Shown: piece by piece, positions 1 to 60,887 of the stretch | Layout: each line of letters opens with the position of its first letter | Numbering within the stretch: position 1 is the first letter of the stretch | Assembly (NCBI GenBank): GCA_035764505.1 | Contig: DASTZC010000226.1 | Coordinates: forward strand, 1-60,887 | Direction of reading: 5' to 3' | DNA length: 60,887 bases | From: Candidatus Polarisedimenticolia bacterium | GTDB taxonomy: Bacteria > Acidobacteriota > Polarisedimenticolia > Gp22-AA2 > AA152 | Made by a program: the position numbers and the translations under genes | The notes under the pieces: generated by a model | Database searches by the model: none | What the model saw: the letters and a program-made list of their open reading frames with translations, nothing else | Told to the model about the DNA's origin: nothing

Positions 1-544
1 CCATGAAGAGGTTGCCCCAGCCCGGCGGCAAAGCGAGCGCCGCGGTCCCGAGAGCCATGAAGCAGGCCCCCATGATCGGCACCGGCTTCACCGAGAAGGC
101 CCCGGCCGTCACGATCCCCGCTCCGTAAAGGAGCAGCCAGACTGCGGGCAGCAGATCGGAGCGTCCGGAATTGAAAAGCCCCGGCGTCAGGATCGCTCCC
201 GCCGCCAGCGGCGGTATTAGCGCCAGGAAAAAGCGGCGCGCCGGCCGGGCCAGCAGGGCGATTTTGAGACGGCGCGCCTTGCGCGCATTGAGGGAGGTGC
301 CGACGATGACGGCCACCAGGGCCGCGAGGAGCCAGGTCTCCAGCCAGCGCCAGCTCGAGTCGGCTCCCGCCGCCGCGACCGCCGCCACCAGCGCGACGCT
401 CCCGATGAGCATCGCGCCGAAGCCCGACAGCGCGGTGAACGAGGCGGCCCGCTCCATCGTCTCGCGGATGAAGCGGACATTTTCGATGGCCCTCTGCTGC
501 AGGCTCTCGGGAGATCGAGGGGGAACGGGCACGGGGCTGTTCAT
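1..544 (-). CDS. hypothetical integral membrane protein (3' end runs off the window)
   Basis: Absent from the ORF track because it is open at the window edge. Reading the reverse strand from ATG at 544 gives MNSPVPVPPRSPESLQQRAIENVRFIRETMERAASFTALSGFGAMLIGSVALVAAV..., with several hydrophobic helices and strong G/C third-position bias. Track ORFs 171..689(+) and 217..480(-) look like frame artefacts. Confidence 0.5.
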   Translation of the reverse strand, partial: MNSPVPVPPRSPESLQQRAIENVRFIRETMERAASFTALSGFGAMLIGSVALVAAVAAAGADSSWRWLETWLLAALVAVIVGTSLNARKARRLKIALLARPARRFFLALIPPLAAGAILTPGLFNSGRSDLLPAVWLLLYGAGIVTAGAFSVKPVPIMGACFMALGTAALALPPGWGNLFM

Positions 545-605
545 GCCGGCAAGATACGCTGCGATTCGAGCGATGTCAAGTACTTTGTACTACAAACTTC
601 AAGCC

Positions 606-638
606 CGACAAAAAAGCCCGCGTCTCAGTCGCGGGCTT
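606..638 (-). terminator. rho-independent terminator after tRNA-Gln/tRNA-Glu
   Basis: Reverse strand reads AAGCCCGCG-ACTGAGA-CGCGGGCTT followed by TTTTGT. The stem is 9 bp (614-622 / 630-638) and lies 10 nt downstream of the tRNA-Glu CCA end. Confidence 0.75.
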
Positions 639-648
639 CGAAGATTGC

Positions 649-723
649 TGGTAGCGCTACGGGGATTCGAACCCCGGTTTGATGGCTGAGAACCACCCGT
701 CCTAACCCCTAGACGATAGCGCC
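649..723 (-). tRNA. tRNA-Glu (anticodon CUC)
   Basis: Manual cloverleaf on the reverse strand: GGCGCTA TC GTCT AGGGGTTA GGAC G GGTGG TTCTCAG CCATC AAAC CGGGG TTCGAAT CCCCG TAGCGCT A CCA. It is 75 nt, with encoded CCA and a GTTCGAATC T-loop. Confidence 0.9.
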
Positions 724-728
724 ATAGC

Positions 729-802
729 TGGATCCGGGACAGGGATTCGAACCCCGATACCATGGTCCAGAGCCATGTGTCCTACCGTTGGACGATCCCG
801 GA
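729..802 (-). tRNA. tRNA-Gln (anticodon CUG)
   Basis: Manual cloverleaf: TCCGGGA TC GTCC AACGGTA GGAC A CATGG CTCTGGA CCATG GTAT CGGGG TTCGAAT CCCTG TCCCGGA T CCA. It is 74 nt and has the U1:A72 pair typical of bacterial tRNA-Gln. Confidence 0.9.
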
Positions 803-813
803 TCGGAGCCGGG

Positions 814-842
814 ATTCTAGCCAATTGCCGTCTTTGCTTCAA
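814..842 (-). promoter_or_regulatory. sigma70-type promoter for the tRNA-Gln/tRNA-Glu pair
   Basis: Reverse strand reads TTGAAG (842-837), a 17-nt spacer, then TAGAAT (819-814). The -10 element ends 11 nt upstream of the tRNA-Gln 5' end at 802. Confidence 0.6.
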
Positions 843-855
843 GTGAGATCGCCCA

Positions 856-912
856 CCGTTACAGGCGTCGGGTGGAAAGCGCCCGCGCCTGAACGGCCGA
901 CATGGGATCAGG
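856..912. repeat. intergenic hairpin repeat (CCGTTrCAGGCG...CGCCTGAACGG type)
   Basis: ccgttacaggcgtcgggtggaaagcgcccgcgcctgaacggccgacatgggatcagg. This is near-identical in layout to the copies at 1146-1240 and 6923-6978. Confidence 0.8.
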
Positions 913-1145
913 GGAAAAACCGAACCGAGACCGGAACAGGTGCCATGGCGTCAGGCCGGTGTGAAGTCCGGGCAGCTGCACCCTGCGGCGGTGCAGCGCC
1001 TTCCCGGCTCGGGAGCCTCCTCCGGCGCGTCGATTTTCGGATCGACTTCCACCTCCGGCGGCTCCATCACGTGGCTCGAGGCCGGATGGCCGCAGCGGCA
1101 AACTGGATCTTCCATATTCACTCCTTCCATAAGTCGCGATAGGCA

Positions 1146-1240
1146 CCCTTGCAGGCGGCGGCTGGAAAGCGGCCGCGCCTGAACGGCCGATCCCGAGCGG
1201 CGGCTGGAGAGCGGCCGCGCCTGAACGGCCGATCCTGAGT
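1146..1240. repeat. intergenic hairpin repeat, 1.5 tandem copies
   Basis: cccttgcaggcggcggctggaaagcggccgcgcctgaacggccgatcccgag followed by a second gcggcggctggagagcggccgcgcctgaacggccgatcctgag. It lies directly downstream of the gltX stop. Confidence 0.8.
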
Positions 1241-1254
1241 CAGGAACGCGAGTC

Positions 1255-2691
1255 TCATACAGTCGAAAATCCCGCGATCGCCGTCTCGATGCGGCGCAGC
1301 GCCCTGTCGCGTCCGATCAGGACCAGCACGGTGAAGATCCCGGGAGACACTGCCTGCCCGGTCAGCGCCACACGCAGCGGATGAATCAGCTTGGCCGCGG
1401 CGATGCCCAGATTCTCCCCGGTCTTGCGCAGCGCCTCCTCGGTCGACTCCTCCGTGAAGGGCTCCACCTTGGTCAAGGCCTGCCGCAACGCCTTCAGCCG
1501 GTCGGGCACGGCAGGATCCTGCAGATGCTTGCGCACCGCCTCCGGATTGAGCTCGACGTCGTCCTTCAGAAAAACGGCGCAGTCGCGCACGATGTCCGAC
1601 AGCTTGCGCGAGCGCGGCTTGAGCGCTTCGATCACCTGCTCGAACCAGACGCTGCGCTCGTCGTCGAGACTGGGATCCCACTCCCCTTTCTCTTCCAGCG
1701 GCTTGCGGATCGTCTCGCGGATCAGCGCCGCCGGCATGGCGTTGACGTACTGCCCGTTCAGCCACTCCAGCTTCTGCTCGTCGAACACCGCTCCCTTCTT
1801 GCCGACTCCCTCGAACGAGAACAGCCCGACCAGCTCGTCCTTGGACAGGAACTCCCGCCCGTCGCCGGGGGACCAGCCCAGCAGCGCCAGGAAGTTGAAC
1901 AGCGCGTCGGGAAGATAGCCGGCCTCGCGGTACTCAGTGACCGCGACCGCCCCATGCCGCTTGCTCAGCCGCTTCTTGTCGGCCCCCAGGATCAGCGGCA
2001 GGTGCGCGAAGCTGGGCTGCGGCTCGCCGAGCGCCTGGTAGAGCAGGATCTGCTTCGGCGTGTTGCTGATGTGATCGTCGCCGCGGATCACGTCGGTGAT
2101 CTTCATGTCGACGTCATCCGAAACCACCGACAGGTGGTAAGTGGGGGTCCCGTCGGAGCGCAGCAGGACGAAATCCTCGATCGTGTCGTTGGCAAACGCG
2201 GTCCTGCCGTGGACCCGATCCTCCCAGCTCGTCTCTCCCGCCGGGATGCGGAAGCGCAGGCAATGCGACTCGCCCGTGGCGATGCGCCGCGCCGCCTCTT
2301 CCGGCGCCAGGCCGGCGCACTTCCGATCGTATTTCCAGGCGATCCCTTGCTGCTCCGCCGCCTGCCGTCGTGCCTGCAGATCGGCCGGATCGCAGAAGCA
2401 GACGTAGGCCTTGCCCGTTACCTGCAGCTTTCTTCCCGTCGCGACGTGCCCGGCGCGGCGCTGCGACTGGAAGTGCGGCCCCTCGTCCCAGTCCAGCCCC
2501 AGCCACTGGAGCCCTTCCAGGATTGCCTCGGTCATCTCCTGGCGCGAGCGCTCCACATCGGTGTCCTCGATGCGCAGGACGAAAACACCCTTCTGCTTGC
2601 GGGCGAACAGCCAGTTGAACAGGGCGGTGCGCGCCCCGCCGACGTGCAGGTAGCCGGTGGGCGACGGCGCAAATCTCAGGCGGACGCTCAT
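1255..2691 (-). CDS. gltX: glutamate--tRNA ligase (GluRS)
   Basis: 478 aa. N-terminus is MSVRLRFAPSPTGYLHVGGARTALFNWLFARKQKGVFVLRIEDTD (class I HIGH region). A KMSKS-equivalent RLSKRHG is present. Full-length bacterial GltX architecture. Confidence 0.96.
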   Translation of the reverse strand: MSVRLRFAPSPTGYLHVGGARTALFNWLFARKQKGVFVLRIEDTDVERSRQEMTEAILEGLQWLGLDWDEGPHFQSQRRAGHVATGRKLQVTGKAYVCFCDPADLQARRQAAEQQGIAWKYDRKCAGLAPEEAARRIATGESHCLRFRIPAGETSWEDRVHGRTAFANDTIEDFVLLRSDGTPTYHLSVVSDDVDMKITDVIRGDDHISNTPKQILLYQALGEPQPSFAHLPLILGADKKRLSKRHGAVAVTEYREAGYLPDALFNFLALLGWSPGDGREFLSKDELVGLFSFEGVGKKGAVFDEQKLEWLNGQYVNAMPAALIRETIRKPLEEKGEWDPSLDDERSVWFEQVIEALKPRSRKLSDIVRDCAVFLKDDVELNPEAVRKHLQDPAVPDRLKALRQALTKVEPFTEESTEEALRKTGENLGIAAAKLIHPLRVALTGQAVSPGIFTVLVLIGRDRALRRIETAIAGFSTV

Positions 2692-2735
2692 CGGCGACGG
2701 AATCTGGAGGGGGGCCTGTATTCGGGAGAAAAAAC

Positions 2736-2827
2736 TGGCGGAGAGGGAGGGATTCGAACCCTCGACCCGGTTTTACCCAGGTAACGCATTAGCAGTGCGC
2801 CCTGTTCGGCCACTCCAGCACCTCTCC
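2736..2827 (-). tRNA. tRNA-Ser (anticodon GCU)
   Basis: Reverse strand reads GGAGAGGTGCTGGAGTGGCCGAACAGGGCGCACTGCTAATGCGT + long variable arm TACCTGGGTAAAACCGGGT + CGAGGGTTCGAATCCCTCCCTCTCCGCCA. It is 92 nt, a class II tRNA. Confidence 0.9.
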
Positions 2828-2981
2828 GCGTGGTCCTGCCGGCCGGGAAGGCGGTAGTCTAGCGTGAAGCCCCTTTTGTTGTCCATGAACGGCCGTTTCC
2901 TTGACTCGATGAAACCCGGCACCTAGAATCGCGCGACTTTGCGAGTCCCGAGACGACGACGCCGGAAGCTGGAGGTCGATC

Positions 2982-3578
2982 ATGCGAAACAGGATCCTGC
3001 TCGCCCCGATCGCGGCGCTCATGCTCTGGTGCGCCTCCCCCGCGCTCGCCCAGAACCGCTCCGAGGCCTGGGAGCTGAACCCCTACATGGTCTTCACCGA
3101 TTTCGATCGCGACACCGAAATCGACGAGGACCTGGGCGTCGGGTTCCGCTTCGGATACAACTTCACGCCGTTGCACGAGATGGAGTTCTCCTTCGACGGC
3201 GTTTCCACCGAGGACTCGGTGGTCGGACAGATCGACGTCGACGTCTTCAAGTTCCAGTCGAACTACACCTTCAACTTCAATTTTCAGCGCCACCAGCCGG
3301 TCATCCCCTACTTCACGACCGGCCTCGGCTTCATCCGCTTCGATGTGAGCGCCCCGGGGATCCCTTCCGACGACGAAGTCGACATGCTGTTCAACTTCGG
3401 CGGCGGGGTGCGCTTCTTCATCGGTCCGGTCTTCAACATCCGCCTCGACTTCCGCTTCATCTTTTTCGAGGGGGACAACCAGGTCCTGCGCGACATCGAC
3501 TACCAGAACAACGAGTTCGGCTTCGGCGTCGGCTGGGTGGTAGGGGGCAAAACGCCTTCCCCAAAGCGGCATCATTGA
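2982..3578 (+). CDS. outer-membrane beta-barrel protein (OmpA-N/OmpW-like small porin family)
   Basis: GGAGG RBS. Signal peptide MRNRILLAPIAALMLWCASPALA|Q. Alternating amphipathic strands (GVGFRFGYNF, FNFGGGVRFFIGPVFNIRLDFRFIFF). Confidence 0.7.
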   Translation: MRNRILLAPIAALMLWCASPALAQNRSEAWELNPYMVFTDFDRDTEIDEDLGVGFRFGYNFTPLHEMEFSFDGVSTEDSVVGQIDVDVFKFQSNYTFNFNFQRHQPVIPYFTTGLGFIRFDVSAPGIPSDDEVDMLFNFGGGVRFFIGPVFNIRLDFRFIFFEGDNQVLRDIDYQNNEFGFGVGWVVGGKTPSPKRHH

Positions 3579-3592
3579 GGTCGAAGCCCCTC

Positions 3593-3805
3593 CTCTGATC
3601 AAATGCCGGCCTTCAGACGCGCCCGGTTTCCAGACCTCGTATATTGGGGTGGCCGTGCGGTGAGACGCCTCCCAGAAACCCCTCTTCCGATCAAGTACCG
3701 GCCCTTCAGACGCGCCCGGTTTCCAGGCGCCGTCTGTAAGGGTGCCGCCGCCGGAAGCTAATCCGATCAAGATTTCCAGGCGTCGTCTGTAAGGGTGACG
3801 ACGAA
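3593..3805. repeat. cluster of 2-3 hairpin repeats (GATCAAGTACCGGCCCTTCAGACGCGCC...GGCGCCGTCTGTAAGGG type)
   Basis: One full copy lies at about 3688-3765, flanked by a left-half copy (about 3597-3640) and a right-half copy (about 3765-3805). It shares the flanks gatcaagtaccggccctt and ggtgcc..ggaagct(a/c)aatcc with the 7079-7378 array. Confidence 0.8.
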
Positions 3806-3964
3806 GACCCTCATTACACTTGTGTTATCCCACAGTCCCCCCCTTAGGGTCCTATCTTCTTATATGGTTGCGCCGCCGCGCGCCGGCTCCTAGATTCTCC
3901 CTCCGGCCGGGGCCTGCCCTGGATCCCGCACGTCTGCGGGAAAGCCCGGCCTACGGAGGGATCG

Positions 3965-4453
3965 ATGACGGGCGAGGAAATTTGCCGCCAGCTCGAGGAC
4001 CTGCGCCGCAGCGGCGCCGGCCTCGAGGAGATCCTGGCGCGCGCCGTGGATCTGCTGCACCGCTCCAACCCCCGCTTCCACTGGACTGGGATCTACGAGC
4101 TCTACCCCGACAACGTGCTGCGATTGGGCCCGTTCATCGGGGCCCCGACCGATCACGTCTTCATCGCCGTCGGCTACGGCGTCTGCGGCACGGCTGTCGC
4201 CGAAAACCGGAATATCAACGTCCCCGACGTGCGCCAGGCGCCGAACTACCTCGCCTGCTCCAGCGAGACCCGCTCCGAGCTGGTGGTGCTCATTCGCTCC
4301 GGCAAGAAGATTCACGCCCAGATCGACATCGACAGTCACGAGCTGGACGCCTTCGATCGCGACGCCGTGTCGCAGGTCGAGAAAGTGGCGGAATACCTGG
4401 CCGAGGCCTACGCACGCTCGACGCGTCCCGCCTCGGGGAGCTCCACAGCCTAG
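3965..4453 (+). CDS. GAF domain protein (free-methionine-sulfoxide-reductase/YebR-like)
   Basis: 162 aa. Motifs are HWTGIYEL...LRLGPFIGAPTDHVFIAVGYGVCGTAV...NVPDV...YLACSSETRSELVVLI...IDIDSHELDAFD, matching the single-GAF fRMsr-like layout. GGAGGG RBS. Confidence 0.75.
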   Translation: MTGEEICRQLEDLRRSGAGLEEILARAVDLLHRSNPRFHWTGIYELYPDNVLRLGPFIGAPTDHVFIAVGYGVCGTAVAENRNINVPDVRQAPNYLACSSETRSELVVLIRSGKKIHAQIDIDSHELDAFDRDAVSQVEKVAEYLAEAYARSTRPASGSSTA

Positions 4454-4478
4454 CATTGTCGCCCCGGCGGGAGACTGC

Positions 4479-6899
4479 GTGAAAGAGATCCACCAAGCCA
4501 CCGATACCGAGACGGAGTCACCGGAACGGAAGCTGGCCCACTTCGAGCGGCGCTTCCGCCTGCTCGACGAACACCTGCGCCTGCTGGAGCGGGAGCGCCA
4601 GAAGCTCTCCGCCATCGTCCATCACACCGACGCCGGCTTCCTGGTGCTGGACGCCTCGCTCAAGGTGACCTGGGCCAACTCGATCTTCGCACGCGAGTTC
4701 TCGCGCAACGACCATCCCGGAGCGCTCGTGGGCGCAGCCTGCAACACCCTTCTGTGCGGCGAGGCGTCGATCTGCAGCCACTGCCCCGCCGCGCGCCCTT
4801 TCACCACGGGAAAGGTAGCGCACCACGAGATGCGACTGGAAACCGAAGCCCAGACGCGCGCCCTCTACGTCACCGCGATGCCGATCCGGTCCCTTACCGG
4901 CGAGACCGACCAGTGCATCGTCATGGTCCAGGACGTCTCCGACCTGGAGGTGCTGCGCAGCTCACAGCAGGCGCTGAAGGAAAGCGAAGAGCGCTTCCGC
5001 TCCATCTTCGAGCACGCCGCCAGCGGCATGACCGCCGTCAGCCCGGACGGCGTGCTGCTGCAAGTCAACCCCGCCTTCTGCCGCTTCCTCGGCTACTCGG
5101 CCGAAGAGCTGATCGGCCGCAACGTCGTGGACATCACCGACCCGGCCGACAGGGAGCCGACCCGGAAGCTGGTGGCCGCGGGCCGCGACGGGTCCAAGAC
5201 TGCCATGGAGATGGAGAAGCGCTACCTACGAAAGGACGGCTCCATCGCCTGGGGGCACATCAGCATCACCTGGATTCGCGATGCCGAGGGAAAGCCCATC
5301 GTCGCCGTCGGCCTGGTCGAGGACATCGGCGAGCGCAAGCACGCCGAAGAGGCGCTGCGCCAGAGCGAAGCCCGCAAGGGAGCAATCCTGGACACGGCGC
5401 TGGACGCCATCATCACGATCGATCAGGCGGGGATCGCGCTCGAGTTCAACCCCGCCGCGGAACAGCTGTTCGGCCACCGGCGGGAGGAGGTCCTCGGCAG
5501 GAACATCCTGGAGCTGATCGTCCCGCCGGAGGAGCAGCAGAAAATCCGCGAGGGGCTGCAGAAGTTCTTTCTCACCGGCGAGAGCCCGCTGGCGGGAAGG
5601 CACGTCGAGATGCCCGCCATGCACCGCGACGGCACGCGCTTCCCGGTGGAGTTCGCGGTCAGCCGCATCCAGACCACCGGACCACCGGCCTTCACCGCCT
5701 ACATCCGCGACCTCACCGAGCAGCGTCAGGCTGAAGAGGCCCTGCGCCAGCGCGAGGACCAGCTGCGGCATTCTCAGAAGATGGAAGCGATCGGCACGCT
5801 CGCCGGCGGCGTGGCGCATGACTTCAACAACCTGCTCACCGGCATCCTGGGCTACGCCGAGCTGCTCAAGCTGGGCTCCCGCCCCGGGGAGAAAGTCTTC
5901 CAGTCGGCGGAAGTGATCGAAAAGGCCGCCTCGCGCGCCGCTTCACTGACCCAGCAGCTGCTTGGCTTCGCGCGGCGCGGCAAGCATCAGAATGTCTCCC
6001 TGGATCTGCACGCCTCAATCCAGGAGGTGACCGGGCTGCTCGGCCGCACGCTCGACAAATCGATCAACCTGCGCCAGGAGCTGTGCACCGAGCCGGTCAT
6101 GATCCAGGGGGATCCCGGCCAGATGGGACAGGTGATCCTGAACCTGGCGGTGAACGCCGCCGACGCCATGACTGCGGGCGGCGACCTGGTCTTCCGCACC
6201 TCGATCGTGAAGCTGACCGACGACCAGCGCGCGCGCCACGCGGGCCACAATGGAGCGCACCACGTTCTCCTGTCGGTAACGGATTCGGGGTGCGGCATCC
6301 CTTCCGACGTCCTGCCGCGGGTCTTCGAGCCCTTCTTCACGACCAAGGAGCGGGGCAAAGGGACCGGCATGGGGCTGGCCATGGTCTATGGCATCGTGCA
6401 GAACCATGGCGGTTTCATCGAGATCGACACCACCGTCGGACACGGCACGACCTTCCGGCTCTATTTTCCTGAGGCCAGCAGGACCGATCGGCCCCAAAGC
6501 GCCCGCCTGGCGGCCGGACAGTCGCGGGCCGGCAGCGGCACCGTCCTGGTGGTGGACGACGAGGAGTCGGTGCGCTGTGTGGCTACTGCGTTCCTCGAGG
6601 AGATGGGCTACACGGTCCTCACGGCGAAAGACGGCGAGGAGGCGGTGCAGATCTATCGCGGCTCGCAGGTTCCCATCGACCTGGTCATCATCGACATGAT
6701 CATGCCGAAGCTCGGAGGGCGGGACTGTTTCCGCGCGCTGAAGAAAGTGAACCCGGAGGTGCGGGCCATCATCTCGACCGGCTACGACGTCAATGCCGCA
6801 GCCCAGGAGATCCTGGACGAGGGGATGCGCGGCTTCATTCAGAAGCCCTATCTTATGCGGCAACTCTCAGACGTAGTGTCGGCGGCGCTCAAGTCTTGA
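4479..6899 (+). CDS. hybrid sensor histidine kinase (N-terminal Cys-rich PAS-like module, 2 PAS, HisKA, HATPase_c, receiver)
   Basis: 806 aa with a GTG start. H-box is GGVAHDFNNLLTGILGYAELL, the ATPase G-boxes are DSGCGIP and GTGMGLAMVYGIV, and the C-terminal receiver is VLVVDDEESVR...IDMIMPKLGG. Confidence 0.9.
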   Translation: MKEIHQATDTETESPERKLAHFERRFRLLDEHLRLLERERQKLSAIVHHTDAGFLVLDASLKVTWANSIFAREFSRNDHPGALVGAACNTLLCGEASICSHCPAARPFTTGKVAHHEMRLETEAQTRALYVTAMPIRSLTGETDQCIVMVQDVSDLEVLRSSQQALKESEERFRSIFEHAASGMTAVSPDGVLLQVNPAFCRFLGYSAEELIGRNVVDITDPADREPTRKLVAAGRDGSKTAMEMEKRYLRKDGSIAWGHISITWIRDAEGKPIVAVGLVEDIGERKHAEEALRQSEARKGAILDTALDAIITIDQAGIALEFNPAAEQLFGHRREEVLGRNILELIVPPEEQQKIREGLQKFFLTGESPLAGRHVEMPAMHRDGTRFPVEFAVSRIQTTGPPAFTAYIRDLTEQRQAEEALRQREDQLRHSQKMEAIGTLAGGVAHDFNNLLTGILGYAELLKLGSRPGEKVFQSAEVIEKAASRAASLTQQLLGFARRGKHQNVSLDLHASIQEVTGLLGRTLDKSINLRQELCTEPVMIQGDPGQMGQVILNLAVNAADAMTAGGDLVFRTSIVKLTDDQRARHAGHNGAHHVLLSVTDSGCGIPSDVLPRVFEPFFTTKERGKGTGMGLAMVYGIVQNHGGFIEIDTTVGHGTTFRLYFPEASRTDRPQSARLAAGQSRAGSGTVLVVDDEESVRCVATAFLEEMGYTVLTAKDGEEAVQIYRGSQVPIDLVIIDMIMPKLGGRDCFRALKKVNPEVRAIISTGYDVNAAAQEILDEGMRGFIQKPYLMRQLSDVVSAALKS

Positions 6900-6922
6900 G
6901 ATTGCTTGTGGAGACGACTCCA

Positions 6923-7050
6923 CCGTTGCAGGCGGCGGCTGGGAAACGGCCGCGCCTGAACGGCCGCCACTTGATCAGGAGCTCGTGGAGACTGGGACTC
7001 CCTTGCAGGCGGTGACTGGGATCGGGCGTGTCTGAAGGGCCGGGACTGAG
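6923..7050. repeat. two hairpin repeats of the CC(G/C)TTGCAGGCG type
   Basis: ccgttgcaggcggcggctgggaaacggccgcgcctgaacggccg (6923-6966) and cccttgcaggcggtgactgggatcgggcgtgtctgaagggccg (about 7001-7043). Confidence 0.75.
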
Positions 7051-7078
7051 CAGAAGCCAGGACTGAAGTTCGAGCCTT

Positions 7079-7378
7079 AATCTATCCAGATTCTGATCAG
7101 GGTTTTCTGACCAAGTACCGGCCCTTGAGGCGCGGCGCCGTCAGCCGTCGCCTCCAAGGGTGCCCTGCCGGAAGCTCAATCCATCCAGATTTCGATCACG
7201 GATTCCTGATCAAATATCGGGCCTTGAGGCGCGGCGTCTATCAGCCGTCGCCTCCAAGGGTGCCCTGCGTGAAGCTCAATCCATCCAGATTTCGATCAGG
7301 GATTCCCGATCAAGTACCGGCCCTTGAGGCGCGGCGTCTATCAGCCGTCGCCTCCAAGGGTGCCTCTGTGTGAAGCTC
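7079..7378. repeat. tandem array, 3 copies of a ~100-bp unit (periods 99/100/101)
   Basis: Unit boundaries at aatc(t/c)atcca fall at 7079, 7178, 7278 and 7379. Each unit reads aatccatccagatttcgatca-gggattcccgatcaagtaccgg-CCCTTGAGGCGCGGCG-tctatca-GCCGTCGCCTCCAAGGG-tgcc...gaagctc. Confidence 0.9.
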
Positions 7379-7688
7379 AATCCATCCAAAACTCGATGCG
7401 GTAGATCAGATCGGAAGCGTTGCGAATGATCCAGCCGAGGAAAGCGCCGGGGAGCATTCCGTTGGAATGGTCCCGGATCTGCCCCCAGAACTTGCCGCCG
7501 CTCTGGAACAGCTTCACGTCGCCCCGGTGGGTCCCCTGCTGCTTGTGCCTCCAGAGTGCATGTCCCTCCCGGCCGCGCTTGCGCTTCTCCAGGGTGAACA
7601 CGTAGCGGGGATTCGCTTTCAGCAACTCGATCAGGTCGTCCAGTCCCTTTCCCTGCACGAACACCAGATCGAAGTTCACAACGCGCAT
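7377..7688 (-). CDS. hypothetical small protein (103 aa), family not recognised
   Basis: ATG at 7688 is preceded by GGGGAGG. Sequence is MRVVNFDLVFVQGKGLDDLIELLKANPRYVFTLEKRKRGREGH...IYRIEFWMD. Its last codons and stop lie in the first (partial) unit of the tandem repeat. G+C looks lower than its neighbours. Confidence 0.5.
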   Translation of the reverse strand: MRVVNFDLVFVQGKGLDDLIELLKANPRYVFTLEKRKRGREGHALWRHKQQGTHRGDVKLFQSGGKFWGQIRDHSNGMLPGAFLGWIIRNASDLIYRIEFWMD

Positions 7689-7982
7689 GGTCGCCTCCCC
7701 TGTCGCTTTGATGGGGAAATCCACTCACCGACTTCCCGACAGAAGCATACCCTGCCAAGAGCCATGGGAGTAGGGGTCCCAGAGATCATGGGGCGAGTTC
7801 TTCAGTGTGAGAGCTCGGCCGGCTGGATCACCGTGAGAGGGACTTCGTGCAGGTCCGACACCGCACGGGCGGGGTGCGGGTTCCGGACCGCGCCACTCGA
7901 AGCAAGCCATTCCCAAGAAGCGCAAGCGCGCGTACCTTCCTGACAAGGGGATCGGATCGCCCATCCATCAGGAGGTGCCGCG

Positions 7983-10727
7983 ATGAAATCGATCAGCGCC
8001 ACTGTCCTCGCCCTGTTGTCGATCGCGACTCTCGGTCTCGCCCAGGCTCAAGAGGCATCGCAGGCTCCCACGACGCCGGACAGCGTGCCGGGAGGAGATC
8101 TGCGTGTCGCCGGTGACCCGGCCAACCCCCGTTCCTTTCCTCTCAAGCACACCGAGGTCCACGCCGAGATCACGGGAAGCGTGGCCCAGGTCCGAGTGGA
8201 TCAGGTCTTCCAGAACCCGTATGACCGGATCATCGAAGCAATCTATGTCTTTCCGCTTCCTCACCGGGCGGCGGTGGACGACATGGAGATCCGACTCGGG
8301 GATCGAACCATCCGCGGGACGATCGAGCGGAGGGAGGAAGCTCGGGCAATCTACGAGAAAGCCCGCAGCTCCGGCCGGGCCGCCGCGCTGCTGGATCAGG
8401 AGCGGCCCAACATCTTCACGCAGTCGGTGGCGAACATCCTGCCGGGCGAGGAGATCGTGGTCAGCCTGCGGTATTTCGACCTGCTGCCCTACGAGTCAGG
8501 CTCCTACGAGTTCGTCTTTCCGATGGTCGTGGGGCCGCGTTTCATTCCGGGCGAGCCGGTCGGAAAACAAGGAAGCGGCTGGTCCGCCGATACCTCCGTC
8601 GTTCCCGACGCCTCACGCATCACGCCGCCGGTGCTCAAGTCGGATGAGCGATCGGGACGCGACATCGCGGTCGAAATCGATCTGAAAGCCGGCATCCGGA
8701 TACAGGCTCTCTCCTCTCGGACCCATAAGGTGGAGATCGAGCGGCCGGCGCCCGATCAGGCCCGGATTCGGCTGCGGCCGGAGGATGCGATTCCCAACAA
8801 GGACTTCGTGATGCGTTACCGCATCGACGGCGCCGTTCCCGGCGTCGTCATGCTGCCACATCGGACCGGCAAGCAGGGCAACTTCCTCCTTCTCATCCAG
8901 CCGGAGGCAAAGCCCTGGCCGGAGCACATCATGCCCAAGGAGATGGTCTTCGTCGTGGACTGCTCGGGCTCGATGTCGGGATTCCCCATCGAGAAGGTCA
9001 AGGAGGCGATGCATTACGCCCTCGACAGCCTCAATCCACTGGACAACTTCCAGATCATCCGCTTCTCGAATCAGGCCGAGAGCTTTGCGCAAGGTCCGGT
9101 CCCGGCGAGTCCCGCCCATGTCGCTCTGGCCCACGCCTATGTGGACGGTCTCTCCGGAGCGGGAGGAACCATCATGCTCGAGGGAGTCAAGACCGCCTTG
9201 AGCTACCCCGAAGATCCGCAGCGCCTGCGGATCATCTCGTTCATGACGGACGGATATATCGGCAACGAAACTCAGATTCTCGATTACCTCCGCAAGAACC
9301 TGGGCGGCGCACGCCTCTTCTCCTTCGGCGTCGGCAGCTCTCCCAACCGGTTCCTCCTCGAGAAGATGGCGGAATTCGGGCGCGGCGGCGTGCAGTACCT
9401 CCTCCCGAATGGCAACGTGACGGAGGCAATCCAGGGCTTCTACGACAGGATTCGCAATCCGTACCTGACGGATATCAGCGTGGACTGGGGTACGGCGCAA
9501 GTGTCGGAGCTATTCCCGAAAGAGGTTCCGGACCTCTTCCTCGGCCAGAGTGTCACCCTCTTCGGAGCTTATGAAAAACCGGGATCCGCCGAAATCACTT
9601 TACGGGGCAGGCTCGGCGGCAAGCCCTATGAGCAGAAGCTGCGAGTAGAGCTGCCGGAACAGGCGGCGGACGGCGAGGCCATCGGCACCCTGTGGGCCCG
9701 GTCCAAGATCGAAGAGCTTTCCGATCGCATGATCGAGAGCCCCCAGAGCTCGATCGTGGAGGAGATAACCCAGATCGCGATGGAGCATCGCCTCGTCTCT
9801 TCCTACACCTCGTTCGTGGCGGTGGAAGAACAGCCAAGGACGAACGGCGAACAGCCCGCTGTGGTCCCTGTTCCCGTCCCCTTGCCTGAAGGGATGAAGG
9901 ACCCGGAAGCGGAGAAGCCTGTCCTTGGCGGGGTCGTCGGTGGAGTGGTGGGCGGGGTCATCGGCGGTGTCCTGGGAGGGGTTCCGGGAGGCATCCCAGG
10001 GCCTCCGCCTTCTCCGGAAAAAACCCGGGGGCCTTACAACGAAAGAGTTCGCGTCGAAGGCAAAGAGGAAGGTGTCAGCACCGGGAGCACGCGAATGAGT
10101 ACGACCATTACTTCCGAGTATGTTTCCGGCCTCCCCATGCTGGGCACCGACTATCAGGATGTCCTGACTTTGGCTCCTGGTGTCATCGATGCCGGAAAAC
10201 AGGCTTGTGCCACCGTGCGTGGTTCGCGCGACACCGAAGCGGTAGGCCTGGTGGATGGCGTGAACACGTCCAACGTGACCGGTGGGAAGCAGACGGAAAT
10301 CGAAGGCCTCGAGGCAACCCTGTCCTCCGTCGGCGCGCAGCAGACCGCACCCCGGCAGGACTCGCTCTTCCTCTTTCTCCGTACGGCGCGCACAGGCTAT
10401 CGGGTCGGCGAGCCGATCGAGATTCTCGTCGCCATCAAGAACCTGTCCCTGAACAATCTCATGATTCCCGATGCTCTATCCGTCGAGGATGGAAGCTCCT
10501 CTTTCAGGATCCTGGACGATGCGGGAAACATCCTCGACCAGCCGGAGCCAGGGATCTGCCTGGAGAGAAAGAGGACCATCGCTCCCGGGGCGTGGTTCGT
10601 GTACAGGCTCGTGCTCAACGGTGCGGGAAGGTTCCAGCTGGATCGTCCCGGTGTCTACCAGGTCAGGTTCCTGGGGTTCGACGCCGGCCTGCCCGACTCC
10701 ACCCTGCTGCTGAAACTCGAGCCGTAG
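7983..10727 (+). CDS. secreted VIT + von Willebrand A domain protein with Gly/Val-rich linker, TonB-receptor-plug-like segment and extra C-terminal domain
   Basis: 914 aa with a signal peptide (LGLAQA|QEA). VIT motifs are VFPLPHRAAVDDMEIRLGDRTIRGTIERREEA..YE.A. The vWA MIDAS motif is VFVVDCSGSMSG. The linker is GGVVGGVVGGVIGGVLGGVPGG. The segment GLPMLGTDYQDVLTLAPGV...VRGSR...VDGV resembles a plug. Confidence 0.85.
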   Translation: MKSISATVLALLSIATLGLAQAQEASQAPTTPDSVPGGDLRVAGDPANPRSFPLKHTEVHAEITGSVAQVRVDQVFQNPYDRIIEAIYVFPLPHRAAVDDMEIRLGDRTIRGTIERREEARAIYEKARSSGRAAALLDQERPNIFTQSVANILPGEEIVVSLRYFDLLPYESGSYEFVFPMVVGPRFIPGEPVGKQGSGWSADTSVVPDASRITPPVLKSDERSGRDIAVEIDLKAGIRIQALSSRTHKVEIERPAPDQARIRLRPEDAIPNKDFVMRYRIDGAVPGVVMLPHRTGKQGNFLLLIQPEAKPWPEHIMPKEMVFVVDCSGSMSGFPIEKVKEAMHYALDSLNPLDNFQIIRFSNQAESFAQGPVPASPAHVALAHAYVDGLSGAGGTIMLEGVKTALSYPEDPQRLRIISFMTDGYIGNETQILDYLRKNLGGARLFSFGVGSSPNRFLLEKMAEFGRGGVQYLLPNGNVTEAIQGFYDRIRNPYLTDISVDWGTAQVSELFPKEVPDLFLGQSVTLFGAYEKPGSAEITLRGRLGGKPYEQKLRVELPEQAADGEAIGTLWARSKIEELSDRMIESPQSSIVEEITQIAMEHRLVSSYTSFVAVEEQPRTNGEQPAVVPVPVPLPEGMKDPEAEKPVLGGVVGGVVGGVIGGVLGGVPGGIPGPPPSPEKTRGPYNERVRVEGKEEGVSTGSTRMSTTITSEYVSGLPMLGTDYQDVLTLAPGVIDAGKQACATVRGSRDTEAVGLVDGVNTSNVTGGKQTEIEGLEATLSSVGAQQTAPRQDSLFLFLRTARTGYRVGEPIEILVAIKNLSLNNLMIPDALSVEDGSSSFRILDDAGNILDQPEPGICLERKRTIAPGAWFVYRLVLNGAGRFQLDRPGVYQVRFLGFDAGLPDSTLLLKLEP

Positions 10728-10786
10728 GCGCGAAGGGCCTGCTGCCGTCGCCGCGGATGCGGCAACGGACTTCGGTCCAGCTCCGA

Positions 10787-11566
10787 TCAGGGGAACTCAA
10801 TTGCCGAAATGCCCCACTTGAATCGGAGCACGGGCTTACAGGCAGAAGCCTCCACGGTGACGGTCACCGAACCGTGGAGAGTTCCTGAATCCGGCGGAGT
10901 GATTGTGAATGCGACCTTGCCGGTCTCTTTCAGCTTCGCGGAGGCCTCGTAGCTGCCGCCCGGTCCCTTGAAAGCGTAATGAATCGCCTCTTCGGGCTTG
11001 AAGCCGTCTCCCTCAATCAGCCAGGTGTCGGCGTTCAGGGAAAGGCGCTTCGCCTGCAGCCGGCAGCCTCGATCCTCTGCCTCGATCGGAAATGGGATGA
11101 CTTCGACAAAGCCCTTCTGCTCGCCGTCCGGGGAGATGAGACCCAGCATGTAGACCTGGCCGGCCAAAAAGCCGATGGCGTTGATATCGTTTTCTTCCAA
11201 GCCCGCTTGGCATTGAGTCTTGGGTGTCTCCGATACTTTTGGAGGCTCCGGCTGGGGGCAAGCCACTTTCCCTGCGTCGTCCACGCGGAATCCCGACTGC
11301 GACAGGTTCCCATTCTTCGTGCTCCAGACCCAGCTATAGAGACTGAGCTCCTTGCCGGGGTTGAAGCCTGTTGCCGACAGTTTGTAATGGACAAAAGTCA
11401 CTTTCCCTCGCTTCTCCCTGCTCATCTCCTTCAGCTTCAGCTCTACGCCCGGTGAATTCTTCGAGGAATACTCGTATCGGGGCCCCTCCGGGCTCGATTC
11501 AGGAACAGCCGCCGTGATGGACAGACCAAGGAACGCGCAGACCAGCGAAATCATTGCACGGCTCAT
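10787..11566 (-). CDS. hypothetical secreted protein
   Basis: 259 aa with a GGGAGG RBS and signal peptide MSRAMISLVCAFLGLSITAAV. It is beta-rich with no recognised motifs. Confidence 0.55.
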   Translation of the reverse strand: MSRAMISLVCAFLGLSITAAVPESSPEGPRYEYSSKNSPGVELKLKEMSREKRGKVTFVHYKLSATGFNPGKELSLYSWVWSTKNGNLSQSGFRVDDAGKVACPQPEPPKVSETPKTQCQAGLEENDINAIGFLAGQVYMLGLISPDGEQKGFVEVIPFPIEAEDRGCRLQAKRLSLNADTWLIEGDGFKPEEAIHYAFKGPGGSYEASAKLKETGKVAFTITPPDSGTLHGSVTVTVEASACKPVLRFKWGISAIEFP

Positions 11567-11661
11567 TTTTCCTCCCTGAAATCAGGGTTGGTCATGCTCC
11601 ATCCTCGTGGGCAGTTTGTGATAGTAATGCATCTGCTGGCAACCGCTCACGGGAGTTCGTG

Positions 11662-13068
11662 ATGTCCAATCTTCGGCTTCTGCTCGCCGCTCTCACCCCG
11701 ATGGTTCTGGCCATGCCGGCGTGGGCAAGCGGACCGGCGGCGGATCCCAAGCAGCCAGCCGTGAAACAGCTCGACCGGACGGCGCTGGCGGCCGAAGTAC
11801 GCGACGAGTTCCTGCGCTCGTGGAAGGCCTACAAGGAATACGCCTGGGGCCACGATGAGCTCAAGCCACTCACCAAGGCACCCAGGGACTGGTACGGCGA
11901 GAGCCTGCTCATGACGCCGGTCGACGCCCTGGACACCATGCTCCTGATGGGCTTGACCGAGGAAGCAGACGAGGCGAAACAGCTGATCCTCGACAAGCTC
12001 TCTTTCGACCGGGACCTCCCGGTCAAGAACTTCGAAATCACCATCCGGCTGCTCGGCGGGCTGCTGTCGAGCTACCAGATCACCGGCGACGAGCGGTTGC
12101 TGCGTCTCGCCGACGATCTCGGAGGGCGCCTGCTCCCCGCCTTCGAATCGCCCACCGGCATGCCGTATATGTTCGTCAATCTCAAGACGGGCAAGCCTTC
12201 CGGAGCGCGCAGCAATCCCGCCGAAATCGGTACCCTGGTCCTGGAGTTCGGAACCCTCTCCCGGCTCACCGGCAAGCAGGTGTACTACGACAAAGCCAAG
12301 AACGCCCTGGTGCAGCTCTATCGCCGCCGATCGAAGATGGGACTGGTGGGCGAGGAGATCGACGTGGAGACCGGCCATTGGGTCAGCCCGCAGAGCCATG
12401 TGGGCGGCGGCATCGATTCCTACTATGAGTACCTCCTCAAGTGCTCGCGGCTGTTCGACGATAAGGAATGCGGGACGATGTGGCGGGAAAGCCTGAGCGC
12501 CCTCAACAAGCATCTGGCCGACGAGGCGCCTTCGGGATTCTGGTACGCCCAGGTGGACATGAACACCGGCAAGCGCACCGCGAGCGAGTTCGGCGCGCTG
12601 CACGCGTTCCTGCCCGCGGTGCTCGCCCTGGGGGGCGATCTGAAGCACGCGCGCCGCCTTCAGTCATCCTGCGACAAGATGTGGCGGATGCATGGCATCG
12701 AGCCCGACCTGTTCGACTATCGGTCGATGCGCGTCGTCGCCCCCGCCTACCCGCTGCGCCCCGAGATCATCGAATCAGCCACCATCCTCCATCGCCTCAC
12801 CCGGGATCCCATTTATCTGGCGATGGGACGCGCCTACTTCGAGGCAATCAAGCAGCGCTGCCGGACGGATGCCGGCACCACGGTCCTGAAGGACGTCACC
12901 ACCGGGGAACAAGGCGATCTGATGCCCAGCTATTACCTCGCCGAGACCCTCAAGTACCTCTATCTTCTCTTCTCCCCCGACAGCAAGCTCGATCTGGATA
13001 AGGTCGTCTTCAATACCGAGGCCCATCCGCTGCGGAAAGCCGCGCCCCGGCCGGACGGCGCGCGCTGA
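11662..13068 (+). CDS. glycoside hydrolase family 47 (class I alpha-1,2-mannosidase-like), secreted
   Basis: Start chosen at MSNLRLLLAALTPMVLAMPAWA (signal peptide). Motifs are AWGHDELKPL, TPVDALDTMLLMGL, FEITIRLLGGLLSSYQITGD and ESPTGMPY, and the C-terminal LAETLKYLYLLF is typical of GH47. Confidence 0.85.
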   Translation: MSNLRLLLAALTPMVLAMPAWASGPAADPKQPAVKQLDRTALAAEVRDEFLRSWKAYKEYAWGHDELKPLTKAPRDWYGESLLMTPVDALDTMLLMGLTEEADEAKQLILDKLSFDRDLPVKNFEITIRLLGGLLSSYQITGDERLLRLADDLGGRLLPAFESPTGMPYMFVNLKTGKPSGARSNPAEIGTLVLEFGTLSRLTGKQVYYDKAKNALVQLYRRRSKMGLVGEEIDVETGHWVSPQSHVGGGIDSYYEYLLKCSRLFDDKECGTMWRESLSALNKHLADEAPSGFWYAQVDMNTGKRTASEFGALHAFLPAVLALGGDLKHARRLQSSCDKMWRMHGIEPDLFDYRSMRVVAPAYPLRPEIIESATILHRLTRDPIYLAMGRAYFEAIKQRCRTDAGTTVLKDVTTGEQGDLMPSYYLAETLKYLYLLFSPDSKLDLDKVVFNTEAHPLRKAAPRPDGAR

Positions 13069-13158
13069 GGCCGGCGGCTCCACGCTCGGCTTTCTCGCGT
13101 GACAACGGCGGATGCGCTACCATCCCGGCGCACGTTGTCGCCAGTGCGGAGGGCCAAC

Positions 13159-13707
13159 ATGATGACCGCCCCATCCCGGACGCTCGACGAGCAGCGCGCC
13201 GAGTTCGCGCGCAATCGCTTCCTCGCCATGCCGATAGCCGGCATCATCGCCTGGACCATCATCGGCATCGGCGGCGCCTTCCTGCCGGTGCCCCTCGCTT
13301 CCTGGCTCCTGTTCATTGGCACCGGCTCGATCTTCGGCCTCGGCCTGCTGGTCGCCCGGTTCACCGGCGAAGATCTCCTGGGAAAGACGAGGAACAAGAA
13401 CGTCTTCGACGATCTGTTCTTTCACACCCTGGTGATGGCCTGGCTGATTTTCTCCATCGCCATCCCCTTCTTCATGATCGAGCCCACCTCGCTGCCGCTG
13501 TCGGTCGGAATCCTCTCCGGCCTGATGTGGATCCCCTTCTCCTGGATCATCCAGCACTGGGTTGGCCTGTTCCACGGCATCGTACGCACCGTCCTCATCG
13601 TCGTGGCCTGGTACCTGTTCCCACAGCGCCGCTTCGTCGTCATCCCCGCGATTATCGTGGCAGTCTACCTGGTGACGATCGCCGTCCTGGCCCGCCGCCG
13701 GCGGTGA
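13159..13707 (+). CDS. hypothetical integral membrane protein (about 5 TM helices)
   Basis: GGAGGG RBS lies 5 nt before ATG 13159. Hydrophobic helices include IAGIIAWTIIGIGGAFL, WLLFIGTGSIFGLGLLV, TLVMAWLIFSIAIPFFMI, VGILSGLMWIPFSWII and LIVVAWYLF...IIVAVYLVTIAVL. Confidence 0.6.
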   Translation: MMTAPSRTLDEQRAEFARNRFLAMPIAGIIAWTIIGIGGAFLPVPLASWLLFIGTGSIFGLGLLVARFTGEDLLGKTRNKNVFDDLFFHTLVMAWLIFSIAIPFFMIEPTSLPLSVGILSGLMWIPFSWIIQHWVGLFHGIVRTVLIVVAWYLFPQRRFVVIPAIIVAVYLVTIAVLARRRR

Positions 13708-13819
13708 CTGGTTACCCGCTGCCGCATCTTCAAAACGACGTTGACAGCGCTCTGGCATGGCGTCGCGACAAAATGCTGGCATTGACTCCCTGCGCAATCG
13801 GCTCTATCGTAAGCTCCGC

Positions 13820-14164
13820 ATGTCCTCAATCCGGCTGTTGACCAAGACGGGCCGCGCGAATACGGCCAAAGCCGCCGCCCTTCTTGTCCTCTGCATCCTG
13901 GCGTTGGACCTCACCGACGCTGCCTGCGACCCCCTGATCATTTCCTGGGGGACGCCGGGTCTCTCCGACGTGCAGGCGGGAGACGGCGACCCATGCGGGG
14001 ACACCTGCGTTCCCGACTGCTTCTGCTGCTCTTCGAGCGTTCCCGCCGTCCACCTGAGCCTGGCGTGGGAATGGGCTCCAAGCGTCGTGACTGAGAATCC
14101 CTGCAATCCAAGACCCTCTTCGGGGTTCCCGAACTTCCCCGATCACATCCCGATCTCCGCGTAA
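13820..14164 (+). CDS. small Cys-rich membrane-anchored protein upstream of the RND efflux operon
   Basis: 114 aa counted from MSSIRLL. One TM helix (AAALLVLCILALDL) is followed by CDPLI...DPCGDTCVPDCFCCSSS. G/C third-position bias supports coding. It is co-directional with the TolC-like gene and lies about 110 nt upstream of it. Confidence 0.5.
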   Translation: MSSIRLLTKTGRANTAKAAALLVLCILALDLTDAACDPLIISWGTPGLSDVQAGDGDPCGDTCVPDCFCCSSSVPAVHLSLAWEWAPSVVTENPCNPRPSSGFPNFPDHIPISA

Positions 14165-14276
14165 TCCCCAGCGTCCCTTCTTACATCTTCATAAGAGTCC
14201 TTTCGGGTCGTCCCCGAGGACATCAAGCGCCGGGCGGCGCCGGCGACTTCTCTCTCCTGATTCGTCGAGGTTGGTG

Positions 14277-15503
14277 ATGTGGAAAAGATCCCCGTGGGTC
14301 CTGCTATCCCTGTCTTTGTCAGCCGTCGCCGTCGCGGGCGACGAAAGGACGATTACCCTCGACGAAGCACTGCGCCGCGCCCAGGAGCAGTCTCCCGCGG
14401 GGCTGGAGATCGCCCTGGAGGTCGAGAGAGCGCGCGCCCGGATTGGCGCCAGCGGTCTTTGGAGCAATCCGGAATTCGCGCTCGTGCGCGAGGAATCGGC
14501 GGGCGTCGTGGAGCGTTTCGCGAACGTCACCCAGACTTTTCCTTTGACGGGCCGCCTGGCGCTCGAGCGGGACTCGGCCCGCCGGGGCCATGCGGCGGCC
14601 GAAGCCGCGGCCAGTCAGGAAAGGGTCGCCCTGCGCGCCAGGGTGCAGGCATCCTTCATCGACCTGCTGCTTGCCCAGGAGCGCGCCGGTACCGTCGAGA
14701 CCGCACGCTCGCAGATGCAGGAGCTGGTGGAAGCCCTGCGCGCTCGCGAGCGCGAAGGTGAGTCTTCGGGATTCGATCGCATGAGAGCGGAGCGGGAGCT
14801 TGCCGAGATCGCCGCGGACCTTGCCCTCGCCCGCGGAGAGCTTGCCGGCGCCGGCTCTTCCCTGGCGGCGCTCGTGAACCTGCCGCCTGATGGCCTGCTG
14901 GCCACGGGCCGGCTGGATGCCGAAGAACCCCTGCCGAAGCGTGAGGAAGTCCTCCGACGCTTCGAAACCCGGGGCGACGTCGTGGCACTGGACCTCGAGG
15001 CCGAGGGCTCCGATCTGGCGGCTCGCGCCGCGCATCGCCGCGCGGTCCCCGACGCCGCGCTCACGTTCGGAACCAAGACCACGGAAGCGGGCAACTCCGA
15101 GGACAGAGGACCGGTTCTCGGCATCGCTCTCTCCATCCCTATCCTCGACCGGGGACAGGGGCAGCGCGGAGTGGCCCGGGCGGAAGCCGCCTTGGCGCGC
15201 GCCCGGCGAGCGGCCCTGGCGCGACAGGTCCTCGGCGAGATCGAGGCCGCCTATGCCGACACCGTCTCACGCCGCGACGCGGAGCTTGCCTACGGCGGCT
15301 TGGATGACCCGGAGGACCTCGTCCGGATCGCCCGTGCGGCCTACGACGCCGGAAGCATGGGGATTCTCGAGCTCCTCGACGCCTATCGCACCGTTCTCGC
15401 AGTGCGCCTCCGGCAGCTCGAGCTCCACGCGGCCGCCCGCCGCGCGGAAACCATCCTGGATCTGGCGATCGGGGGGAATTCTCCCTCGGCGGAGGCCCGA
15501 TGA
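14277..15503 (+). CDS. TolC-family outer-membrane efflux protein (CzcC-like)
   Basis: About 408 aa with signal peptide MWKRSPWVLLSLSLSAVAVAG. It has Ala/Arg/Glu-rich coiled repeats typical of OEP proteins. Its stop overlaps the next gene's ATG (ATGA). The track ORF begins at 14271 with TTG. Confidence 0.85.
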   Translation: MWKRSPWVLLSLSLSAVAVAGDERTITLDEALRRAQEQSPAGLEIALEVERARARIGASGLWSNPEFALVREESAGVVERFANVTQTFPLTGRLALERDSARRGHAAAEAAASQERVALRARVQASFIDLLLAQERAGTVETARSQMQELVEALRAREREGESSGFDRMRAERELAEIAADLALARGELAGAGSSLAALVNLPPDGLLATGRLDAEEPLPKREEVLRRFETRGDVVALDLEAEGSDLAARAAHRRAVPDAALTFGTKTTEAGNSEDRGPVLGIALSIPILDRGQGQRGVARAEAALARARRAALARQVLGEIEAAYADTVSRRDAELAYGGLDDPEDLVRIARAAYDAGSMGILELLDAYRTVLAVRLRQLELHAAARRAETILDLAIGGNSPSAEAR

Positions 15504-16687
15504 TGCACCCTGTGTCTCACGCGCAACCCCGGTGGGCGAAACCGACCCTGACCACGCTGCTCTTCCTGGCGATTGCCTGCGGCGGGACACCGGAGCCGGA
15601 GCACGAGAAAGAAGCGGCACATCCGGCCAGGGAAGAGATCGTCCTCTCGACGGAGGCCGTCCGGGCGGCAGGCATCGAGGTCGTTTCGGTCTCCCGTGAG
15701 ACGTTCCACCCTCACGTCATCGCCAGCGGGATCATCCGTCCCATCGCGTCGAAGAACGTGACGGTGAGGCCCCTCGCCGGCGGCCGGGTGGTCCGGGTCC
15801 TCGCCGACATCGGGGACCGGGTCAGGCGAGGTCAGATCCTGGCCAGCATCGAAGGCGCCGAAGTGAGCGCCGCCGTGGCCAGGCATCGGACCGCGGCCGC
15901 GCACGAGGAAGCCGCCAGGCGCGCCCTGGAGCGCGGCGAGAAGCTCCTGGAGATGAAAGGCATCAGCCGTGCCGAGGTGGAGATCCGCCGCGCCGAAGCC
16001 GAATCCGCGTCGGCGGAGGCCCAGGCGGCCCGGCAGGATCTCGCTCGCCTCGGACTCGATCCCGACGATAAATCGCTGGCCGATCGCCCTCGCGCCGAGT
16101 TTTCCGTGACGGCTCCCATGGAGGGGGTCGTCCTGTCACGGTCCCTCTCACCGGGATTGCTGGTCGGGCGGGAAGCCGCCCTGTTCGAGATCGCCGAGCT
16201 GTCTCGAGTCTGGGCCATCGTAGATGTCTACGAGAAGGACCTCGGACAGGTCCGGGACCAGGGTGAGGTGGAGATCACGACCGACACCTTCCCAGGGTCC
16301 GTCTTCACGGGAACGATCGCCCTTATCGAGCCGTCGCTCGACGAGGCGGGGCGGACGGCCCATCTGCGGGTGGCTCTCGACAACGCCTCGGGACAGCTTC
16401 GTCCCGGGATGTTCATCACGGCCGCGATTCCATTGCGCGGAGCAACCGATGCCGAAGCGACCGCCGTTCCCAGCGACGCCGTGCAGATGATCACCGGCCT
16501 GCCCGCGGTCTTCGTCGAGAAAGGACCCGGGCGGTTCGAGCTGCGGCCCGTCGAGGTGGGCCGGGAGGCGCACGGGATGACGGAGATCCGCCACGGCTTG
16601 AAGGAGCAGGAGCGCGTGGCGACAAAGGGCGCCTTCGTTCTCAAGTCGGAATTGCTGAAAGGGACCATCGAAGGCGAGGAGCACTGA
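15500..16687 (+). CDS. efflux RND periplasmic adaptor subunit (CzcB/CusB-like, HlyD family)
   Basis: 395 aa. The layout is a lipoyl/barrel-sandwich with an alpha-hairpin (AEVEIRRAEAESASAEAQAARQDLARLG). It is translationally coupled on both sides. Confidence 0.9.
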   Translation: MMHPVSHAQPRWAKPTLTTLLFLAIACGGTPEPEHEKEAAHPAREEIVLSTEAVRAAGIEVVSVSRETFHPHVIASGIIRPIASKNVTVRPLAGGRVVRVLADIGDRVRRGQILASIEGAEVSAAVARHRTAAAHEEAARRALERGEKLLEMKGISRAEVEIRRAEAESASAEAQAARQDLARLGLDPDDKSLADRPRAEFSVTAPMEGVVLSRSLSPGLLVGREAALFEIAELSRVWAIVDVYEKDLGQVRDQGEVEITTDTFPGSVFTGTIALIEPSLDEAGRTAHLRVALDNASGQLRPGMFITAAIPLRGATDAEATAVPSDAVQMITGLPAVFVEKGPGRFELRPVEVGREAHGMTEIRHGLKEQERVATKGAFVLKSELLKGTIEGEEH

Positions 16688-19600
16688 TGATCCATCGCCT
16701 GATCGAACTGTCGCTGCGAAACCGTCTCGCGGTGACCATGGCCGCCGTCCTCCTGGTCGCCGCCGGGGCGGTTGCGCTCGGAAGACTTCCCATCGATGCC
16801 ATGCCCGACGTCACCTCGGTCCAGGTGCAGGTGCTGACCAAGGCTCCGGCCCTCGGGCCTCTCGAGATCGAACAGTTCATCACGCGTCCCATCGAGAACG
16901 CGATGAGCGGCCTTCCCCGGCTCGAGGAGGTCCGCTCGGTCTCGCGCTACGGGCTGTCGGCCGTGACGGTCGTCTTCCAGGACGGGACCGACATCTACTG
17001 GGCCAGGAACCTCGTCGAGCAGCGTCTCTCCGCCGCCCAGGAGTCGATCCCACCCGACGTCGAGCGCCCGGAAATGGGCCCCATCTCCACCGGCCTCGGC
17101 GAGGTCTTCATGTTCGTCCTCGAAGGCGAGGGACACTCGGCGATGGAGCTGCGCACGCTGCTGGATTGGGACATTGCCTACCGGCTGCGCAGCGTCCCCG
17201 GGGTGATCGAGGTCAACACCTGGGGAGGGCTCGCGAAGCAATATCACGTCCTCCTGGATCCCGGCCGGCTCCTCGCCTACCACCTTTCGATTCCCCAGGT
17301 CTTCCAGGCGGTGGAGCGCAACAACCTGAACCGCGGCGGCGGCATCATCGAGAAAGGCGGCGAGGGCTATGTGATCCGCGGAGAAGGCATGGTTACCGGC
17401 GCCGCGGATCTGGAAAAGGTCGTCGTCGGCACCACCGCCGAGGGAACGCCCATCCTCATCCGGCACGTCGCCGAGGTGCGGGAAGGACCGATGCTGCGCA
17501 TCGGCGGCGCGACCAAGGATGGAAAAGGAGAAACGGTCATCGGGATGGTCATGATGCTCGCGGGCGAGAATGCGCGCGAAGTGGTGGGTCGCGTGAAACA
17601 GGCCCTCGACGAGATCCAGCCGACCCTCCCGAAGGGGATCCGGATCGTTCCCTACTACGACCGCGAGGCCCTCGTCTCGCGCGTCATCTCGACGGTTTCC
17701 AAGAACCTCGTCGAGGGAGGTCTCCTCGTCATCGCCGTCCTCCTGCTGGTGCTCGGAAACCTCCGGGGCGGGCTGATCGTCGCCTCCGCCATCCCTCTGT
17801 CGATGTTGATCGCCTTCATCGCCATGGTGCGCTCCGGCATCTCGGGGAACCTCATGAGCCTCGGAGCCATCGACTTCGGGCTGATCGTCGACGGCTCGGT
17901 CGTCATGGTGGAGAACATCGTGCGCCGGACCGCCGGCTCGCCACAGTCCCGCGACGAGCGCCAGCAATCCGTTCTGGCGGCCGCCCTGGAGGTCGGCAGA
18001 CCGATCGCCTTCGCCGTCGGGATCATCCTGATCGTCTACCTGCCAATCCTGTCCCTCAGCGGCATCGAAGGGAAGATGTTCCGGCCCATGGCCTGGACCG
18101 TGGTTTTCGCGATCGCCGGGTCGCTCCTGGTGGCCCTCACGATTATCCCGGTGCTCTGCTCTCTGGTCCTTCCTCCACAGGTCAGAGAGCGGGAAACCTG
18201 GCTTCTCCGGGCGGCGCATCGAGCCTACGAGCCGGCTCTCCGATGGGCGATGGCACGTCCCCGAGCCACCGGCCTCATCGCCCTCGGGGTCTTTTGCCTC
18301 TCGATGCTCGCCGTCCCCTTTCTCGGTGCGGAGTTCGTCCCGCGCCTCGACGAAGGCGATATCGTGATCCAGGCTTCGCGCCTGCCCAGCGTGTCGCTCA
18401 CGCAGTCGCTTGCCTCGACCACTCAGATCGAAAAGGTCCTGGTCAAGATTCCCGAAGTCGAGACGGTCGTGTCCCGTACCGGAAGCCCCGAAGTGGCCAC
18501 CGACGTGATGGGCCTGGATCTCTCCGATGTTTTCGTCATTCTCAAGCCCCCGGGGGAATGGCGCCGCGGGATCGACAAGCAGGAGCTCATCGCCGAAATG
18601 CACGAGGCCCTCGAAAAGAACGTCCCGGCCAACGTCTTCAGCTTCACCCAGCCGATCGAGATGCGCTTCAACGAGCTGATCGCGGGCGCCAAGAGCGACC
18701 TGGCTGTGAAGGTTTTCGGAGACGATCTCGACGTCCTCTCCGCCAAGGCCGCCGAGCTCGGCTCCCTGATCGCAAGGATTCCCGGCGCGGCGGACGTCCG
18801 CATCGAGCAGACCGCGGGACTCCCCATGATTCGCGTCGTGGTGAACCGGGATCGAATCGCCCGCCTGGGAGCCAGCGCGGACGACGTGCTGTCGGCCGTC
18901 GAGGCGGCCCGCAGCGGGCGGATCGTGGGAAGCGTCCTGGAAGGAAGGCGCCGCTTCGAAATCGCGGTGCGTCTCAAGGAGGGCGTCGCGACCGATCCCC
19001 ATTCCCTTGCCGCGGTTCCTGTCGGGACGCAGGACGGCCGACTGATACCGCTGGCCCAGCTGGCGGATATCGAGATCCAGGAAGGTCCGGCCCAGATCAG
19101 CCGGGAGCAGGCGCTCCGCCGGGTCACCATCGAAGCCAATGTGCGCGGCCGCGACATCGCCGGCTTCGTCGCCGAGGCCCGCCGTGCCGTGGCGACCCGC
19201 CTCGACCTGCCTTCAGGCTACTACGTGACCTGGGGTGGGCAGTTCGAGCATCTCGAGGCGGCGACGAGACGCCTCGCCATCGCCGTTCCGTTCGCCCTTT
19301 TCCTGATTCTCACGCTCCTGTACGCCGCCTTCGGATCGATCCGGGCGGCGGCGCTGATCTTCCTGAACGTGCCGATGGCGGCCACCGGAGGCATCGGCGC
19401 TCTCCTCGTCCGCGGCATGCCCTTCAGCATCTCGGCGGGAATCGGCTTCATCGCGCTCTTCGGGGTCGCCGTCCTCAACGGCGTCGTCCTTCTCTCGTTC
19501 ACCCGCAAGCTGGAGACCGAGGAGGGAATGGATCCGGGGCAAGCTGCCCTGCGCGCGGCCCATATCCGCCTTCGCCCGGTCCTGATGACGGCGCTGGTCG

Positions 19601-19779
19601 CGAGCCTGGGATTCGTGCCGATGGCGCTCGCAACGGGAGCCGGAGCGGAAGTCCAGAAGCCGCTCGCCACGGTGGTCATCGGAGGGTTGCTCACGTCGAC
19701 GCTTCTGACCTTGCTGGTCCTTCCGACGCTTTATCGATGGTTCGCCGGACCGGGAACAGCAGCGTCGCAGCGACCCTGA
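16687..19779 (+). CDS. CusA/CzcA-family heavy-metal efflux RND permease
   Basis: 1030 aa. N-terminus is MIHRLIELSLRNRLAVTMAAVLLV...PDVTSVQVQVLT, with 12-TM HME-RND architecture. Cation specificity cannot be told from sequence alone. Confidence 0.95.
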   Translation: MIHRLIELSLRNRLAVTMAAVLLVAAGAVALGRLPIDAMPDVTSVQVQVLTKAPALGPLEIEQFITRPIENAMSGLPRLEEVRSVSRYGLSAVTVVFQDGTDIYWARNLVEQRLSAAQESIPPDVERPEMGPISTGLGEVFMFVLEGEGHSAMELRTLLDWDIAYRLRSVPGVIEVNTWGGLAKQYHVLLDPGRLLAYHLSIPQVFQAVERNNLNRGGGIIEKGGEGYVIRGEGMVTGAADLEKVVVGTTAEGTPILIRHVAEVREGPMLRIGGATKDGKGETVIGMVMMLAGENAREVVGRVKQALDEIQPTLPKGIRIVPYYDREALVSRVISTVSKNLVEGGLLVIAVLLLVLGNLRGGLIVASAIPLSMLIAFIAMVRSGISGNLMSLGAIDFGLIVDGSVVMVENIVRRTAGSPQSRDERQQSVLAAALEVGRPIAFAVGIILIVYLPILSLSGIEGKMFRPMAWTVVFAIAGSLLVALTIIPVLCSLVLPPQVRERETWLLRAAHRAYEPALRWAMARPRATGLIALGVFCLSMLAVPFLGAEFVPRLDEGDIVIQASRLPSVSLTQSLASTTQIEKVLVKIPEVETVVSRTGSPEVATDVMGLDLSDVFVILKPPGEWRRGIDKQELIAEMHEALEKNVPANVFSFTQPIEMRFNELIAGAKSDLAVKVFGDDLDVLSAKAAELGSLIARIPGAADVRIEQTAGLPMIRVVVNRDRIARLGASADDVLSAVEAARSGRIVGSVLEGRRRFEIAVRLKEGVATDPHSLAAVPVGTQDGRLIPLAQLADIEIQEGPAQISREQALRRVTIEANVRGRDIAGFVAEARRAVATRLDLPSGYYVTWGGQFEHLEAATRRLAIAVPFALFLILTLLYAAFGSIRAAALIFLNVPMAATGGIGALLVRGMPFSISAGIGFIALFGVAVLNGVVLLSFTRKLETEEGMDPGQAALRAAHIRLRPVLMTALVASLGFVPMALATGAGAEVQKPLATVVIGGLLTSTLLTLLVLPTLYRWFAGPGTAASQRP

Positions 19780-19863
19780 GCCGCCAATTCTCGTGCCGCT
19801 GACGGGAACCATCTCTCGTGTCGCCCCGATGCGAGAACGCCGTCACGTCGCCGACGGTGTCCG

Positions 19864-20511
19864 CTACTTCCGCACCGTGGGCACCGGGGCGATGGTGTCG
19901 AGAGCGAATTTCTCGGCCTGCGGCGTCGCGAGCCCGATCGCCACAGCCTCCTCGCGGGCCTTGTCGATGGTCCATCCGTCCTTCAGGACGCGCTTGATCA
20001 TCCACAGGGAGCCCACCCGGTTTCCCGACTTGCAATGGATGAACACCGGCTGGTTCGCGGGAGCGCCCAGGACGGCCAGGAACTTCTCGACCACATCCGG
20101 ATCGGGATGGGCCGGATCGAAAGGAATATGGAAGTAAGCGAGCTTCGCCTGCAGGGCCGCCGCTCTGCCCGCCTCGACGTCGGCGCCTTCCTCGGTCGCG
20201 GCCCGCAGGTTGATGACCGAGGCGAAGCCTTGCTTCTTGAGGAAGGCCATCGCCGAGGGCTCGGTCGCCCCGCCGAAGCCGAACCTGGCGCCCCCATAAC
20301 CGCGGGAGCCTTCCAGCAGGGAGTAATTCTTGATCCCCGGAGCCTCCGACTTCTTCACCGCGGGGTCGACGGATGGAGTCGGCTCCAGGGCCGAAGCGGC
20401 GCCCAACCCGATCAACAGTCCACAGAAGATCGCCGCCGCAAAAGGGTGCAGGCGCCGGGGTGAGTCCCGAGGGCTTGAGAAGCGACGGATTATCGCGCCG
20501 AAGCCTCTCAT
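19864..20511 (-). CDS. DUF442/BLH-type phosphatase-fold (PTP-like) secreted protein
   Basis: Start chosen at MRGFGAIIRRF..., followed by a hydrophobic signal. The active-site-like loop is FIHCKSGNRVGS (C-x4-R). Confidence 0.65.
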   Translation of the reverse strand: MRGFGAIIRRFSSPRDSPRRLHPFAAAIFCGLLIGLGAASALEPTPSVDPAVKKSEAPGIKNYSLLEGSRGYGGARFGFGGATEPSAMAFLKKQGFASVINLRAATEEGADVEAGRAAALQAKLAYFHIPFDPAHPDPDVVEKFLAVLGAPANQPVFIHCKSGNRVGSLWMIKRVLKDGWTIDKAREEAVAIGLATPQAEKFALDTIAPVPTVRK

Positions 20512-20773
20512 GAGCGGAATCCCGTCGCCGTTTCCGAGGATGTGTGGCTCGAGTCGTCTAGGCGGTGCCGGCAGGTGTCGCAGGAGCCTCCAAGGCAGGA
20601 ACAGGGCACCCCGTCGGCCTGCGCCTCGCTGCACAGCCCCGTTCCGCGCCACTCACGCATCCGCCCTTCGCTTGCGCCAGCATCGCTTTGGCATCGCATC
20701 GAGCCCTTCCTGTCCGCTTCACGAGAATTGCCGAGCATCGCGACCTCCATGCGCGGCCGGACCGCGCCTTGGT

Positions 20774-23088
<2,315 letters not shown>

Positions 23089-23089
<1 letters not shown>

Positions 23090-24045
23090 CAAGCCACGGC
23101 CGGAACCGCCGCCTTCGCCGTTCGATCGTAGCCGTACACGGGCTCGGCCCACGCGCGGTATTCGGGGATTCTGCCCCGCACCACGCGCTCGTAGAGCGAT
23201 TGCAGCTGCAGGGTCAGGGGACCCGGAGCGCCGTTGGCGATCACGCGCCCGTCGATGCGCGTCACCGGAGCGATCTGGGCGGCGGTCCCGCAAAGGAAGA
23301 GCTCGTCGGCCACCACCAGCTCCGCCCGGTCCACTCCGCGCTCGTCGGTGCGGACGTCCAGCACCTCGCGCGCCATGCGGATGATGGTGTCCCGCGTGAT
23401 CCCTTCCAGGATTCCCTGGGAAGCGTCGGGCGTCACCAGGCGCCCGTCGCGCACCATGAACAGGTTCATGGCGCTCCCCTCCGCGACCCGCCCTTCCTCG
23501 TTGAGGAAGATCGCCTCGTCGAAGCCCCGATCGCGCGCCTCCTGCGCCGCCAGCGCGGAGTTGACGTAGGCGCCGCAGATCTTGGCCCGGCACGGAATGG
23601 AATTGTCCTGAAGCCGCCGCCACGATGAGATGCCGCAATGCAGCCCCTTGCGGGTGTCGACGTAGTCCCCCATGGGCACCGCGATCATCGCGAAGGACTC
23701 CTCAACAGGCAGGTTGACGCCCACCTTGGTGGCCGCCTTGAAGGCGATGGGCCTGACATAGACGTCGGTCTCGAAACCGTTCAGGCGGATCAGCCGCGCG
23801 GCAATCCTGGCCAGATCCGCGGGCTGGGCCAGCATCCGGATCTTCAGGAACTTCACGTTCTGGGCCATGCGCGCGAAGTGATCGGTGGCACGAAACAGCA
23901 GCACCTCGCGGCTCTCCTCGTCACGGTAGGCGCGAATCCCCTCGAACACTCCCGTGCCGTACTGCAGGCCGTGGGTCAGCAGCGGAATGCGCGCCTGCGA
24001 TTCCGGCATGAAGTGTCCGTTCAGGAAAACAACCTGCTCCGCCAT
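23089..24045 (-). CDS. ilvE: branched-chain amino acid aminotransferase
   Basis: 318 aa counted from MAEQVVFLNGHFMPESQARIPLLTHGLQYGTGVFEGIRAY. It shows class IV aminotransferase motifs and has a GAGGAGGGA RBS. Confidence 0.9.
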
Positions 24046-24073
24046 GTTGATCCCTCCTCGGCCTCGCGGCCGC

Positions 24074-25405
24074 TCAATAACCGCCGACCATCGCCTCGCG
24101 GCTCGCGGAGCCGTCGAGCAGGTGGCGGGCAACGGCATGTTCCGTCAGCGCCTCCCGGAAGTCGGGATGCGCAATGGCGATCAGCGCCGCGGCGCGCCGC
24201 CGCAGAGAGAGGCCGTGAAGCCGGGCGACCCCATACTCCGTGACCACGGCATGCACGTCGGCGCGGGTTGTCACGATCCCGGACCCGAGGTCGAGCATCG
24301 GCACGATGCGCGACACGCGCCCGCCCTTGGCGGTGGACGGCAGTGCGATGATCGGGATGCCGCCCTTCGAGCGCGCCGCACCGCGGATGAAATCGACCTG
24401 TCCGCCGAAGCCGGAGTAGATCGACGTCCCGATCGTGTCGGCGCACACCTGCCCGGTCAGGTCGATCTGCAGCGCCGAGTTGATCGCCACCATGCGGTCA
24501 TTGGCGGCGATGACGAAAGGATCGTTGGTGTACTCGGTCGGGTGCAGCTCGATGATCGGATTGTTGTGGACGAAGCGGTAGAGCCTGCGACTTCCCATGA
24601 GGAATCCCGCCACGACCTTCCCCCGGTGCAGAGACTTGCGCTCGTTGTTGATGACCCCCGATTCGATCAGGTCCACCACCCCATCGGAGAACATCTCGGT
24701 GTGCACTCCCAGGTCCCGGCGGTCTCCCAGCTCGGCCAGGACCGCGTCGGGGATGCCGCCGATGCCCATCTGCAGGGTGGCGCCGTCCTCGATCAGCCCG
24801 GCGACGTGCCGCGCGATGCGGCGGTGCAGCTCGCCGGCGGGATGCCGCGGCAGCTCCAGGACCGGATGGTCGGTCTCGATGATGGCGTCGAGCTTGCGGA
24901 TGTGGATGAAGGAGTCGCCCAGGGTCCGGGGCATCTGCTGGTTGACCTCGGCGATGACCAGGCGCGCCGCCTCGGCCGCCGCTTTGGTGGTGTCCACGCC
25001 GACGCCGTATGAGCAGAAGCCGTGCTCGTCGGGCGGCGACACCTGGATCAGGCAGATATCGATGGGCATCGCCCCGCGGAACAGCGAGGGGATCTCCGAA
25101 AGGAAGATCGGCATGTAATCGGAGCGCCCGTCGTTGACCGCCTCGCGCACGTTGGCGCCGACGAACATGGCGGTGTGCCGAAAGTGCGGCTCCATGCCCG
25201 GCCTCACGTAACCGGCATCTCCCAGGGTGAGCAGGTGGATAATCTCCACGTCGCGCAGGGAGGAGGCCCGGGCGATCAAGGCCCGAACCAGGGCCTCCGG
25301 CTCGGATGCCCCCGGATGGATGTAGACGCGCTCTCCCGAGCGGACGCGCTCGATGGCCTTCTCGGGCGTCGTCACCTTGGCACGATAGGCCGTGAACCAG
25401 CTCAC
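24074..25405 (-). CDS. acetyl-CoA hydrolase/transferase family protein (4-hydroxybutyrate/succinyl-CoA:acetate CoA-transferase-like)
   Basis: 443 aa from a GTG start (VSWFTAYRAKVTTPEKAIERV) with a GGGAGG RBS. Motifs are GIGGIPDAV, SGFGGQVDF and IIALPST. Confidence 0.85.
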   Translation of the reverse strand: MSWFTAYRAKVTTPEKAIERVRSGERVYIHPGASEPEALVRALIARASSLRDVEIIHLLTLGDAGYVRPGMEPHFRHTAMFVGANVREAVNDGRSDYMPIFLSEIPSLFRGAMPIDICLIQVSPPDEHGFCSYGVGVDTTKAAAEAARLVIAEVNQQMPRTLGDSFIHIRKLDAIIETDHPVLELPRHPAGELHRRIARHVAGLIEDGATLQMGIGGIPDAVLAELGDRRDLGVHTEMFSDGVVDLIESGVINNERKSLHRGKVVAGFLMGSRRLYRFVHNNPIIELHPTEYTNDPFVIAANDRMVAINSALQIDLTGQVCADTIGTSIYSGFGGQVDFIRGAARSKGGIPIIALPSTAKGGRVSRIVPMLDLGSGIVTTRADVHAVVTEYGVARLHGLSLRRRAAALIAIAHPDFREALTEHAVARHLLDGSASREAMVGGY

Positions 25406-26565
25406 GGGCGCCTCCCTGCCGCGGCTGACGGCGCCATCGGCTGGGGCGCCCCGACGATTTCGCCGATCGCGGTGGCGCGCAGCCCGAATGCCCGGCCGAC
25501 GCTGGGACAGACCAGCTCGCCCTGGTAGAGATAGAGGCCCCGGGCGAAGCCCGGCTCGCGCATCAGAGTGGAGTCGAGGCCGCGCGCTGCCAGCGTCTCC
25601 ACGAAGGGCAGGGCGGCATAAGTAAGCGCCAGGGACGCGGTTCGGGCCACCGCGGAGCTCAGGTTGGGCACGGCGCAATGGACCACTTCGTGCTCGACGA
25701 AAACCGGATCAGCCAGCGTGGTCGGCCGGCTGGTCTCAACGCACCCCCCCTGGTCAATCGCCAGGTCGATGATCACGGCGCCCGGCTTCATCCTTCGCAC
25801 CACCTCACGGGTGACGATCAGCGGCGCCCGCTCGCCGCGCACCAGGACCGCTCCGATGACCACGTCGGCATAGGCGACAGCGCGATCCACCGAAGCCAGG
25901 TGCGAGACCTCCGTGACGATGCCACGCCCGAAGATCTCGTCGGCGCGGCGCAGCGCCGTCAGGCTCGTGTCGAGCAGCGTGACCTGAGCTCCATTGCCGA
26001 CCGCGCGGCGAGCGGCCGCGACCCCGGAAACGCCGGCTCCGAGAATGACGACGTGCGCCGGCGGGATGCCAATCGAGCCGCCGAGCAGGATGCCGCGGCC
26101 GCCGGAAAGCGTCTGGAGCTGGTGGGCCGCGACGCCGACCGCGAGCTGGCCGCCAATCTCGCTCATGGCGTGCAAAACCGGCGCGTCGCCGTGGGAGTCC
26201 TCCAGGATCTCCAATCCGATCAGCGTGACGCCGCGGCGCAGAAGGGCCTCGAGGTGGCTCCTGGAGGCGGCTGCGAGGTGGTGGAAGGCGAGGATGGCCT
26301 GGCCCTCGCGCAGATGCGGAACTTCCTCCGCGGCCAAAGCCGAGACCTTTATCACCAGGTCGGCCCTGCCGAACACCTCGTCGGTGCCGTACACCACGCG
26401 GGCCCCGGCGTCGGCGTACTTCTCATCCGCGAAGCGCGCCGCCCGCCCCGCTCCCGACTCGATCACCACCACGTGTCCCTGATGGACGAGGGACCGTGCC
26501 CCGGCCGGCGTCAGCGCCACGCGATGCTCCGTGGCGACGCGCTCCCGCGGGACTCCCAGGATCAT
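25402..26565 (-). CDS. ald: alanine dehydrogenase
   Basis: 387 aa counted from [27 protein letters not shown]. The Rossmann motif VVILGAGVSGVAAA is present, and the layout is AlaDH/PNT N- and C-domain. Confidence 0.85.
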   Translation of the reverse strand: MILGVPRERVATEHRVALTPAGARSLVHQGHVVVIESGAGRAARFADEKYADAGARVVYGTDEVFGRADLVIKVSALAAEEVPHLREGQAILAFHHLAAASRSHLEALLRRGVTLIGLEILEDSHGDAPVLHAMSEIGGQLAVGVAAHQLQTLSGGRGILLGGSIGIPPAHVVILGAGVSGVAAARRAVGNGAQVTLLDTSLTALRRADEIFGRGIVTEVSHLASVDRAVAYADVVIGAVLVRGERAPLIVTREVVRRMKPGAVIIDLAIDQGGCVETSRPTTLADPVFVEHEVVHCAVPNLSSAVARTASLALTYAALPFVETLAARGLDSTLMREPGFARGLYLYQGELVCPSVGRAFGLRATAIGEIVGAPQPMAPSAAAGRRP

Positions 26566-28022
26566 GATGCTCCTCCGCGGAGGGCGGGGGTCGCCTGACG
26601 GATCCCCTCCTCCAGCGCGTTGAGGTTCAGCTCCAGGGCGCCCGGCTTGAGCGCGTGCTGCTGCAGTGCCGCGCGCACGGCCCATACCGGAAGAATGCCG
26701 GTCCTGCCGATCCAGGCCCCGAGCGCCACCAGGTTGGCGGCGCGCGCCGAGCCCAGATGCTCGGCGATGGAGGTGGCGGGAACGGCCAGAACTTCGCGGT
26801 CGGACAACGGTGGGGGATCTTGGATCAGCCCCGAATCGTAGATGATGAGACCCTGGGGCCCGACGTCCTCCGCGAATTTCATCAGGGAGGGCCGATTGAA
26901 GGCGAACAGCACCGAAGCCTCGCTCACCAGCGGCGAGTCGACTTCGTGTTCGCTCAGAATGACGTGGCAGTGGGCCGTGCCGCCGCGCATCTCGGGGCCA
27001 TAGGAAGGCAGCCAGGAGACGGCCCGGCCGCTCAACATGCCAGCCTCCGCGATGACCGTGCCGAGGAACAACACTCCTTGGCCGCCGAAGCCGGCCACCT
27101 TGATGCGCGGATTCCGGAAGCGCGGCTCAATCGCCTCGGCCGACCAGCCGTCGTGCGTCCCTCCCGGAACGGCCTGGGCTGCATCGAGCCCCAGGACTTT
27201 TGGCACATCGACCGGCTCGACGCGGCGGCGTGCTCCGGTGGGTTTGCGGCCTTCGACTCTCACGTCGCGCTTCACACCCAGCGGAAACGTCTTCGTCATG
27301 GTTTCCAGAACCCACCTCGCCGAGTCGGGAGGCTCCTGCTTCCAGCCCGTCGGGCAGGGGGACAGCACCTCGACGAGGGAGAAGCCCTTCCCTTCCATCT
27401 GGTTCTTGATCGCCTTGCGGACGGCCCGCCGGACCTGCAGGTCATGCCGACCGTCCCCGAGAGCCACCCGCTCAAGGTAGACGGGGGCATCCAGCGAGCC
27501 GAGGAGCTCGCAGACCTTGATGGGATAGCCCTCCTGCTCGGGGGCGCGTCCGCGGGGCGTGGTCGAGGTGATCTGGCCCACGAGCGAAGTGGGAGCAAGC
27601 TGCCCGCCCGTCATCCCGTACAGGGCGTTGTTGATGAAGATGACGGTCAGGTCCTCGCCGCGCGCGGCCGCCTGCAGAATCTCGTTGCCACCGATGGCGG
27701 CGAGATCCCCATCTCCCTGGTAGACGATGACGATGCTGTCGGGTCGCGCCCGCTTGACCGCGGTGGCGACCGCCGGGGCCCGCCCGTGCGGCGCCTGGAT
27801 GTGCCCCACGTCCAGATAGTAGTAAGCGAAGACGGAGCAGCCGACGGGATTGATGAAGACCATCCGATCGGCAATCCCGAGGTCGTCGACCGCCTCCGCC
27901 ACCAGCTTGTGCACGTTGCCGTGGCCGCAGCCCGGGCAGTAATGGGTGACCGTCGGGTCTCCGTCCTTGCGATCGAAGGCCGGATAGAACGACCGGGGCC
28001 GCTCATGAAGCAGCTTGAGCAT
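26562..28022 (-). CDS. 2-oxoacid:ferredoxin oxidoreductase, fused beta (TPP-binding) and gamma subunits
   Basis: 486 aa. The N-terminal part is HYCPGCGHG...[15 protein letters not shown]...[11 protein letters not shown] (beta). The C-terminal part is [22 protein letters not shown]...SYGPEMRGG (gamma). Confidence 0.88.
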
Positions 28023-29145
28023 GACTCACCTCCCGCGCCGGCTTGAACGCCGCCGCCCAGCGCCGTCCCTCCATGACCCGGACCGCCTCGGCGGCAATCT
28101 CCTCCGCCGAAGGGACATTGCCTCCCATGCGACCGTAGAAGGCGACCGGACATCGCTCGCCGGCAGCCAGCCGCACGTCCTCCACCATCTGCCCGGCGCT
28201 CAGCTCGACGACGAGGATCTTCGCGACGCGGTGCGCCAGCCGGCGCATGACCGCCTCGGGAAAAGGCCAGAGCGTCAGCGGCCGCAGCAGCCCGGCCCGA
28301 ATCCCCGCGCCTCGCAGCAGGACCAGCGCACGGCGCAGCACGCGCGCGACGATGCCATAGCCCACCAGGAGGATCTCCGCGTCGGCCACGGCCTCTTCGA
28401 CGTAGCGCACTTCGCTTTGCCGGATCGTCTCGTATTTGACCTGCAAACCGCGCTCGTGCTGCTCGAGGGCGTCGTGGGACAGGAAGATGGAGGTGATCAG
28501 GTTGTGCCGGGTGGCGGCATCGCCCCGCACCGCCCAGGGCCGCGCGGGTGGAGCCGTCGGTGCGAGCGGCAGCTTCACCGGCTCCATCGTCTGCCCGACG
28601 AAGCCGTCCGCCAGGACGAAGGCCGGATTGCGGTACTTGTCCGACAGCTCGAAGGCCAGCACCGTGAGGTCGGCCATCTCCTGCGCCGAGGCAGGCGCCA
28701 GGACGATGTTGCGGTAGCAGCCGTGGCCGCCGCCCTTGACCACCTGGAAGTAGTCGCCCTGCTCGGGACCGATGTTCCCGAGGCCGGGGCCCCCACGCAT
28801 GATGTCGACGACGACGATCGGCAGCTCGGAGCCGGCCGCGTAGGAGACCCCTTCCATCATGAGGGAGATGCCCGGGCTGGAGGACCCGGTCATCGTGCGC
28901 TCACCGGCCGACGATGCGCCATACAGCATGTTGATGGCCGCAACCTCGCTTTCCGCCTGCAGGAAGGTGCCGCCGCAAGGCGGGAACAGCCGCGCCGCCG
29001 TTTCGGCCAGCTCGCTCGCCGGCGTGATGGGATATCCGTAAAACGATCGGCAGCCGGCCAGCAGGGCTCCATGGATTGCCGCCTCGTTCCCTTTCATCAG
29101 GCGCGGCTCGGCGCGTCGAGCTCCCTTAGGCAGCGGGCTGCTCAT
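28003..29145 (-). CDS. 2-oxoacid:ferredoxin oxidoreductase alpha subunit
   Basis: 380 aa counted from MSSPLPKG. Motifs are [29 protein letters not shown] and [22 protein letters not shown] lies 7 nt upstream of ATG 29145. Confidence 0.88.
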
Positions 29146-29374
29146 CGGCATCCCTCCTGTAGACGGCGATGGCCCCCGGCTCGGGGCAGGCATAGAAACA
29201 GTGGCTGTCGGCCAGGCACCCCTCGCCGGCAAACCTGACCGGGTGATATCCCTGGTGATTGAAGCCCGCGGAATGCGACAGGCAATTCCCCGGGCAGACG
29301 GAGATGCACAGGCCGCACCCCTTGCATTCCTCGCTGTTGATCACGACCCAACCGTGCGCTCTTGCACCAGGCAT
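29126..29374 (-). CDS. 4Fe-4S ferredoxin-type delta subunit of the oxidoreductase
   Basis: 82 aa counted from [30 protein letters not shown], with a second cluster motif [22 protein letters not shown]. First gene of the operon. Confidence 0.8.
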
Positions 29375-29652
29375 GGCGATCCTCCTCGGCAACAGGCATA
29401 GCAGGGTCCGTGCCTGATTCACGAGGATGGATCGATGAGATCCCGGGGACCTCAGCCTCGCCGTGGAGGCGGGTTTGTGGGCCTTTCAGGCGCGATGAGC
29501 AGGTTCTTTCGCGTCGCGCGGCGCGTCGTGATTCCCGGCGCGCCGAAACTTCTGCGGCGGCGCTCAGTTCTCGCGCATCGTTTGCGGTGGGAGGAAGCGA
29601 GAGACTTGGTGGGATTTCGCATCCCGGGCGGACACCCGGCGGGACGGTTCCC

Positions 29653-30792
29653 TCACACTCCAGCTTGAGCCGCCGCGCCGGCCGGCGACGGCCGGTAGGC
29701 GCACCACGGATCGCTCGCGAGATAGTTCCCCGTCAGCGCGAAGGCGCGGGATCGCGAGCCGCCGCACACGCCGCGGAACTCGCATCGTCCGCAGACGCCG
29801 AGGAAGCTCTCCGGAGTGCGGAGGCTGCGGAACAGCGGAGTCTCCCGGTACATCGATGCCAGCGGCGCCGTTCGGATGTTGCCCGCCTTCACCGGGAGGA
29901 AGCCGCTCGGATAGACGTCGCCGAGGTGTGAGACGAAGAGAAAGCCGTTGCCTGAATTGACCCCCTGGGAGGCAAGGCCGATCGTATGCCCGGGTCCTTC
30001 GGTGCGCACGAGCTGAGCCGGCAGCGACTGCCCCGAGCGGCTCCCCGTCGGCGCGGAGCCCCGCAAACCTTCCCGCATCATGACGTAACGGCGGAAATGC
30101 GGTGCCTCGGTGACCTTCACGAGGAACTCGGAGCGCTTCTGCACCTGATAGAGGATCTCGAACAGCTCCTCGCACTGCTCGGCGGTCAACCCGTTGAGCT
30201 TCGATCCCCTGCCCGTCGGGATCAGGAAGAAGACCTCCCAGAAGACCACGCCGAGGCGGGTCACCAGCTCGGCCATCTCCTCCAGATAGGGCGCCGACTC
30301 GGCGCACAGGGTCGTATTGATCTGCAGCGGAAGATCGTGCCGGTGGGCCCATTCCACCGCCTGCATCGTCTTGGCATAGGCGCCGGGAACGCCGCGGAAG
30401 GCGTCGTGCAGCGCCGCGGTCGGGTAGTCGAGACTCTGCGCCATCTGGCTCAGCCCGGCCTGCTTCAGATCCTTCACCACCTCCTCGGTCAGCCGCTCGG
30501 TCGCGGCCGGGATGGTGGCCATGCGAAGGCCGAGGTTCGCTCCCGTGCGGATCAGGCGCATCAGGTCGGGGCGCTTGAGCGGATCGCCGCCGCTCAGAAT
30601 GAAGATCGGAGTACCGAGCCCGGCCGCCTGGCGCAGGAGGTCCTCTCCTTCCTCGGTGGTCAGCTCGTCGCAATGGCGCAGCGGCTGGGCCGAGGCCCGG
30701 CAGTGCAGGCAGGCGAGATCGCAGGACTGGGTGGTCTCCCAGATGATCAGGAAGGGAGTGCGATCGTAGTCCAGCCGGGGCATCTTCATCAT
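29653..30792 (-). CDS. radical SAM/SPASM domain protein (TIGR04053-like)
   Basis: 379 aa. The CxxxCxxC motif is ETTQSCDLACLHCRA. Other motifs are ILSGGDPL, VFWEVFFLIPTGRG and VTEAPHFRR, and the C-terminal SPASM Cys cluster is CGRCEFRGVCGGSRSRA...DPWC. Confidence 0.8.
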   Translation of the reverse strand: MMKMPRLDYDRTPFLIIWETTQSCDLACLHCRASAQPLRHCDELTTEEGEDLLRQAAGLGTPIFILSGGDPLKRPDLMRLIRTGANLGLRMATIPAATERLTEEVVKDLKQAGLSQMAQSLDYPTAALHDAFRGVPGAYAKTMQAVEWAHRHDLPLQINTTLCAESAPYLEEMAELVTRLGVVFWEVFFLIPTGRGSKLNGLTAEQCEELFEILYQVQKRSEFLVKVTEAPHFRRYVMMREGLRGSAPTGSRSGQSLPAQLVRTEGPGHTIGLASQGVNSGNGFLFVSHLGDVYPSGFLPVKAGNIRTAPLASMYRETPLFRSLRTPESFLGVCGRCEFRGVCGGSRSRAFALTGNYLASDPWCAYRPSPAGAAAQAGV

Positions 30793-31324
30793 GGCGACCG
30801 CTCCTTCGACGCCCGCGTGCCACGCCTCGAGGCGGGAAACGGGGACAGCCTTCGCAGGAGGTACAGCAACGACTGTGCCACGCTCATTCCCCCTGCGCTC
30901 GGCGCGGTGCCCCGGCGACCCCGGCTCACGGGCCTTCAGGCGACCCGGTTGCCTCTAAAAATTTCGCAGAGCCTCTCGATTCCCCGCAAATCTTTCGCTC
31001 GCCTCGAGCCCGGTTCCTCGCTCTTGCCCGCGCGCAAACCGGTTTTTGCAGCGTTTCCATGGGGAAGCAGAGATTTCGTTCCTGTGTTTTCGCCGTGCAC
31101 GCTTCTTGCAGTTCTGCTGCGGCGGGCAGGGGCAGGCAACGGCAAAGGGTTGCAGCCGTTCTCTCTCCCGGCGCCCTGGATCCAAGCAAAAACCGCGAAC
31201 GTCTCGCGGGCGACTCCCCCCCAGCAGGGAGGTGATGAAAGGCCGGGGAGCAGAGTGAATGCGGGATTCACCGTGGGATGAACGGACCAACTCCTTCCCT
31301 CAAGGGGAAGCACACGAGGCGCAC

Positions 31325-32617
31325 ATGAGAACGCTAACCAAGATCGTCGCGGTGACGGCCTCCGTGGCGGCGCTCTTCCTGTGGGGGACGCCGGTATGGG
31401 CGTTCCACGACGGTGGCGTCGCCTATTGCACGGGCTGCCATAGCATGCACAGCTCCCCCAGCTCGAGCCACCTGCTGATGAAGAGCGACGCCGGTTCCAC
31501 CTGCCTGCGCTGTCATGAAAGAACCGGCGACGCCGGGCCGAGCAGCTATCACATCAGCACTCCGGCGAGCGAGTTGCTGAATGCGACCGACATTCCCAAG
31601 CAGCGCACACCCGGTGGTGATTTCGGCTGGCTGCGGCAGAACCTCACGGCCCTCTCCACCTTCGGCAGCCCCGTCAACAACCAGGGATTCACTCGCGGTC
31701 ACAACATCATCGCGATGGACAACAGCTACACCTTCGTCGACGGTCCCACCGCTCCGGGCGGGACGATGCCGGCGTCGGAGCTGACCTGCATCAGCTGCCA
31801 TGATCCGCACAGCCGCGCCCGCCGTCTCGACGACGGCAGCGTCGTCTATCCCACCAGCGTCGGCGTCTCCGCGCCGATCGAGGAGTCGGGCTCCTACGGC
31901 TTCGTCCCCGGCCCGGGGATGGCGGCGGGGGTCTACCGCCTGCTCGGCGGATCGGCCTACCAGGCCTTCGACAGCGGCCCGAGCTTCCCCGGAGTGCCGG
32001 CGGCCGTGGTTCCAAACACCTACAATCGGACGGAAGCCGCGACCCAGACCCGGGTGGCGTACGGGCACGGCACCACGAGCGGCTACGTCTCCTGGGGCAA
32101 GTGGTGCTCCACCTGCCACACCGGCATGCACTCCGACACGGCCTCGAACCTCGTCCACGTCGTCGACGCTCAGCTCAACGCGAACGCCGACATCTACAAC
32201 TCCTACATCAAGACCGGCGATCTCACCGGGAGCTCGGCGAACTCTTACACGTCGCTCGTCCCCTTCGCCAAGAACACCAATGACGTGGCGACCCTCGCCC
32301 TCCAGGCCCTCAACGACGATTCCGATCTGACCGGCCCGGCCGGGACGGATCGAATCGGATGCCTCTCCTGCCACCGCGCGCACGCCAGCGGCTGGAGATT
32401 TGGGATGCGCTGGAACAGCGAGTCGGAGTTCCTGACGCTGGCCGACGGAACCGGCGCCCCGGTCTACCCGGGTGTCGATGCCGGCATGGGCAACCAGGGC
32501 CAGTACAACCGCGGCTACACGGTGAACCAGATGAAGGCGGCGTACTACGATCGTCCGCCGACGGTCTTCGCCGCGGCTCAGAGGCAGTACTGCAACAAGT
32601 GCCACGCGAAGGATTGA
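31325..32617 (+). CDS. omcS: hexahaem c-type cytochrome, OmcS-like (cytochrome-filament family)
   Basis: 430 aa with signal peptide ...GTPVWA|FHDGGVAYCTGCHSMH. There are six CxxCH motifs (CTGCH, CLRCH, CISCH, CSTCH, CLSCH, CNKCH). From memory of G. sulfurreducens OmcS, colinear motifs are FHSGGV..C.GCH.MH, GPSSYHIS, TPGGDFGW, YNRTEA.TQTRVAYG, YNSY.K.GDLTG, CLSCHRAHASG and C-terminal CNKCHAKD. Confidence 0.85.
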   Translation: MRTLTKIVAVTASVAALFLWGTPVWAFHDGGVAYCTGCHSMHSSPSSSHLLMKSDAGSTCLRCHERTGDAGPSSYHISTPASELLNATDIPKQRTPGGDFGWLRQNLTALSTFGSPVNNQGFTRGHNIIAMDNSYTFVDGPTAPGGTMPASELTCISCHDPHSRARRLDDGSVVYPTSVGVSAPIEESGSYGFVPGPGMAAGVYRLLGGSAYQAFDSGPSFPGVPAAVVPNTYNRTEAATQTRVAYGHGTTSGYVSWGKWCSTCHTGMHSDTASNLVHVVDAQLNANADIYNSYIKTGDLTGSSANSYTSLVPFAKNTNDVATLALQALNDDSDLTGPAGTDRIGCLSCHRAHASGWRFGMRWNSESEFLTLADGTGAPVYPGVDAGMGNQGQYNRGYTVNQMKAAYYDRPPTVFAAAQRQYCNKCHAKD

Positions 32618-32657
32618 CCGGACGATCCGGGCTCCCGCCCGGATCCCGGAAAGACTC

Positions 32658-32683
32658 AGGGGCCGGCCGCTTGGCCGGCCCCT
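32658..32683 (+). terminator. GC-rich stem-loop (attenuator/terminator-like) after the OmcS-like gene
   Basis: AGGGGCCGGCC-GCTT-GGCCGGCCCCT, a perfect 11-bp stem 40 nt after the stop, followed by TGTCGTGTT (a weak U-tract). Confidence 0.5.
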
Positions 32684-32707
32684 TGTCGTGTTAGGCTGAG
32701 GCCCGAA

Positions 32708-34138
32708 TTGGGCCGATGGCCCGTCCTTCCCGGGGACGATTTGAGAGCGCTGGCAGGAGCTTTGCTCGTTCTCTTCGCAGCGGCCGGTTGTGCCGCTTCG
32801 AGGCTCGTCGACAAGTCGCCGCTTCCGAGGGACGAGGCCCGCATTCATCTCTACCTCCTCCCGCTTCCCCCGGACGCTGCCCGCCTCGAGGTTCTCCTGG
32901 AGGGAGCCTCCGCCGTGCGGGAAGATGGATCGCTGATTCCGCTGCAGCTCGCATTCAATCGCCTCCGAGCGGGAGATCCCGATCGCGAGCGGCGGCTCGC
33001 CTCGGGGCCGGCCCCCCCCGGCCGCTACGCCGGATTGGAGCTGCGGATCGGCTCCGCCGCCCTGACGGGCGAAGGGGGCGGCGCCCTCGGCACCGACGCC
33101 GCCGTCACGGTTCCTTTTCTTTTCACGGTGCAGGAAAAGCAGCCCGTGGTGATTTCGCTGCGTCTCGATCATGCCGGCTCGATGACCGAGGGGATGCGCT
33201 TCCAGCCGTCCTTCGTGGCCGAGGCGCCGCCCCGGCCGCCGTCCGGCCTGATTGCCCTGGCCAGCGCGCGCGGCTCGGACGAGCTGGCGATCTTCGACAA
33301 GGTGTCCGGCCGGATTGCCGGAATCGTCCCGACCGGACGCCGTCCGGGGGGGCTGGCGCTGGATTCCGCCCGGCGGCGCGCCTACGTTGCCGTCACCGGG
33401 GAGGATCGGATTGAAGCGATCGGGCTCCTCGAGCAGGCGGTGCTCGCCCGGCTGAACCTGCGGGTCGGGGACGAGCCGGTGGAGGTCGCGCTGACCCCCG
33501 ACGGCCAGACGCTGGTCACCGCGAATGCCGGGTCCAGCAGCGCCAGCATCGTGGACGCATTGGCGCTCGTGGAGCGCGCGCGCGTTTCGGTCGGCAACGA
33601 GCCGGGATCGGTTCTCCTGGATCGGGCCGGACGGCGCGCCTACCTGTTCAACACCGGCTCGAGCAGCATCACCGTCATCGACGTGGCGGCGCGTGCGGTG
33701 GTGGCCACCCTGGGGACGGAGGCGGGGCCGCTGCGCGGACAGCTCGACCGGGACGGCAGGCGCCTGTACGTCATTCATCGCGCCTCCCCTTACCTGACGA
33801 TTTTCGACACGAACACGCTCGCGGCAGTCGCCCGCACCTACGTCGGTCCCGGGGCGACCGCGCTGAAGGTCGATCCGAAGACCGACCGGATCTACCTGGC
33901 TCGCCGAAAAACGGGGATCCTCGAGATCTTCGATCCTGCCTCCCTCCTGCCCACCGACTCCATCCCGGTGGACGGCGAGATCTCCTTCGTCACCATCGAC
34001 GACGAGGGAAACGCCCTGGTGCTCACCTTGCCGGGGTCCGGGGAGGCGCGCCGGATCGGAATCGCCGGGAAGACGGCCGCCGCGCGCACCGACGTCGGGG
34101 CCGATCCCCGTTACGCGGCCCTGGTCGGAGAAAGGTGA
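32708..34138 (+). CDS. YVTN-type beta-propeller lipoprotein with N-terminal DUF4382-like domain
   Basis: 476-aa track ORF with a TTG start. An alternative TTG at 32741 gives an ideal lipoprotein signal (M)RALAGALLVLFAAAG|C. The propeller blades repeat the patterns P.G.A.D...R.YV.......I.VID. Confidence 0.75.
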   Translation: MGRWPVLPGDDLRALAGALLVLFAAAGCAASRLVDKSPLPRDEARIHLYLLPLPPDAARLEVLLEGASAVREDGSLIPLQLAFNRLRAGDPDRERRLASGPAPPGRYAGLELRIGSAALTGEGGGALGTDAAVTVPFLFTVQEKQPVVISLRLDHAGSMTEGMRFQPSFVAEAPPRPPSGLIALASARGSDELAIFDKVSGRIAGIVPTGRRPGGLALDSARRRAYVAVTGEDRIEAIGLLEQAVLARLNLRVGDEPVEVALTPDGQTLVTANAGSSSASIVDALALVERARVSVGNEPGSVLLDRAGRRAYLFNTGSSSITVIDVAARAVVATLGTEAGPLRGQLDRDGRRLYVIHRASPYLTIFDTNTLAAVARTYVGPGATALKVDPKTDRIYLARRKTGILEIFDPASLLPTDSIPVDGEISFVTIDDEGNALVLTLPGSGEARRIGIAGKTAAARTDVGADPRYAALVGER

Positions 34139-34176
34139 CGGGTGGTGTGGATCGCGGACGCGCGCGCGCGCCGGGA

Positions 34177-36348
34177 ATGCAGCCAAGGCGATTTCCGGCA
34201 TCGTGGCTCGCCGTCCTGGTGGCCGGCTTGCTCATCCCCACCTCCGGGGCGCGCGCCCAGGACGTCTCGGGATACGCGGAGCTGGCGGCCTCGCGGGACC
34301 GCACTCACCTGGTGGATGGAGGGGTCACGGACGTGCTGAGCGACTCGTTCCTGCAGCGCTACAGCGTCGACTTCCTGTGGCGGCTGTATCCGAATCTCCA
34401 GGTAATGGCCGGAGGTCTGTACGAGCGCGACTTCACCGAGGCCTCCCTGAACGACGTCGATCTCGAGACGCTGCAGCGCAAGGTCCGGCCCTACGTCACG
34501 GCCACGCTGCGCACGCCGATCCAGTCGGCCTCGGTGGGCTGGTATCGTAACGAAGACACCTTTCGTTCGGACGGGTCCTCCCTCGGAGCCGTGCAGGAGA
34601 TCGTGAACGCCACCCTGGGATGGAGGCCGGAGCGCTTTCCGCAAACCACCCTGCGGTTCCTGCGCACCCACGACTACGATCCTGACCGCGTGATCCAGGA
34701 CACCAACACCGACCTGCTCGACCTGGTCCTGGAGGACGAGGTGAAGGACTCGGTGCACATCTACTACCGAGGGGCCCTCGAGGAGATTGACGATCGGATC
34801 AACGACTTCCAGCTGAACCGCATCTCCCATTCGGGACGGGTCGACTATGGCGACTCCTGGTGGGACCAGCGCCTCCAGGTGGGCGGGGAATACGACATCC
34901 ACAAGACGTCGGAGGAGGTGACGAGCAGCGGCGGCGGCGAGGTGCTCACGCCGCTGTTTCCCATCGGCGGTCTGTCGGGCCTCGACGATACCCCGGCCGA
35001 CGGCTTCCTGGCGGCCACCCCCGCGCTGATCGACGAGGATCGGATCGCCGGCGTCGGGCTCGACCTCGGGCTGCCGCCGATCGGCGGGGACGTCCGTCCG
35101 CGCAATCTCGGGCTCGACTTCGGGGCGACGACCCGCGTGAACACTCTCTTCGTCTGGGTGGACCGCGACCTCCCGGCCGCGGTCTCCGGCTCGTTCTCCT
35201 GGGAGCTGTACACCAGCGCCGACAACGTGACCTGGCAGCTCGAGCAGACCATCTTTCCGGCGCTGTTCGGGCCGTTCGTGACCCGCTTCGAGATTCGCTT
35301 CACCGCCGTGGACGCCCGCTACGTCAAGCTCGCGGTGCGTCCTCTTGCCGCCAGCGTTCCGAACGCGACCCAGTTTCCCAATATCTTCATCACCGAGCTG
35401 CAGGCCGCCGTCCGGACCGCGGCGGCGGATGCGACCGGCCGGAACGAGCTGACCACACAGCTCCTGACCACGAGCCTGAGGCTCCGGCTGACCGATCGTC
35501 CCGCCGTGACCTACGAGTTCTCCGCCTTCGGTCGGAAGATCGAGGACTTTCCGGTCTACGGCACGATCTCCAACGGATTCTCGCTGCACCACGTCTTCAA
35601 TCCGGTCTACTCGACGATGGCCCGCGTGGCCCGCGAGGACAGCCACGAGTCGGATGGCGACCGCACCACCTACCTCTATACGGCGTCGCTCCGGGCGGTT
35701 CCGCTGTCGACCCTGGAAAGCACGCTGGTGTTCAGCGGCCGATCCTCGGAGCACGAGGGACTGCCAAGCGATTCGGCCGGGGTGCGCTGGACGACGCAGG
35801 CCGAGCTCTACCGGGGAATCAGCGCGCGGCTGGGTCTCGGGCGCTCGGCCGTGCTGACCGAGGACGGAGAGCGCACGGAGATGCGGGAGGTCGACGTCCT
35901 GACGACCCTCGACCCGCACCCGGCGGTGACCCTGAGCCTGCTTGTTCAGGACGACTCGGGGAACCGCCAGGGCGGGCACCTGGTGGAGGAGGTGCCGGTG
36001 GAGCGGCAGGCCGAGGAGGCGGGAGTGACGTTCCGGCCCTTCGCCACCCTCTATATGTTCTTCTCCTACCGGCGGGACCGCGAGAATTCCCTGCCGGTCC
36101 GCTTCACGCGCAGCTCGTCGGCGAGCTGGGCCCCTTTCCCCGACGGGCGGCTCCAGATTCTGTTCCGTTTCGACGACTCGTACCGCTCGGATTTGGAGGC
36201 GGAGAGCCGGATCTTCTCTCCACGTGTGCGCTGGAACGTCACCGACCGCTGGTATCTCGAGGCCGCCTACGAGAGCGCCGAGTTCAATTCCGCCCTGGAC
36301 GATCGCTCGTCCGACATCGTAACGTTCAGCACGCGGATATGGTTCTGA
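34177..36348 (+). CDS. large outer-membrane beta-barrel protein with internal discoidin (F5/8 type C)-like segment
   Basis: 723 aa counted from MQPRRFPASWLAVLVAGLLIPTSGARA|QD. Amphipathic strands run throughout. The central NTLFVWVDRDL...WELYTSADNVTWQLEQ...FTAVDARYVKLAV is discoidin-like. The C-terminal beta-signal ...VTFSTRIWF ends in Phe. Confidence 0.7.
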   Translation: MQPRRFPASWLAVLVAGLLIPTSGARAQDVSGYAELAASRDRTHLVDGGVTDVLSDSFLQRYSVDFLWRLYPNLQVMAGGLYERDFTEASLNDVDLETLQRKVRPYVTATLRTPIQSASVGWYRNEDTFRSDGSSLGAVQEIVNATLGWRPERFPQTTLRFLRTHDYDPDRVIQDTNTDLLDLVLEDEVKDSVHIYYRGALEEIDDRINDFQLNRISHSGRVDYGDSWWDQRLQVGGEYDIHKTSEEVTSSGGGEVLTPLFPIGGLSGLDDTPADGFLAATPALIDEDRIAGVGLDLGLPPIGGDVRPRNLGLDFGATTRVNTLFVWVDRDLPAAVSGSFSWELYTSADNVTWQLEQTIFPALFGPFVTRFEIRFTAVDARYVKLAVRPLAASVPNATQFPNIFITELQAAVRTAAADATGRNELTTQLLTTSLRLRLTDRPAVTYEFSAFGRKIEDFPVYGTISNGFSLHHVFNPVYSTMARVAREDSHESDGDRTTYLYTASLRAVPLSTLESTLVFSGRSSEHEGLPSDSAGVRWTTQAELYRGISARLGLGRSAVLTEDGERTEMREVDVLTTLDPHPAVTLSLLVQDDSGNRQGGHLVEEVPVERQAEEAGVTFRPFATLYMFFSYRRDRENSLPVRFTRSSSASWAPFPDGRLQILFRFDDSYRSDLEAESRIFSPRVRWNVTDRWYLEAAYESAEFNSALDDRSSDIVTFSTRIWF

Positions 36349-36938
36349 GGAGGACCCGCCCCTTGAAGCGCATCTGGATGATGTCCCTGGCCGGCATGCT
36401 GGCGCTGCTTTCGGCGTGCGCCACCTCGCAGGGGGAACGCACGACGTTCCACGACCCGAATATGGACTTCAGCACCCTCCACAAGGTGGCGGTGCTTCCC
36501 TTCGCGAACCTGACGACGAGCGCCAAGGCGGAGGAGCGGGTGCGCGACGTCTTCATGACGATGCTGCAGGCGACCGGCGCGTTCTACGTCCTTCCTCCCG
36601 GCGAGGTGGCCCGGGCCGTCTCCCGGACCGGTCTTGCCAATCCGTCGGCGCCGACCGCCGAGGAGGCGGTGAAGCTCGCGAAGAACCTCGAGGCCGACGC
36701 GATCCTGACCGGCAGCCTGCTGGAATACGGCGAGGTGCGCTCCGCCTCGGCGAGCGCCAACGTGATCTCGGTGAACGTCGCGATGATGGAATCCACCACC
36801 GGCAAGGTCGTCTGGAGCGCTTCCGCCACCGAAGGGGGGATCGGCGCCGGCAAGCGCCTCTTCGGAGGAGGCGGGGAGCCGATGAACGTGGTCACGGCCA
36901 AAGCGGTGGAAGACTTGATCCACGAGCTTTTCAAGTAG
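36339..36938 (+). CDS. TolB-N/LpoB/DUF799-like lipoprotein
   Basis: It sits inside the tail of track ORF 34860..36938. MVLRRTRPLKRIWMMSLAGMLALLSA|C is a lipobox. The core reads VAVLPFANLTTS...ADAILTGSLLEYG...GKVVWSASA. Its start overlaps the barrel gene's stop. Confidence 0.7.
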   Translation: MVLRRTRPLKRIWMMSLAGMLALLSACATSQGERTTFHDPNMDFSTLHKVAVLPFANLTTSAKAEERVRDVFMTMLQATGAFYVLPPGEVARAVSRTGLANPSAPTAEEAVKLAKNLEADAILTGSLLEYGEVRSASASANVISVNVAMMESTTGKVVWSASATEGGIGAGKRLFGGGGEPMNVVTAKAVEDLIHELFK

Positions 36939-36939
36939 A

Positions 36940-38094
36940 ATGACGCCCCCTAGGGAACCTCGCATGATGCTCATCCGCCGGCGGCTCGCGGCCGCCCTGA
37001 TGGCCGTTGCGGCCGCGGTCGGCTCTCGCGGCCGGCTCTGCGCGGAGGACCTGCGGGTCCCCGCCCCCGCGGAGGAGATCGCCGTCTTCCCGTTCGAGGA
37101 CCTTTCGGCCGCGGCGGCGCCGGCGGAGGAGATCGGGGAGCGCTTCCGCGAGGCCCTGGAGGCCCGCGGACTGCGGGTCCTCCGGCCGGACGCGACGGAA
37201 GCGTTTCTGCGCCGGCACAGGGTGCGCTGGGTCGGCGGGATCTCCCGAGAGGTGGGAAAGTCGCTGCGCGAGGAGACCGGGGCCGGCGCCGTGCTGGTCG
37301 CCTCGGTCGATCTCTTCGACGCAGGCTCCGTCCCACGCTTCGCGCTCACCGCGCGCCTCGTGTCGGCCGGGCCGGAGCCGCGCATCCTCTGGATGGATGC
37401 CGCCTCGGGCGCCGGCGACGAGAAGCCCGGGGTGCTCGACCTCGGCCTGGTCTACGACGTCGCGCTCCTGGAGGAGCGGGCCATCGACCGTCTGGCCGGC
37501 TCGCTCGATCCCGTCTGGAGGCTGGGCCACGTCAAGCGTCCCGGGCCGGAGAAGGCGGCGAGAAGCCGCCGGCCGCGCAGTTTCTTCCGGTCTCCGGAAG
37601 GGGCGGGCGCCTGGAAGGCGGCCGCGAAGACCGCCGTGCTTCCCTTCGCCAACGGGACGACGGCGCCGGATGCCGGCCAGATTGTCACCCTGCAGATCGT
37701 TCGCGCCCTGGTGAACGGGAGCAATCTGGAGGTGCTCGAGCCCGGAGTCGTCCGCGAGACGCTCCTCCAGTCGCGGCTGATCCAGGAGGAAGGGCTTTCG
37801 GTCCCGCAAGCCGACCTGCTGCGCGCGGTCCTGGGTGTGGACCTGGCGCTGTTCGGAGAAGTCACGGAATATGTCGAAGGAGGTCCCGCAGGGTTCGAGC
37901 CGGCAGTCGATTTTTCGGTGCGCGCGATCGACACGCAGCGCGGGCAGGTCATCTGGTCCTCGATCAGCCAGGAGCGCGGCTTCGAGGGAGCCGTCTTTTT
38001 CGGCCTCGGCCGGATCCCGACCGCCCACCTCCTGACCTCAGAAATGTCCCGGTCCCTCGTGGCGACTCTCGAGGGTCCCAAAGGAGCACGATGA
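36940..38094 (+). CDS. secreted protein with two tandem TolB-N/LpoB-like modules
   Basis: 384 aa. Module 1 is IAVFPFEDLS...VLVASVDLF. Module 2 is TAVLPFANGTT...DLALFGEVTEYV...GQVIWSSIS. Both resemble the preceding lipoprotein. Confidence 0.65.
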   Translation: MTPPREPRMMLIRRRLAAALMAVAAAVGSRGRLCAEDLRVPAPAEEIAVFPFEDLSAAAAPAEEIGERFREALEARGLRVLRPDATEAFLRRHRVRWVGGISREVGKSLREETGAGAVLVASVDLFDAGSVPRFALTARLVSAGPEPRILWMDAASGAGDEKPGVLDLGLVYDVALLEERAIDRLAGSLDPVWRLGHVKRPGPEKAARSRRPRSFFRSPEGAGAWKAAAKTAVLPFANGTTAPDAGQIVTLQIVRALVNGSNLEVLEPGVVRETLLQSRLIQEEGLSVPQADLLRAVLGVDLALFGEVTEYVEGGPAGFEPAVDFSVRAIDTQRGQVIWSSISQERGFEGAVFFGLGRIPTAHLLTSEMSRSLVATLEGPKGAR

Positions 38095-39794
38095 GCACGC
38101 CAAAGGTCCCGTCGAGAATCCTGCTGTGCGGCCTCGCGGCCTTGATCGGCGCCGCAGCGTCTCCCGCGCGGCTGCCGGTATTCGCCGGCAAGGAGGCGGT
38201 GGCCACCGTGAACGGCGAGCCGGTCACGCTGGAAGATCTGGCTCGCCACGTGGGCAGCCTGCATGAAGGGATCGCCGAGCCGGCGGCCCCGGTGAAGAAG
38301 GCGGATCCCTCCCGGATCCTGCAGCGGATGATCGATGCGCGGCTGGTGGCGCAGGAAGCCAGGAGGATCGGCCTCGATCAGCTCCCCGACATCAAGAAGC
38401 GCCTCGATGACGACCGCCTCGATCTGGTGAAGAGCCTCGTGGTGCGCGACGCGGTGAAGGATGTCCCGCCCCCCTCCCCCGCCGAGATCGACCAGCGCGC
38501 CCGCGAGTCGGTCCGCGATCTGCGGGTCGAGTCGGTGCTCTTCACGCGCGAGGAGGACGCCCGCGCCTTCGTCGCCGCGGTACGCGGCGGAGGCGACTTC
38601 GGCGCCCTGGCGCGCGCCGCCTTCTCCGCCGGCAAGGCCCGGGAGCCGGGGCCCGCGGCCTCCATGAAGCCCGATGCCTTGCGCCCCGAGGTGGCCGATC
38701 CGATCCTGGCGCTGAAGCCCGGCGGCGTGACCGAGCCGCTCCGCATCACGGAGGGGTTCACCGTCGCGCACCTCCTCGAGATCCGGTATCCCGTGGAGGC
38801 CGCGGACCGCGCCGCCGCCGAGCGCGACCTCCTGGAGCCGCGGCGCCAGGCGCGCCTCGAGCAGGCGAAGGTTCGGATGCGCCGCGATTATTTCCAGGTC
38901 GACCAGGGCCTGCTCGCAAAACTGGATTATGAGGCCGCCTCACCCGGCCTCGCTGCCCTGCGCAAAGACACCCGGGTGCTGGCGCGCGTCAAGGGAGATC
39001 CGCCGGTCCTGGTGAAGGACCTCACGGCGGAAGTGGAGAAGAACTTCTACCATGGCGTGCAGGAGGCCATCGAGCGCAAGCGGGTCAACGAGAGTCTTCC
39101 CCGGCTGCTGGATCGGGTCCTGATGGAGCGCGCCACGCTGCTGGAGGCGAAGCGGCTCAAGATCGAGAGCACCGCCGAGTTTCGCGACACGCTGCGCGAG
39201 CGCGAGGACGAGCGCCTGTTCGAGGCCTTCCTGCAGAAGGTGGTTCATCCGGACATCCATCTTACCGACGACGAGCTGCAGCGCTACTATGCCGCCCATG
39301 CGAAGGACTATGCATCGCCCGAGATGATGCGCCTGGAGGGGATCGCTTTCGGCCGGCGGGAAGATGCGCAGTCGGCCTTCCAGAAGCTCCAGAAGGGGGC
39401 CGATATGAAGTGGATGCAGGCGAACGCGCCGGGCAGGGCGGATCGGGAGCATTTTCCCGAGATGGCCGATCTGGGGAACGGCCTCGTGGTCACCAGCACC
39501 TTTCCCGAGCCCATCCGCAACGCGGTCGCCGGCGCCACGGGCGGCGACCTGCGGCTGGCCTCCTCCCCGGCCGGGCCGCACTACGTCCTCGCCATCCGCC
39601 AGGTGGTTCCGGCCTCGCCGCGCCCCTTCGACAGTGTGCGCAGCGACATCGCCTCGCTTCTTTACAGGCAGAAACGGCAGGCGGCGCTCGACGAATGGAC
39701 CGCGAAGCTGCGGGCCGCCTCCGTGGTGAAGACCTTCGCCGACGGCAAGACGCTCGCCTCGCTTCTGCAGGAAGCTTCGGGGAAGCGCAGGTGA
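38091..39794 (+). CDS. SurA-like peptidyl-prolyl cis-trans isomerase (parvulin/PpiC-type), periplasmic
   Basis: 567 aa with a signal peptide. The SurA-N-like start is VATVNGEPVTLEDL. The parvulin-like segments end in GGVTEPLRITEGFTVAHLLEIR and SSPAGPHYVLAIRQV. It has an ATGA overlap upstream and a GTGA overlap downstream. Confidence 0.8.
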   Translation: MSTPKVPSRILLCGLAALIGAAASPARLPVFAGKEAVATVNGEPVTLEDLARHVGSLHEGIAEPAAPVKKADPSRILQRMIDARLVAQEARRIGLDQLPDIKKRLDDDRLDLVKSLVVRDAVKDVPPPSPAEIDQRARESVRDLRVESVLFTREEDARAFVAAVRGGGDFGALARAAFSAGKAREPGPAASMKPDALRPEVADPILALKPGGVTEPLRITEGFTVAHLLEIRYPVEAADRAAAERDLLEPRRQARLEQAKVRMRRDYFQVDQGLLAKLDYEAASPGLAALRKDTRVLARVKGDPPVLVKDLTAEVEKNFYHGVQEAIERKRVNESLPRLLDRVLMERATLLEAKRLKIESTAEFRDTLREREDERLFEAFLQKVVHPDIHLTDDELQRYYAAHAKDYASPEMMRLEGIAFGRREDAQSAFQKLQKGADMKWMQANAPGRADREHFPEMADLGNGLVVTSTFPEPIRNAVAGATGGDLRLASSPAGPHYVLAIRQVVPASPRPFDSVRSDIASLLYRQKRQAALDEWTAKLRAASVVKTFADGKTLASLLQEASGKRR

Positions 39795-41788
39795 AAGGGG
39801 CTTTCCCGGACAGGCGCCGGGCGGTGCGCCGCGCCCGACTCGGGTGGCTGCCGCTTTTCCTCCTGGCGGCTTGCATCTCCTCCGCCGCCGCCGAGCCGCG
39901 CGGCGGCCCCACCCGGCAGTTCCAGAAAAAAGGGTGTCTCGACTGCCACAAGCAGTTCGCCGATCGCATCCGCTCCCTGCCGGACCTCCATCCCGGCGTC
40001 AAGAACGGAGACTGCGAGCAGTGCCACCTGCGGCACGGGATCGTGCCGAAGCTTCTTCTGAAGAAGGAGCAGGGTCAGCTCTGTCTCGAGTGCCACAACC
40101 GCGACAAGATCGGCCTGGACGCCGCCCACGTCCACGCGCCGGTGAAGTCGGGCCAGTGCACCGGCTGCCACGATCCGCACGGATCGGCCGCGCCGCGGCT
40201 GCTGAAGGCCGAAGGTCCGCAGGCCTGCTTCTCCTGCCACGACCGCAAGCCGTTCGAGCGGCGCTTCGTGCACGAGGTCCTGCAAAAGCAGGGGTGCGTC
40301 GCCTGCCACCAGGCGCACGGCTCGGCCCAGCCGGCGCTTCTGGTGAAGGGCGAGGCGCCCCTCTGCCTCTCATGCCACGACGCCACGCGCGACAGCTTCC
40401 GCAAGGCGCACGGCGGCTACCCGGTGGAAAAGGCGCGCTGTGCATCCTGCCACGACCCTCATTCTTCCGCGGAGAAGGGGCTGATGAAGCCGAACGTGCA
40501 TGCCCCGGCCGCGGCGGCGGACTGCGGCTCCTGCCACGCCAAGCCCGGATCGGAGAAGCCCTTCGCGCTCCTCGACGAGGCGGGGAAATTGTGCCGCACC
40601 TGCCACGATGACGAGTCCCTCAAGCAGGGGGGCAAGGACGAGCATGCTCCCTTCGCCACCGGCGACTGCCTGACCTGCCACGACCCGCACGCCTCGCAGC
40701 AGGCGTCCCTGCTGATCGAGCCTCCCAAATCGCTGTGCGTGGAGTGCCACTCCGAGAAGGGGCGCGCTCCCGCCCATCCGCACGCGGCGATGAGCGCGGA
40801 GAAGGCATGCCTCTCCTGCCACCGGCCGCATGCCGGCACGGGGAAGGCGCTGCTCGCCTCCCCGGTGCCGGGGCTGTGTGAAGGCTGTCACGCCGGGGTG
40901 AAGAAGGAGAAGGAGGCGAAGGTGCTCCACGCCCCCTTCGACTCGGGCGACTGCGTGGCGTGCCACGATCCGCACGGTTCCGATGTCCCCGCCATCCTGC
41001 GCGAGCGGGCCGACGCGGTCTGCTTCAGCTGCCACACCGACGCCCGCGCCGATTTCCAGAAGGCGGAAGTGCATCGTCCCGTCCTGACCGGCCAGTGCGT
41101 CGCCTGCCACTTCCCCCACGGCTCGGCGCAGAAGGCGCTGCTGCGCGCCCCGGCGGAGACGCTGTGCGCGCAATGCCATTCCGAGCTGACGCAGCAGGAT
41201 GCCAAGGGGACGGCCCACGCGCCCGTGGCGGCCGGCGACTGCCTCACCTGCCACGATCCACACGCTTCGGACACCCCCGGCATGCTGGCGAAGAGCCAGG
41301 TGTCGTTGTGCGCCGACTGCCACGGCGACATCACCGAGACCAAGGAAAAGACCGTCAGCCGCCATGCTCCGGCGCAGTCGGGAACGTGCACCGCCTGCCA
41401 CAACCCGCACCGCTCCTCCCTGTCGGCGCTCCTGAAGGTCCAGAGCCCCGATCTCTGCCTCTCGTGCCACCAGAATCTGAAGGAGGCGCTGGCGAAGCAG
41501 CATGCGCACCCGCCCGCGGCGCGCGACTGCCTGCGCTGCCACGTTCCTCACGCCTCGCCGCAAAAAGCCCTTCTGTCGCGGCCCACCGCGCAGCTCTGCT
41601 CCGAATGCCACGCCACCGGAGAGGAGGGCTTCCGCAAGGCGCATCTCGGGATCGATCCCGGCGTGATGAATTGCGTGAGTTGCCACACTCCCCACGCGTC
41701 GGAGGACCCGAAGCTGTTCAAGGAGCAGACGCATGCTCCATTCGCCGGACATTCGTGCGAGGAATGCCATGTGGTCCCCGCCCACTGA
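39791..41788 (+). CDS. multihaem c-type cytochrome with 26 CxxCH motifs (possible lipoprotein)
   Basis: 665 aa from a GTG start that overlaps the PPIase stop. The signal has LFLLAA|C. I counted 26 CxxCH motifs in the track translation, alternating H.P....C..CH.PH and LC..CH contexts. Confidence 0.9.
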   Translation: MKGAFPDRRRAVRRARLGWLPLFLLAACISSAAAEPRGGPTRQFQKKGCLDCHKQFADRIRSLPDLHPGVKNGDCEQCHLRHGIVPKLLLKKEQGQLCLECHNRDKIGLDAAHVHAPVKSGQCTGCHDPHGSAAPRLLKAEGPQACFSCHDRKPFERRFVHEVLQKQGCVACHQAHGSAQPALLVKGEAPLCLSCHDATRDSFRKAHGGYPVEKARCASCHDPHSSAEKGLMKPNVHAPAAAADCGSCHAKPGSEKPFALLDEAGKLCRTCHDDESLKQGGKDEHAPFATGDCLTCHDPHASQQASLLIEPPKSLCVECHSEKGRAPAHPHAAMSAEKACLSCHRPHAGTGKALLASPVPGLCEGCHAGVKKEKEAKVLHAPFDSGDCVACHDPHGSDVPAILRERADAVCFSCHTDARADFQKAEVHRPVLTGQCVACHFPHGSAQKALLRAPAETLCAQCHSELTQQDAKGTAHAPVAAGDCLTCHDPHASDTPGMLAKSQVSLCADCHGDITETKEKTVSRHAPAQSGTCTACHNPHRSSLSALLKVQSPDLCLSCHQNLKEALAKQHAHPPAARDCLRCHVPHASPQKALLSRPTAQLCSECHATGEEGFRKAHLGIDPGVMNCVSCHTPHASEDPKLFKEQTHAPFAGHSCEECHVVPAH

Positions 41789-43076
41789 CCGGGTCGCGCC
41801 CCGGGCGCTGCTCGGGCTGCTCGCCGCGCTGGCGCTCGCCGCCACGCCGGCGCACTCCGCCACGCCGGCGGCTTCCTCGGCCGACAAGTTTCATCTCAAG
41901 CCCGGGGCGACCGGGAAAGTCTGCCTCGGGTGCCACGCGGATCTGGCGGAAGCCGCGGCCCTCCCGGTCGTGCACGCGCCGGTGAAGGCGGGAGACTGCA
42001 TCGCCTGCCACAATCCGCATGCCTCGTCGCACGGCAAGCTGCTGGAGGCGAGCGGCGCGGCGCTGTGCGCGCGCTGCCATCCGACGATCGCGCCTCCCGG
42101 CGCCGCGCATCTGCACGCGCCGGTCGCGGCCGGCGAATGCGCCCGCTGCCACGATCCCCACGGCAGCCGGAATGCGAGTCTGCTGCGGGCGGTGGGCAAC
42201 GAGACCTGCGCCAGCTGTCATGCCGCGCTCGTCGGCCATGTGACCCACGCGAAGTTCGCGCACCCTCCCGCGGCGAAGAACTGCCTCGTCTGCCACGATC
42301 CGCACGGCGGACGGTCGGGAGAGTTCCTCCTGAAGAAAGACGTCCCCGAGCTGTGCACCGGCTGCCACACCGCCAGCGCGCCGGAGTTCGTCAAGCGCCA
42401 CGTCGGCTACCCGGTGGCCAAGGCGCGCTGCACCTCCTGCCATGATCCGCACGGCTCCGACCAGGCGGGGGGGCTCTGGGCGAAGGTCCATCCTCCGGCC
42501 GCCAACCGGATGTGCGCCCAGTGCCATCTCGACGCGACCGGCCCCAATCCCACCGGCCTGCGAAAAACCGGCTCCGAGCTGTGCCGCTCCTGCCATGGCG
42601 AGGTGCTCCGGCAGATCAGCACGCGCAGCCATGTGCACCTGCCGGTCGCCGACCGGGTCGCCTGCCTGAACTGCCACTCGCCGCACGCCTCCGCGCAGGA
42701 CGCGCTGCTGCGACAGCCGGCGAAGCAGCTGTGCGGCCGCTGTCACGCAGCCACCATCGCCCGGCAGGAGACGTCCAAGACGAAACATCCTCCGGTCGAA
42801 GAGGGGATGTGCGGGAGCTGTCACGAGGTGCACGCTTCCGATCACCGCTTCCTGCTGAACGACGCGAACGTGATGGAGGTGTGCGGCGCCTGCCACGAGT
42901 GGAAGAACCATTCGACCCATCCGATCGGCGAGAAGGCGGTCGACCCTCGCAACCCGAACCTGACCGTCGATTGCCTGAGCTGCCATCGAACCCACGGCGC
43001 CGCCCATCAGGGCCTCGCCCACTTCGATCGGGATTCCGAGCTGTGCGTCCAATGCCATCAGGGGGTGCGTCGATGA
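41769..43076 (+). CDS. multihaem c-type cytochrome with 16 CxxCH motifs
   Basis: 435 aa counted from MWSPPTDRVAPRALLGLLAALALAATPAHS|A. It has 16 CxxCH motifs with the same alternating module as the 26-haem protein. Its start overlaps the previous gene's 3' end by 20 nt. Confidence 0.88.
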   Translation: MWSPPTDRVAPRALLGLLAALALAATPAHSATPAASSADKFHLKPGATGKVCLGCHADLAEAAALPVVHAPVKAGDCIACHNPHASSHGKLLEASGAALCARCHPTIAPPGAAHLHAPVAAGECARCHDPHGSRNASLLRAVGNETCASCHAALVGHVTHAKFAHPPAAKNCLVCHDPHGGRSGEFLLKKDVPELCTGCHTASAPEFVKRHVGYPVAKARCTSCHDPHGSDQAGGLWAKVHPPAANRMCAQCHLDATGPNPTGLRKTGSELCRSCHGEVLRQISTRSHVHLPVADRVACLNCHSPHASAQDALLRQPAKQLCGRCHAATIARQETSKTKHPPVEEGMCGSCHEVHASDHRFLLNDANVMEVCGACHEWKNHSTHPIGEKAVDPRNPNLTVDCLSCHRTHGAAHQGLAHFDRDSELCVQCHQGVRR

Positions 43077-43981
43077 GACGCAGAAACGCCACCGCCCGGC
43101 TCCTGCGCGCCGTCTTGTGCCTGGGACTCGCAGGCGGATTGGCCCTGGCCGCTTCCGGGGTGCGGCTCAGGCCGCTGCCGCCGATCTACGTCGATGCCGC
43201 GGGAGCCCCGCTCCGCCAGCCGCAGGGAGTCGGCTGCGGAGCATCGACCCTGGTGGTGGCCGACACCGGCAACAGCCGCCTCGTCCCCTACTCGATCGCC
43301 GGCGAGCAGATCACGGCCGGCAAGGAGATCCGCATCCCGGAGCTCGTTTCGCCGTCGCGGGTCCAGGTGGCGGAAGACGGAACCCTCTTCGCTCTCGACG
43401 GCAAGAGCCACAAGATCTTCCGGCTGTCGACGGCCGGGGCCTTGCAGGGCACGGTCCCGGTCCCGGCTGAACCGGCGGCCGGCGCTCCCTTCGTTCAGAG
43501 CTTCCGGCGCGCTGCTTCGGGGGACCTTTATCTTCTCGACGTGGGAACGGGCCGTGTCGTGGTGCTCGCCCCCGACGGCGCGCTCCGCCGGACGATTCCG
43601 CTGCCCGCGCGCGGCGGCTCCTTCACGGATCTTGCAGTCGATTCGGCCGGGACGGTTTTCGTCCTCGACAGCGCGGCACGCCGGCTGCTGGCAGCCCGCG
43701 CCACGGACACCGGACTCGCGCCCCTGGCCGACGGCATGAAGGACGAGGTGGAATTTCCCATCGCCCTGGCGGTTCACGACGGCAAGATCTTCGTCGTCGA
43801 TCAGTCAGGAGGCGGAATCGTCATCCTGGGGCCGGACGGCTCGTTCCACGGGCATCAATCGGGCATGGGCTGGAACGTCGGGTCGCTGCGTTACCCGAGC
43901 GATCTCTGCGCCCTCTCCGGCCTTCTCTTCGTGGCCGACCGCGAGAATCAGCGCATTCAGATTTTTTCCCTCGCCGATTGA
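43073..43981 (+). CDS. NHL-repeat beta-propeller protein, secreted
   Basis: 302 aa with an ATGA overlap onto the cytochrome stop and signal peptide MRRRNATARLLRAVLCLGLAGGLALAA. NHL blades are VADTGNSRLVPY, YLLDVGTGRVVVL, FVLDSAARRLL, IFVVDQSGGGIVIL and LFVADRENQRIQIF. Confidence 0.85.
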   Translation: MRRRNATARLLRAVLCLGLAGGLALAASGVRLRPLPPIYVDAAGAPLRQPQGVGCGASTLVVADTGNSRLVPYSIAGEQITAGKEIRIPELVSPSRVQVAEDGTLFALDGKSHKIFRLSTAGALQGTVPVPAEPAAGAPFVQSFRRAASGDLYLLDVGTGRVVVLAPDGALRRTIPLPARGGSFTDLAVDSAGTVFVLDSAARRLLAARATDTGLAPLADGMKDEVEFPIALAVHDGKIFVVDQSGGGIVILGPDGSFHGHQSGMGWNVGSLRYPSDLCALSGLLFVADRENQRIQIFSLAD

Positions 43982-44062
43982 GACTTCCTCGAGGGATTTT
44001 GCGCCTTCGTGCCATTCTCAATCTGGCACATCGCTTGCTCGAGTAGTACCAAGAGGCTCGAA

Positions 44063-45040
44063 ATGCGAAAAAACTTCCTCGTCTCGACCACCGTCCTGAT
44101 CGTCACCGGCATTTTTTGCGCCATGTCTCAGGCAGCCTCGCCGACCTCATTTATGTATCTCCTTTCCGACTTCACCGGAGTGATTCCTTACAGCGACGTG
44201 AAGCTCCACGCCGACAGGGCTCATGACGAGATCTATGCGATCCTCGGGAACACCATTCGGACCTTCAACGCCGCCGGGATGGAGATTTACAGCTTCACGA
44301 TCGACCCTGCGCTGGGCACGGTTTACGACCTGGTGGTCGAGGAAGACGGCGGGCTTCTTCTCCTGGTCCTCGACTTGCAGCCGGGGGAGCCTCTCCGGTG
44401 GTTCATTCTCCGCTGCGATTACCGCGGCCGGCCCCAGGCGGAGCTGCCGCTCACCGGGCTGCCGCCCGAGCTGGTCTCCTTCCGGCCGAATGCCATGTTC
44501 CTGGAGACCGACCGACTGCTTCTCGTCGCCAAGGCCGACCTCGAGGTGGTGTCGTTCGACCGCGGCGGGCGGTTCCGCGAGCGGATCGACCTGGCGGCGC
44601 GCTGCAAGGTCGCGGATTTCCGGCGAGCCGGCCACGAGATCGCGGGGTTCGACGTCGCGGAGAACGGCGATCTCCTGTTCACCGTCCCGACCCTCTTCCG
44701 TGCCTTCGTCGTTCCACGGCAGGGAGAGTTCCGCTCCTTCGGACATCCGGGCTCGACTTCTGGCTCTTTCGGGGTCGTGGACGGAATCGTGGCCGACGAT
44801 CAGGGAGGCGCGCTGGTGGCCGACAAGAATCGCGGCGTGGTGATGCGGTTCGACAGGAATCTGGAGTTCGTCGCGGAATTCGGAGATGCGGGAGAAGGTC
44901 CTGCCTTACTGATCCGTCCCGCCGAGCTCGCCTTCGGAAGTCATTCCACGCTCTACGTCACCCAGGCGCGGGATCGGGGGGTGGCGGTATTCCGCCTCGA
45001 GCCGCCTGCCGAGGCGGGCGGCACCGCAGCCACTCCTTAG
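44063..45040 (+). CDS. NHL-like beta-propeller protein, secreted
   Basis: 325 aa counted from MRKNFLVSTTVLIVTGIFCAMSQA|A. Blades include LVADKNRGVVMRFD and LYVTQARDRGVAVFRL. The leader region is AT-richer. Confidence 0.7.
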   Translation: MRKNFLVSTTVLIVTGIFCAMSQAASPTSFMYLLSDFTGVIPYSDVKLHADRAHDEIYAILGNTIRTFNAAGMEIYSFTIDPALGTVYDLVVEEDGGLLLLVLDLQPGEPLRWFILRCDYRGRPQAELPLTGLPPELVSFRPNAMFLETDRLLLVAKADLEVVSFDRGGRFRERIDLAARCKVADFRRAGHEIAGFDVAENGDLLFTVPTLFRAFVVPRQGEFRSFGHPGSTSGSFGVVDGIVADDQGGALVADKNRGVVMRFDRNLEFVAEFGDAGEGPALLIRPAELAFGSHSTLYVTQARDRGVAVFRLEPPAEAGGTAATP

Positions 45041-45086
45041 AGCTTCCGTCGCTGCGCCGGCACCCCGTCCGGAACCTCGCTCCTTC

Positions 45087-47492
45087 CTACTCGCACCGCA
45101 GGACCACGATCGGGTCCACCGTGGCGGCGCGACGCGCCGGAAGGTAGCTGGCCGCGAGCGAGACGAGGACCAGCAGCGCCGTCATGACGACGAAGGTCAG
45201 GGGATCGGTCGGCGCCAGGTTGGTTAGAAGGCTCCGCAACAGGCGCGTGAGCCCCCAGGCTCCCCCCAGACCGATGGCGACGCCGAAGGCCGACAGGACG
45301 AGCCCCTTCCCCACCACCAGCCGCATGACCTCCTGGCGGGGTGCTCCCATCGCCAGGCGGATGCCGATCTCCCGCGTGCGCTGCGCGACGGTGAAGGCCA
45401 TCACGCCATAGACGCCGAGCACCGCGGTCGAGAGCGCGATGAACGCGAAGATGGCGATGAGGGTCATGTTGAAGCGCGGATTGACCAGCTGATATCCCAC
45501 CAGCTTCTCCATCGTCATGATGCGGCCGATCTCCATGTCGGGGTCCACTCCGGCGAGACGGGCGCGGATCGCGGCCGTCTGCTGCTCGGGATCGCCGGAG
45601 GTTCGCACGATGAGCTGGACGGCCCAGCGTGGAAGCTGCGCGAAAGGCCAGTAGATCTGGGGTGCGGGGCGCTCGTCGGGATTGAAGGGACGGACGTCGC
45701 CCACCACGCCGACGATTTCGAAGGTCTCCTGATGCAGCAGCATCCGGAGGCGCTGGCCGATGGGGTTTCCATCCGGCCAGAAACGCCGCGCCATGGTCTC
45801 GTTGATAATGGCCACCTTCGGTTTCCCCGCCGCATCCTCGGGCGTGAAGCTCCGGCCGCGCAGGAGCGGGATACCGAGCGTCTTGAAGTAGCCTGGATCG
45901 ACGTCGAACCAGGCGACCGAGGGCCGTTTCCCGGCCGGCGGGACCAGCCGTCCTTCGATCGTGAACTCCTGCTCGCCGTCTCCCCCCGACAGCGGCACGG
46001 CCGAGCCCTCCGCCACCGAGACGACGGACGGCACCGACGCCACCTCTTCCGCGGCGCGCCGGAACAGCTGAGCCACCTGCGAGGCTTCGGGATACTTTCC
46101 GGGAGAGCTGAACAGAGGCACGATGGCGAGGTTCCGGCGATCGAAGCCGGGCTGCCAATCCACCAGGTTCGCGAAGCTACGCATCAGCAATCCGGCGGCG
46201 ATGAGCAGCAGCAGGGACAGGGCGATTTCCCCCACGACCAGACCGTTGCGGATGCGCACGCCGCGCGGCCGCTCGCTCGCCGCCCGCGAGCTCTTCAGGG
46301 CATCCTGGAGGCTCACCGAGCTGCCATGGAGGGCCGGGATCAGCCCGGAGAGCAGACTGACGAGCAGGGAAAGCAGAATCGTGAAGCCAAGCACGGGAAG
46401 GCTCACGTGGACATCCTGAAGGCGCGGGAACCAGTCGGGCGCCAATTTGAGGAAGAAGTCGACGGCCCAGAAAGCCACCAGCGCTCCGACGCAGGCTCCG
46501 GCCGCGGCCAGGAGGAGGCTCTCGCTCAGCATGGTGCGCATCAAGTCGAGGCGATTGGCGCCCAGGGCCAGGCGCACCGCCTGCTCCTTCTCCTGCGCGA
46601 GCGAGCGCGCCAGCATCAGGTTGGCCACGTTGGCGCACGCGATCAGCAGGACCAGCCCGACCGCGCCCAGGAAGATCAGGAGCGCCGGACGCACCGGCCG
46701 GGTGATCCGCTCGCCCAGCGACTGCACCGAGACGCCCCAGCCGGCGTTGGTGTCGGGATGCTCCTTGGCCAGCTGCGCCCGTAGCGTGTCCATCTCGGAT
46801 TGCGCCTGATCCAGGGTGGCGCCGTCCGCGAGGCGCGCGAATGGAATGAACCCCCGCCAGTCGCGCTTGTCCTGGCGCTCCGGCCAAAGCGGAATCCACA
46901 GGTCGATGGACTCGAGGTTCTGCACCTCGAAGCCCGCCGGCAGCACCCCGATCACCTCGTAGGGCTCCGAGTCGATGTCGAGACGGCGGCCCACCGCGGC
47001 TGCCTCTCCCCCGAGGTGCGTCCGCCAGAACGCATGGCTCACGAGCGCGACATGCTGTCGCCCGGGAAGCATGTCCGGCTCCTCGAAGGTCCGGCCGGTT
47101 GCCGGCTTGACCTCGAAGGCCCGGAAGAACCCGGGCGTCGCGATTCCGCCGCGAGTGCCGAGAGTCTTGCCGGCCAGCTTCACGCTGAACGGCCAGCTTC
47201 TCGCCAACCCGATCGCCTGCAGCGTCCGGCTGCGGCGCGCCCAATCCGACGCATTGGCGGGGGAAGCCGCGCACCAGCTCCCCAGCTGCTCGACATTGGT
47301 CTCGCAGACGTAGACCAGGCGATCCGGGCGCGGATAGGGCAGCGGCCGGAGCAGGACCCCATGAACGAAGCTGAAGATGGTGGTGTTGGCGCCCATCCCC
47401 AGCGCGAGCGTCAGGACGACGGCGAGCGAGAATCCGGGAGCGTGGGCGAGTCGGCGGGCGGCCAGGCGCAGATCGCGAAGGAATCCGCTCAC
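45087..47492 (-). CDS. ADOP-family duplicated orphan permease (MacB/FtsX-like, two permease repeats)
   Basis: 801 aa. The N-terminus [54 protein letters not shown] is the hallmark of the acidobacterial duplicated orphan permease family. There is no adjacent ATPase. Confidence 0.9.
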
Positions 47493-47760
47493 GAGAGCCT
47501 CCTTTCGAGAGAGAAATCCTGACCACGGAGCAGCAAGTCCGATGCCAGACCATTCCCAGGTCAGGATCGCGCCGGGCCCCCTCGCGGTCTCCTCTTTTCC
47601 CAGGCCGGCATCGTCCGCTTCCGGAATTCACGCGGCCGGAACCGGACGATGCCGATTGCGCCGGCGCCCGAGCGGCACTCCTTCCGTCCCGACGCCATGT
47701 TCCTCGAGTCCGGCAGGCTGCTGAAGGCCGAAAAGCGCCGCGCCTCGTCCGGAATCTCGT

Positions 47761-48216
47761 CTAGCCTGCTTTGCGGCCGGGTCCGGATGCCGGCACCGGC
47801 AGGAGGCCGCGCTTGCCGGCGAGGGTGTCGAGCGTGACGGACGCGAACGTGCTGCGGGTGTTCTCGTCCACCTCGTCGAAGAGACGCTTGAGCCGGCAGG
47901 TGGGTAGGTTGGCGCAGGGTTCGGGGCGGTCCTGGATGAGGCACTGGCGCAGAGGTCGGGGAGGCTCGAAGGCGCTGACAACGTCGAGGACGGTGACTTT
48001 GGACGGCTCCTTGGCGAGCCGGTAGCCTCCGCCGACACCGCGCGTTCCCGTCGCGATCCCCGAGCGGACGAGACGCTGGAACACCTTCGCGAGAGCCGCC
48101 TCGGGAACGCCATAGCGACCGGCAACCTGGGCGACGGTGACCTGGGCGTCGTCCTCCGCCTGGGCCATCTCGAGAGCCGCATACAGCGCGTAGCGCGTGC
48201 TCTTGTTGAGCTTCAA
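47761..48216 (-). CDS. Rrf2-family transcriptional regulator (BadM-like position)
   Basis: 151 aa. N-terminus is MKLNKSTRYALYAALEMA...VTVAQVAGRYGVPEAALAKVFQRLVRSGIATGTRGVGGGYRLA, with three Cys (QC...PC...TC) in the usual Fe-S ligand region. It overlaps the upstream GNAT by 4 nt. Confidence 0.9.
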   Translation of the reverse strand: MKLNKSTRYALYAALEMAQAEDDAQVTVAQVAGRYGVPEAALAKVFQRLVRSGIATGTRGVGGGYRLAKEPSKVTVLDVVSAFEPPRPLRQCLIQDRPEPCANLPTCRLKRLFDEVDENTRSTFASVTLDTLAGKRGLLPVPASGPGRKAG

Positions 48217-48680
48217 GACCTGAGATCCAGGTCGAGGCAGAGGCGAGCGGACGGGCGGAAGCCCTGCCGGTGGAAGAAGCCGAGCAGGGGTTGATCATCC
48301 CAGCTCACCTCCGTGCGAATCGAGGCCACGCCGAGGCCCGTCAGGTTGGTCCGGAGCTGAGATAGCAGCGCCGCGCCCACACCCCGGCCGCGAAAGGCGG
48401 GATGCACTCCCAGCGTGTCGAGAACCGCCACCGGCTCGAGCATCCCGAACTCGCCGTAATAAACCTTCGCGATCAGGAACGCGCAGAACCGGCCGCCCTG
48501 CTCCGCGGCGAGCGAGATCCTGATGCCCGTCTCCTGCTGGCTCTCGCGCAGCTTGACGCGGAAATACTCGTCACGCCGACGGCCCACGATGCGCGCATCG
48601 AGCGCGATGACCGACTCCAAATCCGACGGGCGCAGGTTGCGCACGACGATCGCATCGCGCTCCGGATGGATGTCCTCCAT
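48213..48680 (-). CDS. GNAT-family N-acetyltransferase (BadL-like position)
   Basis: 155 aa counted from MEDIHPERDAIVVRNLRPSDLESVIALD. The acetyl-CoA loop is VHPAFRGRGVGAALL. Confidence 0.8.
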   Translation of the reverse strand: MEDIHPERDAIVVRNLRPSDLESVIALDARIVGRRRDEYFRVKLRESQQETGIRISLAAEQGGRFCAFLIAKVYYGEFGMLEPVAVLDTLGVHPAFRGRGVGAALLSQLRTNLTGLGVASIRTEVSWDDQPLLGFFHRQGFRPSARLCLDLDLRS

Positions 48681-48696
48681 GGCGACCTCCGGTTTC

Positions 48697-49440
48697 TCAG
48701 GCAATGAGCTGTCCTCCATCCACTCGCAGGACCTGCCCGGTGATGTGCCTGGCGAGAGGCGAGACGAGGAATAGAACGGCGCCGGCGACATCCTCGGGGT
48801 CGCCCATGCGGCCGAGCGCGGCCTCTTCCGCAGCCCGATCGCGATGCTCTCTGGGCAGGACGTCGGTCATGGGCGTGTGAATCATCCCGGGAGAAATCAG
48901 GTTGACCCGGATCCCGAACCGTCCCACCTCACGTGCGGCGCTGCGCCCCAGCCCGATGAGCCCGGCCTTGCTCGCGGCATAGTTTGTCTGGCCGAACCGG
49001 CCCCGCTCCCCATTGATCGAGGTGATGAGGACGATGGCCCCCTCGCCCGTCTCGCGCATCCAGGGGACGACCCGCTTGAGCACGAGAAAGGCCGAATCGA
49101 GGTTGATGCGCATCACCGCGTCCCAGTCGGCCTCCGGGAGCTTCCAGAGCACCGCGTCCCGAGCGATCCCGGCGCCATGAACCAGGATGTCGAGGCGTCC
49201 ATGCTCGCGCCGGAACGCCTCGAGCTGCCGGTCGATCGACTCGCGGCTGGCGAGATCGCACTCCAGCCTGGCGGCCCCTTCCGGAGCGGCAATCCCGGGG
49301 CGATCGAGGCTGGTGACCTCGCATCCGGCCGTCAGCAGAAGCTTCACGATCGCGGAGCCGATTCCTCCCCCGCCGCCCGTGACGAGCGCGATCTTGCCCT
49401 TCAGAGAGAGGAGATCCGCGAGTCCCGAGGTCGGGGTCAT
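48697..49440 (-). CDS. SDR-family oxidoreductase (FabG-like)
   Basis: 247 aa counted from MTPTSGLADLLSLKGKIALVTGGGGGIGSAI (TGxxxGIG). The catalytic motif is NYAASKAG. It has an ATGA overlap with the bcrD-like gene. Confidence 0.85.
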   Translation of the reverse strand: MTPTSGLADLLSLKGKIALVTGGGGGIGSAIVKLLLTAGCEVTSLDRPGIAAPEGAARLECDLASRESIDRQLEAFRREHGRLDILVHGAGIARDAVLWKLPEADWDAVMRINLDSAFLVLKRVVPWMRETGEGAIVLITSINGERGRFGQTNYAASKAGLIGLGRSAAREVGRFGIRVNLISPGMIHTPMTDVLPREHRDRAAEEAALGRMGDPEDVAGAVLFLVSPLARHITGQVLRVDGGQLIA

Positions 49441-50357
49441 GCTCCGGCTCCGGCGACCGCCGTGGTCGTGCCGTCCCCTTGGCCGAACACCATTCTCCGG
49501 GCCGCGAGCTTGCGCACCCGGTAGGCTCCCCAAAGGCTCGCGCCGAGAGCGCCGGCGAAGACTGAATCACGATGCGCGCGAATCTGGATGGGCGCTTTCT
49601 CCGCCTCGGCGGCCTCCTGCAGCGCCGCCAGCAGGCCGATGTCGGCGGCCAATCCGCCGGTGACCAGGGTCACCCCCCGCGCCGAGGAGGAGACGAGAAG
49701 GCGCAGGTATCTTCCGGCCATCGACTCATGAATCCCCTTGATGATGTTGGGCGTCGAGACTCCGCGCGACACCATGTTGATGACGTCGGTCTCCGCCAGC
49801 ACGGCGCAGATCGACGAGCAGGTCTCCGGCTTCGTGGCCTGCTTCGACAGAGGGCCGATTTCATCCAGCGTGATTCCCAGGTACCGGCTGATGTTCTCGA
49901 GAAATTGACCCGAGCCGGAGGCGCACTGGCTGGTCATGCGATAGCCGAGGACTCTCGCCCGGTGGTCCATCACGATGCCGCGGGTGTGGAGCGCGCCGAT
50001 GTCGAGAATGGACCGCGCCTCGGGATCGAGGAACAGTCCGCCGCGGGCATGGGTCGTCATTCCGTAGAAATGGCCGGTGCGGAACGGCACCATCTCGCCC
50101 TCGCCCGTGGTCGCGATATAGGCGAGATCTTCACGGGCCAGCCCGGCCTGACTCAGGCAATCCCCGAAAAGGTCGTCGGCGACCTTCTGGCAGTCGCGCC
50201 GGCGGATCCGCTCGCAGCGGGTCAGCAGAACGCGCGCCGCTCCCTCCCCGGTATCCTCCAGCAGCGCCACCTTCACGGCCGAGGAGCCCACGTCGATTCC
50301 CGCCACGCATAGCGCGGATGAGACAGGGTGGCTTCCTTGCCGCGCCCCGGCGCTCAT
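49437..50357 (-). CDS. bcrD: benzoyl-CoA reductase subunit D-like (BcrD/BadG; BadF/BadG/BcrA/BcrD ATPase family)
   Basis: 306 aa. The acetate/sugar-kinase fold is shown by GIDVGSSAVKVAL, DIGALHTRGI, SQCASGSGQFLE and TGGLAADIG. It is the short ATPase partner of the 448-aa subunit. Confidence 0.8.
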   Translation of the reverse strand: MSAGARQGSHPVSSALCVAGIDVGSSAVKVALLEDTGEGAARVLLTRCERIRRRDCQKVADDLFGDCLSQAGLAREDLAYIATTGEGEMVPFRTGHFYGMTTHARGGLFLDPEARSILDIGALHTRGIVMDHRARVLGYRMTSQCASGSGQFLENISRYLGITLDEIGPLSKQATKPETCSSICAVLAETDVINMVSRGVSTPNIIKGIHESMAGRYLRLLVSSSARGVTLVTGGLAADIGLLAALQEAAEAEKAPIQIRAHRDSVFAGALGASLWGAYRVRKLAARRMVFGQGDGTTTAVAGAGA

Positions 50358-51700
50358 GCGGCTCTCCCGCCTTCAGCGCCCCGGTCCGAGGTCGCCTCCC
50401 CGCTTCCCGGCGAACCCCGCCGCAGCCACTCCCGCCGGGCGAAGAGCGCCGCGCCCAGGGCCCCCGTGTAGATCGAATCCGGCGAGATGTTCAGCGTCAT
50501 CTCCCCGTAGTTGTCGATGATGAGCCCGCGCAGCGCTCTCACGGCGGCGGGGTTCTTCGCCACGCCGCCGGTGAAGGTGAACTCGTCGCTCACGCCGCCC
50601 GAGCGCGCCAGCAGCGACAGCGCGCGCAGGATGATCGCCCGGTGCAGCCCCGCCAGGATGTCCTCGCGCTTCTCTCCCAGCGACAGACGCTCGCGCAGCT
50701 CGGCGCCGGCGAAGACGGTGCAGGTGGAGTTGATGCGCACCGGCCGGCTGGAGCGGCAAGCCATCGGCCCCAACTCCTGGACGCCCAGGTTCATCTCGTC
50801 GGCAATATAGCCGAGGTAGCGGCCGCAGCCGGCGGCACAGCGGTCGTTCATCTGGAAGGAGATCACGATGCCTTCGGCGTCCACTTGGATCGCCTTGGTG
50901 TCCTGTCCGCCGATGTCGAGCACGGTGCGCGTGCCGGGGAACATGGCGTGCGCCCCGAGGCCGTGGCAGAGGATCTCGGAGCGGATCTGTTCCTTGGGAA
51001 ACGGCAGCGTGGCCCTCCCGTAGCCGGTGCCGACGGTGCAGGCGAGATCAAGCGTCACCTCGGCAACCTCCTCCACCGCCCGCGTCAGCGCGGCCGGAGC
51101 TTCGGGCAGGCGCGACAACGCCGCCCGGGCATGGCGCCCGAAATTCCCCGCATCGGTCGGACGGTTCTCCACGTCCAGAATCGCCTTGTCGAACAAACCG
51201 ACCAGCCGGTCGAATCCCACCGGCGAGGTCTTCGCCGCCTCCTCCGCGAGCCGCAGGTAGATGCTCCCGGCGAGATCCCGGAAGAAATCGCTCTTGCGGC
51301 TGGCCCCCGACCGGAAGAGCTCAGCCGCGCCCCGCTCCATGGCTGCGAGGATCTCCCCGACGACCTCGCGCAGCGCGTCCGAATCACCCTCGGCCATGAA
51401 CCGGTGCATCACCTCGCTCAGGACCCGCAGCTGAGAGCGATACTGCTGCTCGCGCAGCCCATGCTCCAGCTCGGCCAGGAGCGCGCGCCCGCTCCCGGCG
51501 GCGGGGTCCGACCCTTCCAGCGCTGAGGCGACCAGGGCGAAGCGCGCGCCGATGAGCCCTTCGGAGAGCGCCACGTCGCAGGCTATCTTGTAGTTGCTCC
51601 GGCTGTTGGTGATGCCGCGGCCCAGGATGGCGCCGCTTTCCGCCAGGATGACCGCCTTGGTGGTCGTCGAGCCCAGGTCGATTCCCACGCAGCACTTCAT
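50354..51700 (-). CDS. bcrA: benzoyl-CoA reductase subunit A-like (BcrA/BadF), ATPase with long insertion
   Basis: 448 aa counted from MKCCVGIDLGSTTTKAVIL. A helical insertion of about 170 aa precedes GTGYGR, DIGGQDTKAI and NDRCAAGCGRYL. This is the layout I recall for BcrA rather than for dehydratase activators. Confidence 0.8.
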   Translation of the reverse strand: MKCCVGIDLGSTTTKAVILAESGAILGRGITNSRSNYKIACDVALSEGLIGARFALVASALEGSDPAAGSGRALLAELEHGLREQQYRSQLRVLSEVMHRFMAEGDSDALREVVGEILAAMERGAAELFRSGASRKSDFFRDLAGSIYLRLAEEAAKTSPVGFDRLVGLFDKAILDVENRPTDAGNFGRHARAALSRLPEAPAALTRAVEEVAEVTLDLACTVGTGYGRATLPFPKEQIRSEILCHGLGAHAMFPGTRTVLDIGGQDTKAIQVDAEGIVISFQMNDRCAAGCGRYLGYIADEMNLGVQELGPMACRSSRPVRINSTCTVFAGAELRERLSLGEKREDILAGLHRAIILRALSLLARSGGVSDEFTFTGGVAKNPAAVRALRGLIIDNYGEMTLNISPDSIYTGALGAALFARREWLRRGSPGSGEATSDRGAEGGRAA

Positions 51701-51782
51701 GCCCCGCCCCCGTTCACCGACCGCTCCCACTGGCTTCCGGCGCGTCGTGCGCCTCCGGTGCTCCCCGTTTCCTGGTTGCGCA

Positions 51783-53090
51783 TCAGTGCACCGCGTGCAT
51801 CCGCTTCTGCTCGATCATCTGGAAGTAGGATTCGAGCCGGTTCTTGATGTTGGCCGCCGAAAAATACCTGGGATCGACCAGGTCGCTCTCGATGAAACCG
51901 CCGGGACGGCCGGTGCGCTTCTCCACCTCGCGGAGGATCATGAGCTGGCCGGCGCTGAAGGAGTTGCAGCTCTTGATCGAGTTCACGAGCAGCCCGTCGG
52001 CGTCGTAGTCCTTGACGTAGCGGGAGAGCATGTCGACGCGGCTTGGCAGGCTCAGGTTGGTGTAGCAGCCCATGCAGTAATCGGCCAGCGTCTCGAGCGG
52101 GCGCGAGGGATCGTGGCGGAAGCCCGTGTCGTACACGCCGCCCACCTTGGTGTAGGTGGAAGCGACGACGACCGCCCCCTCGTCGGCGAACATCTTCCAG
52201 AACTCGCGGAAGCTGGTCCAGTTCGGCGGTCCCTCCACCACCAGCCGGAAGCGCTCGCGATCCACGGCGCCGTCGGGCGTCACGGGGCCCAGGTTCAGAC
52301 GCTTGCGCTCCTCGACCTCCTCGCGCAGCGTCCGGTAGTAATCCACCGCCTCCGGCGTTCCGCGAAAGGCGGTGAAGATGGGACCGATGTAATAGACGCC
52401 GCCGAAATAGGCGTCGATGGGCGAAGGGCGATGCTTCGCAGATTCCAGGACGGCCACCAGATCGTCTTCCGCGCGCGCCGACAGTGCCAGCATCTCTCGT
52501 AACCGGTCCTCGTCATACCGCCTCCCGGAAACCGACTCCAGAGCAGGGATGATCTTCTCCTTCAGCTGCGCGACGACGTAGCGGCGCATCTCCTCGGTCA
52601 CGACGCCATCCGCCTGGTAGGGAACGTGCAGCATGGCCACCGGACAGGAGTATTCCTCCTTGAGAATCTCGAACCACTTCATGAAGGTGAAGCAGCCGGT
52701 GTAGGAAAGGAGGAGCAGGTCCGGGTCCGGGAGCCGCTCGCCGGTCGGGCCGACGTTGCCCGATTTCATCATTCCGAGATCGCACTTCACGTAGGTGCAG
52801 ACATCCTCGGAGTGGCCCAGCTTCTCGGCCACGGCGATGTACTCGCGCGATTTCCCGCGCATCGCCGATTGCAGCGCGTTGATCTCGGGAAGCACCGGCA
52901 GGAGATCGAACGAGCGCAGCAGCTCGGTCAGGTTGCCCGGGACGAAGGTGTAGGCGTTCTTCTCCCCGGACCCGGGGCAGCCGGCGAGCCGGTGATAGTG
53001 CTCGGCAATCATCCGCTTCTGGCGCAGCTGGCTGTCTTCCTTGCACACGGCGGACACCGCGGGAGCCTTCGGATCAATGGGCGTCGGCAT
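51783..53090 (-). CDS. bcrB: benzoyl-CoA reductase subunit B-like (BcrB/BadE; 2-hydroxyacyl-CoA dehydratase fold)
   Basis: 435 aa counted from MPTPIDPKAP. Conserved Cys are in DVCTYVKCDLG and SYTGCFTFMKW...SIKSCNSFS. The 529-aa track ORF is an upstream over-extension into bcrC. Confidence 0.8.
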   Translation of the reverse strand: MPTPIDPKAPAVSAVCKEDSQLRQKRMIAEHYHRLAGCPGSGEKNAYTFVPGNLTELLRSFDLLPVLPEINALQSAMRGKSREYIAVAEKLGHSEDVCTYVKCDLGMMKSGNVGPTGERLPDPDLLLLSYTGCFTFMKWFEILKEEYSCPVAMLHVPYQADGVVTEEMRRYVVAQLKEKIIPALESVSGRRYDEDRLREMLALSARAEDDLVAVLESAKHRPSPIDAYFGGVYYIGPIFTAFRGTPEAVDYYRTLREEVEERKRLNLGPVTPDGAVDRERFRLVVEGPPNWTSFREFWKMFADEGAVVVASTYTKVGGVYDTGFRHDPSRPLETLADYCMGCYTNLSLPSRVDMLSRYVKDYDADGLLVNSIKSCNSFSAGQLMILREVEKRTGRPGGFIESDLVDPRYFSAANIKNRLESYFQMIEQKRMHAVH

Positions 53091-54285
53091 GGCGGTTCCC
53101 CTCGTCGCTCCACAGCTTGATCGAATCGGCAAACGTTCCCGTCTGCTCGCGGATGACCTGGAACTGCCCGTTGTTCTCGGCGAACTTGAAGGCGGTGTAG
53201 GGGACGCCCGCCTTTTCCAGGACCTTGATCGCCATCGGCTGATCGAGCAGCGCGGGATCGCAGAAGCTGGCCGCGCAGAAGACGACCCCTTCGGCCCCCG
53301 CGCACCGCACGCGGCGCACCAGCTCGCTTCCTTTCTCGCCCCCGGCGATGAAGCGGATGGGACTGTCCACACCCTGGTCCAGGAAGGCTTCCACCAGAGC
53401 GTCGAGCGGGTCGGCCGTTTCGCGGATCGGGCCGCGAATCCAGCGGTGCACCTGGACGAAGTCGTCGTCCACGATGTAGCAGCCGGAGCGCTCCAGCGTG
53501 CGAATCAATCCGAGTGGAGGCTGCTCGCAAAAGGAGCCGGTGACGACGACGCGCGCCTGGTCCATCATGCGGCGCGTGGTATCGGCTTCAAGCGCCTCGC
53601 CATAATCGGCGAGCAGCTTCGTGAAGTCCTCGACGCACAGGACCTGGCCGGCGCGCAGGAGCAGATACAGCTCGCTGGTCGGGACCTTCCAGGGTTCCCG
53701 CCGCCGCAGATCGAAGAGCGACTCCACCTGCATGCGATTGGCGTTGTACAGCGCAATCGATTTCCGCAGCGATGCCGCCTCGTAGGGGCGTGCGCCGCGG
53801 GCCGTCAGCGCGCGGGAGAGATCCATCAGCGCGCGGCCGTAGAACTCCCCCCCGATGCCCCGATCGAAATCCTGGGGCACGTCGAGATAGAACGAGAGCT
53901 TGTGCGGAAACTGGAGCTTCCACATGCCGGAGAGATTCCGGATGACGTCGCAGGTCGCCGGAAAGATCATCCCGTCGAGGACGTCGAGGCTGCCGTCGAG
54001 CCCCATTTCGAGCGTGCTGCGCGGAATGTGGCAGATGTAGGACTGGTAGTAGGCGTCGCCGCGAATGATCTCCAGGTTGTCGCCGCCGCCCATGATGCCC
54101 ACCGGCAGCACGCCTTGCGCGTGCAGCAGCTCGCGCGGGATATAGACGGGCATGAAGCCGACCGCCAGAGAACCCGTGCGCCCCTTCCATTCGCGCACCG
54201 AGCCGAGGGCCGTGTCCCGGTAAAGCTTCTCGGCGATGCCGACGATCTTCCCCAGCTCTCCTTCCGGGCCGGCCGGGCTTCTCAC
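53074..54285 (-). CDS. bcrC: benzoyl-CoA reductase subunit C-like (BcrC/BadD; dehydratase fold)
   Basis: 403 aa from a GTG start (VRSPAGPEGELGKIV) with a GGAGGA RBS and a GTGA overlap with the dch stop. Motifs are SYICHIPRS, FPATCDVIRN and FCAASFCDP. Confidence 0.78.
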   Translation of the reverse strand: MRSPAGPEGELGKIVGIAEKLYRDTALGSVREWKGRTGSLAVGFMPVYIPRELLHAQGVLPVGIMGGGDNLEIIRGDAYYQSYICHIPRSTLEMGLDGSLDVLDGMIFPATCDVIRNLSGMWKLQFPHKLSFYLDVPQDFDRGIGGEFYGRALMDLSRALTARGARPYEAASLRKSIALYNANRMQVESLFDLRRREPWKVPTSELYLLLRAGQVLCVEDFTKLLADYGEALEADTTRRMMDQARVVVTGSFCEQPPLGLIRTLERSGCYIVDDDFVQVHRWIRGPIRETADPLDALVEAFLDQGVDSPIRFIAGGEKGSELVRRVRCAGAEGVVFCAASFCDPALLDQPMAIKVLEKAGVPYTAFKFAENNGQFQVIREQTGTFADSIKLWSDEGNRHADAH

Positions 54286-55052
54286 GCGTTCCTCCACTCC
54301 GGCGGCCGCTTCTCCAGGAACGCCTGAAGTCCTTCGACCGCATCGGAGGTCTTCATCAGGTCTTCGCAATAGGACCTTTCGATCTCAGCCAGCTCCGCGC
54401 GGAATCTCCGGCCGAAGGCGGCGCGCGCCGCGCGAACCGCCAGCCGCAGGCTCGAGGCGGAGCGGGGCAGCAAGTGTTGTCGCGCGTAGTCGAGGGCCGC
54501 ATGCGCGGGATCTTCGGCCACCTCGTCGACGAGACCCAGCCGCTGCGCCTCCGCGGCGTCCAGGGTGCGCCCGGAGAGCAGCAGGTCCTCCGCGCCTCCC
54601 CGCGTCATCCGTTCCGTCAGGAGCACGGATGCGGCCGGGGCGAAGACGCCCAGCACGATCTCCGGCTGGCCGAACCGGGCGGACGGAGCAGCGAAGATCC
54701 GATGACAAAAGGCGGCCAGCTCCAGCCCGCCGCCGAGGCATTGCCCGCGCACCGCCGCGAGGGTCACGACCGACGCATCGAGCATCCGGTAGAAGAGCCC
54801 GTGAAAGCCGTGCAGCATCGCCGTGAATTGCTCCGGCAGATGCTCCTGGACGCTGGCGCCGAAGGAGAAATGCGGTCCGTCGCCTTCCAGGAGGACGGCC
54901 TTGAGCGAGGGCTCGCGCCGGGCCCGGTCGTAGATCGCCGAGAGCGCCTCGACCTTCTCCCGGTCCAGGATGTTGGCCTTGGGAGTCGCCAGGAAGACCC
55001 GCCAGAGAGAGCCGCCTTCGAGAGCTTCGAGACGCACCGGATTCCCGCTCAT
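54282..55052 (-). CDS. dch: cyclohexa-1,5-diene-1-carbonyl-CoA hydratase-like (crotonase family)
   Basis: 256 aa counted from MSGNPVRLEALEGGSLWRVFLATPKANILD. Motifs are GPHFSFGASVQEH and VRGQCLGGGLELA. The assignment rests on crotonase motifs plus operon context. Confidence 0.7.
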   Translation of the reverse strand: MSGNPVRLEALEGGSLWRVFLATPKANILDREKVEALSAIYDRARREPSLKAVLLEGDGPHFSFGASVQEHLPEQFTAMLHGFHGLFYRMLDASVVTLAAVRGQCLGGGLELAAFCHRIFAAPSARFGQPEIVLGVFAPAASVLLTERMTRGGAEDLLLSGRTLDAAEAQRLGLVDEVAEDPAHAALDYARQHLLPRSASSLRLAVRAARAAFGRRFRAELAEIERSYCEDLMKTSDAVEGLQAFLEKRPPEWRNA

Positions 55053-55516
55053 GCTCGATTTTCCAAATCCAGCTCGAGCTGGACGAAGCTTCCGCCCACG
55101 AATCCATTGGAGCGGAAGAAGGAGAGAATCGGAACGTTGCCCCGGCCGACCATCGTCCGCACGCGCTCGACTCCGGCTTTCTTGAAGCGCCGGCAGGCCT
55201 CGGAGAGCAGCTCCGAGGCCACTCCCTTGCGCATATGGGCCGGATCCACTCCTACCGCGAAGATCCAGCCGCAGATGTCGGAGCCGAACTCGAAGGCGCG
55301 CACCTCGCCCAGGAGAAAGGCGACGAGACCGCGCTCCCCCTCGGCGCACAATCCGACGCGCGGCGTGCCGTCGGAATCCTCGAGGAAGCGCTTGAAGACT
55401 CCCTTCCAATATCCGGGGTTCTTCCTGCCCGTGTGCAAGGCGTCGATCCGGATGACCTCCGCGAGGTCCGCGGGGCCCAAATCGCGCGTGCGCTGCGCCA
55501 CGGCCTGCTTGCTCAC
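55049..55516 (-). CDS. GNAT-family N-acetyltransferase, paralogue of 48213..48680
   Basis: 155 aa from a GTG start that overlaps the oah stop (GTGA). Its own stop overlaps the dch ATG (ATGA). The acetyl-CoA loop is VDPAHMRKGVASELL. It is colinear with the other GNAT down to the ...L(E/D)LDL tail. Confidence 0.7.
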   Translation of the reverse strand: MSKQAVAQRTRDLGPADLAEVIRIDALHTGRKNPGYWKGVFKRFLEDSDGTPRVGLCAEGERGLVAFLLGEVRAFEFGSDICGWIFAVGVDPAHMRKGVASELLSEACRRFKKAGVERVRTMVGRGNVPILSFFRSNGFVGGSFVQLELDLENRA

Positions 55517-56619
55517 CTCGCCGCTCCCGCTCCGTGGACGGAGGAAAGCAGCTCCCGGAGGAGATCGTCGTTCCAGTCGCACCCTTCGGCCAGGCGCCGG
55601 CGAAGGAGCAGGAAGTCGACCTCGCGATGCTCCTTGTCTCCTTCGTGGAAGGCGCGGAAGCCGGCGCGCCCCTCGGTCATCATGTTGAGCGCCAGCCAGG
55701 CGCGATTCGATTCGCGGTTCCGATCCCAATGCTCCAGCTTGTGCTTTCGGACGCTCTCCAAGGTCTTGGCAAGGCACCCCGGCATGGTCATCGCCAGGGA
55801 CAGCGCCAGGGAGTCGACCGCTTCGTCCAGCAGCGTCAGATCAATCTCTCCCCGCTTGAGCAGCTCTTTCCCCACGGAAAGCTCCGCCCCTTCCTGGCGC
55901 TCGCCCAGGGCGACCCTTCCGAAGGAATCCAGGTAGCGCTGCGTGATCACGAGCGGATTGGGAACGAACGAGCCGTCGACCTTCAACGCGGGGACGATTC
56001 GGGTGAGGAGTCCGAGGCGGTAGGCCTTGTGCGCGCTCCACGGCTGGCAGAGCGTGCAGCTCTCCATCGCCGCCTCCACCCCGACGAACAGTGGCAGGAA
56101 ATCGGTGCTTCCGCCGTCCGGCGCCGAGCCGTGCCGAGGTCCCGCCTGGCCGAACATCGCCAGGTCCTGCGCCACCGAGAAGTCGCAGGCCATGCCGATC
56201 TCCTGTCCGCCGGCGATGCGCATTCCGTTGACGCGGCAGATCACCGGCTTGTCGCACGACAGGATCGCGCTGACCATATCGTTGAAGAGCCGCATGTAGA
56301 GGCGGTATTCCTGCGGGCGGCCGGCGTAGTACTCGGCATATTCGGCGGTGTTGCCACCGGTGCAGAAGGCGCGGTGGCCGCTTCCCGTGAGGACGACGGC
56401 CACGCAGCGGCGATCATTGGACGCGCGTCGAAATCCGAGGATCACCCCCTTGGCCATCTCGGTGGTGTAGGAATTGAGCTGGTCGGGATTGTCGAGCGTG
56501 ATGCGGACGACGTGGAGACCTTCCGCCACGGCGCCGTCCGCGCGCTTCAGGGGCGTCGTGGCATAGCGGACGCCCGAGTGCTCCGTGCCGGCTGCCAGAT
56601 CGTGATCCTTGAGGTTCAT
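55513..56619 (-). CDS. oah: 6-oxocyclohex-1-ene-1-carbonyl-CoA hydrolase-like (Oah/BamA, ring-cleaving crotonase)
   Basis: 368 aa. Motifs are ITLDNPDQLNSYTTEM, RAFCTGGNTAEYAEYY, VNGMRIAGGQEIGMACDF and FGQAGPRHGSAPDGGSTDFLP, plus the long C-terminal extension typical of Oah/BamA. Confidence 0.82.
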   Translation of the reverse strand: MNLKDHDLAAGTEHSGVRYATTPLKRADGAVAEGLHVVRITLDNPDQLNSYTTEMAKGVILGFRRASNDRRCVAVVLTGSGHRAFCTGGNTAEYAEYYAGRPQEYRLYMRLFNDMVSAILSCDKPVICRVNGMRIAGGQEIGMACDFSVAQDLAMFGQAGPRHGSAPDGGSTDFLPLFVGVEAAMESCTLCQPWSAHKAYRLGLLTRIVPALKVDGSFVPNPLVITQRYLDSFGRVALGERQEGAELSVGKELLKRGEIDLTLLDEAVDSLALSLAMTMPGCLAKTLESVRKHKLEHWDRNRESNRAWLALNMMTEGRAGFRAFHEGDKEHREVDFLLLRRRLAEGCDWNDDLLRELLSSVHGAGAAR

Positions 56620-56622
56620 TTT

Positions 56623-57696
56623 CTACTCCTGCGGAACCAGAATGACGCGTCGCGCGATCTTCCGCTCATGGATCAAAGGAAAGACTTCGTTGATGGTGGC
56701 AAGAGGCCGGCGCTCGAGGAACTCCCCAAGCGCGACCTTCCCCGAGAGAATCAAATCGACAACGGCCGGATAGTGCTCGGGCAGGCAGCCCCAGTTCCCC
56801 TGCGCCGTGGCGTCCATCGCCATCAGGTTGGAGAGCCGCAGCTCGATCTTCTGCGCGGTAAATCCGACGATTGCGAGATACCCGCCATGTCCCAGCAGGC
56901 CGAACGCCGTCGTCTGGCCCTGCGTGGTGCCCGAGGTTTCGAAGATCTTCTGCCGGTAAGTCGGAATATCGCGTGCTTCGGCGAAGCTCTTCAACGCCGC
57001 CTTCAGTCCCTTGGCATCGAGCTGGTCGGCGCGCAGCGTGAGAGAGCAGCCGTGTCGGGCCATGAGAGCCAGCCGCTGGGCGCTCACGTCGATGGCCGCC
57101 ACGTGCGCCCCGAGCGCGGCGGCAATCTGGGCGCCGAAGCCTCCCACGCCGCCGACGCCCACGAACACCGCGAGATCGCCCGCCTTCAGCCCGCTGCGCA
57201 AAATGGCCTGATAGGGAGTCGAGACGGCGTCGGCGACCACCGACAACGAGGCCAGGTCGACTCCGGACCGGTTGACCTCCTGGTCACCGAGATCGGGCAC
57301 CGGGCACAATCCGTGGGCGGGCACGATCAGATGGGTGGCAAATCCGCCGTGCACATCGCAGCCTGGAAAGGTCTGGCGGGGACAAATCGACCCGTGACCG
57401 TCCCGGCAGACCTGGCAGCGGCCACATGGAATCACGGCGGGGACGATCACCTGACGTCCCATCCAGGAGGAAGTGTCATCGCCGGTCTGCACGACCGTGC
57501 CGCTCACCTCGTGACCGAGCGTCAGGGGGAATGGCTTGCGGGTGGGGACACCTTCGTAGAAGAAGCCCAAATCCGTGTGGCAGACGCCGCAGCCCTCCAC
57601 CCGGACCGTGACCTCGCCCTTTCCGGCGGATTGATCGCGGGTTTCCCAGGTCATCGGCTCGTTACGGCTTCGAACCATCCAGCCCTGGATTTCCAT
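56623..57696 (-). CDS. had: 6-hydroxycyclohex-1-ene-1-carbonyl-CoA dehydrogenase-like (Zn-dependent MDR alcohol dehydrogenase family)
   Basis: 357 aa. Zn ligand motifs are GCGVCHTDLGFFYEG, GHEVSG and PCGRCQVCRDGHGSIC. The Rossmann motif is VFVGVGGVGGFGAQIA. It is the first gene of the operon, with a 3-nt gap to oah. Confidence 0.78.
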   Translation of the reverse strand: MEIQGWMVRSRNEPMTWETRDQSAGKGEVTVRVEGCGVCHTDLGFFYEGVPTRKPFPLTLGHEVSGTVVQTGDDTSSWMGRQVIVPAVIPCGRCQVCRDGHGSICPRQTFPGCDVHGGFATHLIVPAHGLCPVPDLGDQEVNRSGVDLASLSVVADAVSTPYQAILRSGLKAGDLAVFVGVGGVGGFGAQIAAALGAHVAAIDVSAQRLALMARHGCSLTLRADQLDAKGLKAALKSFAEARDIPTYRQKIFETSGTTQGQTTAFGLLGHGGYLAIVGFTAQKIELRLSNLMAMDATAQGNWGCLPEHYPAVVDLILSGKVALGEFLERRPLATINEVFPLIHERKIARRVILVPQE

Positions 57697-57745
57697 CGGC
57701 GCCGCCCCTTCTGGGTCCCTGGGAGGGCATATAAGATGACAAATC

Positions 57746-57781
57746 GGAAATAGGATACCTATTTCCTAAATATAAAGTCAA
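57746..57781 (-). promoter_or_regulatory. putative promoter (TTGACT-N18-TATCCT) overlapped by a perfect 21-bp palindrome operator
   Basis: GGAAATAGG-ATA-CCTATTTCC occupies 57746-57766. On the reverse strand TTGACT sits at 57781-57776 and TATCCT at 57757-57752. This is the only AT-rich patch upstream of had, whose ATG is at 57696. Confidence 0.45.
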
Positions 57782-57974
57782 GAAGCTTCTTTTTCCACCC
57801 CATTCCCGGCGCGATCTGCTTGCAAGGCTTTGCGCGGATTTGCCGCGTGCTTCCCGATCACCGGAATGGCGCCGACTGTTCCTTGAGCTCTTCCATGAGC
57901 CCGTCGAGCTCCAGGTCGAGCTTGCGGAGGCGCCCCTCCTCCTGGTCGCAAACTGAATAGCTTTCCTGCTTTTC

Positions 57975-60101
57975 CTAGCCGCCTTCATCGCGGATGCCCG
58001 CCGCCCACGACAGGGCGTACAGCACCGCCACCACCGCCAGCTGCGCCTGGATGCCGATCACGAAGGAGAGGGATTCGAGCAGGCCGCCCACCCCCGCGCC
58101 GAGCAGATTCGAGCCCAGCGCCAGGTCTTTCCTGGAGGCGCGACGCAGCGATTCGATGAACACCATCCCGGCGAAGAAGATCGGCAGGTTCAGCACGACC
58201 GCGCTCAGCAGGCCGCGCGTCCAGTAACCGTACGCGTCGAAGATTTCCACCGGAAGCAGGTAGGAGACGAGGATCGATCCCAGCAGCATCGGATAGAGGA
58301 TCGCGGCGCGCGGGGTCCATCGCGATGCCGCCAGATTCGCCAGGAGGATGAGGCCCAGGATGACCGAGATGGTCACGCCGCTCACGACCCAGGTGGATCC
58401 CAGCACCAGGGAGCTCTTGCTGATGTTCTGGAATTCCAGGAGCAGGAAGGCGGCCCCCAGCAGGAAGAAATGCGGGCTGACCCGGCGCGGCTTCGGAAGC
58501 AGCCCGCGGTAGAGCAGCGCAAAGAGGACGAGGAGGACCCCGGACAGCAGCAGATGGAGCCGCGGAATCGACGGACGCTCGAGATAAAGATAAGGCCAGT
58601 CGTCGGTCGATTCGCGCGACGGGGGTTCCAGCACGGGGGGATGCGCCTGGACGTAGCTCTGCAGCTCGGGATCCTGGTCGATCAGGCTTCGCGCCAGCGC
58701 GGAGTCCCGGGCCGTGACGAACATCGTCCCGCCCCAGCCGAACGAGCTGGGCGGAATCTTGAAGGCGATCGGATCGTGGCCGAAGGCCCGTTTCAGATTG
58801 GCGCCGATCCGTCCGGTGATCCAGGGCCTGGGCGACTCGAAGGAGACCGTCAGGATGCCCTTGTCCGCCAGGTGGTCGCGCGCCGCCTTGAAGCTTTCCA
58901 CGGTATAGACGTAATGGTCCAGCCGCGTATTGTTGTAGCTCGACGACTGCGCGTGCGCGTCCAGCAGCCCGAACGAGATCAGGTCGTAGCGCCCCGCATC
59001 GCGCTTGAAGAAGGCGCGCGCGTCGTCCACCACGAGGGCGACGCGCCGGTCGGAGTAGGGGGATTCCGGATGATAGGCGCGTCCCAGCGCGACGATTCCT
59101 GGATCGATCTCCACCGCGGTGACCTTCGAGGCGCCGCCGCGCAGCGCTCCGGCGGCGTCATTGCCTCCCCCCGCCCCTACAATCAGGACCTCCCGCGCGT
59201 CTTTCTGGATCCGGTACGGAATGTCGTATTGGCTCAGGTCGCGTCGCGCGGGGTCCAGCCGATCGCGATGTTGCTCGATGAATCGATCCGAGAGGTTCAG
59301 CAGCGCCATGTAGCCGACGTTGTTGACGTTCAGGAGATAGCCGCGCTGGAACCCTCCCGCCTCGATCGGCTTCAGCTCGAGCTTCTGATAGGGCGACCAG
59401 ACGACCCGCTGCGCGTCGCTGACCGGCCACCAGGCCACGAAGCCCACGGCGACCAGCAGCGCGGCCAAGGCGGCGATCTCCCGGCGGCTCCAGCCGCCGG
59501 CGGCCGCCAGCAGCGCCGCCGCCAGGAGAAACCAGATCCAGGGAGGCGACGACACGAAGGAAAGAGCGGTGAAGACCCACAATCCCGCCAGCCCCGCAGC
59601 CACGTTGATCGAATAAGCCCGCAGAATCCGCGAGTGCTCATCCATGAGACCGCCCATGAGCTGTCCCAGGGGAAACAGGATGACGAGCACCAGGATGAAG
59701 ACAAGCAGCGTCGAGCCGAGTCCGAGGAGCGTGGCGGCGACCTCGCTGCCGGCGTGGAACTCGTACCAGATGGGAGCATCGGAGAAGACGCTCAACAGCG
59801 TCGGCGTGCCGCGCAGCAGGTGGAGCGACTTCCCCTCGAAGCGGACGTTCAGCGGCAGCGTGAGCAGCAGAAGCGTCGCCGCCAGGCCGCCGAGCGCCGC
59901 CGTGAGGGGCGCCCGCGCGTTGGCGCGGCAGCAGCCCAGCCCCATTCCCAGAAAGCAGGCCAGCAGGACCAGGTTGTTCACGTAGGCGAAGATGCGGATT
60001 TCGGTGGTGAGAAAGCGGATGAGGGCGATTTCCAGGAAGAGAATCAGGAAGCTGACCAGGACCAGCCGCAGCTCCCGGTTCCCTTCCCGCGGCAAGCTCA
60101 T
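57975..60101 (-). CDS. polytopic membrane protein with embedded spermidine-synthase-like methyltransferase-fold domain
   Basis: 708 aa. About 7 N-terminal TM helices precede VLIVGAGGGNDAAGALRGGASKVTAVEIDPGIV...YDLISFGLLD (aminopropyltransferase/SAM fold), followed by about 6 more TM helices. Confidence 0.75.
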   Translation of the reverse strand: MSLPREGNRELRLVLVSFLILFLEIALIRFLTTEIRIFAYVNNLVLLACFLGMGLGCCRANARAPLTAALGGLAATLLLLTLPLNVRFEGKSLHLLRGTPTLLSVFSDAPIWYEFHAGSEVAATLLGLGSTLLVFILVLVILFPLGQLMGGLMDEHSRILRAYSINVAAGLAGLWVFTALSFVSSPPWIWFLLAAALLAAAGGWSRREIAALAALLVAVGFVAWWPVSDAQRVVWSPYQKLELKPIEAGGFQRGYLLNVNNVGYMALLNLSDRFIEQHRDRLDPARRDLSQYDIPYRIQKDAREVLIVGAGGGNDAAGALRGGASKVTAVEIDPGIVALGRAYHPESPYSDRRVALVVDDARAFFKRDAGRYDLISFGLLDAHAQSSSYNNTRLDHYVYTVESFKAARDHLADKGILTVSFESPRPWITGRIGANLKRAFGHDPIAFKIPPSSFGWGGTMFVTARDSALARSLIDQDPELQSYVQAHPPVLEPPSRESTDDWPYLYLERPSIPRLHLLLSGVLLVLFALLYRGLLPKPRRVSPHFFLLGAAFLLLEFQNISKSSLVLGSTWVVSGVTISVILGLILLANLAASRWTPRAAILYPMLLGSILVSYLLPVEIFDAYGYWTRGLLSAVVLNLPIFFAGMVFIESLRRASRKDLALGSNLLGAGVGGLLESLSFVIGIQAQLAVVAVLYALSWAAGIRDEGG

Positions 60102-60332
60102 TCATCTCCCGAGGCGGCGTGGCGGACGGCGTCGTTCAGCCGCCGCAATTCTAGCCAGATCGGGGAGTCGTTTGCATCAGCGGAGGTCGCCCCCGGCCGG
60201 GGTGCGCAGAAGCAGAAGGAGCTTCCCCAAGATCAAGGGTCGGCCGCTGACGCGCGGTCGCTCTTTGCCGTCGCGTCCAAGGGTGTCCCCGTCCGGGCTC
60301 AGGCAATCGAAGGTTTTCCCGTAAGGAAAAAG

Positions 60333-60360
60333 AAAAAGGGCGGCTCAGGCCGCCCTTTTT
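60333..60360 (-). terminator. rho-independent (bidirectional-looking) terminator
   Basis: AAAAAGGGCGGC-TCAG-GCCGCCCTTTTT. The stem is flanked by A- and T-runs and lies 27 nt downstream of the stop at 60387. Confidence 0.8.
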
Positions 60361-60386
60361 CAAGACACTTCGCAGGGATCAGCTGC

Positions 60387-60887
60387 TCAGGGCTTGGGGA
60401 GGCCGGAGCAGCGGCTGTCGAAATTGCAGCCCACAAGCTGCACCACTTCCCCGGTGTTCTCGATCTCAAGAATCGTGCCGACCCCTCGCGCATAGTACTT
60501 GCGCGCGAACAGGCCCGGCTCCAGAAGCGAGTAGTTCTTGGTGACGATGCAGTCTCCCTTGCAGAAGCGCTGGACCAGGGCGGCGGGAACTCCCTCGTCC
60601 AGCACCAGGTCCACTCCGTAGGAGTAGGTCGTGGAGAGGATCTCCGTCACATCCTCGGCATTCCCCAGCGAGAACTCCTCCAGGTAGGCATCCCCCACGT
60701 GCGGCGAAGCCAGCATGATGATGCCCCCCTTGTCGCCTTCCCGATCCTGCTTGAACGAACCGTCGATGTTGACCAGCTCGGGCAGCACCGGCCGGTCGCC
60801 CTTGAAGGTCTCGTACTCCCCGGTTTTCTCGCCGAAGTACCAGACGCTGCCGTCCTTGGCGGGGACGTACCAGTCATCCGTCCCTTC
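60387..60887 (-). CDS. hypothetical protein, probably secreted (5' end beyond window)
   Basis: The frame of track ORF 60387..60788 stays open to the window edge (...EGTDDWYVPAKDGSVWYFGEKTGEYETFKGDRPVLPELVNIDGSF...). The C-terminus is CNFDSRCSGLPKP. No family was recognised. Confidence 0.5.
   Translation of the reverse strand, partial: EGTDDWYVPAKDGSVWYFGEKTGEYETFKGDRPVLPELVNIDGSFKQDREGDKGGIIMLASPHVGDAYLEEFSLGNAEDVTEILSTTYSYGVDLVLDEGVPAALVQRFCKGDCIVTKNYSLLEPGLFARKYYARGVGTILEIENTGEVVQLVGCNFDSRCSGLPKP

What the first reader, a model, noticed from the sequence alone, without database searches (positions are those of the whole stretch)
31325..45040. Complete OmcS-type cytochrome-nanowire locus (hexahaem OmcS homologue plus nine companion genes) in a probable acidobacterium
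Ten co-directional genes are packed with 4-nt start/stop overlaps. In order they are:
- an OmcS-like hexahaem cytochrome
- a YVTN propeller lipoprotein
- a 723-aa outer-membrane barrel
- a TolB-N/LpoB-like lipoprotein
- a protein with two such modules
- a SurA/parvulin PPIase
- a 26-haem cytochrome
- a 16-haem cytochrome
- two NHL propellers

From memory, this is essentially the gene order of the Geobacter sulfurreducens omcS neighbourhood (about GSU2504 down to GSU2492: OmcS/OmcT, lipoproteins and hypotheticals, a PpiC PPIase, a 26-haem cytochrome, a second multihaem cytochrome, two NHL proteins). The filament literature has flagged those companion genes as conserved next to filament cytochromes, but their function has never been demonstrated.

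Finding the whole set conserved in a distant phylum argues that the nine companions plus the filament subunit form one functional system. That system would be an export, assembly and charging machine for an extracellular haem wire. It also implies long-range extracellular electron transfer in this lineage.
Basis: partly seen in the sequence, partly recalled or inferred. Interest (0 to 1): 0.92.

Follow-up and report, generated by a model that had tools for sequence, protein, structure and literature searches.

The report
Acidobacterial OmcS nanowire assembly gene cluster
This is a real, complete copy of the already published "omcS-companion" gene cluster, which builds conductive cytochrome filaments in Geobacter, found here in a probable acidobacterium in a simpler one-subunit form; it is a new member of a known system, not a new kind of system.

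Summary
Window 31325-45040 (+) carries ten co-directional genes for exported proteins, flanked on both sides by unrelated minus-strand genes.

- **Gene 1** is a full-length OmcS-family hexahaem cytochrome (PDB OmcS E=2e-92; AF2 model TM 0.79-0.83 to 6EF8). All six CXXCH motifs and all six family-invariant distal histidines are present.
- **Genes 2-9** match Geobacter OscD-OscK in the same order: propeller lipoprotein, about 28-strand outer-membrane barrel, PelC/GNA1162-like lipoprotein, its two-module relative, SurA-type PPIase, 26-haem cytochrome, 16-haem cytochrome, NHL propeller.
- **Gene 10** matches the NHL gene that normally lies upstream of omcS.

A scan seeded with OscF (a companion, not the cytochrome) found the hexahaem gene upstream in 62 of 64 informative loci. 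These loci span Acidobacteriota, Nitrospirota, Thermodesulfobacteriota, Myxococcota and Rokubacteria.

Shen et al. 2025 named this osc cluster and, as citing papers summarise it, proposed folding, secretion and morphology roles for its companions.

Points specific to this window:
- It has a single hexahaem, which falls in neither the OmcS/OmcT clade nor the OscC clade.
- It has no OscB and no adjacent regulator pair.
- The NHL gene has moved to the end of the cluster, preceded by an exact sigma-54 promoter consensus.
- A strong hairpin follows the subunit gene.

Filament formation is inferred, not shown.

The parts
31325..32617 (+). g1: OmcS-family hexahaem cytochrome, 430 aa, the presumptive filament subunit. 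The signal peptide is cleaved before F27.
   Evidence: PDB OmcS 6ef8/6nef, E=2.2e-92; query residues 27-430 align to mature OmcS 1-407. AF2 model against 6ef8_A: E=1.2e-34, TM 0.79/0.83. Six CXXCH motifs plus H2, H16, H110, H147, H257 and H335 are all present.
32618..32687 (+). Two GC-rich stem-loops in the 90-nt gap after the subunit gene. Candidate attenuator or mRNA-stabilising element.
   Evidence: MFE -58.6 kcal/mol, z=-4.08, 0 of 200 shuffles fold as well. The same feature follows hexahaem genes in 64 loci (median z=-3.0), whereas z is near 0 after OscD, E, G and H.
32708..34138 (+). g2: OscD homologue, a lipoprotein with a YncE/YVTN-type beta-propeller. The start codon is uncertain.
   Evidence: 44% identity to Geobacter OscD, E=4e-123. 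PF21783 and TIGR02276. Lipobox AAAGC.
34177..36348 (+). g3: OscE homologue, a large outer-membrane beta-barrel of about 28 strands by my reading of the model's strand list, with an inserted beta-sandwich domain at about residues 255-415. An alternative GTG start lies at 34135.
   Evidence: 34% identity to Geobacter OscE, E=2e-123. AF2 pLDDT 89.1. The best PDB fold hit is MtrB 6r2q_B, followed by TonB-dependent receptors, ushers and LptD, all at low TM. The protein ends in ...RIWF.
36339..36938 (+). g4: OscF homologue, a PelC/GNA1162/LpoB-fold lipoprotein.
   Evidence: 58% identity to Geobacter OscF. PF05643. PDB sequence hits to GNA1162 4hrv and PelC 9h80, plus 5t10/5t11, which are listed as uncharacterised and which I recall as PelC. 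Lipobox LLSAC.
36940..38094 (+). g5: OscG homologue, made of two tandem OscF-like modules.
   Evidence: 37% identity to Geobacter OscG, E=4e-69. hhalign of each half against OscF: 96.4% and 99.6%.
38091..39794 (+). g6: OscH homologue, a SurA-like periplasmic chaperone with parvulin PPIase domains.
   Evidence: PF13145 at E=1e-22, with weaker SurA_N and Rotamase matches. A syntenic homologue was found in 58 of 64 loci.
39791..41788 (+). g7: OscI homologue, a 26-haem cytochrome built from 13 paired-CXXCH repeats of the DmsE/MtrA type.
   Evidence: 26 CXXCH. PF09699 in 13 copies; TIGR03508 scores 309 bits against a cutoff of 192. The count of 26 is kept in 46 of 54 homologues.
41769..43076 (+). 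g8: OscJ homologue, a 16-haem cytochrome. An alternative ATG start lies at 41733.
   Evidence: 16 CXXCH. PF09699 in 8 copies. The count of 16 is kept in 52 of 58 homologues.
43073..43981 (+). g9: NHL-repeat beta-propeller. It is the last gene of the eight-gene block, so OscK by position.
   Evidence: PF01436, E=1.5e-17. It directly follows the 16-haem gene in 46 of 51 loci.
44024..44039 (+). Exact sigma-54 -24/-12 consensus, TGGCACATCGCTTGCT, 24 nt upstream of the g10 ATG.
   Evidence: Only 2 exact matches occur in the window, against 0.02 expected. In related loci, 17 of 23 strict matches lie just upstream of the g10-like gene.
44063..45040 (+). g10: NHL-repeat propeller, homologue of the 327-aa gene that lies directly upstream of omcS in Geobacter. 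Here it has moved to the 3' end of the cluster.
   Evidence: 38% identity to the gene upstream of omcS in L005, E=6e-65. PDB NHL domains at E=2e-16. It lies upstream of the hexahaem gene in 43 of 47 loci; it lies downstream only in this window, its closest relatives L012, L013 and L015, and Anaeromyxobacter L057.

Best explanation
The locus is a single-subunit version of the osc (omcS-companion) system, a dedicated envelope machine that makes and wires an extracellular OmcS-type haem filament.

**Proposed mechanism.** Steps marked [inferred] rest on homology to Geobacter or on analogy.
1. All ten products carry signal peptides or lipoboxes, so all leave the cytoplasm [shown].
2. The hexahaem g1 is matured in the periplasm and kept competent by the SurA-like PPIase g6 (OscH) [inferred].
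3. g1 crosses the outer membrane through, or is mounted on, the roughly 28-strand barrel g3 (OscE). A periplasmic collar of PelC-fold lipoprotein modules, g4 (one module) plus g5 (two modules), sits beneath the barrel, by analogy with PelC-PelB [inferred].
4. Outside the cell, subunits polymerise head to tail. The conserved His16 on the flexible N-terminal arm ligates haem 5 of the neighbouring subunit, as I recall from the OmcS structure papers [inferred; the residues are shown to be present].
5. The propellers g2 (OscD), g9 and g10 modulate filament morphology or anchoring [inferred].
6. The 26-haem and 16-haem MtrA-like rods g7 and g8 carry electrons across the periplasm to the filament base [inferred].
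7. The strong hairpin after g1 sets a high ratio of subunit to machinery, as with major-pilin genes [inferred].
For: **Gene 1 belongs to the OmcS family**
- Full-length match to OmcS, E=2e-92, with the mature N-terminus FH.GG conserved.
- Fold match at TM 0.79-0.83, and OmcS is the only significant PDB hit.
- The 12 haem-ligand positions are invariant across 93 family members and all are present here.

**The companions match Geobacter**
- g2-g5 and g10 match G. sulfurreducens OscD, OscE, OscF, OscG and the gene upstream of omcS, at E=1e-65 to 1e-123.
- g6-g9 match the rest of the block in Geomonas and about 50 other loci, in the same order.

**Co-occurrence, tested from the companion side**
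- 80 loci seeded by OscF were examined.
- Among those with enough flank, these were present: hexahaem 62/64, OscD 67/68, OscE 76/76, OscG 66/67, OscH 58/64, OscI 48/61, OscJ 41/49.

**Individual parts**
- OscE is a confident barrel model.
- OscF has PelC and GNA1162 as its PDB relatives.
- OscG is a tandem of OscF-like modules.
- The hairpin after g1 has z=-4.08. Across loci, hairpins follow hexahaem genes but not the other cluster genes. In Geobacter they follow omcS and omcT but not oscC.

**Published work.** Shen et al. 2025, as summarised in PMC13194489, PMC12977616 and bioRxiv 10.1101/2025.10.22.684050.
Against: - No filament has been seen from this lineage.
- In G. sulfurreducens only OmcS, not OmcT, OscC or OmcJ, is known to polymerise. 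PMC12977616 warns that sequence alone cannot identify true nanowire subunits.
- g1 lies in neither the OmcS/OmcT clade nor the OscC clade of an unbootstrapped NJ tree, and it occupies the OscC position.
- His16 is also conserved in the paralogues not known to polymerise, so it does not discriminate.
- OscB and the histidine kinase/sigma-54 activator pair found beside many clusters are absent here.
- No sigma-54 site is recognisable upstream of g1, although close relatives have one.
- The secretion-pore role of OscE/F/G is described in later papers as proposed or hypothetical.
Confidence: 0.72

Rival explanations
1. Porin-cytochrome conduit rather than a filament machine. The OscE barrel sheathes the MtrA-like 26-haem rod, as MtrB sheathes MtrA, and passes electrons to a surface-bound hexahaem that stays monomeric or forms only short oligomers. 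The lipoproteins and the PPIase would serve only to assemble this complex.
For: - The best PDB fold hit of the OscE model is MtrB (6r2q_B, E=4e-10).
- OscI scores above the curated cutoff of the DmsE/MtrA decahaem family (309 bits against 192).
- The haem counts of OscI (26) and OscJ (16) are almost invariant, as expected for rods that must span a fixed distance.
- Most OmcS paralogues are not known to polymerise.
Against: - The TM-score to MtrB is only 0.34-0.37, and TonB-dependent receptors, ushers and LptD score nearly as well. The hit therefore says 'large barrel', not 'MtrB'.
- There is no MtrC/OmcA-type surface decahaem.
- As summarised by citing papers, the Geobacter work links OscE/F/G and OscH to OmcS secretion and folding.
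- OscI and OscJ are the least constant members of the block: they are absent or inverted in 13 of 61 loci. The barrel and the hexahaem persist together without them, for example in L017, L024 and L025.
- This reading is compatible with the main explanation as an added role and does not exclude it.
Confidence: 0.18
2. Purely periplasmic respiratory or electron-storage module with no extracellular product. The cytochromes would form a periplasmic electron sink, and the barrel would be an unrelated porin.
For: - 48 haem-binding motifs in three proteins could act as a capacitor.
- Cellular location was not tested directly.
Against: - The barrel, two outer-membrane-type lipoproteins and a SurA-like chaperone are fixed partners of the hexahaem in 58-76 of 64-76 loci across at least five phyla.
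- The only solved relative of g1 is an extracellular filament.
- The subunit-gene hairpin pattern resembles that of structural-subunit genes.
Confidence: 0.05
3. Silent or decaying copy acquired by horizontal transfer. The cluster is intact in sequence but poorly expressed, because it lost its regulator pair and the promoter upstream of the subunit gene.
For: - No histidine kinase/sigma-54 activator pair lies next to the cluster.
- No sigma-54 site lies upstream of g1, although L010, L011 and L015 have GGCAC-N5-TTGCT there.
- Phyla are intermixed in the hexahaem tree, which is consistent with horizontal transfer.
Against: - All ten ORFs are intact, with full-length homology and conserved ligand positions.
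- GC3 is 0.82-0.88 in the eight cluster ORFs that passed the filter, the same as in the flanking genes.
- The closest relatives share the rearranged order with g10 at the end (L012, L013, L015), so the arrangement is inherited and maintained.
- The regulators may simply lie elsewhere in the genome.
Confidence: 0.05

Closest known systems
osc (omcS-companion) cluster of Geobacter sulfurreducens (GSU2504-GSU2493; Shen et al. 2025, Cell Chem Biol 32:239)
   Same: - An OmcS-family hexahaem is followed by OscD (propeller), OscE (725-aa barrel), OscF (199 aa), OscG (two modules), OscH (PPIase), OscI (26 haems), OscJ (16 haems in this window and in 52 of 58 homologues) and an NHL protein, in the same order.
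- The protein sizes are almost the same.
- Identity to the Geobacter proteins (g1-g5, g10) is 34-58%; g6-g9 match the Geomonas loci at 34-50%.
   Different: - There is one hexahaem instead of three (OmcS, OmcT, OscC).
- The 1017-aa spermine-synthase-like OscB is absent.
- No adjacent histidine kinase/sigma-54 activator pair is present.
- The NHL gene that precedes omcS in Geobacter lies at the 3' end here, preceded by an exact sigma-54 promoter consensus.
- The host is Acidobacteriota rather than Desulfuromonadia.
[quoted passage not shown]
   Same: A single hexahaem lies directly upstream of OscD-OscK.
   Different: - The window's hexahaem does not group with the OscC clade in my NJ tree.
- Unlike Geobacter oscC, it is followed by the strong hairpin typical of omcS and omcT.
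OmcE nanowire gene cluster (bioRxiv 10.1101/2025.10.22.684050)
   Same: The parts list is analogous: two multihaem cytochromes, two beta-propeller lipoproteins, the filament subunit and a large beta-barrel.
   Different: The subunit is an unrelated tetrahaem. Homology of the accessory proteins was not tested here.
MtrCAB porin-cytochrome conduit (PDB 6R2Q)
   Same: A large outer-membrane barrel is encoded alongside a periplasmic cytochrome of the MtrA/DmsE repeat type.
   Different: - The barrel has about 28 strands and an inserted beta-sandwich domain.
- TM-score to MtrB is only 0.34-0.37.
- The rod cytochromes have 26 and 16 haems rather than 10.
- There is no MtrC-type surface cytochrome.
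PelC-PelB exopolysaccharide export (PDB 9H80, and 5T10/5T11 as I recall them)
   Same: OscF and OscG share the PelC/GNA1162/LpoB lipoprotein fold at sequence level and are encoded next to an outer-membrane barrel.
   Different: - The similarity is weak (E=1e-3 to 5e-3).
- The cargo is a protein, not a polysaccharide.
- No ring assembly was tested.

Membership tests
OmcS cytochrome family (hexahaem, fold of PDB 6EF8) | Full-length sequence homology to OmcS | tested here: met
   phmmer E=2.2e-92; query 27-430 aligns to mature OmcS 1-407. 45% identity by BLASTP.
OmcS cytochrome family (hexahaem, fold of PDB 6EF8) | Six CXXCH motifs and six distal histidines for bis-His ligation. These include His16, which I recall as the ligand that crosses to the neighbouring subunit. 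| tested here: met
   All 12 His and 12 Cys positions are present. They are at least 99% conserved in 93 family members.
OmcS cytochrome family (hexahaem, fold of PDB 6EF8) | Same three-dimensional fold | tested here: met
   AF2 model (pLDDT 78.7) against 6ef8_A: E=1.2e-34, TM 0.79/0.83, rmsd 3.6 A. It is the only significant hit.
OmcS sensu stricto (orthologue of GSU2504, the proven filament former) | Groups with OmcS to the exclusion of OmcT, OscC and OmcJ | tested here: not met
   Identity is 45%, 45% and 43% to OmcS, OmcT and OscC. In the NJ tree it sits in an Acidobacteriota clade, outside both the OmcS/OmcT group and the OscC group. The tree has no bootstrap support values.
OmcS sensu stricto (orthologue of GSU2504, the proven filament former) | Polymerises into an extracellular filament | not testable with these tools
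   This needs cryo-EM, haem staining, or a haem-aware multimer model.
osc (omcS-companion) assembly cluster | The eight-gene block OscD-OscK lies directly downstream of an OmcS-family gene | tested here: met
   g2-g5 match Geobacter OscD-G directly. g6-g9 match the block in Geomonas and other loci, in the same order.
osc (omcS-companion) assembly cluster | Companions co-occur with the hexahaem across genomes | tested here: met
   In the OscF-seeded scan the hexahaem lay upstream in 62 of 64 loci. Other members were present in 41/49 to 76/76.
osc (omcS-companion) assembly cluster | OscB (spermine-synthase-like, about 1000 aa) lies within the cluster | tested here: not met
   It is absent from 31325-45040. 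The only match is weak: 26% over 162 aa, to a 708-aa Spermine_synth protein at 57975-60101 (-). OscB is also missing or displaced in many other loci, so I treat it as optional.
osc (omcS-companion) assembly cluster | Companions are required for folding and secretion of the filament subunit | not testable with these tools
   This is reported for Geobacter by Shen et al. 2025, which I know only through citing papers.
Mtr/Pcc porin-cytochrome conduit | An outer-membrane barrel that sheathes a periplasmic MtrA-type cytochrome, plus a surface decahaem | tested here: inconclusive
   The barrel's best fold hit is MtrB, but at TM 0.34-0.37. OscI passes the TIGR03508 cutoff. No MtrC/OmcA homologue is present.

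The most novel reading that the evidence does not exclude
The single hexahaem next to OscD may be the ancestral nanowire subunit, with Geobacter's OmcS/OmcT as later duplicates. On that reading, osc clusters like this one would give many soil and sediment Acidobacteriota cytochrome nanowires. Acidobacteriota were the largest group among the 80 best OscF hits in GTDB species representatives: about 29 of 80, by my hand-labelling of the record titles.

In addition, the OscE barrel together with the 26-haem and 16-haem rods may form an MtrAB-like feed-through. The nearly invariant haem counts would then act as molecular rulers spanning the periplasm to charge the filament base.
Probability: 0.3. 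Interest if true: 0.6.

Novelty: new member of a known kind. Interest (0 to 1): 0.35.

Why it matters
If acidobacterial osc clusters are active, a very abundant soil phylum would have a capacity for long-range extracellular electron transfer that is now credited mainly to Geobacter-like bacteria. That would bear on iron, carbon and methane cycling.

The compact ten-gene, one-subunit form has no OmcT, OscC or OscB paralogues to confound phenotypes. It is a natural minimal system for heterologous reconstitution, and for asking which hexahaems polymerise. Recent papers describe that question as open.

The basic discovery, that these companions form one conserved assembly system, is already published.

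Tried and rejected
1. **Full text of Shen et al. 2025.** It is not held under its PMC id or PubMed id. I relied on citing papers, so I could not check whether Acidobacteriota clusters were already listed there.
2. **Literature search for 'osc cluster' and 'OmcS-companion'.** It found nothing. A search for OscG/OscH returned mostly rice-gene papers and one relevant paper.
3. **The 36416-36943 ORF as gene 4.** Rejected: its translation is Arg/Gly-rich and out of frame. The real gene is 36339-36938.
4. **A sigma-54 promoter upstream of g1.** The only candidate, 31095-31110, lacks the GG dinucleotide and does not align with the sites in L010 and L011.
5. **Sigma-70 promoter and terminator consensus scans.** They were uninformative: 0 promoters, and terminators at the chance level. 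They also missed the hairpins after g1.
6. **The 1030-aa ORF at 16687-19779 as a displaced OscB.** No match was found.
7. **A lipobox in the 26-haem protein (LLAAC).** It is not conserved (7 of 57 homologues), so I do not call it a lipoprotein.
8. **g9 and g10 as recent duplicates.** There is no significant pairwise similarity.
9. **Sequence search of g3 against the PDB.** No hits. Only the fold search was informative.

Full report
**1. What is in the sequence**

Window 31325-45040 carries ten co-directional genes on the + strand. Minus-strand genes of unrelated function flank the block on both sides:
- Upstream: a radical-SAM gene, a 2-oxoacid:ferredoxin oxidoreductase, alanine dehydrogenase and an acetyl-CoA hydrolase.
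- Downstream: an ADOP/MacB-type permease, an Rrf2 regulator, a GNAT and an SDR.

The block is therefore discrete. GC3 is 0.82-0.88 in the eight cluster ORFs that passed my filter, the same as in the flanks.

- g1 has six CXXCH motifs.
- g2 is a YncE/YVTN propeller with a lipobox.
- g3 is 723 aa with no Pfam family.
- g4 is a GNA1162/LpoB/TolB_N-like lipoprotein.
- g5 has two such modules (hhalign against OscF: 96.4% and 99.6%).
- g6 is a SurA_N plus parvulin protein.
- g7 and g8 are 26-haem and 16-haem cytochromes built from paired-CXXCH repeats.
- g9 and g10 are NHL propellers.

Every product begins with a signal peptide or a lipobox.

There are three small corrections:
- Only three or four of the nine junctions are 4-nt overlaps.
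- The correct frame of gene 4 is 36339-36938, not the ORF at 36416-36943.
- The start codons of g2, g3 and g8 are ambiguous.

**2. Is gene 1 an OmcS homologue?**

Yes, at family level, on three lines of evidence.
- *Sequence.* Against all PDB sequences the only real hit is OmcS (6EF8/6NEF), at E=2.2e-92. It aligns from the first to the last residue of the mature protein, and the mature N-terminus FHxGG is conserved, which places the signal-peptide cleavage before F27.
- *Fold.* An AF2 model built on 43 homologues (pLDDT 78.7) matches 6ef8_A at TM 0.79/0.83, and nothing else in the PDB matches. The only low-confidence stretch is residues 20-52. This includes the arm bearing His16, which in the filament inserts into the neighbouring subunit as I recall the OmcS structure papers.
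- *Ligands.* In an alignment of 93 family members, the six CXXCH motifs and six further histidines (mature OmcS positions 2, 16, 110, 147, 257, 335) are at least 99% conserved. All are present here.

The family is very large.

**3. Is this the Geobacter gene set?**

I retrieved the G. sulfurreducens subsp. ethanolicus locus (L005). Its order is:
- a 327-aa gene
- OmcS
- OmcT
- a 1017-aa spermine-synthase-like protein (OscB by position)
- OscC
- OscD (492 aa)
- OscE (725 aa)
- OscF (199 aa)
- OscG (392 aa)

BLASTP against the window proteins gives:

| Window gene | Geobacter match | Identity |
|---|---|---|
| g2 | OscD | 44% |
| g3 | OscE | 34% |
| g4 | OscF | 58% |
| g5 | OscG | 37% |
| g10 | the 327-aa gene upstream of omcS | 38% |

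E-values range from 1e-65 to 1e-123. Gene names follow PMC13194489 and PMC12977616. Those papers give omcS=GSU2504, omcT=GSU2503, oscC=GSU2501, oscI=GSU2495 and oscJ=GSU2494, and an eight-gene block GSU2500-GSU2493. The remaining tag-to-name assignments are my interpolation.

**4. Neighbourhood survey, seeded from a companion**

It found 120 relatives in GTDB species representatives. The best 80 loci come from:
- Acidobacteriota (about 29 by my hand-labelling of the record titles, including Polarisedimenticolia, Thermoanaerobaculia and Terriglobia)
- Nitrospirota
- Thermodesulfobacteriota (Geomonas, Geobacter, Desulfobulbaceae, Desulfocapsa, Malonomonas)
- Anaeromyxobacter
- Rokubacteria
- Schekmanbacteria
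- Deferrimicrobium
- Syntrophorhabdales

tblastn with the window proteins gave the following counts among loci with enough flank:

| Cluster member | Found / informative loci |
|---|---|
| OmcS-family gene upstream | 62/64 |
| OscD | 67/68 |
| OscE | 76/76 |
| OscG | 66/67 |
| OscH | 58/64 |
| OscI | 48/61 |
| OscJ | 41/49 |
| NHL gene directly after OscJ | 46/51 |

Haem counts are almost fixed: 26 in 46 of 54 OscI-like ORFs, and 16 in 52 of 58 OscJ-like ORFs. A soil lineage labelled Sulfotelmatobacter carries the same order and appears in 212 blocks of the metagenome index.

**5. What is already known**

The key papers are these.
- *Shen et al. [quoted passage not shown] I could not obtain the paper.
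- *PMC13194489* summarises it as proposing OscH for folding, OscE/F/G for secretion and OscD for morphology.
- *bioRxiv 10.1101/2025.10.22.684050* describes the resulting porin-like mounting model, and notes that large beta-barrels occur in most OmcE and OmcS regions.
- *PMC12977616* shows that every Geobacter genome with the eight-gene block has a GSU2501-like hexahaem directly upstream, but not always a true omcS. It stresses that only OmcS is known to polymerise.
- *PMC12307469*, a 2025 review, still calls secretion and anchoring speculative.

The idea of one conserved system is published.

**6. What is particular to this locus**

*(a) One hexahaem of ambiguous orthology.* It is 45%, 45% and 43% identical to OmcS, OmcT and OscC. 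In an NJ tree it falls in an Acidobacteriota clade of OscD-adjacent copies, outside both the OmcS/OmcT group and the OscC group (no bootstrap, so this is weak).

*(b) A hairpin after the subunit gene.* The 90-nt gap after g1 folds into two strong GC hairpins (-58.6 kcal/mol, z=-4.08, 0 of 200 shuffles).
- Across 64 loci, the 110 nt after the OscD-adjacent hexahaem gene are unusually structured: median z=-3.0, and 52% fall below -3.
- Controls taken after OscD, E, G and H have medians near 0, with at most 2% below -3.
- In multi-copy loci the hairpins follow the distal copies. In Geobacter, omcS has z=-2.8 and omcT z=-3.2, while oscC has none (z=+1.1).
- By this criterion g1 behaves like a major-subunit gene, although it occupies the OscC position. 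This is an inference. The cross-locus shuffles were mononucleotide.

*(c) The NHL gene has moved.* The g10-type NHL gene precedes the hexahaem in 43 of 47 loci. Here it lies at the 3' end. The other loci where it lies downstream are the closest relatives L012, L013 and L015, and Anaeromyxobacter L057. It is preceded by an exact sigma-54 consensus at 44024-44039.
- The window holds only two exact matches, against 0.02 expected.
- In related loci, 17 of 23 strict matches lie just upstream of the g10-like gene, and 4 lie upstream of hexahaem genes.
- This fits the histidine kinase/sigma-54 activator pairs seen beside many clusters. The window has no such pair nearby.

*(d) OscB is absent*.

**7. 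Structure of the companions**

*OscE (g3).* It models confidently (pLDDT 89.1, pTM 0.66) as an all-beta protein. By my reading of the strand list it has about 12 long strands, an inserted beta-sandwich at about residues 255-415, and then about 17 more strands, so roughly 28 strands in all. Foldseek ranks MtrB first (6r2q_B, E=4e-10), followed by TonB-dependent receptors, PapC/FimD ushers and LptD, all at TM 0.2-0.37. This supports 'very large outer-membrane barrel'. It does not by itself decide between a secretion pore and a cytochrome sheath.

*OscF (g4).* Its PDB sequence relatives are GNA1162, PelC and LpoB. I recall PelC as forming a ring under the PelB barrel, which suggests a periplasmic collar made of OscF plus the two-module OscG.

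**8. Taxonomy**

Several lines point to Acidobacteriota:
- The nearest relatives of g1, g3 and g4 are Acidobacteriota/Polarisedimenticolia MAGs.
- The flanking radical-SAM gene has a 68% homologue beside the cluster in a Polarisedimenticolia MAG (L015), and the OFOR genes have 46-51% homologues in L016.
- The downstream permease is an ADOP-family duplicated permease (903 bits). I recall this family as an acidobacterial expansion.

'Probable acidobacterium' is reasonable. The cluster genes alone would be weak evidence, because phyla are intermixed in the hexahaem tree.

**9. Verdict**

The locus is a new member, in a compact one-subunit arrangement, of a published system. It is not a new kind of system.

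The points that remain open also remain open for the field:
- whether non-OmcS family members polymerise
- what the barrel does
- what the 26-haem and 16-haem proteins do

My confidence is about 0.9 that this is an osc cluster. It is about 0.6-0.7 that it makes an extracellular filament in this organism.

Noticed in passing
window 29653-30792 (-) and 30865-30880 (-): The gene divergent from g1 is a TIGR04053 radical SAM/SPASM protein (448 bits against a cutoff of 395). Its next-best family is the haem b synthase AhbD (E=3e-95). It sits about 73 nt behind the window's only other exact sigma-54 consensus. A 68% homologue lies beside the osc cluster in the Polarisedimenticolia MAG L015. It may be a co-regulated haem-supply or maturation accessory for a cluster with 48 haem-binding motifs.
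   Followed up: partly
window 44024-44039 (+); loci L014-L083: A sigma-54 -24/-12 promoter consensus directly upstream of the g10-type NHL gene is conserved across phyla: 17 of 23 strict matches in 1.46 Mb of osc loci. Histidine kinase and sigma-54 activator genes often lie upstream. This implies RpoN-dependent control of the system.
   Followed up: partly
window 32618-32687 (+) and the 110 nt after hexahaem genes in 64 loci: Strong stem-loops follow OmcS-family genes (median z=-3.0) but not the other osc genes. In Geobacter they follow omcS and omcT but not oscC. This may mark which paralogue is the abundant structural subunit.
   Followed up: yes
window 45087-47492 (-): An ADOP-family duplicated permease (TIGR03434, 903 bits). 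I recall this family as characteristically expanded in Acidobacteria, so it is a useful taxonomic hint for the window.
   Followed up: no
window 57975-60101 (-): A 708-aa protein with a spermine/spermidine-synthase domain. It matches Geobacter OscB weakly (26% over 162 aa) and lies 13 kb downstream of the cluster. Whether it substitutes for OscB is unknown.
   Followed up: partly
window 49437-54369 (-): Two BcrAD/BadFG-type ATPase genes plus two HGD-D genes, which together form a benzoyl-CoA reductase or 2-hydroxyacyl-CoA dehydratase-type set. An enoyl-CoA hydratase and a zinc alcohol dehydrogenase lie nearby. This suggests a strictly anaerobic metabolism.
   Followed up: no
window 11554-13068 (+): A glycoside hydrolase family 47 (alpha-mannosidase-type) gene, E=4e-124. 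As I recall, this family is mainly eukaryotic.
   Followed up: no
loci L011-L090: Haem counts of the two large cytochromes are nearly invariant across phyla: 26 in 46 of 54, and 16 in 52 of 58. One locus has a 42-haem ORF, apparently a fusion of the two. This suggests a constraint on the length of the haem rods.
   Followed up: partly
window 34177-36348, residues about 255-415 of g3: The OscE barrel carries an inserted beta-sandwich domain. It has a weak match to the F5/8 type C (NedA-like galactose-binding) domain, E=0.004. This region holds most of the invariant residues in the OscE alignment. It could be a plug or a filament-docking domain.
   Followed up: no

Follow-up and report, generated by a model that had tools for sequence, protein, structure and literature searches.

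The hexahaem cytochrome gene and the spacer behind it

The window, by which we mean the whole stretch of 60,887 nucleotides analysed here, comes from an uncultured, soil-type, Polarisedimenticolia-like member of the Acidobacteriota. On its forward strand, which carries all the features given below with coordinates, an open reading frame of 430 codons closed by TGA (31325..32617) encodes, as judged from its translation, its homology to OmcS and its AF2 fold, the precursor of an OmcS-family hexahaem c-type cytochrome, a putative nanowire subunit. The ATG at 31325 is preceded, at a distance of 6-9 nt, by a GAGG-like ribosome-binding site; the GC3 of the frame is 0.87, which is typical for genes on this 67% GC contig, and the GC content of the gene is close to that of its flanks, as for a native gene. 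We discarded a longer form of 452 aa starting at 31259, since the homologues are 428-432 aa long and cover 100% of the 430-aa form and since the ribosome-binding site precedes 31325.

The first 26 residues (31325..31402) form a predicted Sec signal peptide, MRTLTKIVAVTASVAALFLWGTPVWA, in which the n, h and c regions are visible, and the mature protein starts with FHDGGVAYCTGCHSMH. The initial annotation had proposed cleavage at VWA/F and an OmcS-like mature start; both agree with the phmmer alignment, where precursor residue 27 pairs with the first residue of mature OmcS (chain 6ef8_A), whose sequence begins FHSGGVAECEGCHTMH. Aligned to OmcS, the N-terminal arm (31403..31450) contains His2, the CxxCH of haem 1 and the equivalent of His16, the inferred inter-subunit ligand. 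The MAFFT alignment bears out the His previously noticed at this last position, which is residue 16 of the mature protein and residue 42 of the precursor (nt 31448-31450). The haem-5 motif CLSCH (precursor C346-H350, 32360..32374) aligns with C328-H332 of OmcS.

The gene ends 90 nt upstream of an OscD-like gene, and the spacer folds at -58.6 kcal/mol (z = -5.2). It contains a terminator- or attenuator-like hairpin (32658..32694) made of an 11-bp G+C stem, a tetraloop and a U-containing tail, and an equivalent hairpin with other stem sequences is found at the same place in three related loci (L141, L233 and L235). Such a hairpin after the gene suggests a high stoichiometry of the subunit relative to the machinery encoded downstream. 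A simple terminator scan did not flag the hairpin, its terminator-like matches being on the minus strand alone, and a sigma-70 scan found no promoters. As omcS of Geobacter is presumably controlled by a GEMM/cGAMP riboswitch, we looked for an Rfam element upstream of the window gene: neither this riboswitch nor any other Rfam element was found in the whole window at the gathering thresholds, and none at E <= 1 in 30700-31400, so that the window gene differs from omcS in this respect.

An osc-like cluster downstream

Eight genes homologous to oscD-oscK follow the hexahaem gene, tightly packed and with 4-nt overlaps; the letters D to K are deduced from the locus-tag numbering in PMC13194489. The OscD-like gene (32708..34138) encodes a beta-propeller lipoprotein of 476 aa (Pfam YNCE beta-propeller, NCBIfam YVTN repeat, lipobox AAAGC), whose syntenic homologues in osc loci are 36-47% identical to it. 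The OscE-like protein (34135..36348, 737 aa, with a signal peptide), a proposed channel component, has no known domain and no Pfam, NCBIfam or PDB sequence match; its counterparts in related loci, equally placed, share 24-38% identity with it. A small GNA1162/LpoB/CsgG-like lipoprotein of 199 aa comes next, the OscF-like protein (36339..36938; Pfam GNA1162-like, 1.4e-10). Its frame is fixed by GC3, and a gene of 199-202 aa is placed likewise in L233 and L235; the listed open reading frame 36416-36943, with a GC3 of 0.48, is in the wrong frame and was discarded as a gene. The OscG-like protein (36940..38094, 384 aa) has a C-terminal GNA1162-like domain (Pfam, 1.9e-4) and 34-43% identity to its syntenic counterparts, its PDB sequence matches being weak, to GNA1162-type lipoproteins, and uninformative.

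The OscH-like protein (38091..39794, 567 aa), with SurA-N and PPIC rotamase domains (Pfam Rotamase_2, 1.4e-22) and conserved synteny, is a predicted periplasmic prolyl isomerase and chaperone. Two large c-type cytochromes follow: an OscI-like one of about 665 aa (39791..41788) with 26 CxxCH motifs and 45-55% identity to syntenic genes, to be set beside GSU2495 (OscI) of G. sulfurreducens, of about 70 kDa and 26 haems (PMC12977616), and a syntenic OscJ-like one with 16 CxxCH motifs (41733..43076, start codon uncertain; Pfam Paired_CXXCH_1). The series is completed by an OscK-like NHL-repeat protein of 302 aa (43073..43981; Pfam NHL, 1.5e-17) and, beyond it, by a conserved secreted protein of about 325 aa (44063..45040; tblastn, 33-47% identity in related loci). 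This last gene is here at the end of the cluster, after the NHL gene, unlike in most related loci: in nine of those that we compared, and in others, it lies directly upstream of the hexahaem gene.

The order and homology of D to K are common to loci of Geobacterales, Anaeromyxobacter, Nitrospirota and Acidobacteriota, and the order hexahaem-D-E-F-G-H-I-J-K is that of the osc cluster GSU2505-GSU2493, as given in papers that cite its description (Shen et al. 2025, Cell Chem Biol 32:239). When compared to those of a Geobacterales locus, the osc proteins of the window are 35-48% identical. G. sulfurreducens has omcS, omcT and GSU2501, whereas the open reading frame lists of the window cluster contain one hexahaem gene only.

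Resemblance to OmcS and conservation of the putative axial histidines

In the phmmer search of the PDB, residues 27-430 of the precursor align with residues 1-407 of OmcS (6ef8_A) at E 2.2e-92, and OmcS is the sole match; the BLASTP identity is 45.5%, with 51 gap positions. A full-length alignment of this kind, to this one structure, is a resemblance far beyond chance. The AF2 model of the monomer (pLDDT 79, pTM 0.80) likewise has 6ef8_A as its only Foldseek match in the PDB (E 2.8e-33, TM 0.78/0.83), and the fold is unique among solved structures, G. sulfurreducens OmcS alone having it in the PDB. Pfam and NCBIfam, neither of which has an OmcS model, matched generic CxxCH domains alone, while the full-length homologues of the protein number in the hundreds. 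Hence the window protein is a member of the OmcS family, a hexahaem cytochrome with the OmcS fold. The only stretch of low confidence in the monomer model is the N-terminal arm, residues 22-46; that it is poorly placed there fits a segment which packs on a neighbouring subunit.

The first reading of the sequence had counted exactly six CxxCH motifs, and this is correct: they stand at mature positions 9, 34, 129, 235, 320 and 397 and align in order with those of OmcS at 9, 47, 140, 239, 328 and 400. The C-terminus CNKCHAKD, also remarked upon, is identical in 6ef8_A, and the length given for OmcS was about right, the OmcS precursor having 432 aa (407 aa when mature; PMC6584659) and that of the window 430. 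OmcS (GSU2504; 6EF8, 6NEF) shares with the window protein, besides these traits and the predicted fold, the mature N-terminus FHxGGVAxCxGCHxMH and an osc-adjacent gene; they differ in their hosts, Desulfuromonadia for OmcS and Acidobacteriota here.

To examine the conservation of the ligands we aligned 180 members of the family with MAFFT; the ligand set is deduced from invariance and from the published count rather than from coordinates. Among the histidines of OmcS outside the motifs, H2, H110, H147, H257 and H335 are 99-100% invariant and H16 is 86% conserved, all the others being at 60% or less. The window equivalents of the five invariant distal histidines are mature residues 2, 100, 136, 252 and 327. 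His16 of OmcS reportedly ligates haem 5 of the neighbouring subunit, and we take it, in keeping with the conservation pattern, to be the ligand which the neighbour supplies. The six proximal histidines, the five invariant distal ones and H16 make 12 ligands, in agreement with the 11 intrasubunit axial histidines and the one given to haem 5 by the neighbour in OmcS according to Filman et al. (PMC6584659), who describe haem 505 as receiving one ligand from the neighbouring molecule. All 12 inferred ligands, the His16 equivalent included, are present in the window protein as in OmcS, which is the outcome anticipated when this check was set beforehand; the comparison of the interface covers these ligand histidines.

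The presence of His16 is, however, no special feature of the window gene, since on these alignments His16 is the family default (86-97%): it is found in 119 of 119 scorable closest relatives and in 86 of 89 representatives, and none of the 58 closest relatives departs from His42. This means that retaining His16 is necessary for a polymerising subunit, yet not diagnostic of one. Among the 180 homologues, His16 is present in all 105 hexahaem genes which lie directly upstream of an OscD-like gene, and none of the 23 evaluable copies without His16 lies there, counts which carry no phylogenetic correction, the His16-less sequences forming one or two clades. This association makes a polymerising subunit the best reading of the window gene.

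In a neighbour-joining tree of the family (100 bootstraps), the window clade (92%) is separate from the clade of OmcS and the first copies (97%) and from the clade of the second copies, or OscC-like proteins (100%), and the window protein belongs to neither of these two. This tree makes it a strict orthologue neither of OmcS (GSU2504) nor of the OscC-like copies. OmcT, OmcJ and GSU2501 of G. sulfurreducens are represented by the loci of Citrifermentans, Geomonas and L1geo/H2geo, whose clades have been described (PMC12977616); in the search of genome contigs with the OmcS sequence the best identity was 67%, G. sulfurreducens itself being absent.

The paralogues without His16, such as those of Geomonas, Geomobilimonas luticola, Desulfobulbaceae and Nitrospirota MAGs, share with the window protein all six haem motifs and the five distal histidines that are invariant, but replace CxxCHxMH by CxxCH-TTPP or similar; Met is enriched among them at position 347 of OmcS and immediately ahead of the haem-5 motif. 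The window protein shows none of these traits; it has His16 and its gene adjoins the OscD-like gene, while the His16-less paralogues are all encoded outside osc clusters, none of them directly upstream of oscD. The window protein does not group with these paralogues, which are presumed not to form filaments, so that the grouping with non-filament hexahaem proteins against which the initial annotation had cautioned is not seen. We had supposed, from G. luticola and H2geo, that GSU2501/OscC-like proteins lack His16; this was abandoned, as the genes in question are not osc-adjacent, and the true second-copy genes retain His16. The GSU2501/OscC-like and OmcT-like paralogues of Geobacterales resemble the window protein in being hexahaem, in keeping His16 and in lying directly upstream of oscD.

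A candidate filament subunit in the Acidobacteriota

Taking these comparisons together, we consider that the product of the window gene is probably the structural subunit of an extracellular filament of OmcS-type cytochromes. The earlier preference for a polymerising subunit over a soluble hexahaem protein is supported by the ligands, by the grouping and by the osc cluster; the retained His16, as the default of the family, does not by itself identify a polymerising subunit. The osc cluster is a support which that annotation did not use and which, as read from gene order and homology, is independent of it. According to what PMC13194489 quotes from Shen et al. 2025, OscH is concerned with folding, OscE, OscF and OscG with secretion and OscD with morphology.

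The precursor would be exported by Sec, cut after VWA and provided with its six haems in the periplasm, where the OscH-like prolyl isomerase would aid its folding, and the outer-membrane and lipoprotein components similar to OscE, OscF and OscG would secrete it. The subunits would stack head to tail, with His16 (precursor His42) serving as the second axial His of haem 5 (CLSCH, precursor 346-350) in the neighbour, and this ligation between subunits would give a continuous chain of haems able to carry electrons over long distances. These electrons probably come from the periplasm by way of the 26-haem and 16-haem cytochromes, and the hairpin after the subunit gene would keep the subunit transcript more abundant than those of the machinery. 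OmcE, the tetrahaem nanowire of G. sulfurreducens, follows the same principle of an insulated haem chain in which one haem is ligated by a His of the adjacent subunit (PMC9473688; PMC12307469); it is unrelated in sequence and fold, binds four haems and comes with a different accessory cluster, of a porin and beta-propeller lipoproteins.

The gene might instead encode a non-polymerising OmcS-like hexahaem protein comparable to OmcT or GSU2501/OscC, which would carry electrons as a monomer or in association with the membrane, or which the osc machinery would handle as a minor part that primes or anchors the filament. We regard this as unlikely, though it is the alternative with the most weight: according to PMC12977616, wire formation is established for OmcS alone, its paralogues have no known function and polymerisation is not known for the OmcT and OscC types; G. 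uraniireducens, which carries a homologue of OmcS, gives no indication that filaments mediate long-range transfer (PMC6771412); and the window gene occupies the position upstream of oscD while its protein falls outside the OmcS clade. On the other hand, the protein keeps all 12 ligands, its clade is distinct from the well-supported OscC-like clade, and the hairpin suggests that it is made in excess of the machinery. Moreover, as the sole hexahaem protein of its cluster it is the candidate for whatever the osc machinery assembles.

It is also conceivable, though improbable, that the filament or cytochrome takes up electrons from minerals, Fe(II) or partner cells instead of exporting them for respiration. 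Haem chains are reversible, nothing in the window fixes a direction, and Nitrospirota and Desulfobulbaceae-type MAGs with diverse modes of life carry homologous clusters; the window, however, encodes functions of anaerobic heterotrophy (a 2-oxoacid:ferredoxin oxidoreductase and a benzoyl-CoA-reductase-like cluster), which fits an organism in need of an electron sink. Uptake would in any case concern the physiological direction only and is compatible with a structural subunit. As for a generic multihaem CxxCH resemblance or an artefactual frame, to which the generic domain matches and the many spurious frames of high-GC DNA might point, there is practically no chance of it, given the phmmer, BLASTP and Foldseek matches to OmcS, an alignment which extends well past the haem motifs, the GC3 and the many full-length homologues.

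The structural-subunit reading leads to a further one, which we hold only tentatively and as a whole. Its first part is that the Acidobacteriota (Polarisedimenticolia-like), a phylum dominant in soil and sediment, may build OmcS-type nanowires from subunits of a third lineage, distinct from OmcS and OscC, with one hexahaem gene only for the osc machinery. Its second part, linked to the first, is that His16 together with adjacency to oscD may be a signature separating the polymerising members from the paralogues without the inter-subunit His, in which the replacement in-cis ligand could be the Met at OmcS-347 or Met-327. Whether OmcS nanowires can be identified from sequence has been asked before (PMC12977616), and this joint reading, if true, would answer the question.

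The wide distribution of OmcS homologues and of the osc cluster across phyla has been reported before (Portela et al. 2024, PMC10954620; Shen et al. 2025), and omcS already serves as a metagenomic marker for 'Geobacter-like' electron transfer; hence the window locus is a further example and brings no new principle. The strictness of His16 in the cluster-embedded copies, and its loss only elsewhere, could help to tell wire-forming proteins from paralogues which do not form wires. If the protein polymerises, long-range extracellular electron transfer of the OmcS type would reach uncultured Acidobacteriota, a group abundant in both soil and sediment, and would bear on the cycling of iron and carbon there.

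Gene, product and fold

The hexahaem gene (31325-32617, + strand) is an ORF of 430 codons which ends with TGA, has a GAGG-like ribosome-binding site 5' of its ATG and shows a GC3 of 0.87, a normal value for the coding DNA of this contig of about 67% GC. A longer reading, starting at 31259, is unlikely because the closest homologues (428-432 aa) cover the 430-aa form at 100%. Its product carries a Sec-type signal peptide whose last residues are VWA, a predicted mature N-terminus FHDGGVAYCTGCHSMH, exactly six CxxCH motifs and the C-terminus CNKCHAKD. The reading frame, the six motifs and the C-terminal end are as the initial annotation had said.

Compared by phmmer with all PDB chain sequences, the protein has a sole match, the subunit of the OmcS filament of Geobacter sulfurreducens (6ef8_A, also 6nef; E = 2.2e-92), its residues 27-430 being aligned with residues 1-407 of the mature OmcS chain. 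This means that the predicted cleavage site, already placed between VWA and F in the initial annotation, agrees with where the chain begins in the filament structure. The two proteins are 45.5% identical over 431 columns (BLASTP). When we compared an AlphaFold2 model (58 homologues in the alignment; mean pLDDT 79, pTM 0.80) with the PDB by Foldseek, only 6ef8_A was matched (E 2.8e-33, TM 0.78/0.83), all other PDB matches having E > 1. The sole low-confidence stretch of this monomer model, residues 22-46, spans the last residues of the signal peptide and the N-terminal arm that bears His16 (mature OmcS numbering). Low confidence would be expected there if the arm packs on a neighbouring subunit, a weak argument from a model without haems. 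Pfam and NCBIfam, which contain no OmcS or Osc protein models, returned only generic CxxCH domains; this accounts for public names like "cytochrome c3 family protein".

Axial histidines and the value of His16

The histidine which OmcS lends to the neighbouring subunit is reportedly His16 (Wang et al. 2019). Filman et al. (PMC6584659) found histidine at all 12 axial positions of OmcS, 11 belonging to the same subunit and one, at haem 505, to a neighbouring molecule. As a separate check, we drew 152 loci from GTDB genomes and aligned the 180 non-redundant members of the family encoded there. The non-motif histidines H2, H110, H147, H257 and H335 (OmcS numbering) are conserved in 99-100% of these sequences, H16 in 86%, H63 and H247 in about 60%, and H53, H139 and H309 in less than 32%. 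The six proximal histidines, the five invariant distal ones and H16 thus reproduce the published count of 11 + 1. All 12 putative ligands, as designated by family conservation, are found in the precursor (28, 39, 42, 64, 126, 159, 162, 265, 278, 350, 353 and 427). The counterpart of His16 which had been noticed from the sequence is indeed there, as His42, and is kept in all 58 closest relatives.

The presence of His16 alone is not very informative, because besides those 86% of the alignment it occurs, among scorable sequences, in all 119 closest relatives and in 86 of the 89 representatives at 50% identity. The 26 sequences of the 180 which lack it (about 14%) are grouped in one or two clades (for example at the loci L024, L043, L048, L049, L052, L055, L059 and L068:11274-12638). 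None of the 23 evaluable copies without His16 is directly followed by an OscD-like gene, while all 105 copies so followed keep it (Fisher p = 2e-11, kinship among sequences being ignored). The proteins without His16 have a CxxCH-TTPP-type N-terminus where the others have CxxCHxMH; 69% of them, versus 8%, have a Met at OmcS-347 ("RWNM"), and they are also Met-enriched just ahead of the haem-5 motif ("NVMCLSCH"). One may speculate that a Met in these places could be a ligand in cis, and these copies may be monomeric paralogues whose haem 5 is so ligated. The protein studied here is both embedded in a cluster and in possession of His16.

The osc cluster and its host

The hexahaem gene opens an operon-like block (+ strand), in which the next gene begins 90 nt on and later genes mostly overlap by 4 nt. 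In order, it encodes an OscD-like beta-propeller lipoprotein (32708-34138), an OscE-like 737-aa protein without known domain (34135-36348), an OscF-like 199-aa GNA1162/LpoB/CsgG-like lipoprotein with lipobox LLSAC (36339-36938, frame set by GC3), an OscG-like GNA1162-like domain protein (36940-38094), an OscH-like SurA-N/PPIC prolyl isomerase (38091-39794), OscI-like and OscJ-like cytochromes of 26 haems (39791-41788) and 16 haems (41733-43076), an OscK-like NHL-repeat protein (43073-43981) and an unnamed conserved secreted protein of about 325 aa with faint NHL/SGL-like similarity (44009/44063-45040). The ORF 36416-36943 is in the wrong frame (GC3 0.48); the true OscF-like gene is hidden within a long ORF, 34860-36938.

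This block matches the omcS-companion (osc) cluster which the literature describes for G. sulfurreducens, where GSU2501 is oscC, GSU2495 oscI (~70 kDa, 26 haems) and GSU2494 oscJ (PMC12977616). The roles published by Shen et al. 2025, as related in PMC13194489, are folding for OscH, secretion for OscE/F/G and filament morphology for OscD. By tblastn we found the same gene order in loci of Geobacterales, Anaeromyxobacter, Nitrospirota, Thermodesulfobacteriota and Acidobacteriota, and also in the nearest relatives (71-77% identity). The ~325-aa gene usually lies directly 5' of the hexahaem gene in related loci and here follows the NHL gene, a rearrangement. We are almost certain that the protein is an OmcS-family hexahaem cytochrome embedded in an osc cluster.

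The 90-nt spacer 3' of the hexahaem gene (-58.6 kcal/mol, z = -5.2) holds a strong 11-bp G+C hairpin, capped by a tetraloop and followed by a U-containing tail (32658-32694, +), which a simple terminator scan did not flag. Equivalent hairpins, whose stems differ but whose pairing is kept, occupy the same place in the nearest acidobacterial relatives (L233:11330-11355, L235:1906-1931) and in L141 (~11225-11255). The hairpin resembles a terminator or attenuator, consistent with a partial termination that would leave more transcript of the subunit than of the machinery.

Divergent from the hexahaem gene lies a TIGR04053-family radical SAM/SPASM gene (29653-30792, -; 448 bits), related to AhbD (haem b synthase); in L233 a homologue is also near the cluster, beside HypF and genes for cytochrome c biogenesis (ResB/CcsB). 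The gene might be linked to haem supply. Three Nitrospirota loci (L010, from MAG CAVOSJ010000004.1, L099 and L115) have 3-5 tandem hexahaem genes, all with His16, before one osc cluster, which suggests a lineage-specific expansion of subunit genes; L010 additionally has duplicated OscD/OscE-like genes.

The glutamyl-tRNA synthetase of the contig (gltX, 1255-2691, -), flanked by tRNA-Glu(CTC), tRNA-Gln(CTG) and tRNA-Ser(GCT) (649-802 and 2736-2827, -), is 75% and 72% identical to its counterparts in MAGs of Acidobacteria and Ca. Polarisedimenticolia. This gives the contig its taxonomic place, and the same groups provide the closest named relatives of the cytochrome. As GC content is even across the osc cluster and its flanks, the cluster appears native to its host. 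Elsewhere, 20774-29232 (-) encodes central metabolism (malic enzyme-phosphotransacetylase fusion, class IV aminotransferase, acetyl-CoA hydrolase/transferase, alanine dehydrogenase, two-subunit 2-oxoacid:ferredoxin oxidoreductase). The block 49437-57696 (-) encodes two BcrAD/BadFG-type ATPases, two HGD-D subunits (2-hydroxyacyl-CoA dehydratase/benzoyl-CoA reductase-type), two enoyl-CoA hydratases and a zinc alcohol dehydrogenase. It resembles a cluster for an ATP-dependent benzoyl-CoA reductase or for ring degradation and suggests anaerobic aromatic catabolism.

Position in the family and probable function

The family is a large one. Among the scored candidates at least 3412 proteins reach E <= 1e-5, and among 1.84 billion library representatives the family makes up 511 clusters at 50% identity, of which 153 reach E <= 1e-30. 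Four paralogues (OmcS, OmcT, GSU2501 and OmcJ) occur in G. sulfurreducens, a wire being known for OmcS only, and some genomes have only a GSU2501-like gene ahead of the eight-gene block (PMC12977616). In a neighbour-joining tree (100 bootstraps) our protein belongs to a clade (92%) apart from that of OmcS and first copies (97%) and from that of the OscC-like second copies (100%). Judged by its sequence, it is hence a member of the OmcS family and a strict orthologue of neither named type. The MAG labels of its clade are Acidobacteriota, Desulfobulbaceae/Desulfurivibrionaceae, other Thermodesulfobacteriota, Ca. Deferrimicrobium, Thermodesulfovibrionia and Schekmanbacteria and, less certainly, Bacteroidota, deltaproteobacterial and unclassified. 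A scan of a collection of genome contigs with the exact mature OmcS gave a best match of 67%, G. sulfurreducens itself not being among the matches.

A protein standing apart from the one proven wire former might not polymerise at all, or be merely accessory in the manner of a paralogue; given a His16 retained at the head of an osc cluster, we regard this as rather unlikely. The protein is probably a polymerising nanowire subunit, and the initial interpretation to that effect holds as far as sequence reaches.

OmcS homologues have already been published from diverse bacteria, including Anaeromyxobacter and Geoalkalibacter (PMC10954620), the osc machinery has been called "widespread and ancient" (Shen et al. 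2025, as quoted in citing papers) and omcS is already in use as a cross-phylum metagenomic marker. Hence this locus adds no new kind: it is a further example of the published OmcS/osc type.

Follow-up and report, generated by a model that had tools for sequence, protein, structure and literature searches.

The stretch of DNA analysed in this work (hereafter the window: 60,887 nucleotides of contig DASTZC010000226.1, assembly GCA_035764505.1, from a Candidatus Polarisedimenticolia bacterium) contains an omcS-companion (osc) cluster that is complete and densely packed, in the order OmcS-D-E-F-G-H-I-J-K-L. Two adjacent genes of this cluster encode cytochromes with 26 and 16 haem motifs, which we assign from their sequences as the OscI (GSU2495) and OscJ (GSU2494) counterparts of the canonical osc cluster, that is, as one more case of a known type. 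Taken as a whole, the data are best explained, with a probability that we put at about 60%, if OscI and OscJ make up a fixed-length periplasmic wire unit of 42 haems serving an OmcS-type filament. The osc cluster itself was already known, the osc operon of Geobacter sulfurreducens being reportedly the subject of Shen et al. 2025 (Cell Chem Biol 32:239). Our analysis adds a testable hypothesis for its two large cytochromes; what it gives for the window is mainly an annotation, that of a full OmcS-type nanowire locus in a GC-rich, uncultured lineage.

Results

The 26-haem cytochrome is encoded at 39791..41788 on the plus strand (665 aa) and the 16-haem cytochrome at 41733..43076 on the same strand (447 aa). 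The 26 and 16 CxxCH motifs counted in the initial annotation were obtained again on re-translation, which gave 25.6 and 27.9 residues per haem, respectively, and showed both frames to be open, with no internal stop and no variant haem motif. Given the composition of the 26-haem protein itself, with 53 C and 57 H among its 665 residues, chance would produce about 0.36 CxxCH, against the 26 observed. Elsewhere in the window, among ORFs of at least 80 aa, the motif was found six times in the OmcS homologue and once in a single ORF at 56626-57765 on the minus strand.

The two gene overlaps described initially are also present. The 26-haem gene has a GTG start, which overlaps the stop of the preceding peptidyl-prolyl isomerase (PPIase) gene by 4 nt (GTGA), and the 16-haem gene begins within the 3' end of the 26-haem gene, whose stop lies at 41786-41788. 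Only two starts are possible for the 16-haem gene, ATG 41733, with AAGGAG 7 nt upstream, and ATG 41769, giving an overlap of 56 or 20 nt according to the start chosen; since both fall inside the 26-haem gene, the overlap is real. The same 567-, 665-, 447- and 302-aa genes, with the same 56-nt overlap, were called independently on a contig in public data (Logan SRR25158454). The start of the following NHL gene (K) overlaps in turn the stop of the 16-haem gene (ATGA), and the genes of the osc cluster are translationally coupled via such overlaps. A scan for promoters and terminators gave no signal above shuffles. Long antisense ORFs, such as those at minus-strand positions 40370-41887 and 41718-43058, were set aside as GC-rich artefacts, all homology being on the plus strand. 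A single frameshifted 42-haem gene was also considered; it is rejected because the 16-haem protein carries a signal peptide and a conserved N-terminal head (KF.LKPGA.GK.CL.CH) of its own, because the two genes are separate in at least 69 genomes and because the independent assembly has the identical sequence.

Both proteins had been pictured as beads on a string made from one di-haem module, and this picture holds. Indeed, Paired_CXXCH_1 (Pfam PF09699 / TIGR01905), the 'doubled CXXCH' module of ~40 residues with two CxxCH, matches the 26-haem protein in 13 stretches and the 16-haem protein in 8, with scores of 477 and 283 bits for PF09699 (gathering score 20.6) and of 454 and 271 bits for TIGR01905. 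The check for internal repeats likewise bore out the proposed duplication: each module spans 38 aa and shares ~41% identity with the others, and at the DNA level the repeats are no more than 73% identical, so the duplications are old. The two types of motif, T1 and T2, do largely alternate, but the alternation is not strict as had been claimed, because the order in the 26-haem protein, T2 (T1 T2)x3 T1 T1' T2 (T1 T2)x7 T1 T1', shifts phase at two points, each marked by a spacing of 28 residues.

All 26 motifs of the 26-haem protein are invariant in 28 homologues and again in 76 homologues. The homologue alignments contain exactly 26 conserved His outside the motifs for the 26-haem protein and exactly 16 for the 16-haem protein, and neither a conserved Met nor CxxCK. 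Since these extra His match the haem counts and no Met or CxxCK is conserved, each haem has a conserved second His and ligation is predicted to be bis-His throughout. The 26-haem protein ends in a His, which was considered as a ligand for a haem of the 16-haem protein; this idea was dropped, because the terminal His varies among homologues and the set of distal His is complete in both proteins. The same coordination bears on whether either protein could be a soluble terminal reductase, with a catalytic haem reducing a soluble substrate such as a metal, nitrite or a sulfur species. Models of the NrfB, NrfH and HmcA type do match weakly and in part, which hints at such a function, but these matches fall far under the family cut-offs, a distal His is conserved at each haem, and neither protein has a CxxCK motif, an open coordination site or a non-haem domain; we regard a reductase as extremely improbable.

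The initial annotation gave the 26-haem protein a lipobox. Its LAAC does fit the pattern used ([LVI][ASTVI][GAS]C at the signal-peptide end), but a signal-peptidase-I site (AAA↓E) lies 6 residues further on. Given this nearby site and the ordinary signal peptides of the closest orthologues (L008, L014, L026), which have no Cys at the lipobox position, lipidation of the 26-haem protein is doubtful. Clear lipoboxes occur in some distant 26-haem homologues.

The cluster starts with an OmcS-type hexahaem cytochrome (OmcS/OscC-like; 31259..32617, plus strand; 6 CxxCH), a candidate nanowire subunit that matches OmcS of PDB entries 6ef8/6nef over OmcS residues 1-407 (phmmer E=2.1e-92) and keeps the N-terminal FH.GGV..C..CH.MH stretch, His16 included. 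The genes that follow, all on the plus strand, encode an OscD-like beta-propeller (32708..34138; Pfam YNCE-like beta-propeller and NCBIfam beta-propeller repeat), whose position is kept in 80 loci, and an OscE-like large protein of 737 aa (34135..36348), syntenic with E and ending in ...FSTRIWF, hence with a C-terminal Phe. Pfam, NCBIfam and PDB searches returned no family or PDB match and no MtrB similarity for the OscE-like protein, which from its sequence is probably an outer-membrane barrel. Next come an OscF-like small lipoprotein (36378..36938; N-terminal LALLSAC, then a weak LpoB-like match), the best conserved protein of the cluster with 50-61% identity to related loci, an OscG-like protein syntenic with G (36940..38094; weak GNA1162-like lipoprotein match) and an OscH-like PPIase of the SurA/PpiC type (38091..39794; Pfam Rotamase_2 E=1.4e-22, SurA_N). 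The 26-haem gene thus stands between OscH and OscJ, downstream of the OmcS-type and D-G genes, and the 16-haem gene stands directly downstream of OscI and upstream of an OscK-like NHL-repeat protein syntenic with K (43073..43981; Pfam NHL E=1.5e-17). The last cluster gene, L (44009..45040), encodes a second propeller-like protein with a weak NHL-type match; its homologues precede OmcS at most loci and follow K at a few. Past the cluster, the next gene is a convergent MacB/FtsX gene on the minus strand (45087-47492).

By sequence and by fold, MtrA is the sole solved relative of these cytochromes in the PDB. The sequence match to MtrA (6r2q_A) has E=8e-20 for the 26-haem protein and 1.6e-14 for the 16-haem protein, and the AF2 model of the 26-haem protein (pLDDT 84) aligns with MtrA in Foldseek at E=2e-8, with a target-normalised TM of 0.60 and all 265 residues covered. 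On the DmsE/MtrA model TIGR03508, the 26-haem protein reaches 308.9 bits, as four partial stretches, and the 16-haem protein 179.1, for a cut-off of 192.2. The MtrA match, together with the low residue-to-haem ratio, suggests an extended rod. It might also suggest a porin-cytochrome conduit, in which part of OscI or OscJ would be threaded through the OscE-like protein, as MtrA is in MtrB, and electrons would cross the outer membrane to OmcS at the surface; that MtrA is the only solved relative, that the 26-haem protein exceeds the DmsE/MtrA cut-off and that the same operon encodes a 737-aa protein with a Phe end and no known domains would all fit. However, OscE-G are described in PMC13194489 as a channel for OmcS secretion, crossing a membrane takes only ~10 haems, far fewer than 26 or 42, and the E protein shows none of the similarity to MtrB that was searched for in Pfam, NCBIfam and PDB. 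Family searches and the CxxCH count also revealed no MtrB- or MtrC-like gene within the window. A conduit of this kind is therefore judged unlikely.

A genome scan, with a profile made from a 7-sequence alignment, retrieved the order OmcS-D-E-F-G-H-I(26)-J(16)-K in 80 genomes of at least five phyla; the lineages include Geomonas, Geobacter, Desulfuromonas, Desulfobulbaceae, Anaeromyxobacter, Acidobacteriota and Nitrospirota. The OscI orthologue has exactly 26 haems at 76 of the 80 loci, and the OscJ orthologue exactly 16 at 69 of them; those exceptions that were examined were truncated at contig ends or split into adjacent pieces totalling 26 or 16. Identity to the Geomonas/Geobacter loci is 46-49% for I and 46-50% for J, the orthology being based on Geomonas and Geobacter-MAG loci and not on the G. 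sulfurreducens sequences themselves. The cluster is closest to Acidobacteriota MAGs, at only ~50% identity.

Among the best 120 homologues, 78 have exactly 42 haems and 29 exactly 26. Along the 42-haem proteins, the haem spacing reproduces first that of the 26-haem protein and then that of the 16-haem protein, and the OscJ profile aligns at full length on haems 27-42 in 76 of the 78. The OscJ C-terminal signature (HP.G....DPR...C.SCH) is present in them as well, and the junction between the 26- and 16-haem parts is predicted to be ordered (pLDDT 74-86). OscF/G-like genes and hexahaem cytochromes accompany the 42-haem gene at 4 of the 5 loci examined; a Zixibacteria 42-haem locus (L002) has no osc-like neighbours. 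A literature search on 42-haem cytochromes returned nothing relevant. These regularities matter for the idea that the cytochromes form a periplasmic capacitor, storing 42 electrons per pair and buffering respiration in the absence of an acceptor, a role put forward also for the GSU1996-type 'nanowires of haems', with no specific contact to a filament. Long periplasmic multihaem chains of Geobacter have been discussed as electron reservoirs (PMC10138318), and all-bis-His chains are suited to storage as well as to transfer. Nevertheless, storage would leave unexplained the invariant counts of 26 and 16 across phyla, the fixed position in the osc cluster with coupled translation, and the in-register fusion of the two proteins in other phyla, and we consider it improbable.

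Discussion

How electrons enter cytochrome nanowires across a periplasm of 30-40 nm is debated, and the published model relies on the small diffusing cytochromes PpcA-E. Under the reading that we favor, a 42-haem wire unit, OscI and OscJ would each be exported to the periplasm, where each would be an MtrA-like chain with minimal peptide, its bis-histidine c-type haems strung along repeats of the 38-residue di-haem module, and they would act as electron-transfer wires, not as enzymes. The pair most probably works as one unit of 42 haems and fixed length that would take electrons from an inner-membrane or periplasmic pool; the electrons would then run along the OscI/OscJ chain to the OmcS-type filament, which the neighbouring OscD-H machinery would assemble and hold. 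The end-to-end docking of OscI and OscJ, the periplasm-spanning geometry and OmcS as the acceptor are all points that we infer and put forward as hypotheses. The initial annotation had suggested that the two proteins span the periplasm and feed the fibre base, and this has become more plausible because of the invariant 26 and 16 counts, the collinear 42-haem single chains and the all-bis-His chemistry.

The parallel with the Geobacter omcS region drawn in the initial annotation proved correct, as GSU2495 has 26 haem motifs (PMC2996986; PMC12977616), and the same number is reported for Gbem_1124 (PMC2996986). In PMC13194489, GSU2495 and GSU2494 are OscI and OscJ of the omcS-companion operon, and the roles summarised there for osc products concern OscD, OscE-G and OscH only; the literature on the osc cluster, to the extent that its text was accessible, yielded no role for the two large cytochromes. 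The surrounding genes are tied to filament folding, secretion and morphology in PMC13194489, and PMC12977616 ties the eight-gene block GSU2500-2493 to OmcS 'maturation and secretion'. Both accounts would agree with an assembly factor, in which the haem chain would template or nucleate OmcS polymerisation, or serve it as a redox chaperone, and would not be a steady-state electron path. Keeping the subunit haems reduced and setting the filament registration are examples of such a task. A wire of 42 haems would however be a costly chaperone, and what is conserved is typical of electron-transfer chains. Moreover, the 26- and 16-haem proteins have no OmcS-like sequence, similarity being confined to that between OmcS and hexahaem cytochromes, so templating of OmcS is unlikely, and an assembly factor in general seems quite improbable.

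The invariant counts, the in-register 42-haem fusion and the all-bis-His ligation lead to a concrete hypothesis for the pair, a periplasmic cable of fixed length that serves the filament. In a bolder form of it, OscI and OscJ might dock head-to-tail as a rigid 42-haem cable, of constant length across phyla, that would be a molecular ruler matched to the periplasm. This cable would run from an electron source in the inner membrane to the OscE-G channel, where the base of the OmcS-type filament would sit, and hard-wire the two; the 42-haem single chains of FCB-group phyla would then be its 'Rosetta stone' fusion. We advance this bolder form tentatively, as something possible and not as what we expect. 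If it is true, nanowires would be charged by a dedicated built-in cable and not solely by diffusing trihaem carriers. In the structures of MtrA and GSU1996, each haem accounts for ~0.8-1 nm, so 42 haems would be, roughly, 34-42 nm long. Periplasm widths are quoted as <30 nm for most microbes and >40 nm for G. sulfurreducens (PMC10954620). PpcA-E reduce OmcS filaments directly in vitro (PMC10954620), and a dedicated cable is therefore not strictly needed; PMC13194489 also reports OmcS to be dispensable under some conditions, which counts against the wire-unit reading, as does the Zixibacteria locus that lacks osc-like neighbours. Redox potentials are about -120 to -140 mV for PpcA-E and -130 mV for OmcS.

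Comparison with known systems

The MtrA/DmsE family (PDB 6R2Q chain A; TIGR03508) shares with OscI and OscJ the di-haem building block, the all-bis-His ligation predicted here and the peptide-minimal extended wire, but its members have 10 haems, against 26 and 16, and belong to a porin-cytochrome operon, whereas the present genes lie in a filament-biogenesis cluster. The dodecahaem 'nanowire' cytochromes of the GSU1996 type are alike in periplasmic site, in the many haems carried by a thin polypeptide and in the linear haem array. The comparison with c7 polymers suggested initially nevertheless fails, since GSU1996 consists of trihaem c7 domains with one His-Met haem each (PMC10138318), in contrast to the di-haem period, the predicted bis-His ligation of all haems and the lack of a conserved Met found here; Pfam Cytochrome_C7 gave partial matches only, three in the 26-haem protein and two in the 16-haem protein.

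The 42-haem proteins of Zixibacteria, Latescibacterota, Gemmatimonadota and Krumholzibacteria ('cytochrome c3 family protein') are collinear with the 26-haem and 16-haem proteins placed one after the other, and they often adjoin OscF/G-like genes, hexahaem cytochromes, PPIase and NHL genes, some lying outside an osc-like context. They differ in being one polypeptide with one signal peptide, and their junction does not have the KF.LKPGA head of OscJ. Finally, the osc cluster of G. sulfurreducens has the same order of OmcS-type hexahaem cytochrome, propeller, large protein, two lipoproteins, PPIase, 26-haem cytochrome, next cytochrome and NHL protein. The cluster described here differs from it in having a single OmcS-type gene, without OmcT or an extra paralogue, in the placement of the propeller gene L after K and not before OmcS, and in its lineage, which is nearest to Acidobacteriota MAGs.

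Results

Re-translation bore out the haem counts in the initial annotation: the 26-haem gene (OscI counterpart; 39791-41788, + strand) encodes 665 aa with 26 CxxCH motifs, one per 25.6 residues, and the 16-haem gene (OscJ counterpart; 41733-43076, + strand) encodes 447 aa with 16, one per 27.9 residues, with no internal stops or variant haem motifs in either ORF. From the Cys and His content of the 26-haem protein, about 0.36 CxxCH would be expected by chance. In a scan of the window's ORFs of at least 80 aa, only one other than these cytochromes and an OmcS homologue carried CxxCH, and it had just one. The reported overlap of the GTG start at 39791 with the stop of the upstream peptidyl-prolyl isomerase (PPIase) gene amounts to 4 nt (GTGA). 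The 16-haem ORF was described as starting inside the 3' end of its neighbour, and its only two possible starts, ATG 41733 (AAGGAG 7 nt upstream) and ATG 41769 (GAGGA ahead), both fall within the 26-haem gene (stop 41786-41788). A 9.1-kb contig in public data (Logan SRR25158454) carries an identical 447-aa protein, and genes called there independently have the same lengths (567/665/447/302 aa), with the two cytochrome genes again overlapping by 56 nt. Long antisense ORFs opposite the cytochrome genes, among them 40370-41887 (- strand, 505 aa) and 41718-43058 (- strand, 446 aa), are without homology support and typical of 70% GC coding DNA.

Pfam places 13 copies of the doubled CXXCH module (PF09699) in the 26-haem protein and 8 in the 16-haem protein, and NCBIfam TIGR01905 concurs. 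The T1 context (H-x-P-x4-5-CxxCH-x-P-H) gives two extra histidines and T2 (LL...L-CxxCH) none; T1' is T1 minus the trailing PH. The motifs had been said to alternate strictly, but the order in the 26-haem protein, T2 (T1 T2)x3 T1 T1' T2 (T1 T2)x7 T1 T1', includes two phase slips, each with a 28-residue spacing; the 16-haem protein opens with the same order. T1-T2 modules are 38 residues long, with a mean pairwise identity of 41%. DNA repeats have at most 73% identity, except for three chance-sized 20-28-nt pairs at 77-80%, so the module duplications are ancient. Since the longest DNA repeat (116 nt at 71%) joins the slip regions around haem 8 of both genes, and the best BLAST alignment of the two proteins runs N-terminus to N-terminus, the 16-haem protein looks like a paralogue of its neighbour's first 16 haems.

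All 26 motifs and exactly 26 further histidines are conserved among the 26-haem homologues (sets of 28 and 76), as are 16 motifs and 16 further histidines among the 69 16-haem homologues, and neither a conserved methionine nor CxxCK is present in these alignments. Every haem is thus expected to be bis-His and six-coordinate, which is electron-transfer and not catalytic chemistry. This ligation pattern makes a soluble reductase, the last-ranked of the alternatives considered, very unlikely.

The AlphaFold2 model of the 26-haem protein (pLDDT 84, pTM 0.63) has MtrA of Shewanella MtrCAB (6r2q_A) as its sole significant PDB fold neighbour in Foldseek (E=2e-8, target-normalised TM 0.60, all 265 residues). 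In PDB sequence searches the 26-haem protein matched only MtrA significantly (E=8e-20), and the 16-haem protein gave three matches, the best of them again to MtrA (1.6e-14). Measured against the curated DmsE/MtrA decahaem family cut-off, the 26-haem protein scores above it and the 16-haem protein just below. In the sequence file, 6r2q chain A is mislabelled 'Cystathionine beta-synthase', a depositor or file naming error; Foldseek correctly describes the entry as 'Structure of the Mtr complex'. Both cytochromes carry export signals. In the window's OscI, a cleavage site between AAA and E lies six residues beyond the Cys of LAAC, and most orthologues, the closest included, have ordinary signal peptides, with clear lipoboxes in some distant ones; the sequence thus fits a lipidated and a non-lipidated protein alike.

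Ten co-directional genes, annotated with Pfam and NCBIfam, span 31259-45040 (+ strand), and the two cytochrome genes stand seventh and eighth among them. The first encodes the hexahaem OmcS homologue (31259-32617), whose alignment to OmcS is full length (E=2e-92, His16 included) and which retains the mature N-terminus FH.GGV..C..CH.MH; because it keeps the His that coordinates the adjacent subunit's haem in OmcS filaments, this protein may well polymerise. It is followed by a beta-propeller protein (D) and an OscE-like 737-aa protein (34135-36348) of no known domain, without Pfam, NCBIfam or PDB match, whose end (...FSTRIWF, C-terminal Phe) resembles an outer-membrane barrel C-terminal signal. 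Next are a small LpoB-like lipoprotein (OscF-like, 36378-36938), a GNA1162-like protein (OscG-like, 36940-38094) and, sixth, the SurA/PpiC-type PPIase (H). After the 16-haem gene come an NHL-repeat protein (K) and a second propeller-like protein ('L', 44009-45040), for which the annotated GTG is a doubtful start, since a better signal peptide results from an ATG 18 codons further on. The weak LpoB, CsgG and GNA1162-type matches of the OscF-like and OscG-like proteins, in the window and in 42-haem loci (L001, L084, L085), hint at a curli-like secretion-channel ancestry. Overlaps of 4 nt occur at D/E, G/H, H/I and J/K. The flanks (20774-30792 and 45087-47492, both - strand) hold unrelated genes, namely genes of central metabolism (malic enzyme-PTA fusion, class IV aminotransferase, acetyl-CoA hydrolase/transferase, alanine dehydrogenase, 2-oxoacid:ferredoxin oxidoreductase), a radical SAM gene and one for a MacB/FtsX permease. 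Neither an inner-membrane cytochrome gene nor a Ppc-type trihaem gene occurs in the window.

When genomes were scanned, one per species, 80 loci were recovered, from isolates (including Geomonas and Anaeromyxobacter) and MAGs (including Geobacter, Desulfuromonas, Desulfobulbaceae, Deferrimicrobium, Myxococcales, Acidobacteriota and Nitrospirota). Wherever the contig was long enough, the order was (L)-OmcS-D-E-F-G-H-I-J-K. Exactly 26 haems were counted for I in 76 loci and exactly 16 for J in 69; the exceptions examined were contig-end cuts or adjacent pieces totalling 26 or 16. The place of 'L' varies: it comes after the NHL gene in the window, in L009 and L014 (Acidobacteriota) and in L051 and L067 (Anaeromyxobacter-type), and lies ahead of the OmcS gene in most other genomes (L007-L082). 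OscJ orthologues share the mature head KF(K/H)LKPGAxGKxCLxCH and usually begin at or within the end of oscI. The nearest clusters belong to Acidobacteriota and Thermoanaerobaculia MAGs (37-61% identity per protein).

Of the 120 best-matching database homologues retrieved for the 26-haem protein, 78 have exactly 42 haems and 29 exactly 26. The 42-haem proteins (~1,065 aa), for which we found no paper, come, in the few cases with a source name, from Zixibacteria, Latescibacterota, Gemmatimonadaceae, Krumholzibacteria and the FCB group. Their layout is collinear with that of 26 + 16, since their spacing vector is the 26-haem pattern, a 22-28-residue junction and then the 16-haem pattern; the OscI profile places on haems 1-26 and the OscJ-orthologue profile covers haems 27-42 full length in 76/78; and the OscJ C-terminal signature HPxG....DPR....C.SCH is common to them. 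The junction approximates the window's OscI tail past the last motif (5 residues) plus the OscJ mature head before its first Cys (~21), and is ordered in the AlphaFold2 model of one 42-haem protein (pLDDT 74-86, no linker). OscF/G-like genes occur in four of five 42-haem loci examined (L001, L002, L083-L085), three of these four having hexahaem cytochromes weakly OmcS-like and two showing a PPIase gene, then the 42-haem gene, then an NHL gene; a Zixibacteria locus lacks osc-like context. Upstream of the PPIase, 42-haem and NHL genes in L083 (163-5678) lie two further very large cytochromes (1,125 and 710 aa) with weak GSu_C4xC__C2xCH matches, where stop-to-stop ORFs hold 25 and 16 CxxCH. By 'Rosetta stone' logic applied to the fused form, the 26-haem protein and its 16-haem neighbour most likely function end to end as a single unit.

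Discussion

Our results assign both proteins, with high confidence, an MtrA-like, all-bis-His wire architecture within the osc (omcS-companion) cluster. OscI and OscJ would dock head to tail into a 42-haem chain delivering electrons to an OmcS-type filament, a conduit function that we hold with moderate confidence. MtrA and GSU1996 structures span ~0.8-1 nm per haem, and the chain might thus measure ~34-42 nm. Periplasm widths are given as <30 nm for most microbes and >40 nm for G. sulfurreducens (PMC10954620). The kinship with MtrA also speaks for the first-ranked alternative, a porin-cytochrome arrangement with the OscE-like protein. A periplasmic capacitor storing electrons ranks second; in a protein class noted for rapid change (PMC12977616), the strict length conservation is striking and argues for a structural or ruler constraint over plain storage. 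PpcA-E reduce OmcS directly in vitro (PMC10954620), which counts against a dedicated chain, and an assembly factor is the third-ranked alternative to the proposed conduit.

The initial finding was, overall, real and well described, and its kind is already known; what is added is the comparative result that 26 + 16 = 42, a sum that is invariant and at times encoded as one fused chain. This offers a testable role for the unassigned cytochromes OscI and OscJ. The parallel drawn with the Geobacter omcS region was right, as the layout is that of the G. sulfurreducens osc operon. In that operon GSU2501 is oscC, GSU2495 oscI and GSU2494 oscJ, and links to OmcS nanowires have been described for OscH (folding), OscE-G (secretion) and OscD (morphology) (PMC13194489). 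Every Geobacter genome that has the eight-gene block GSU2500-GSU2493 carries it directly behind the OmcS-like gene (PMC12977616), and GSU2495 and Gbem_1124 have 26 haem motifs each (PMC2996986; PMC12977616). We identify the two genes with high confidence as OscI and OscJ of a canonical OmcS nanowire cluster, in an uncultured lineage.
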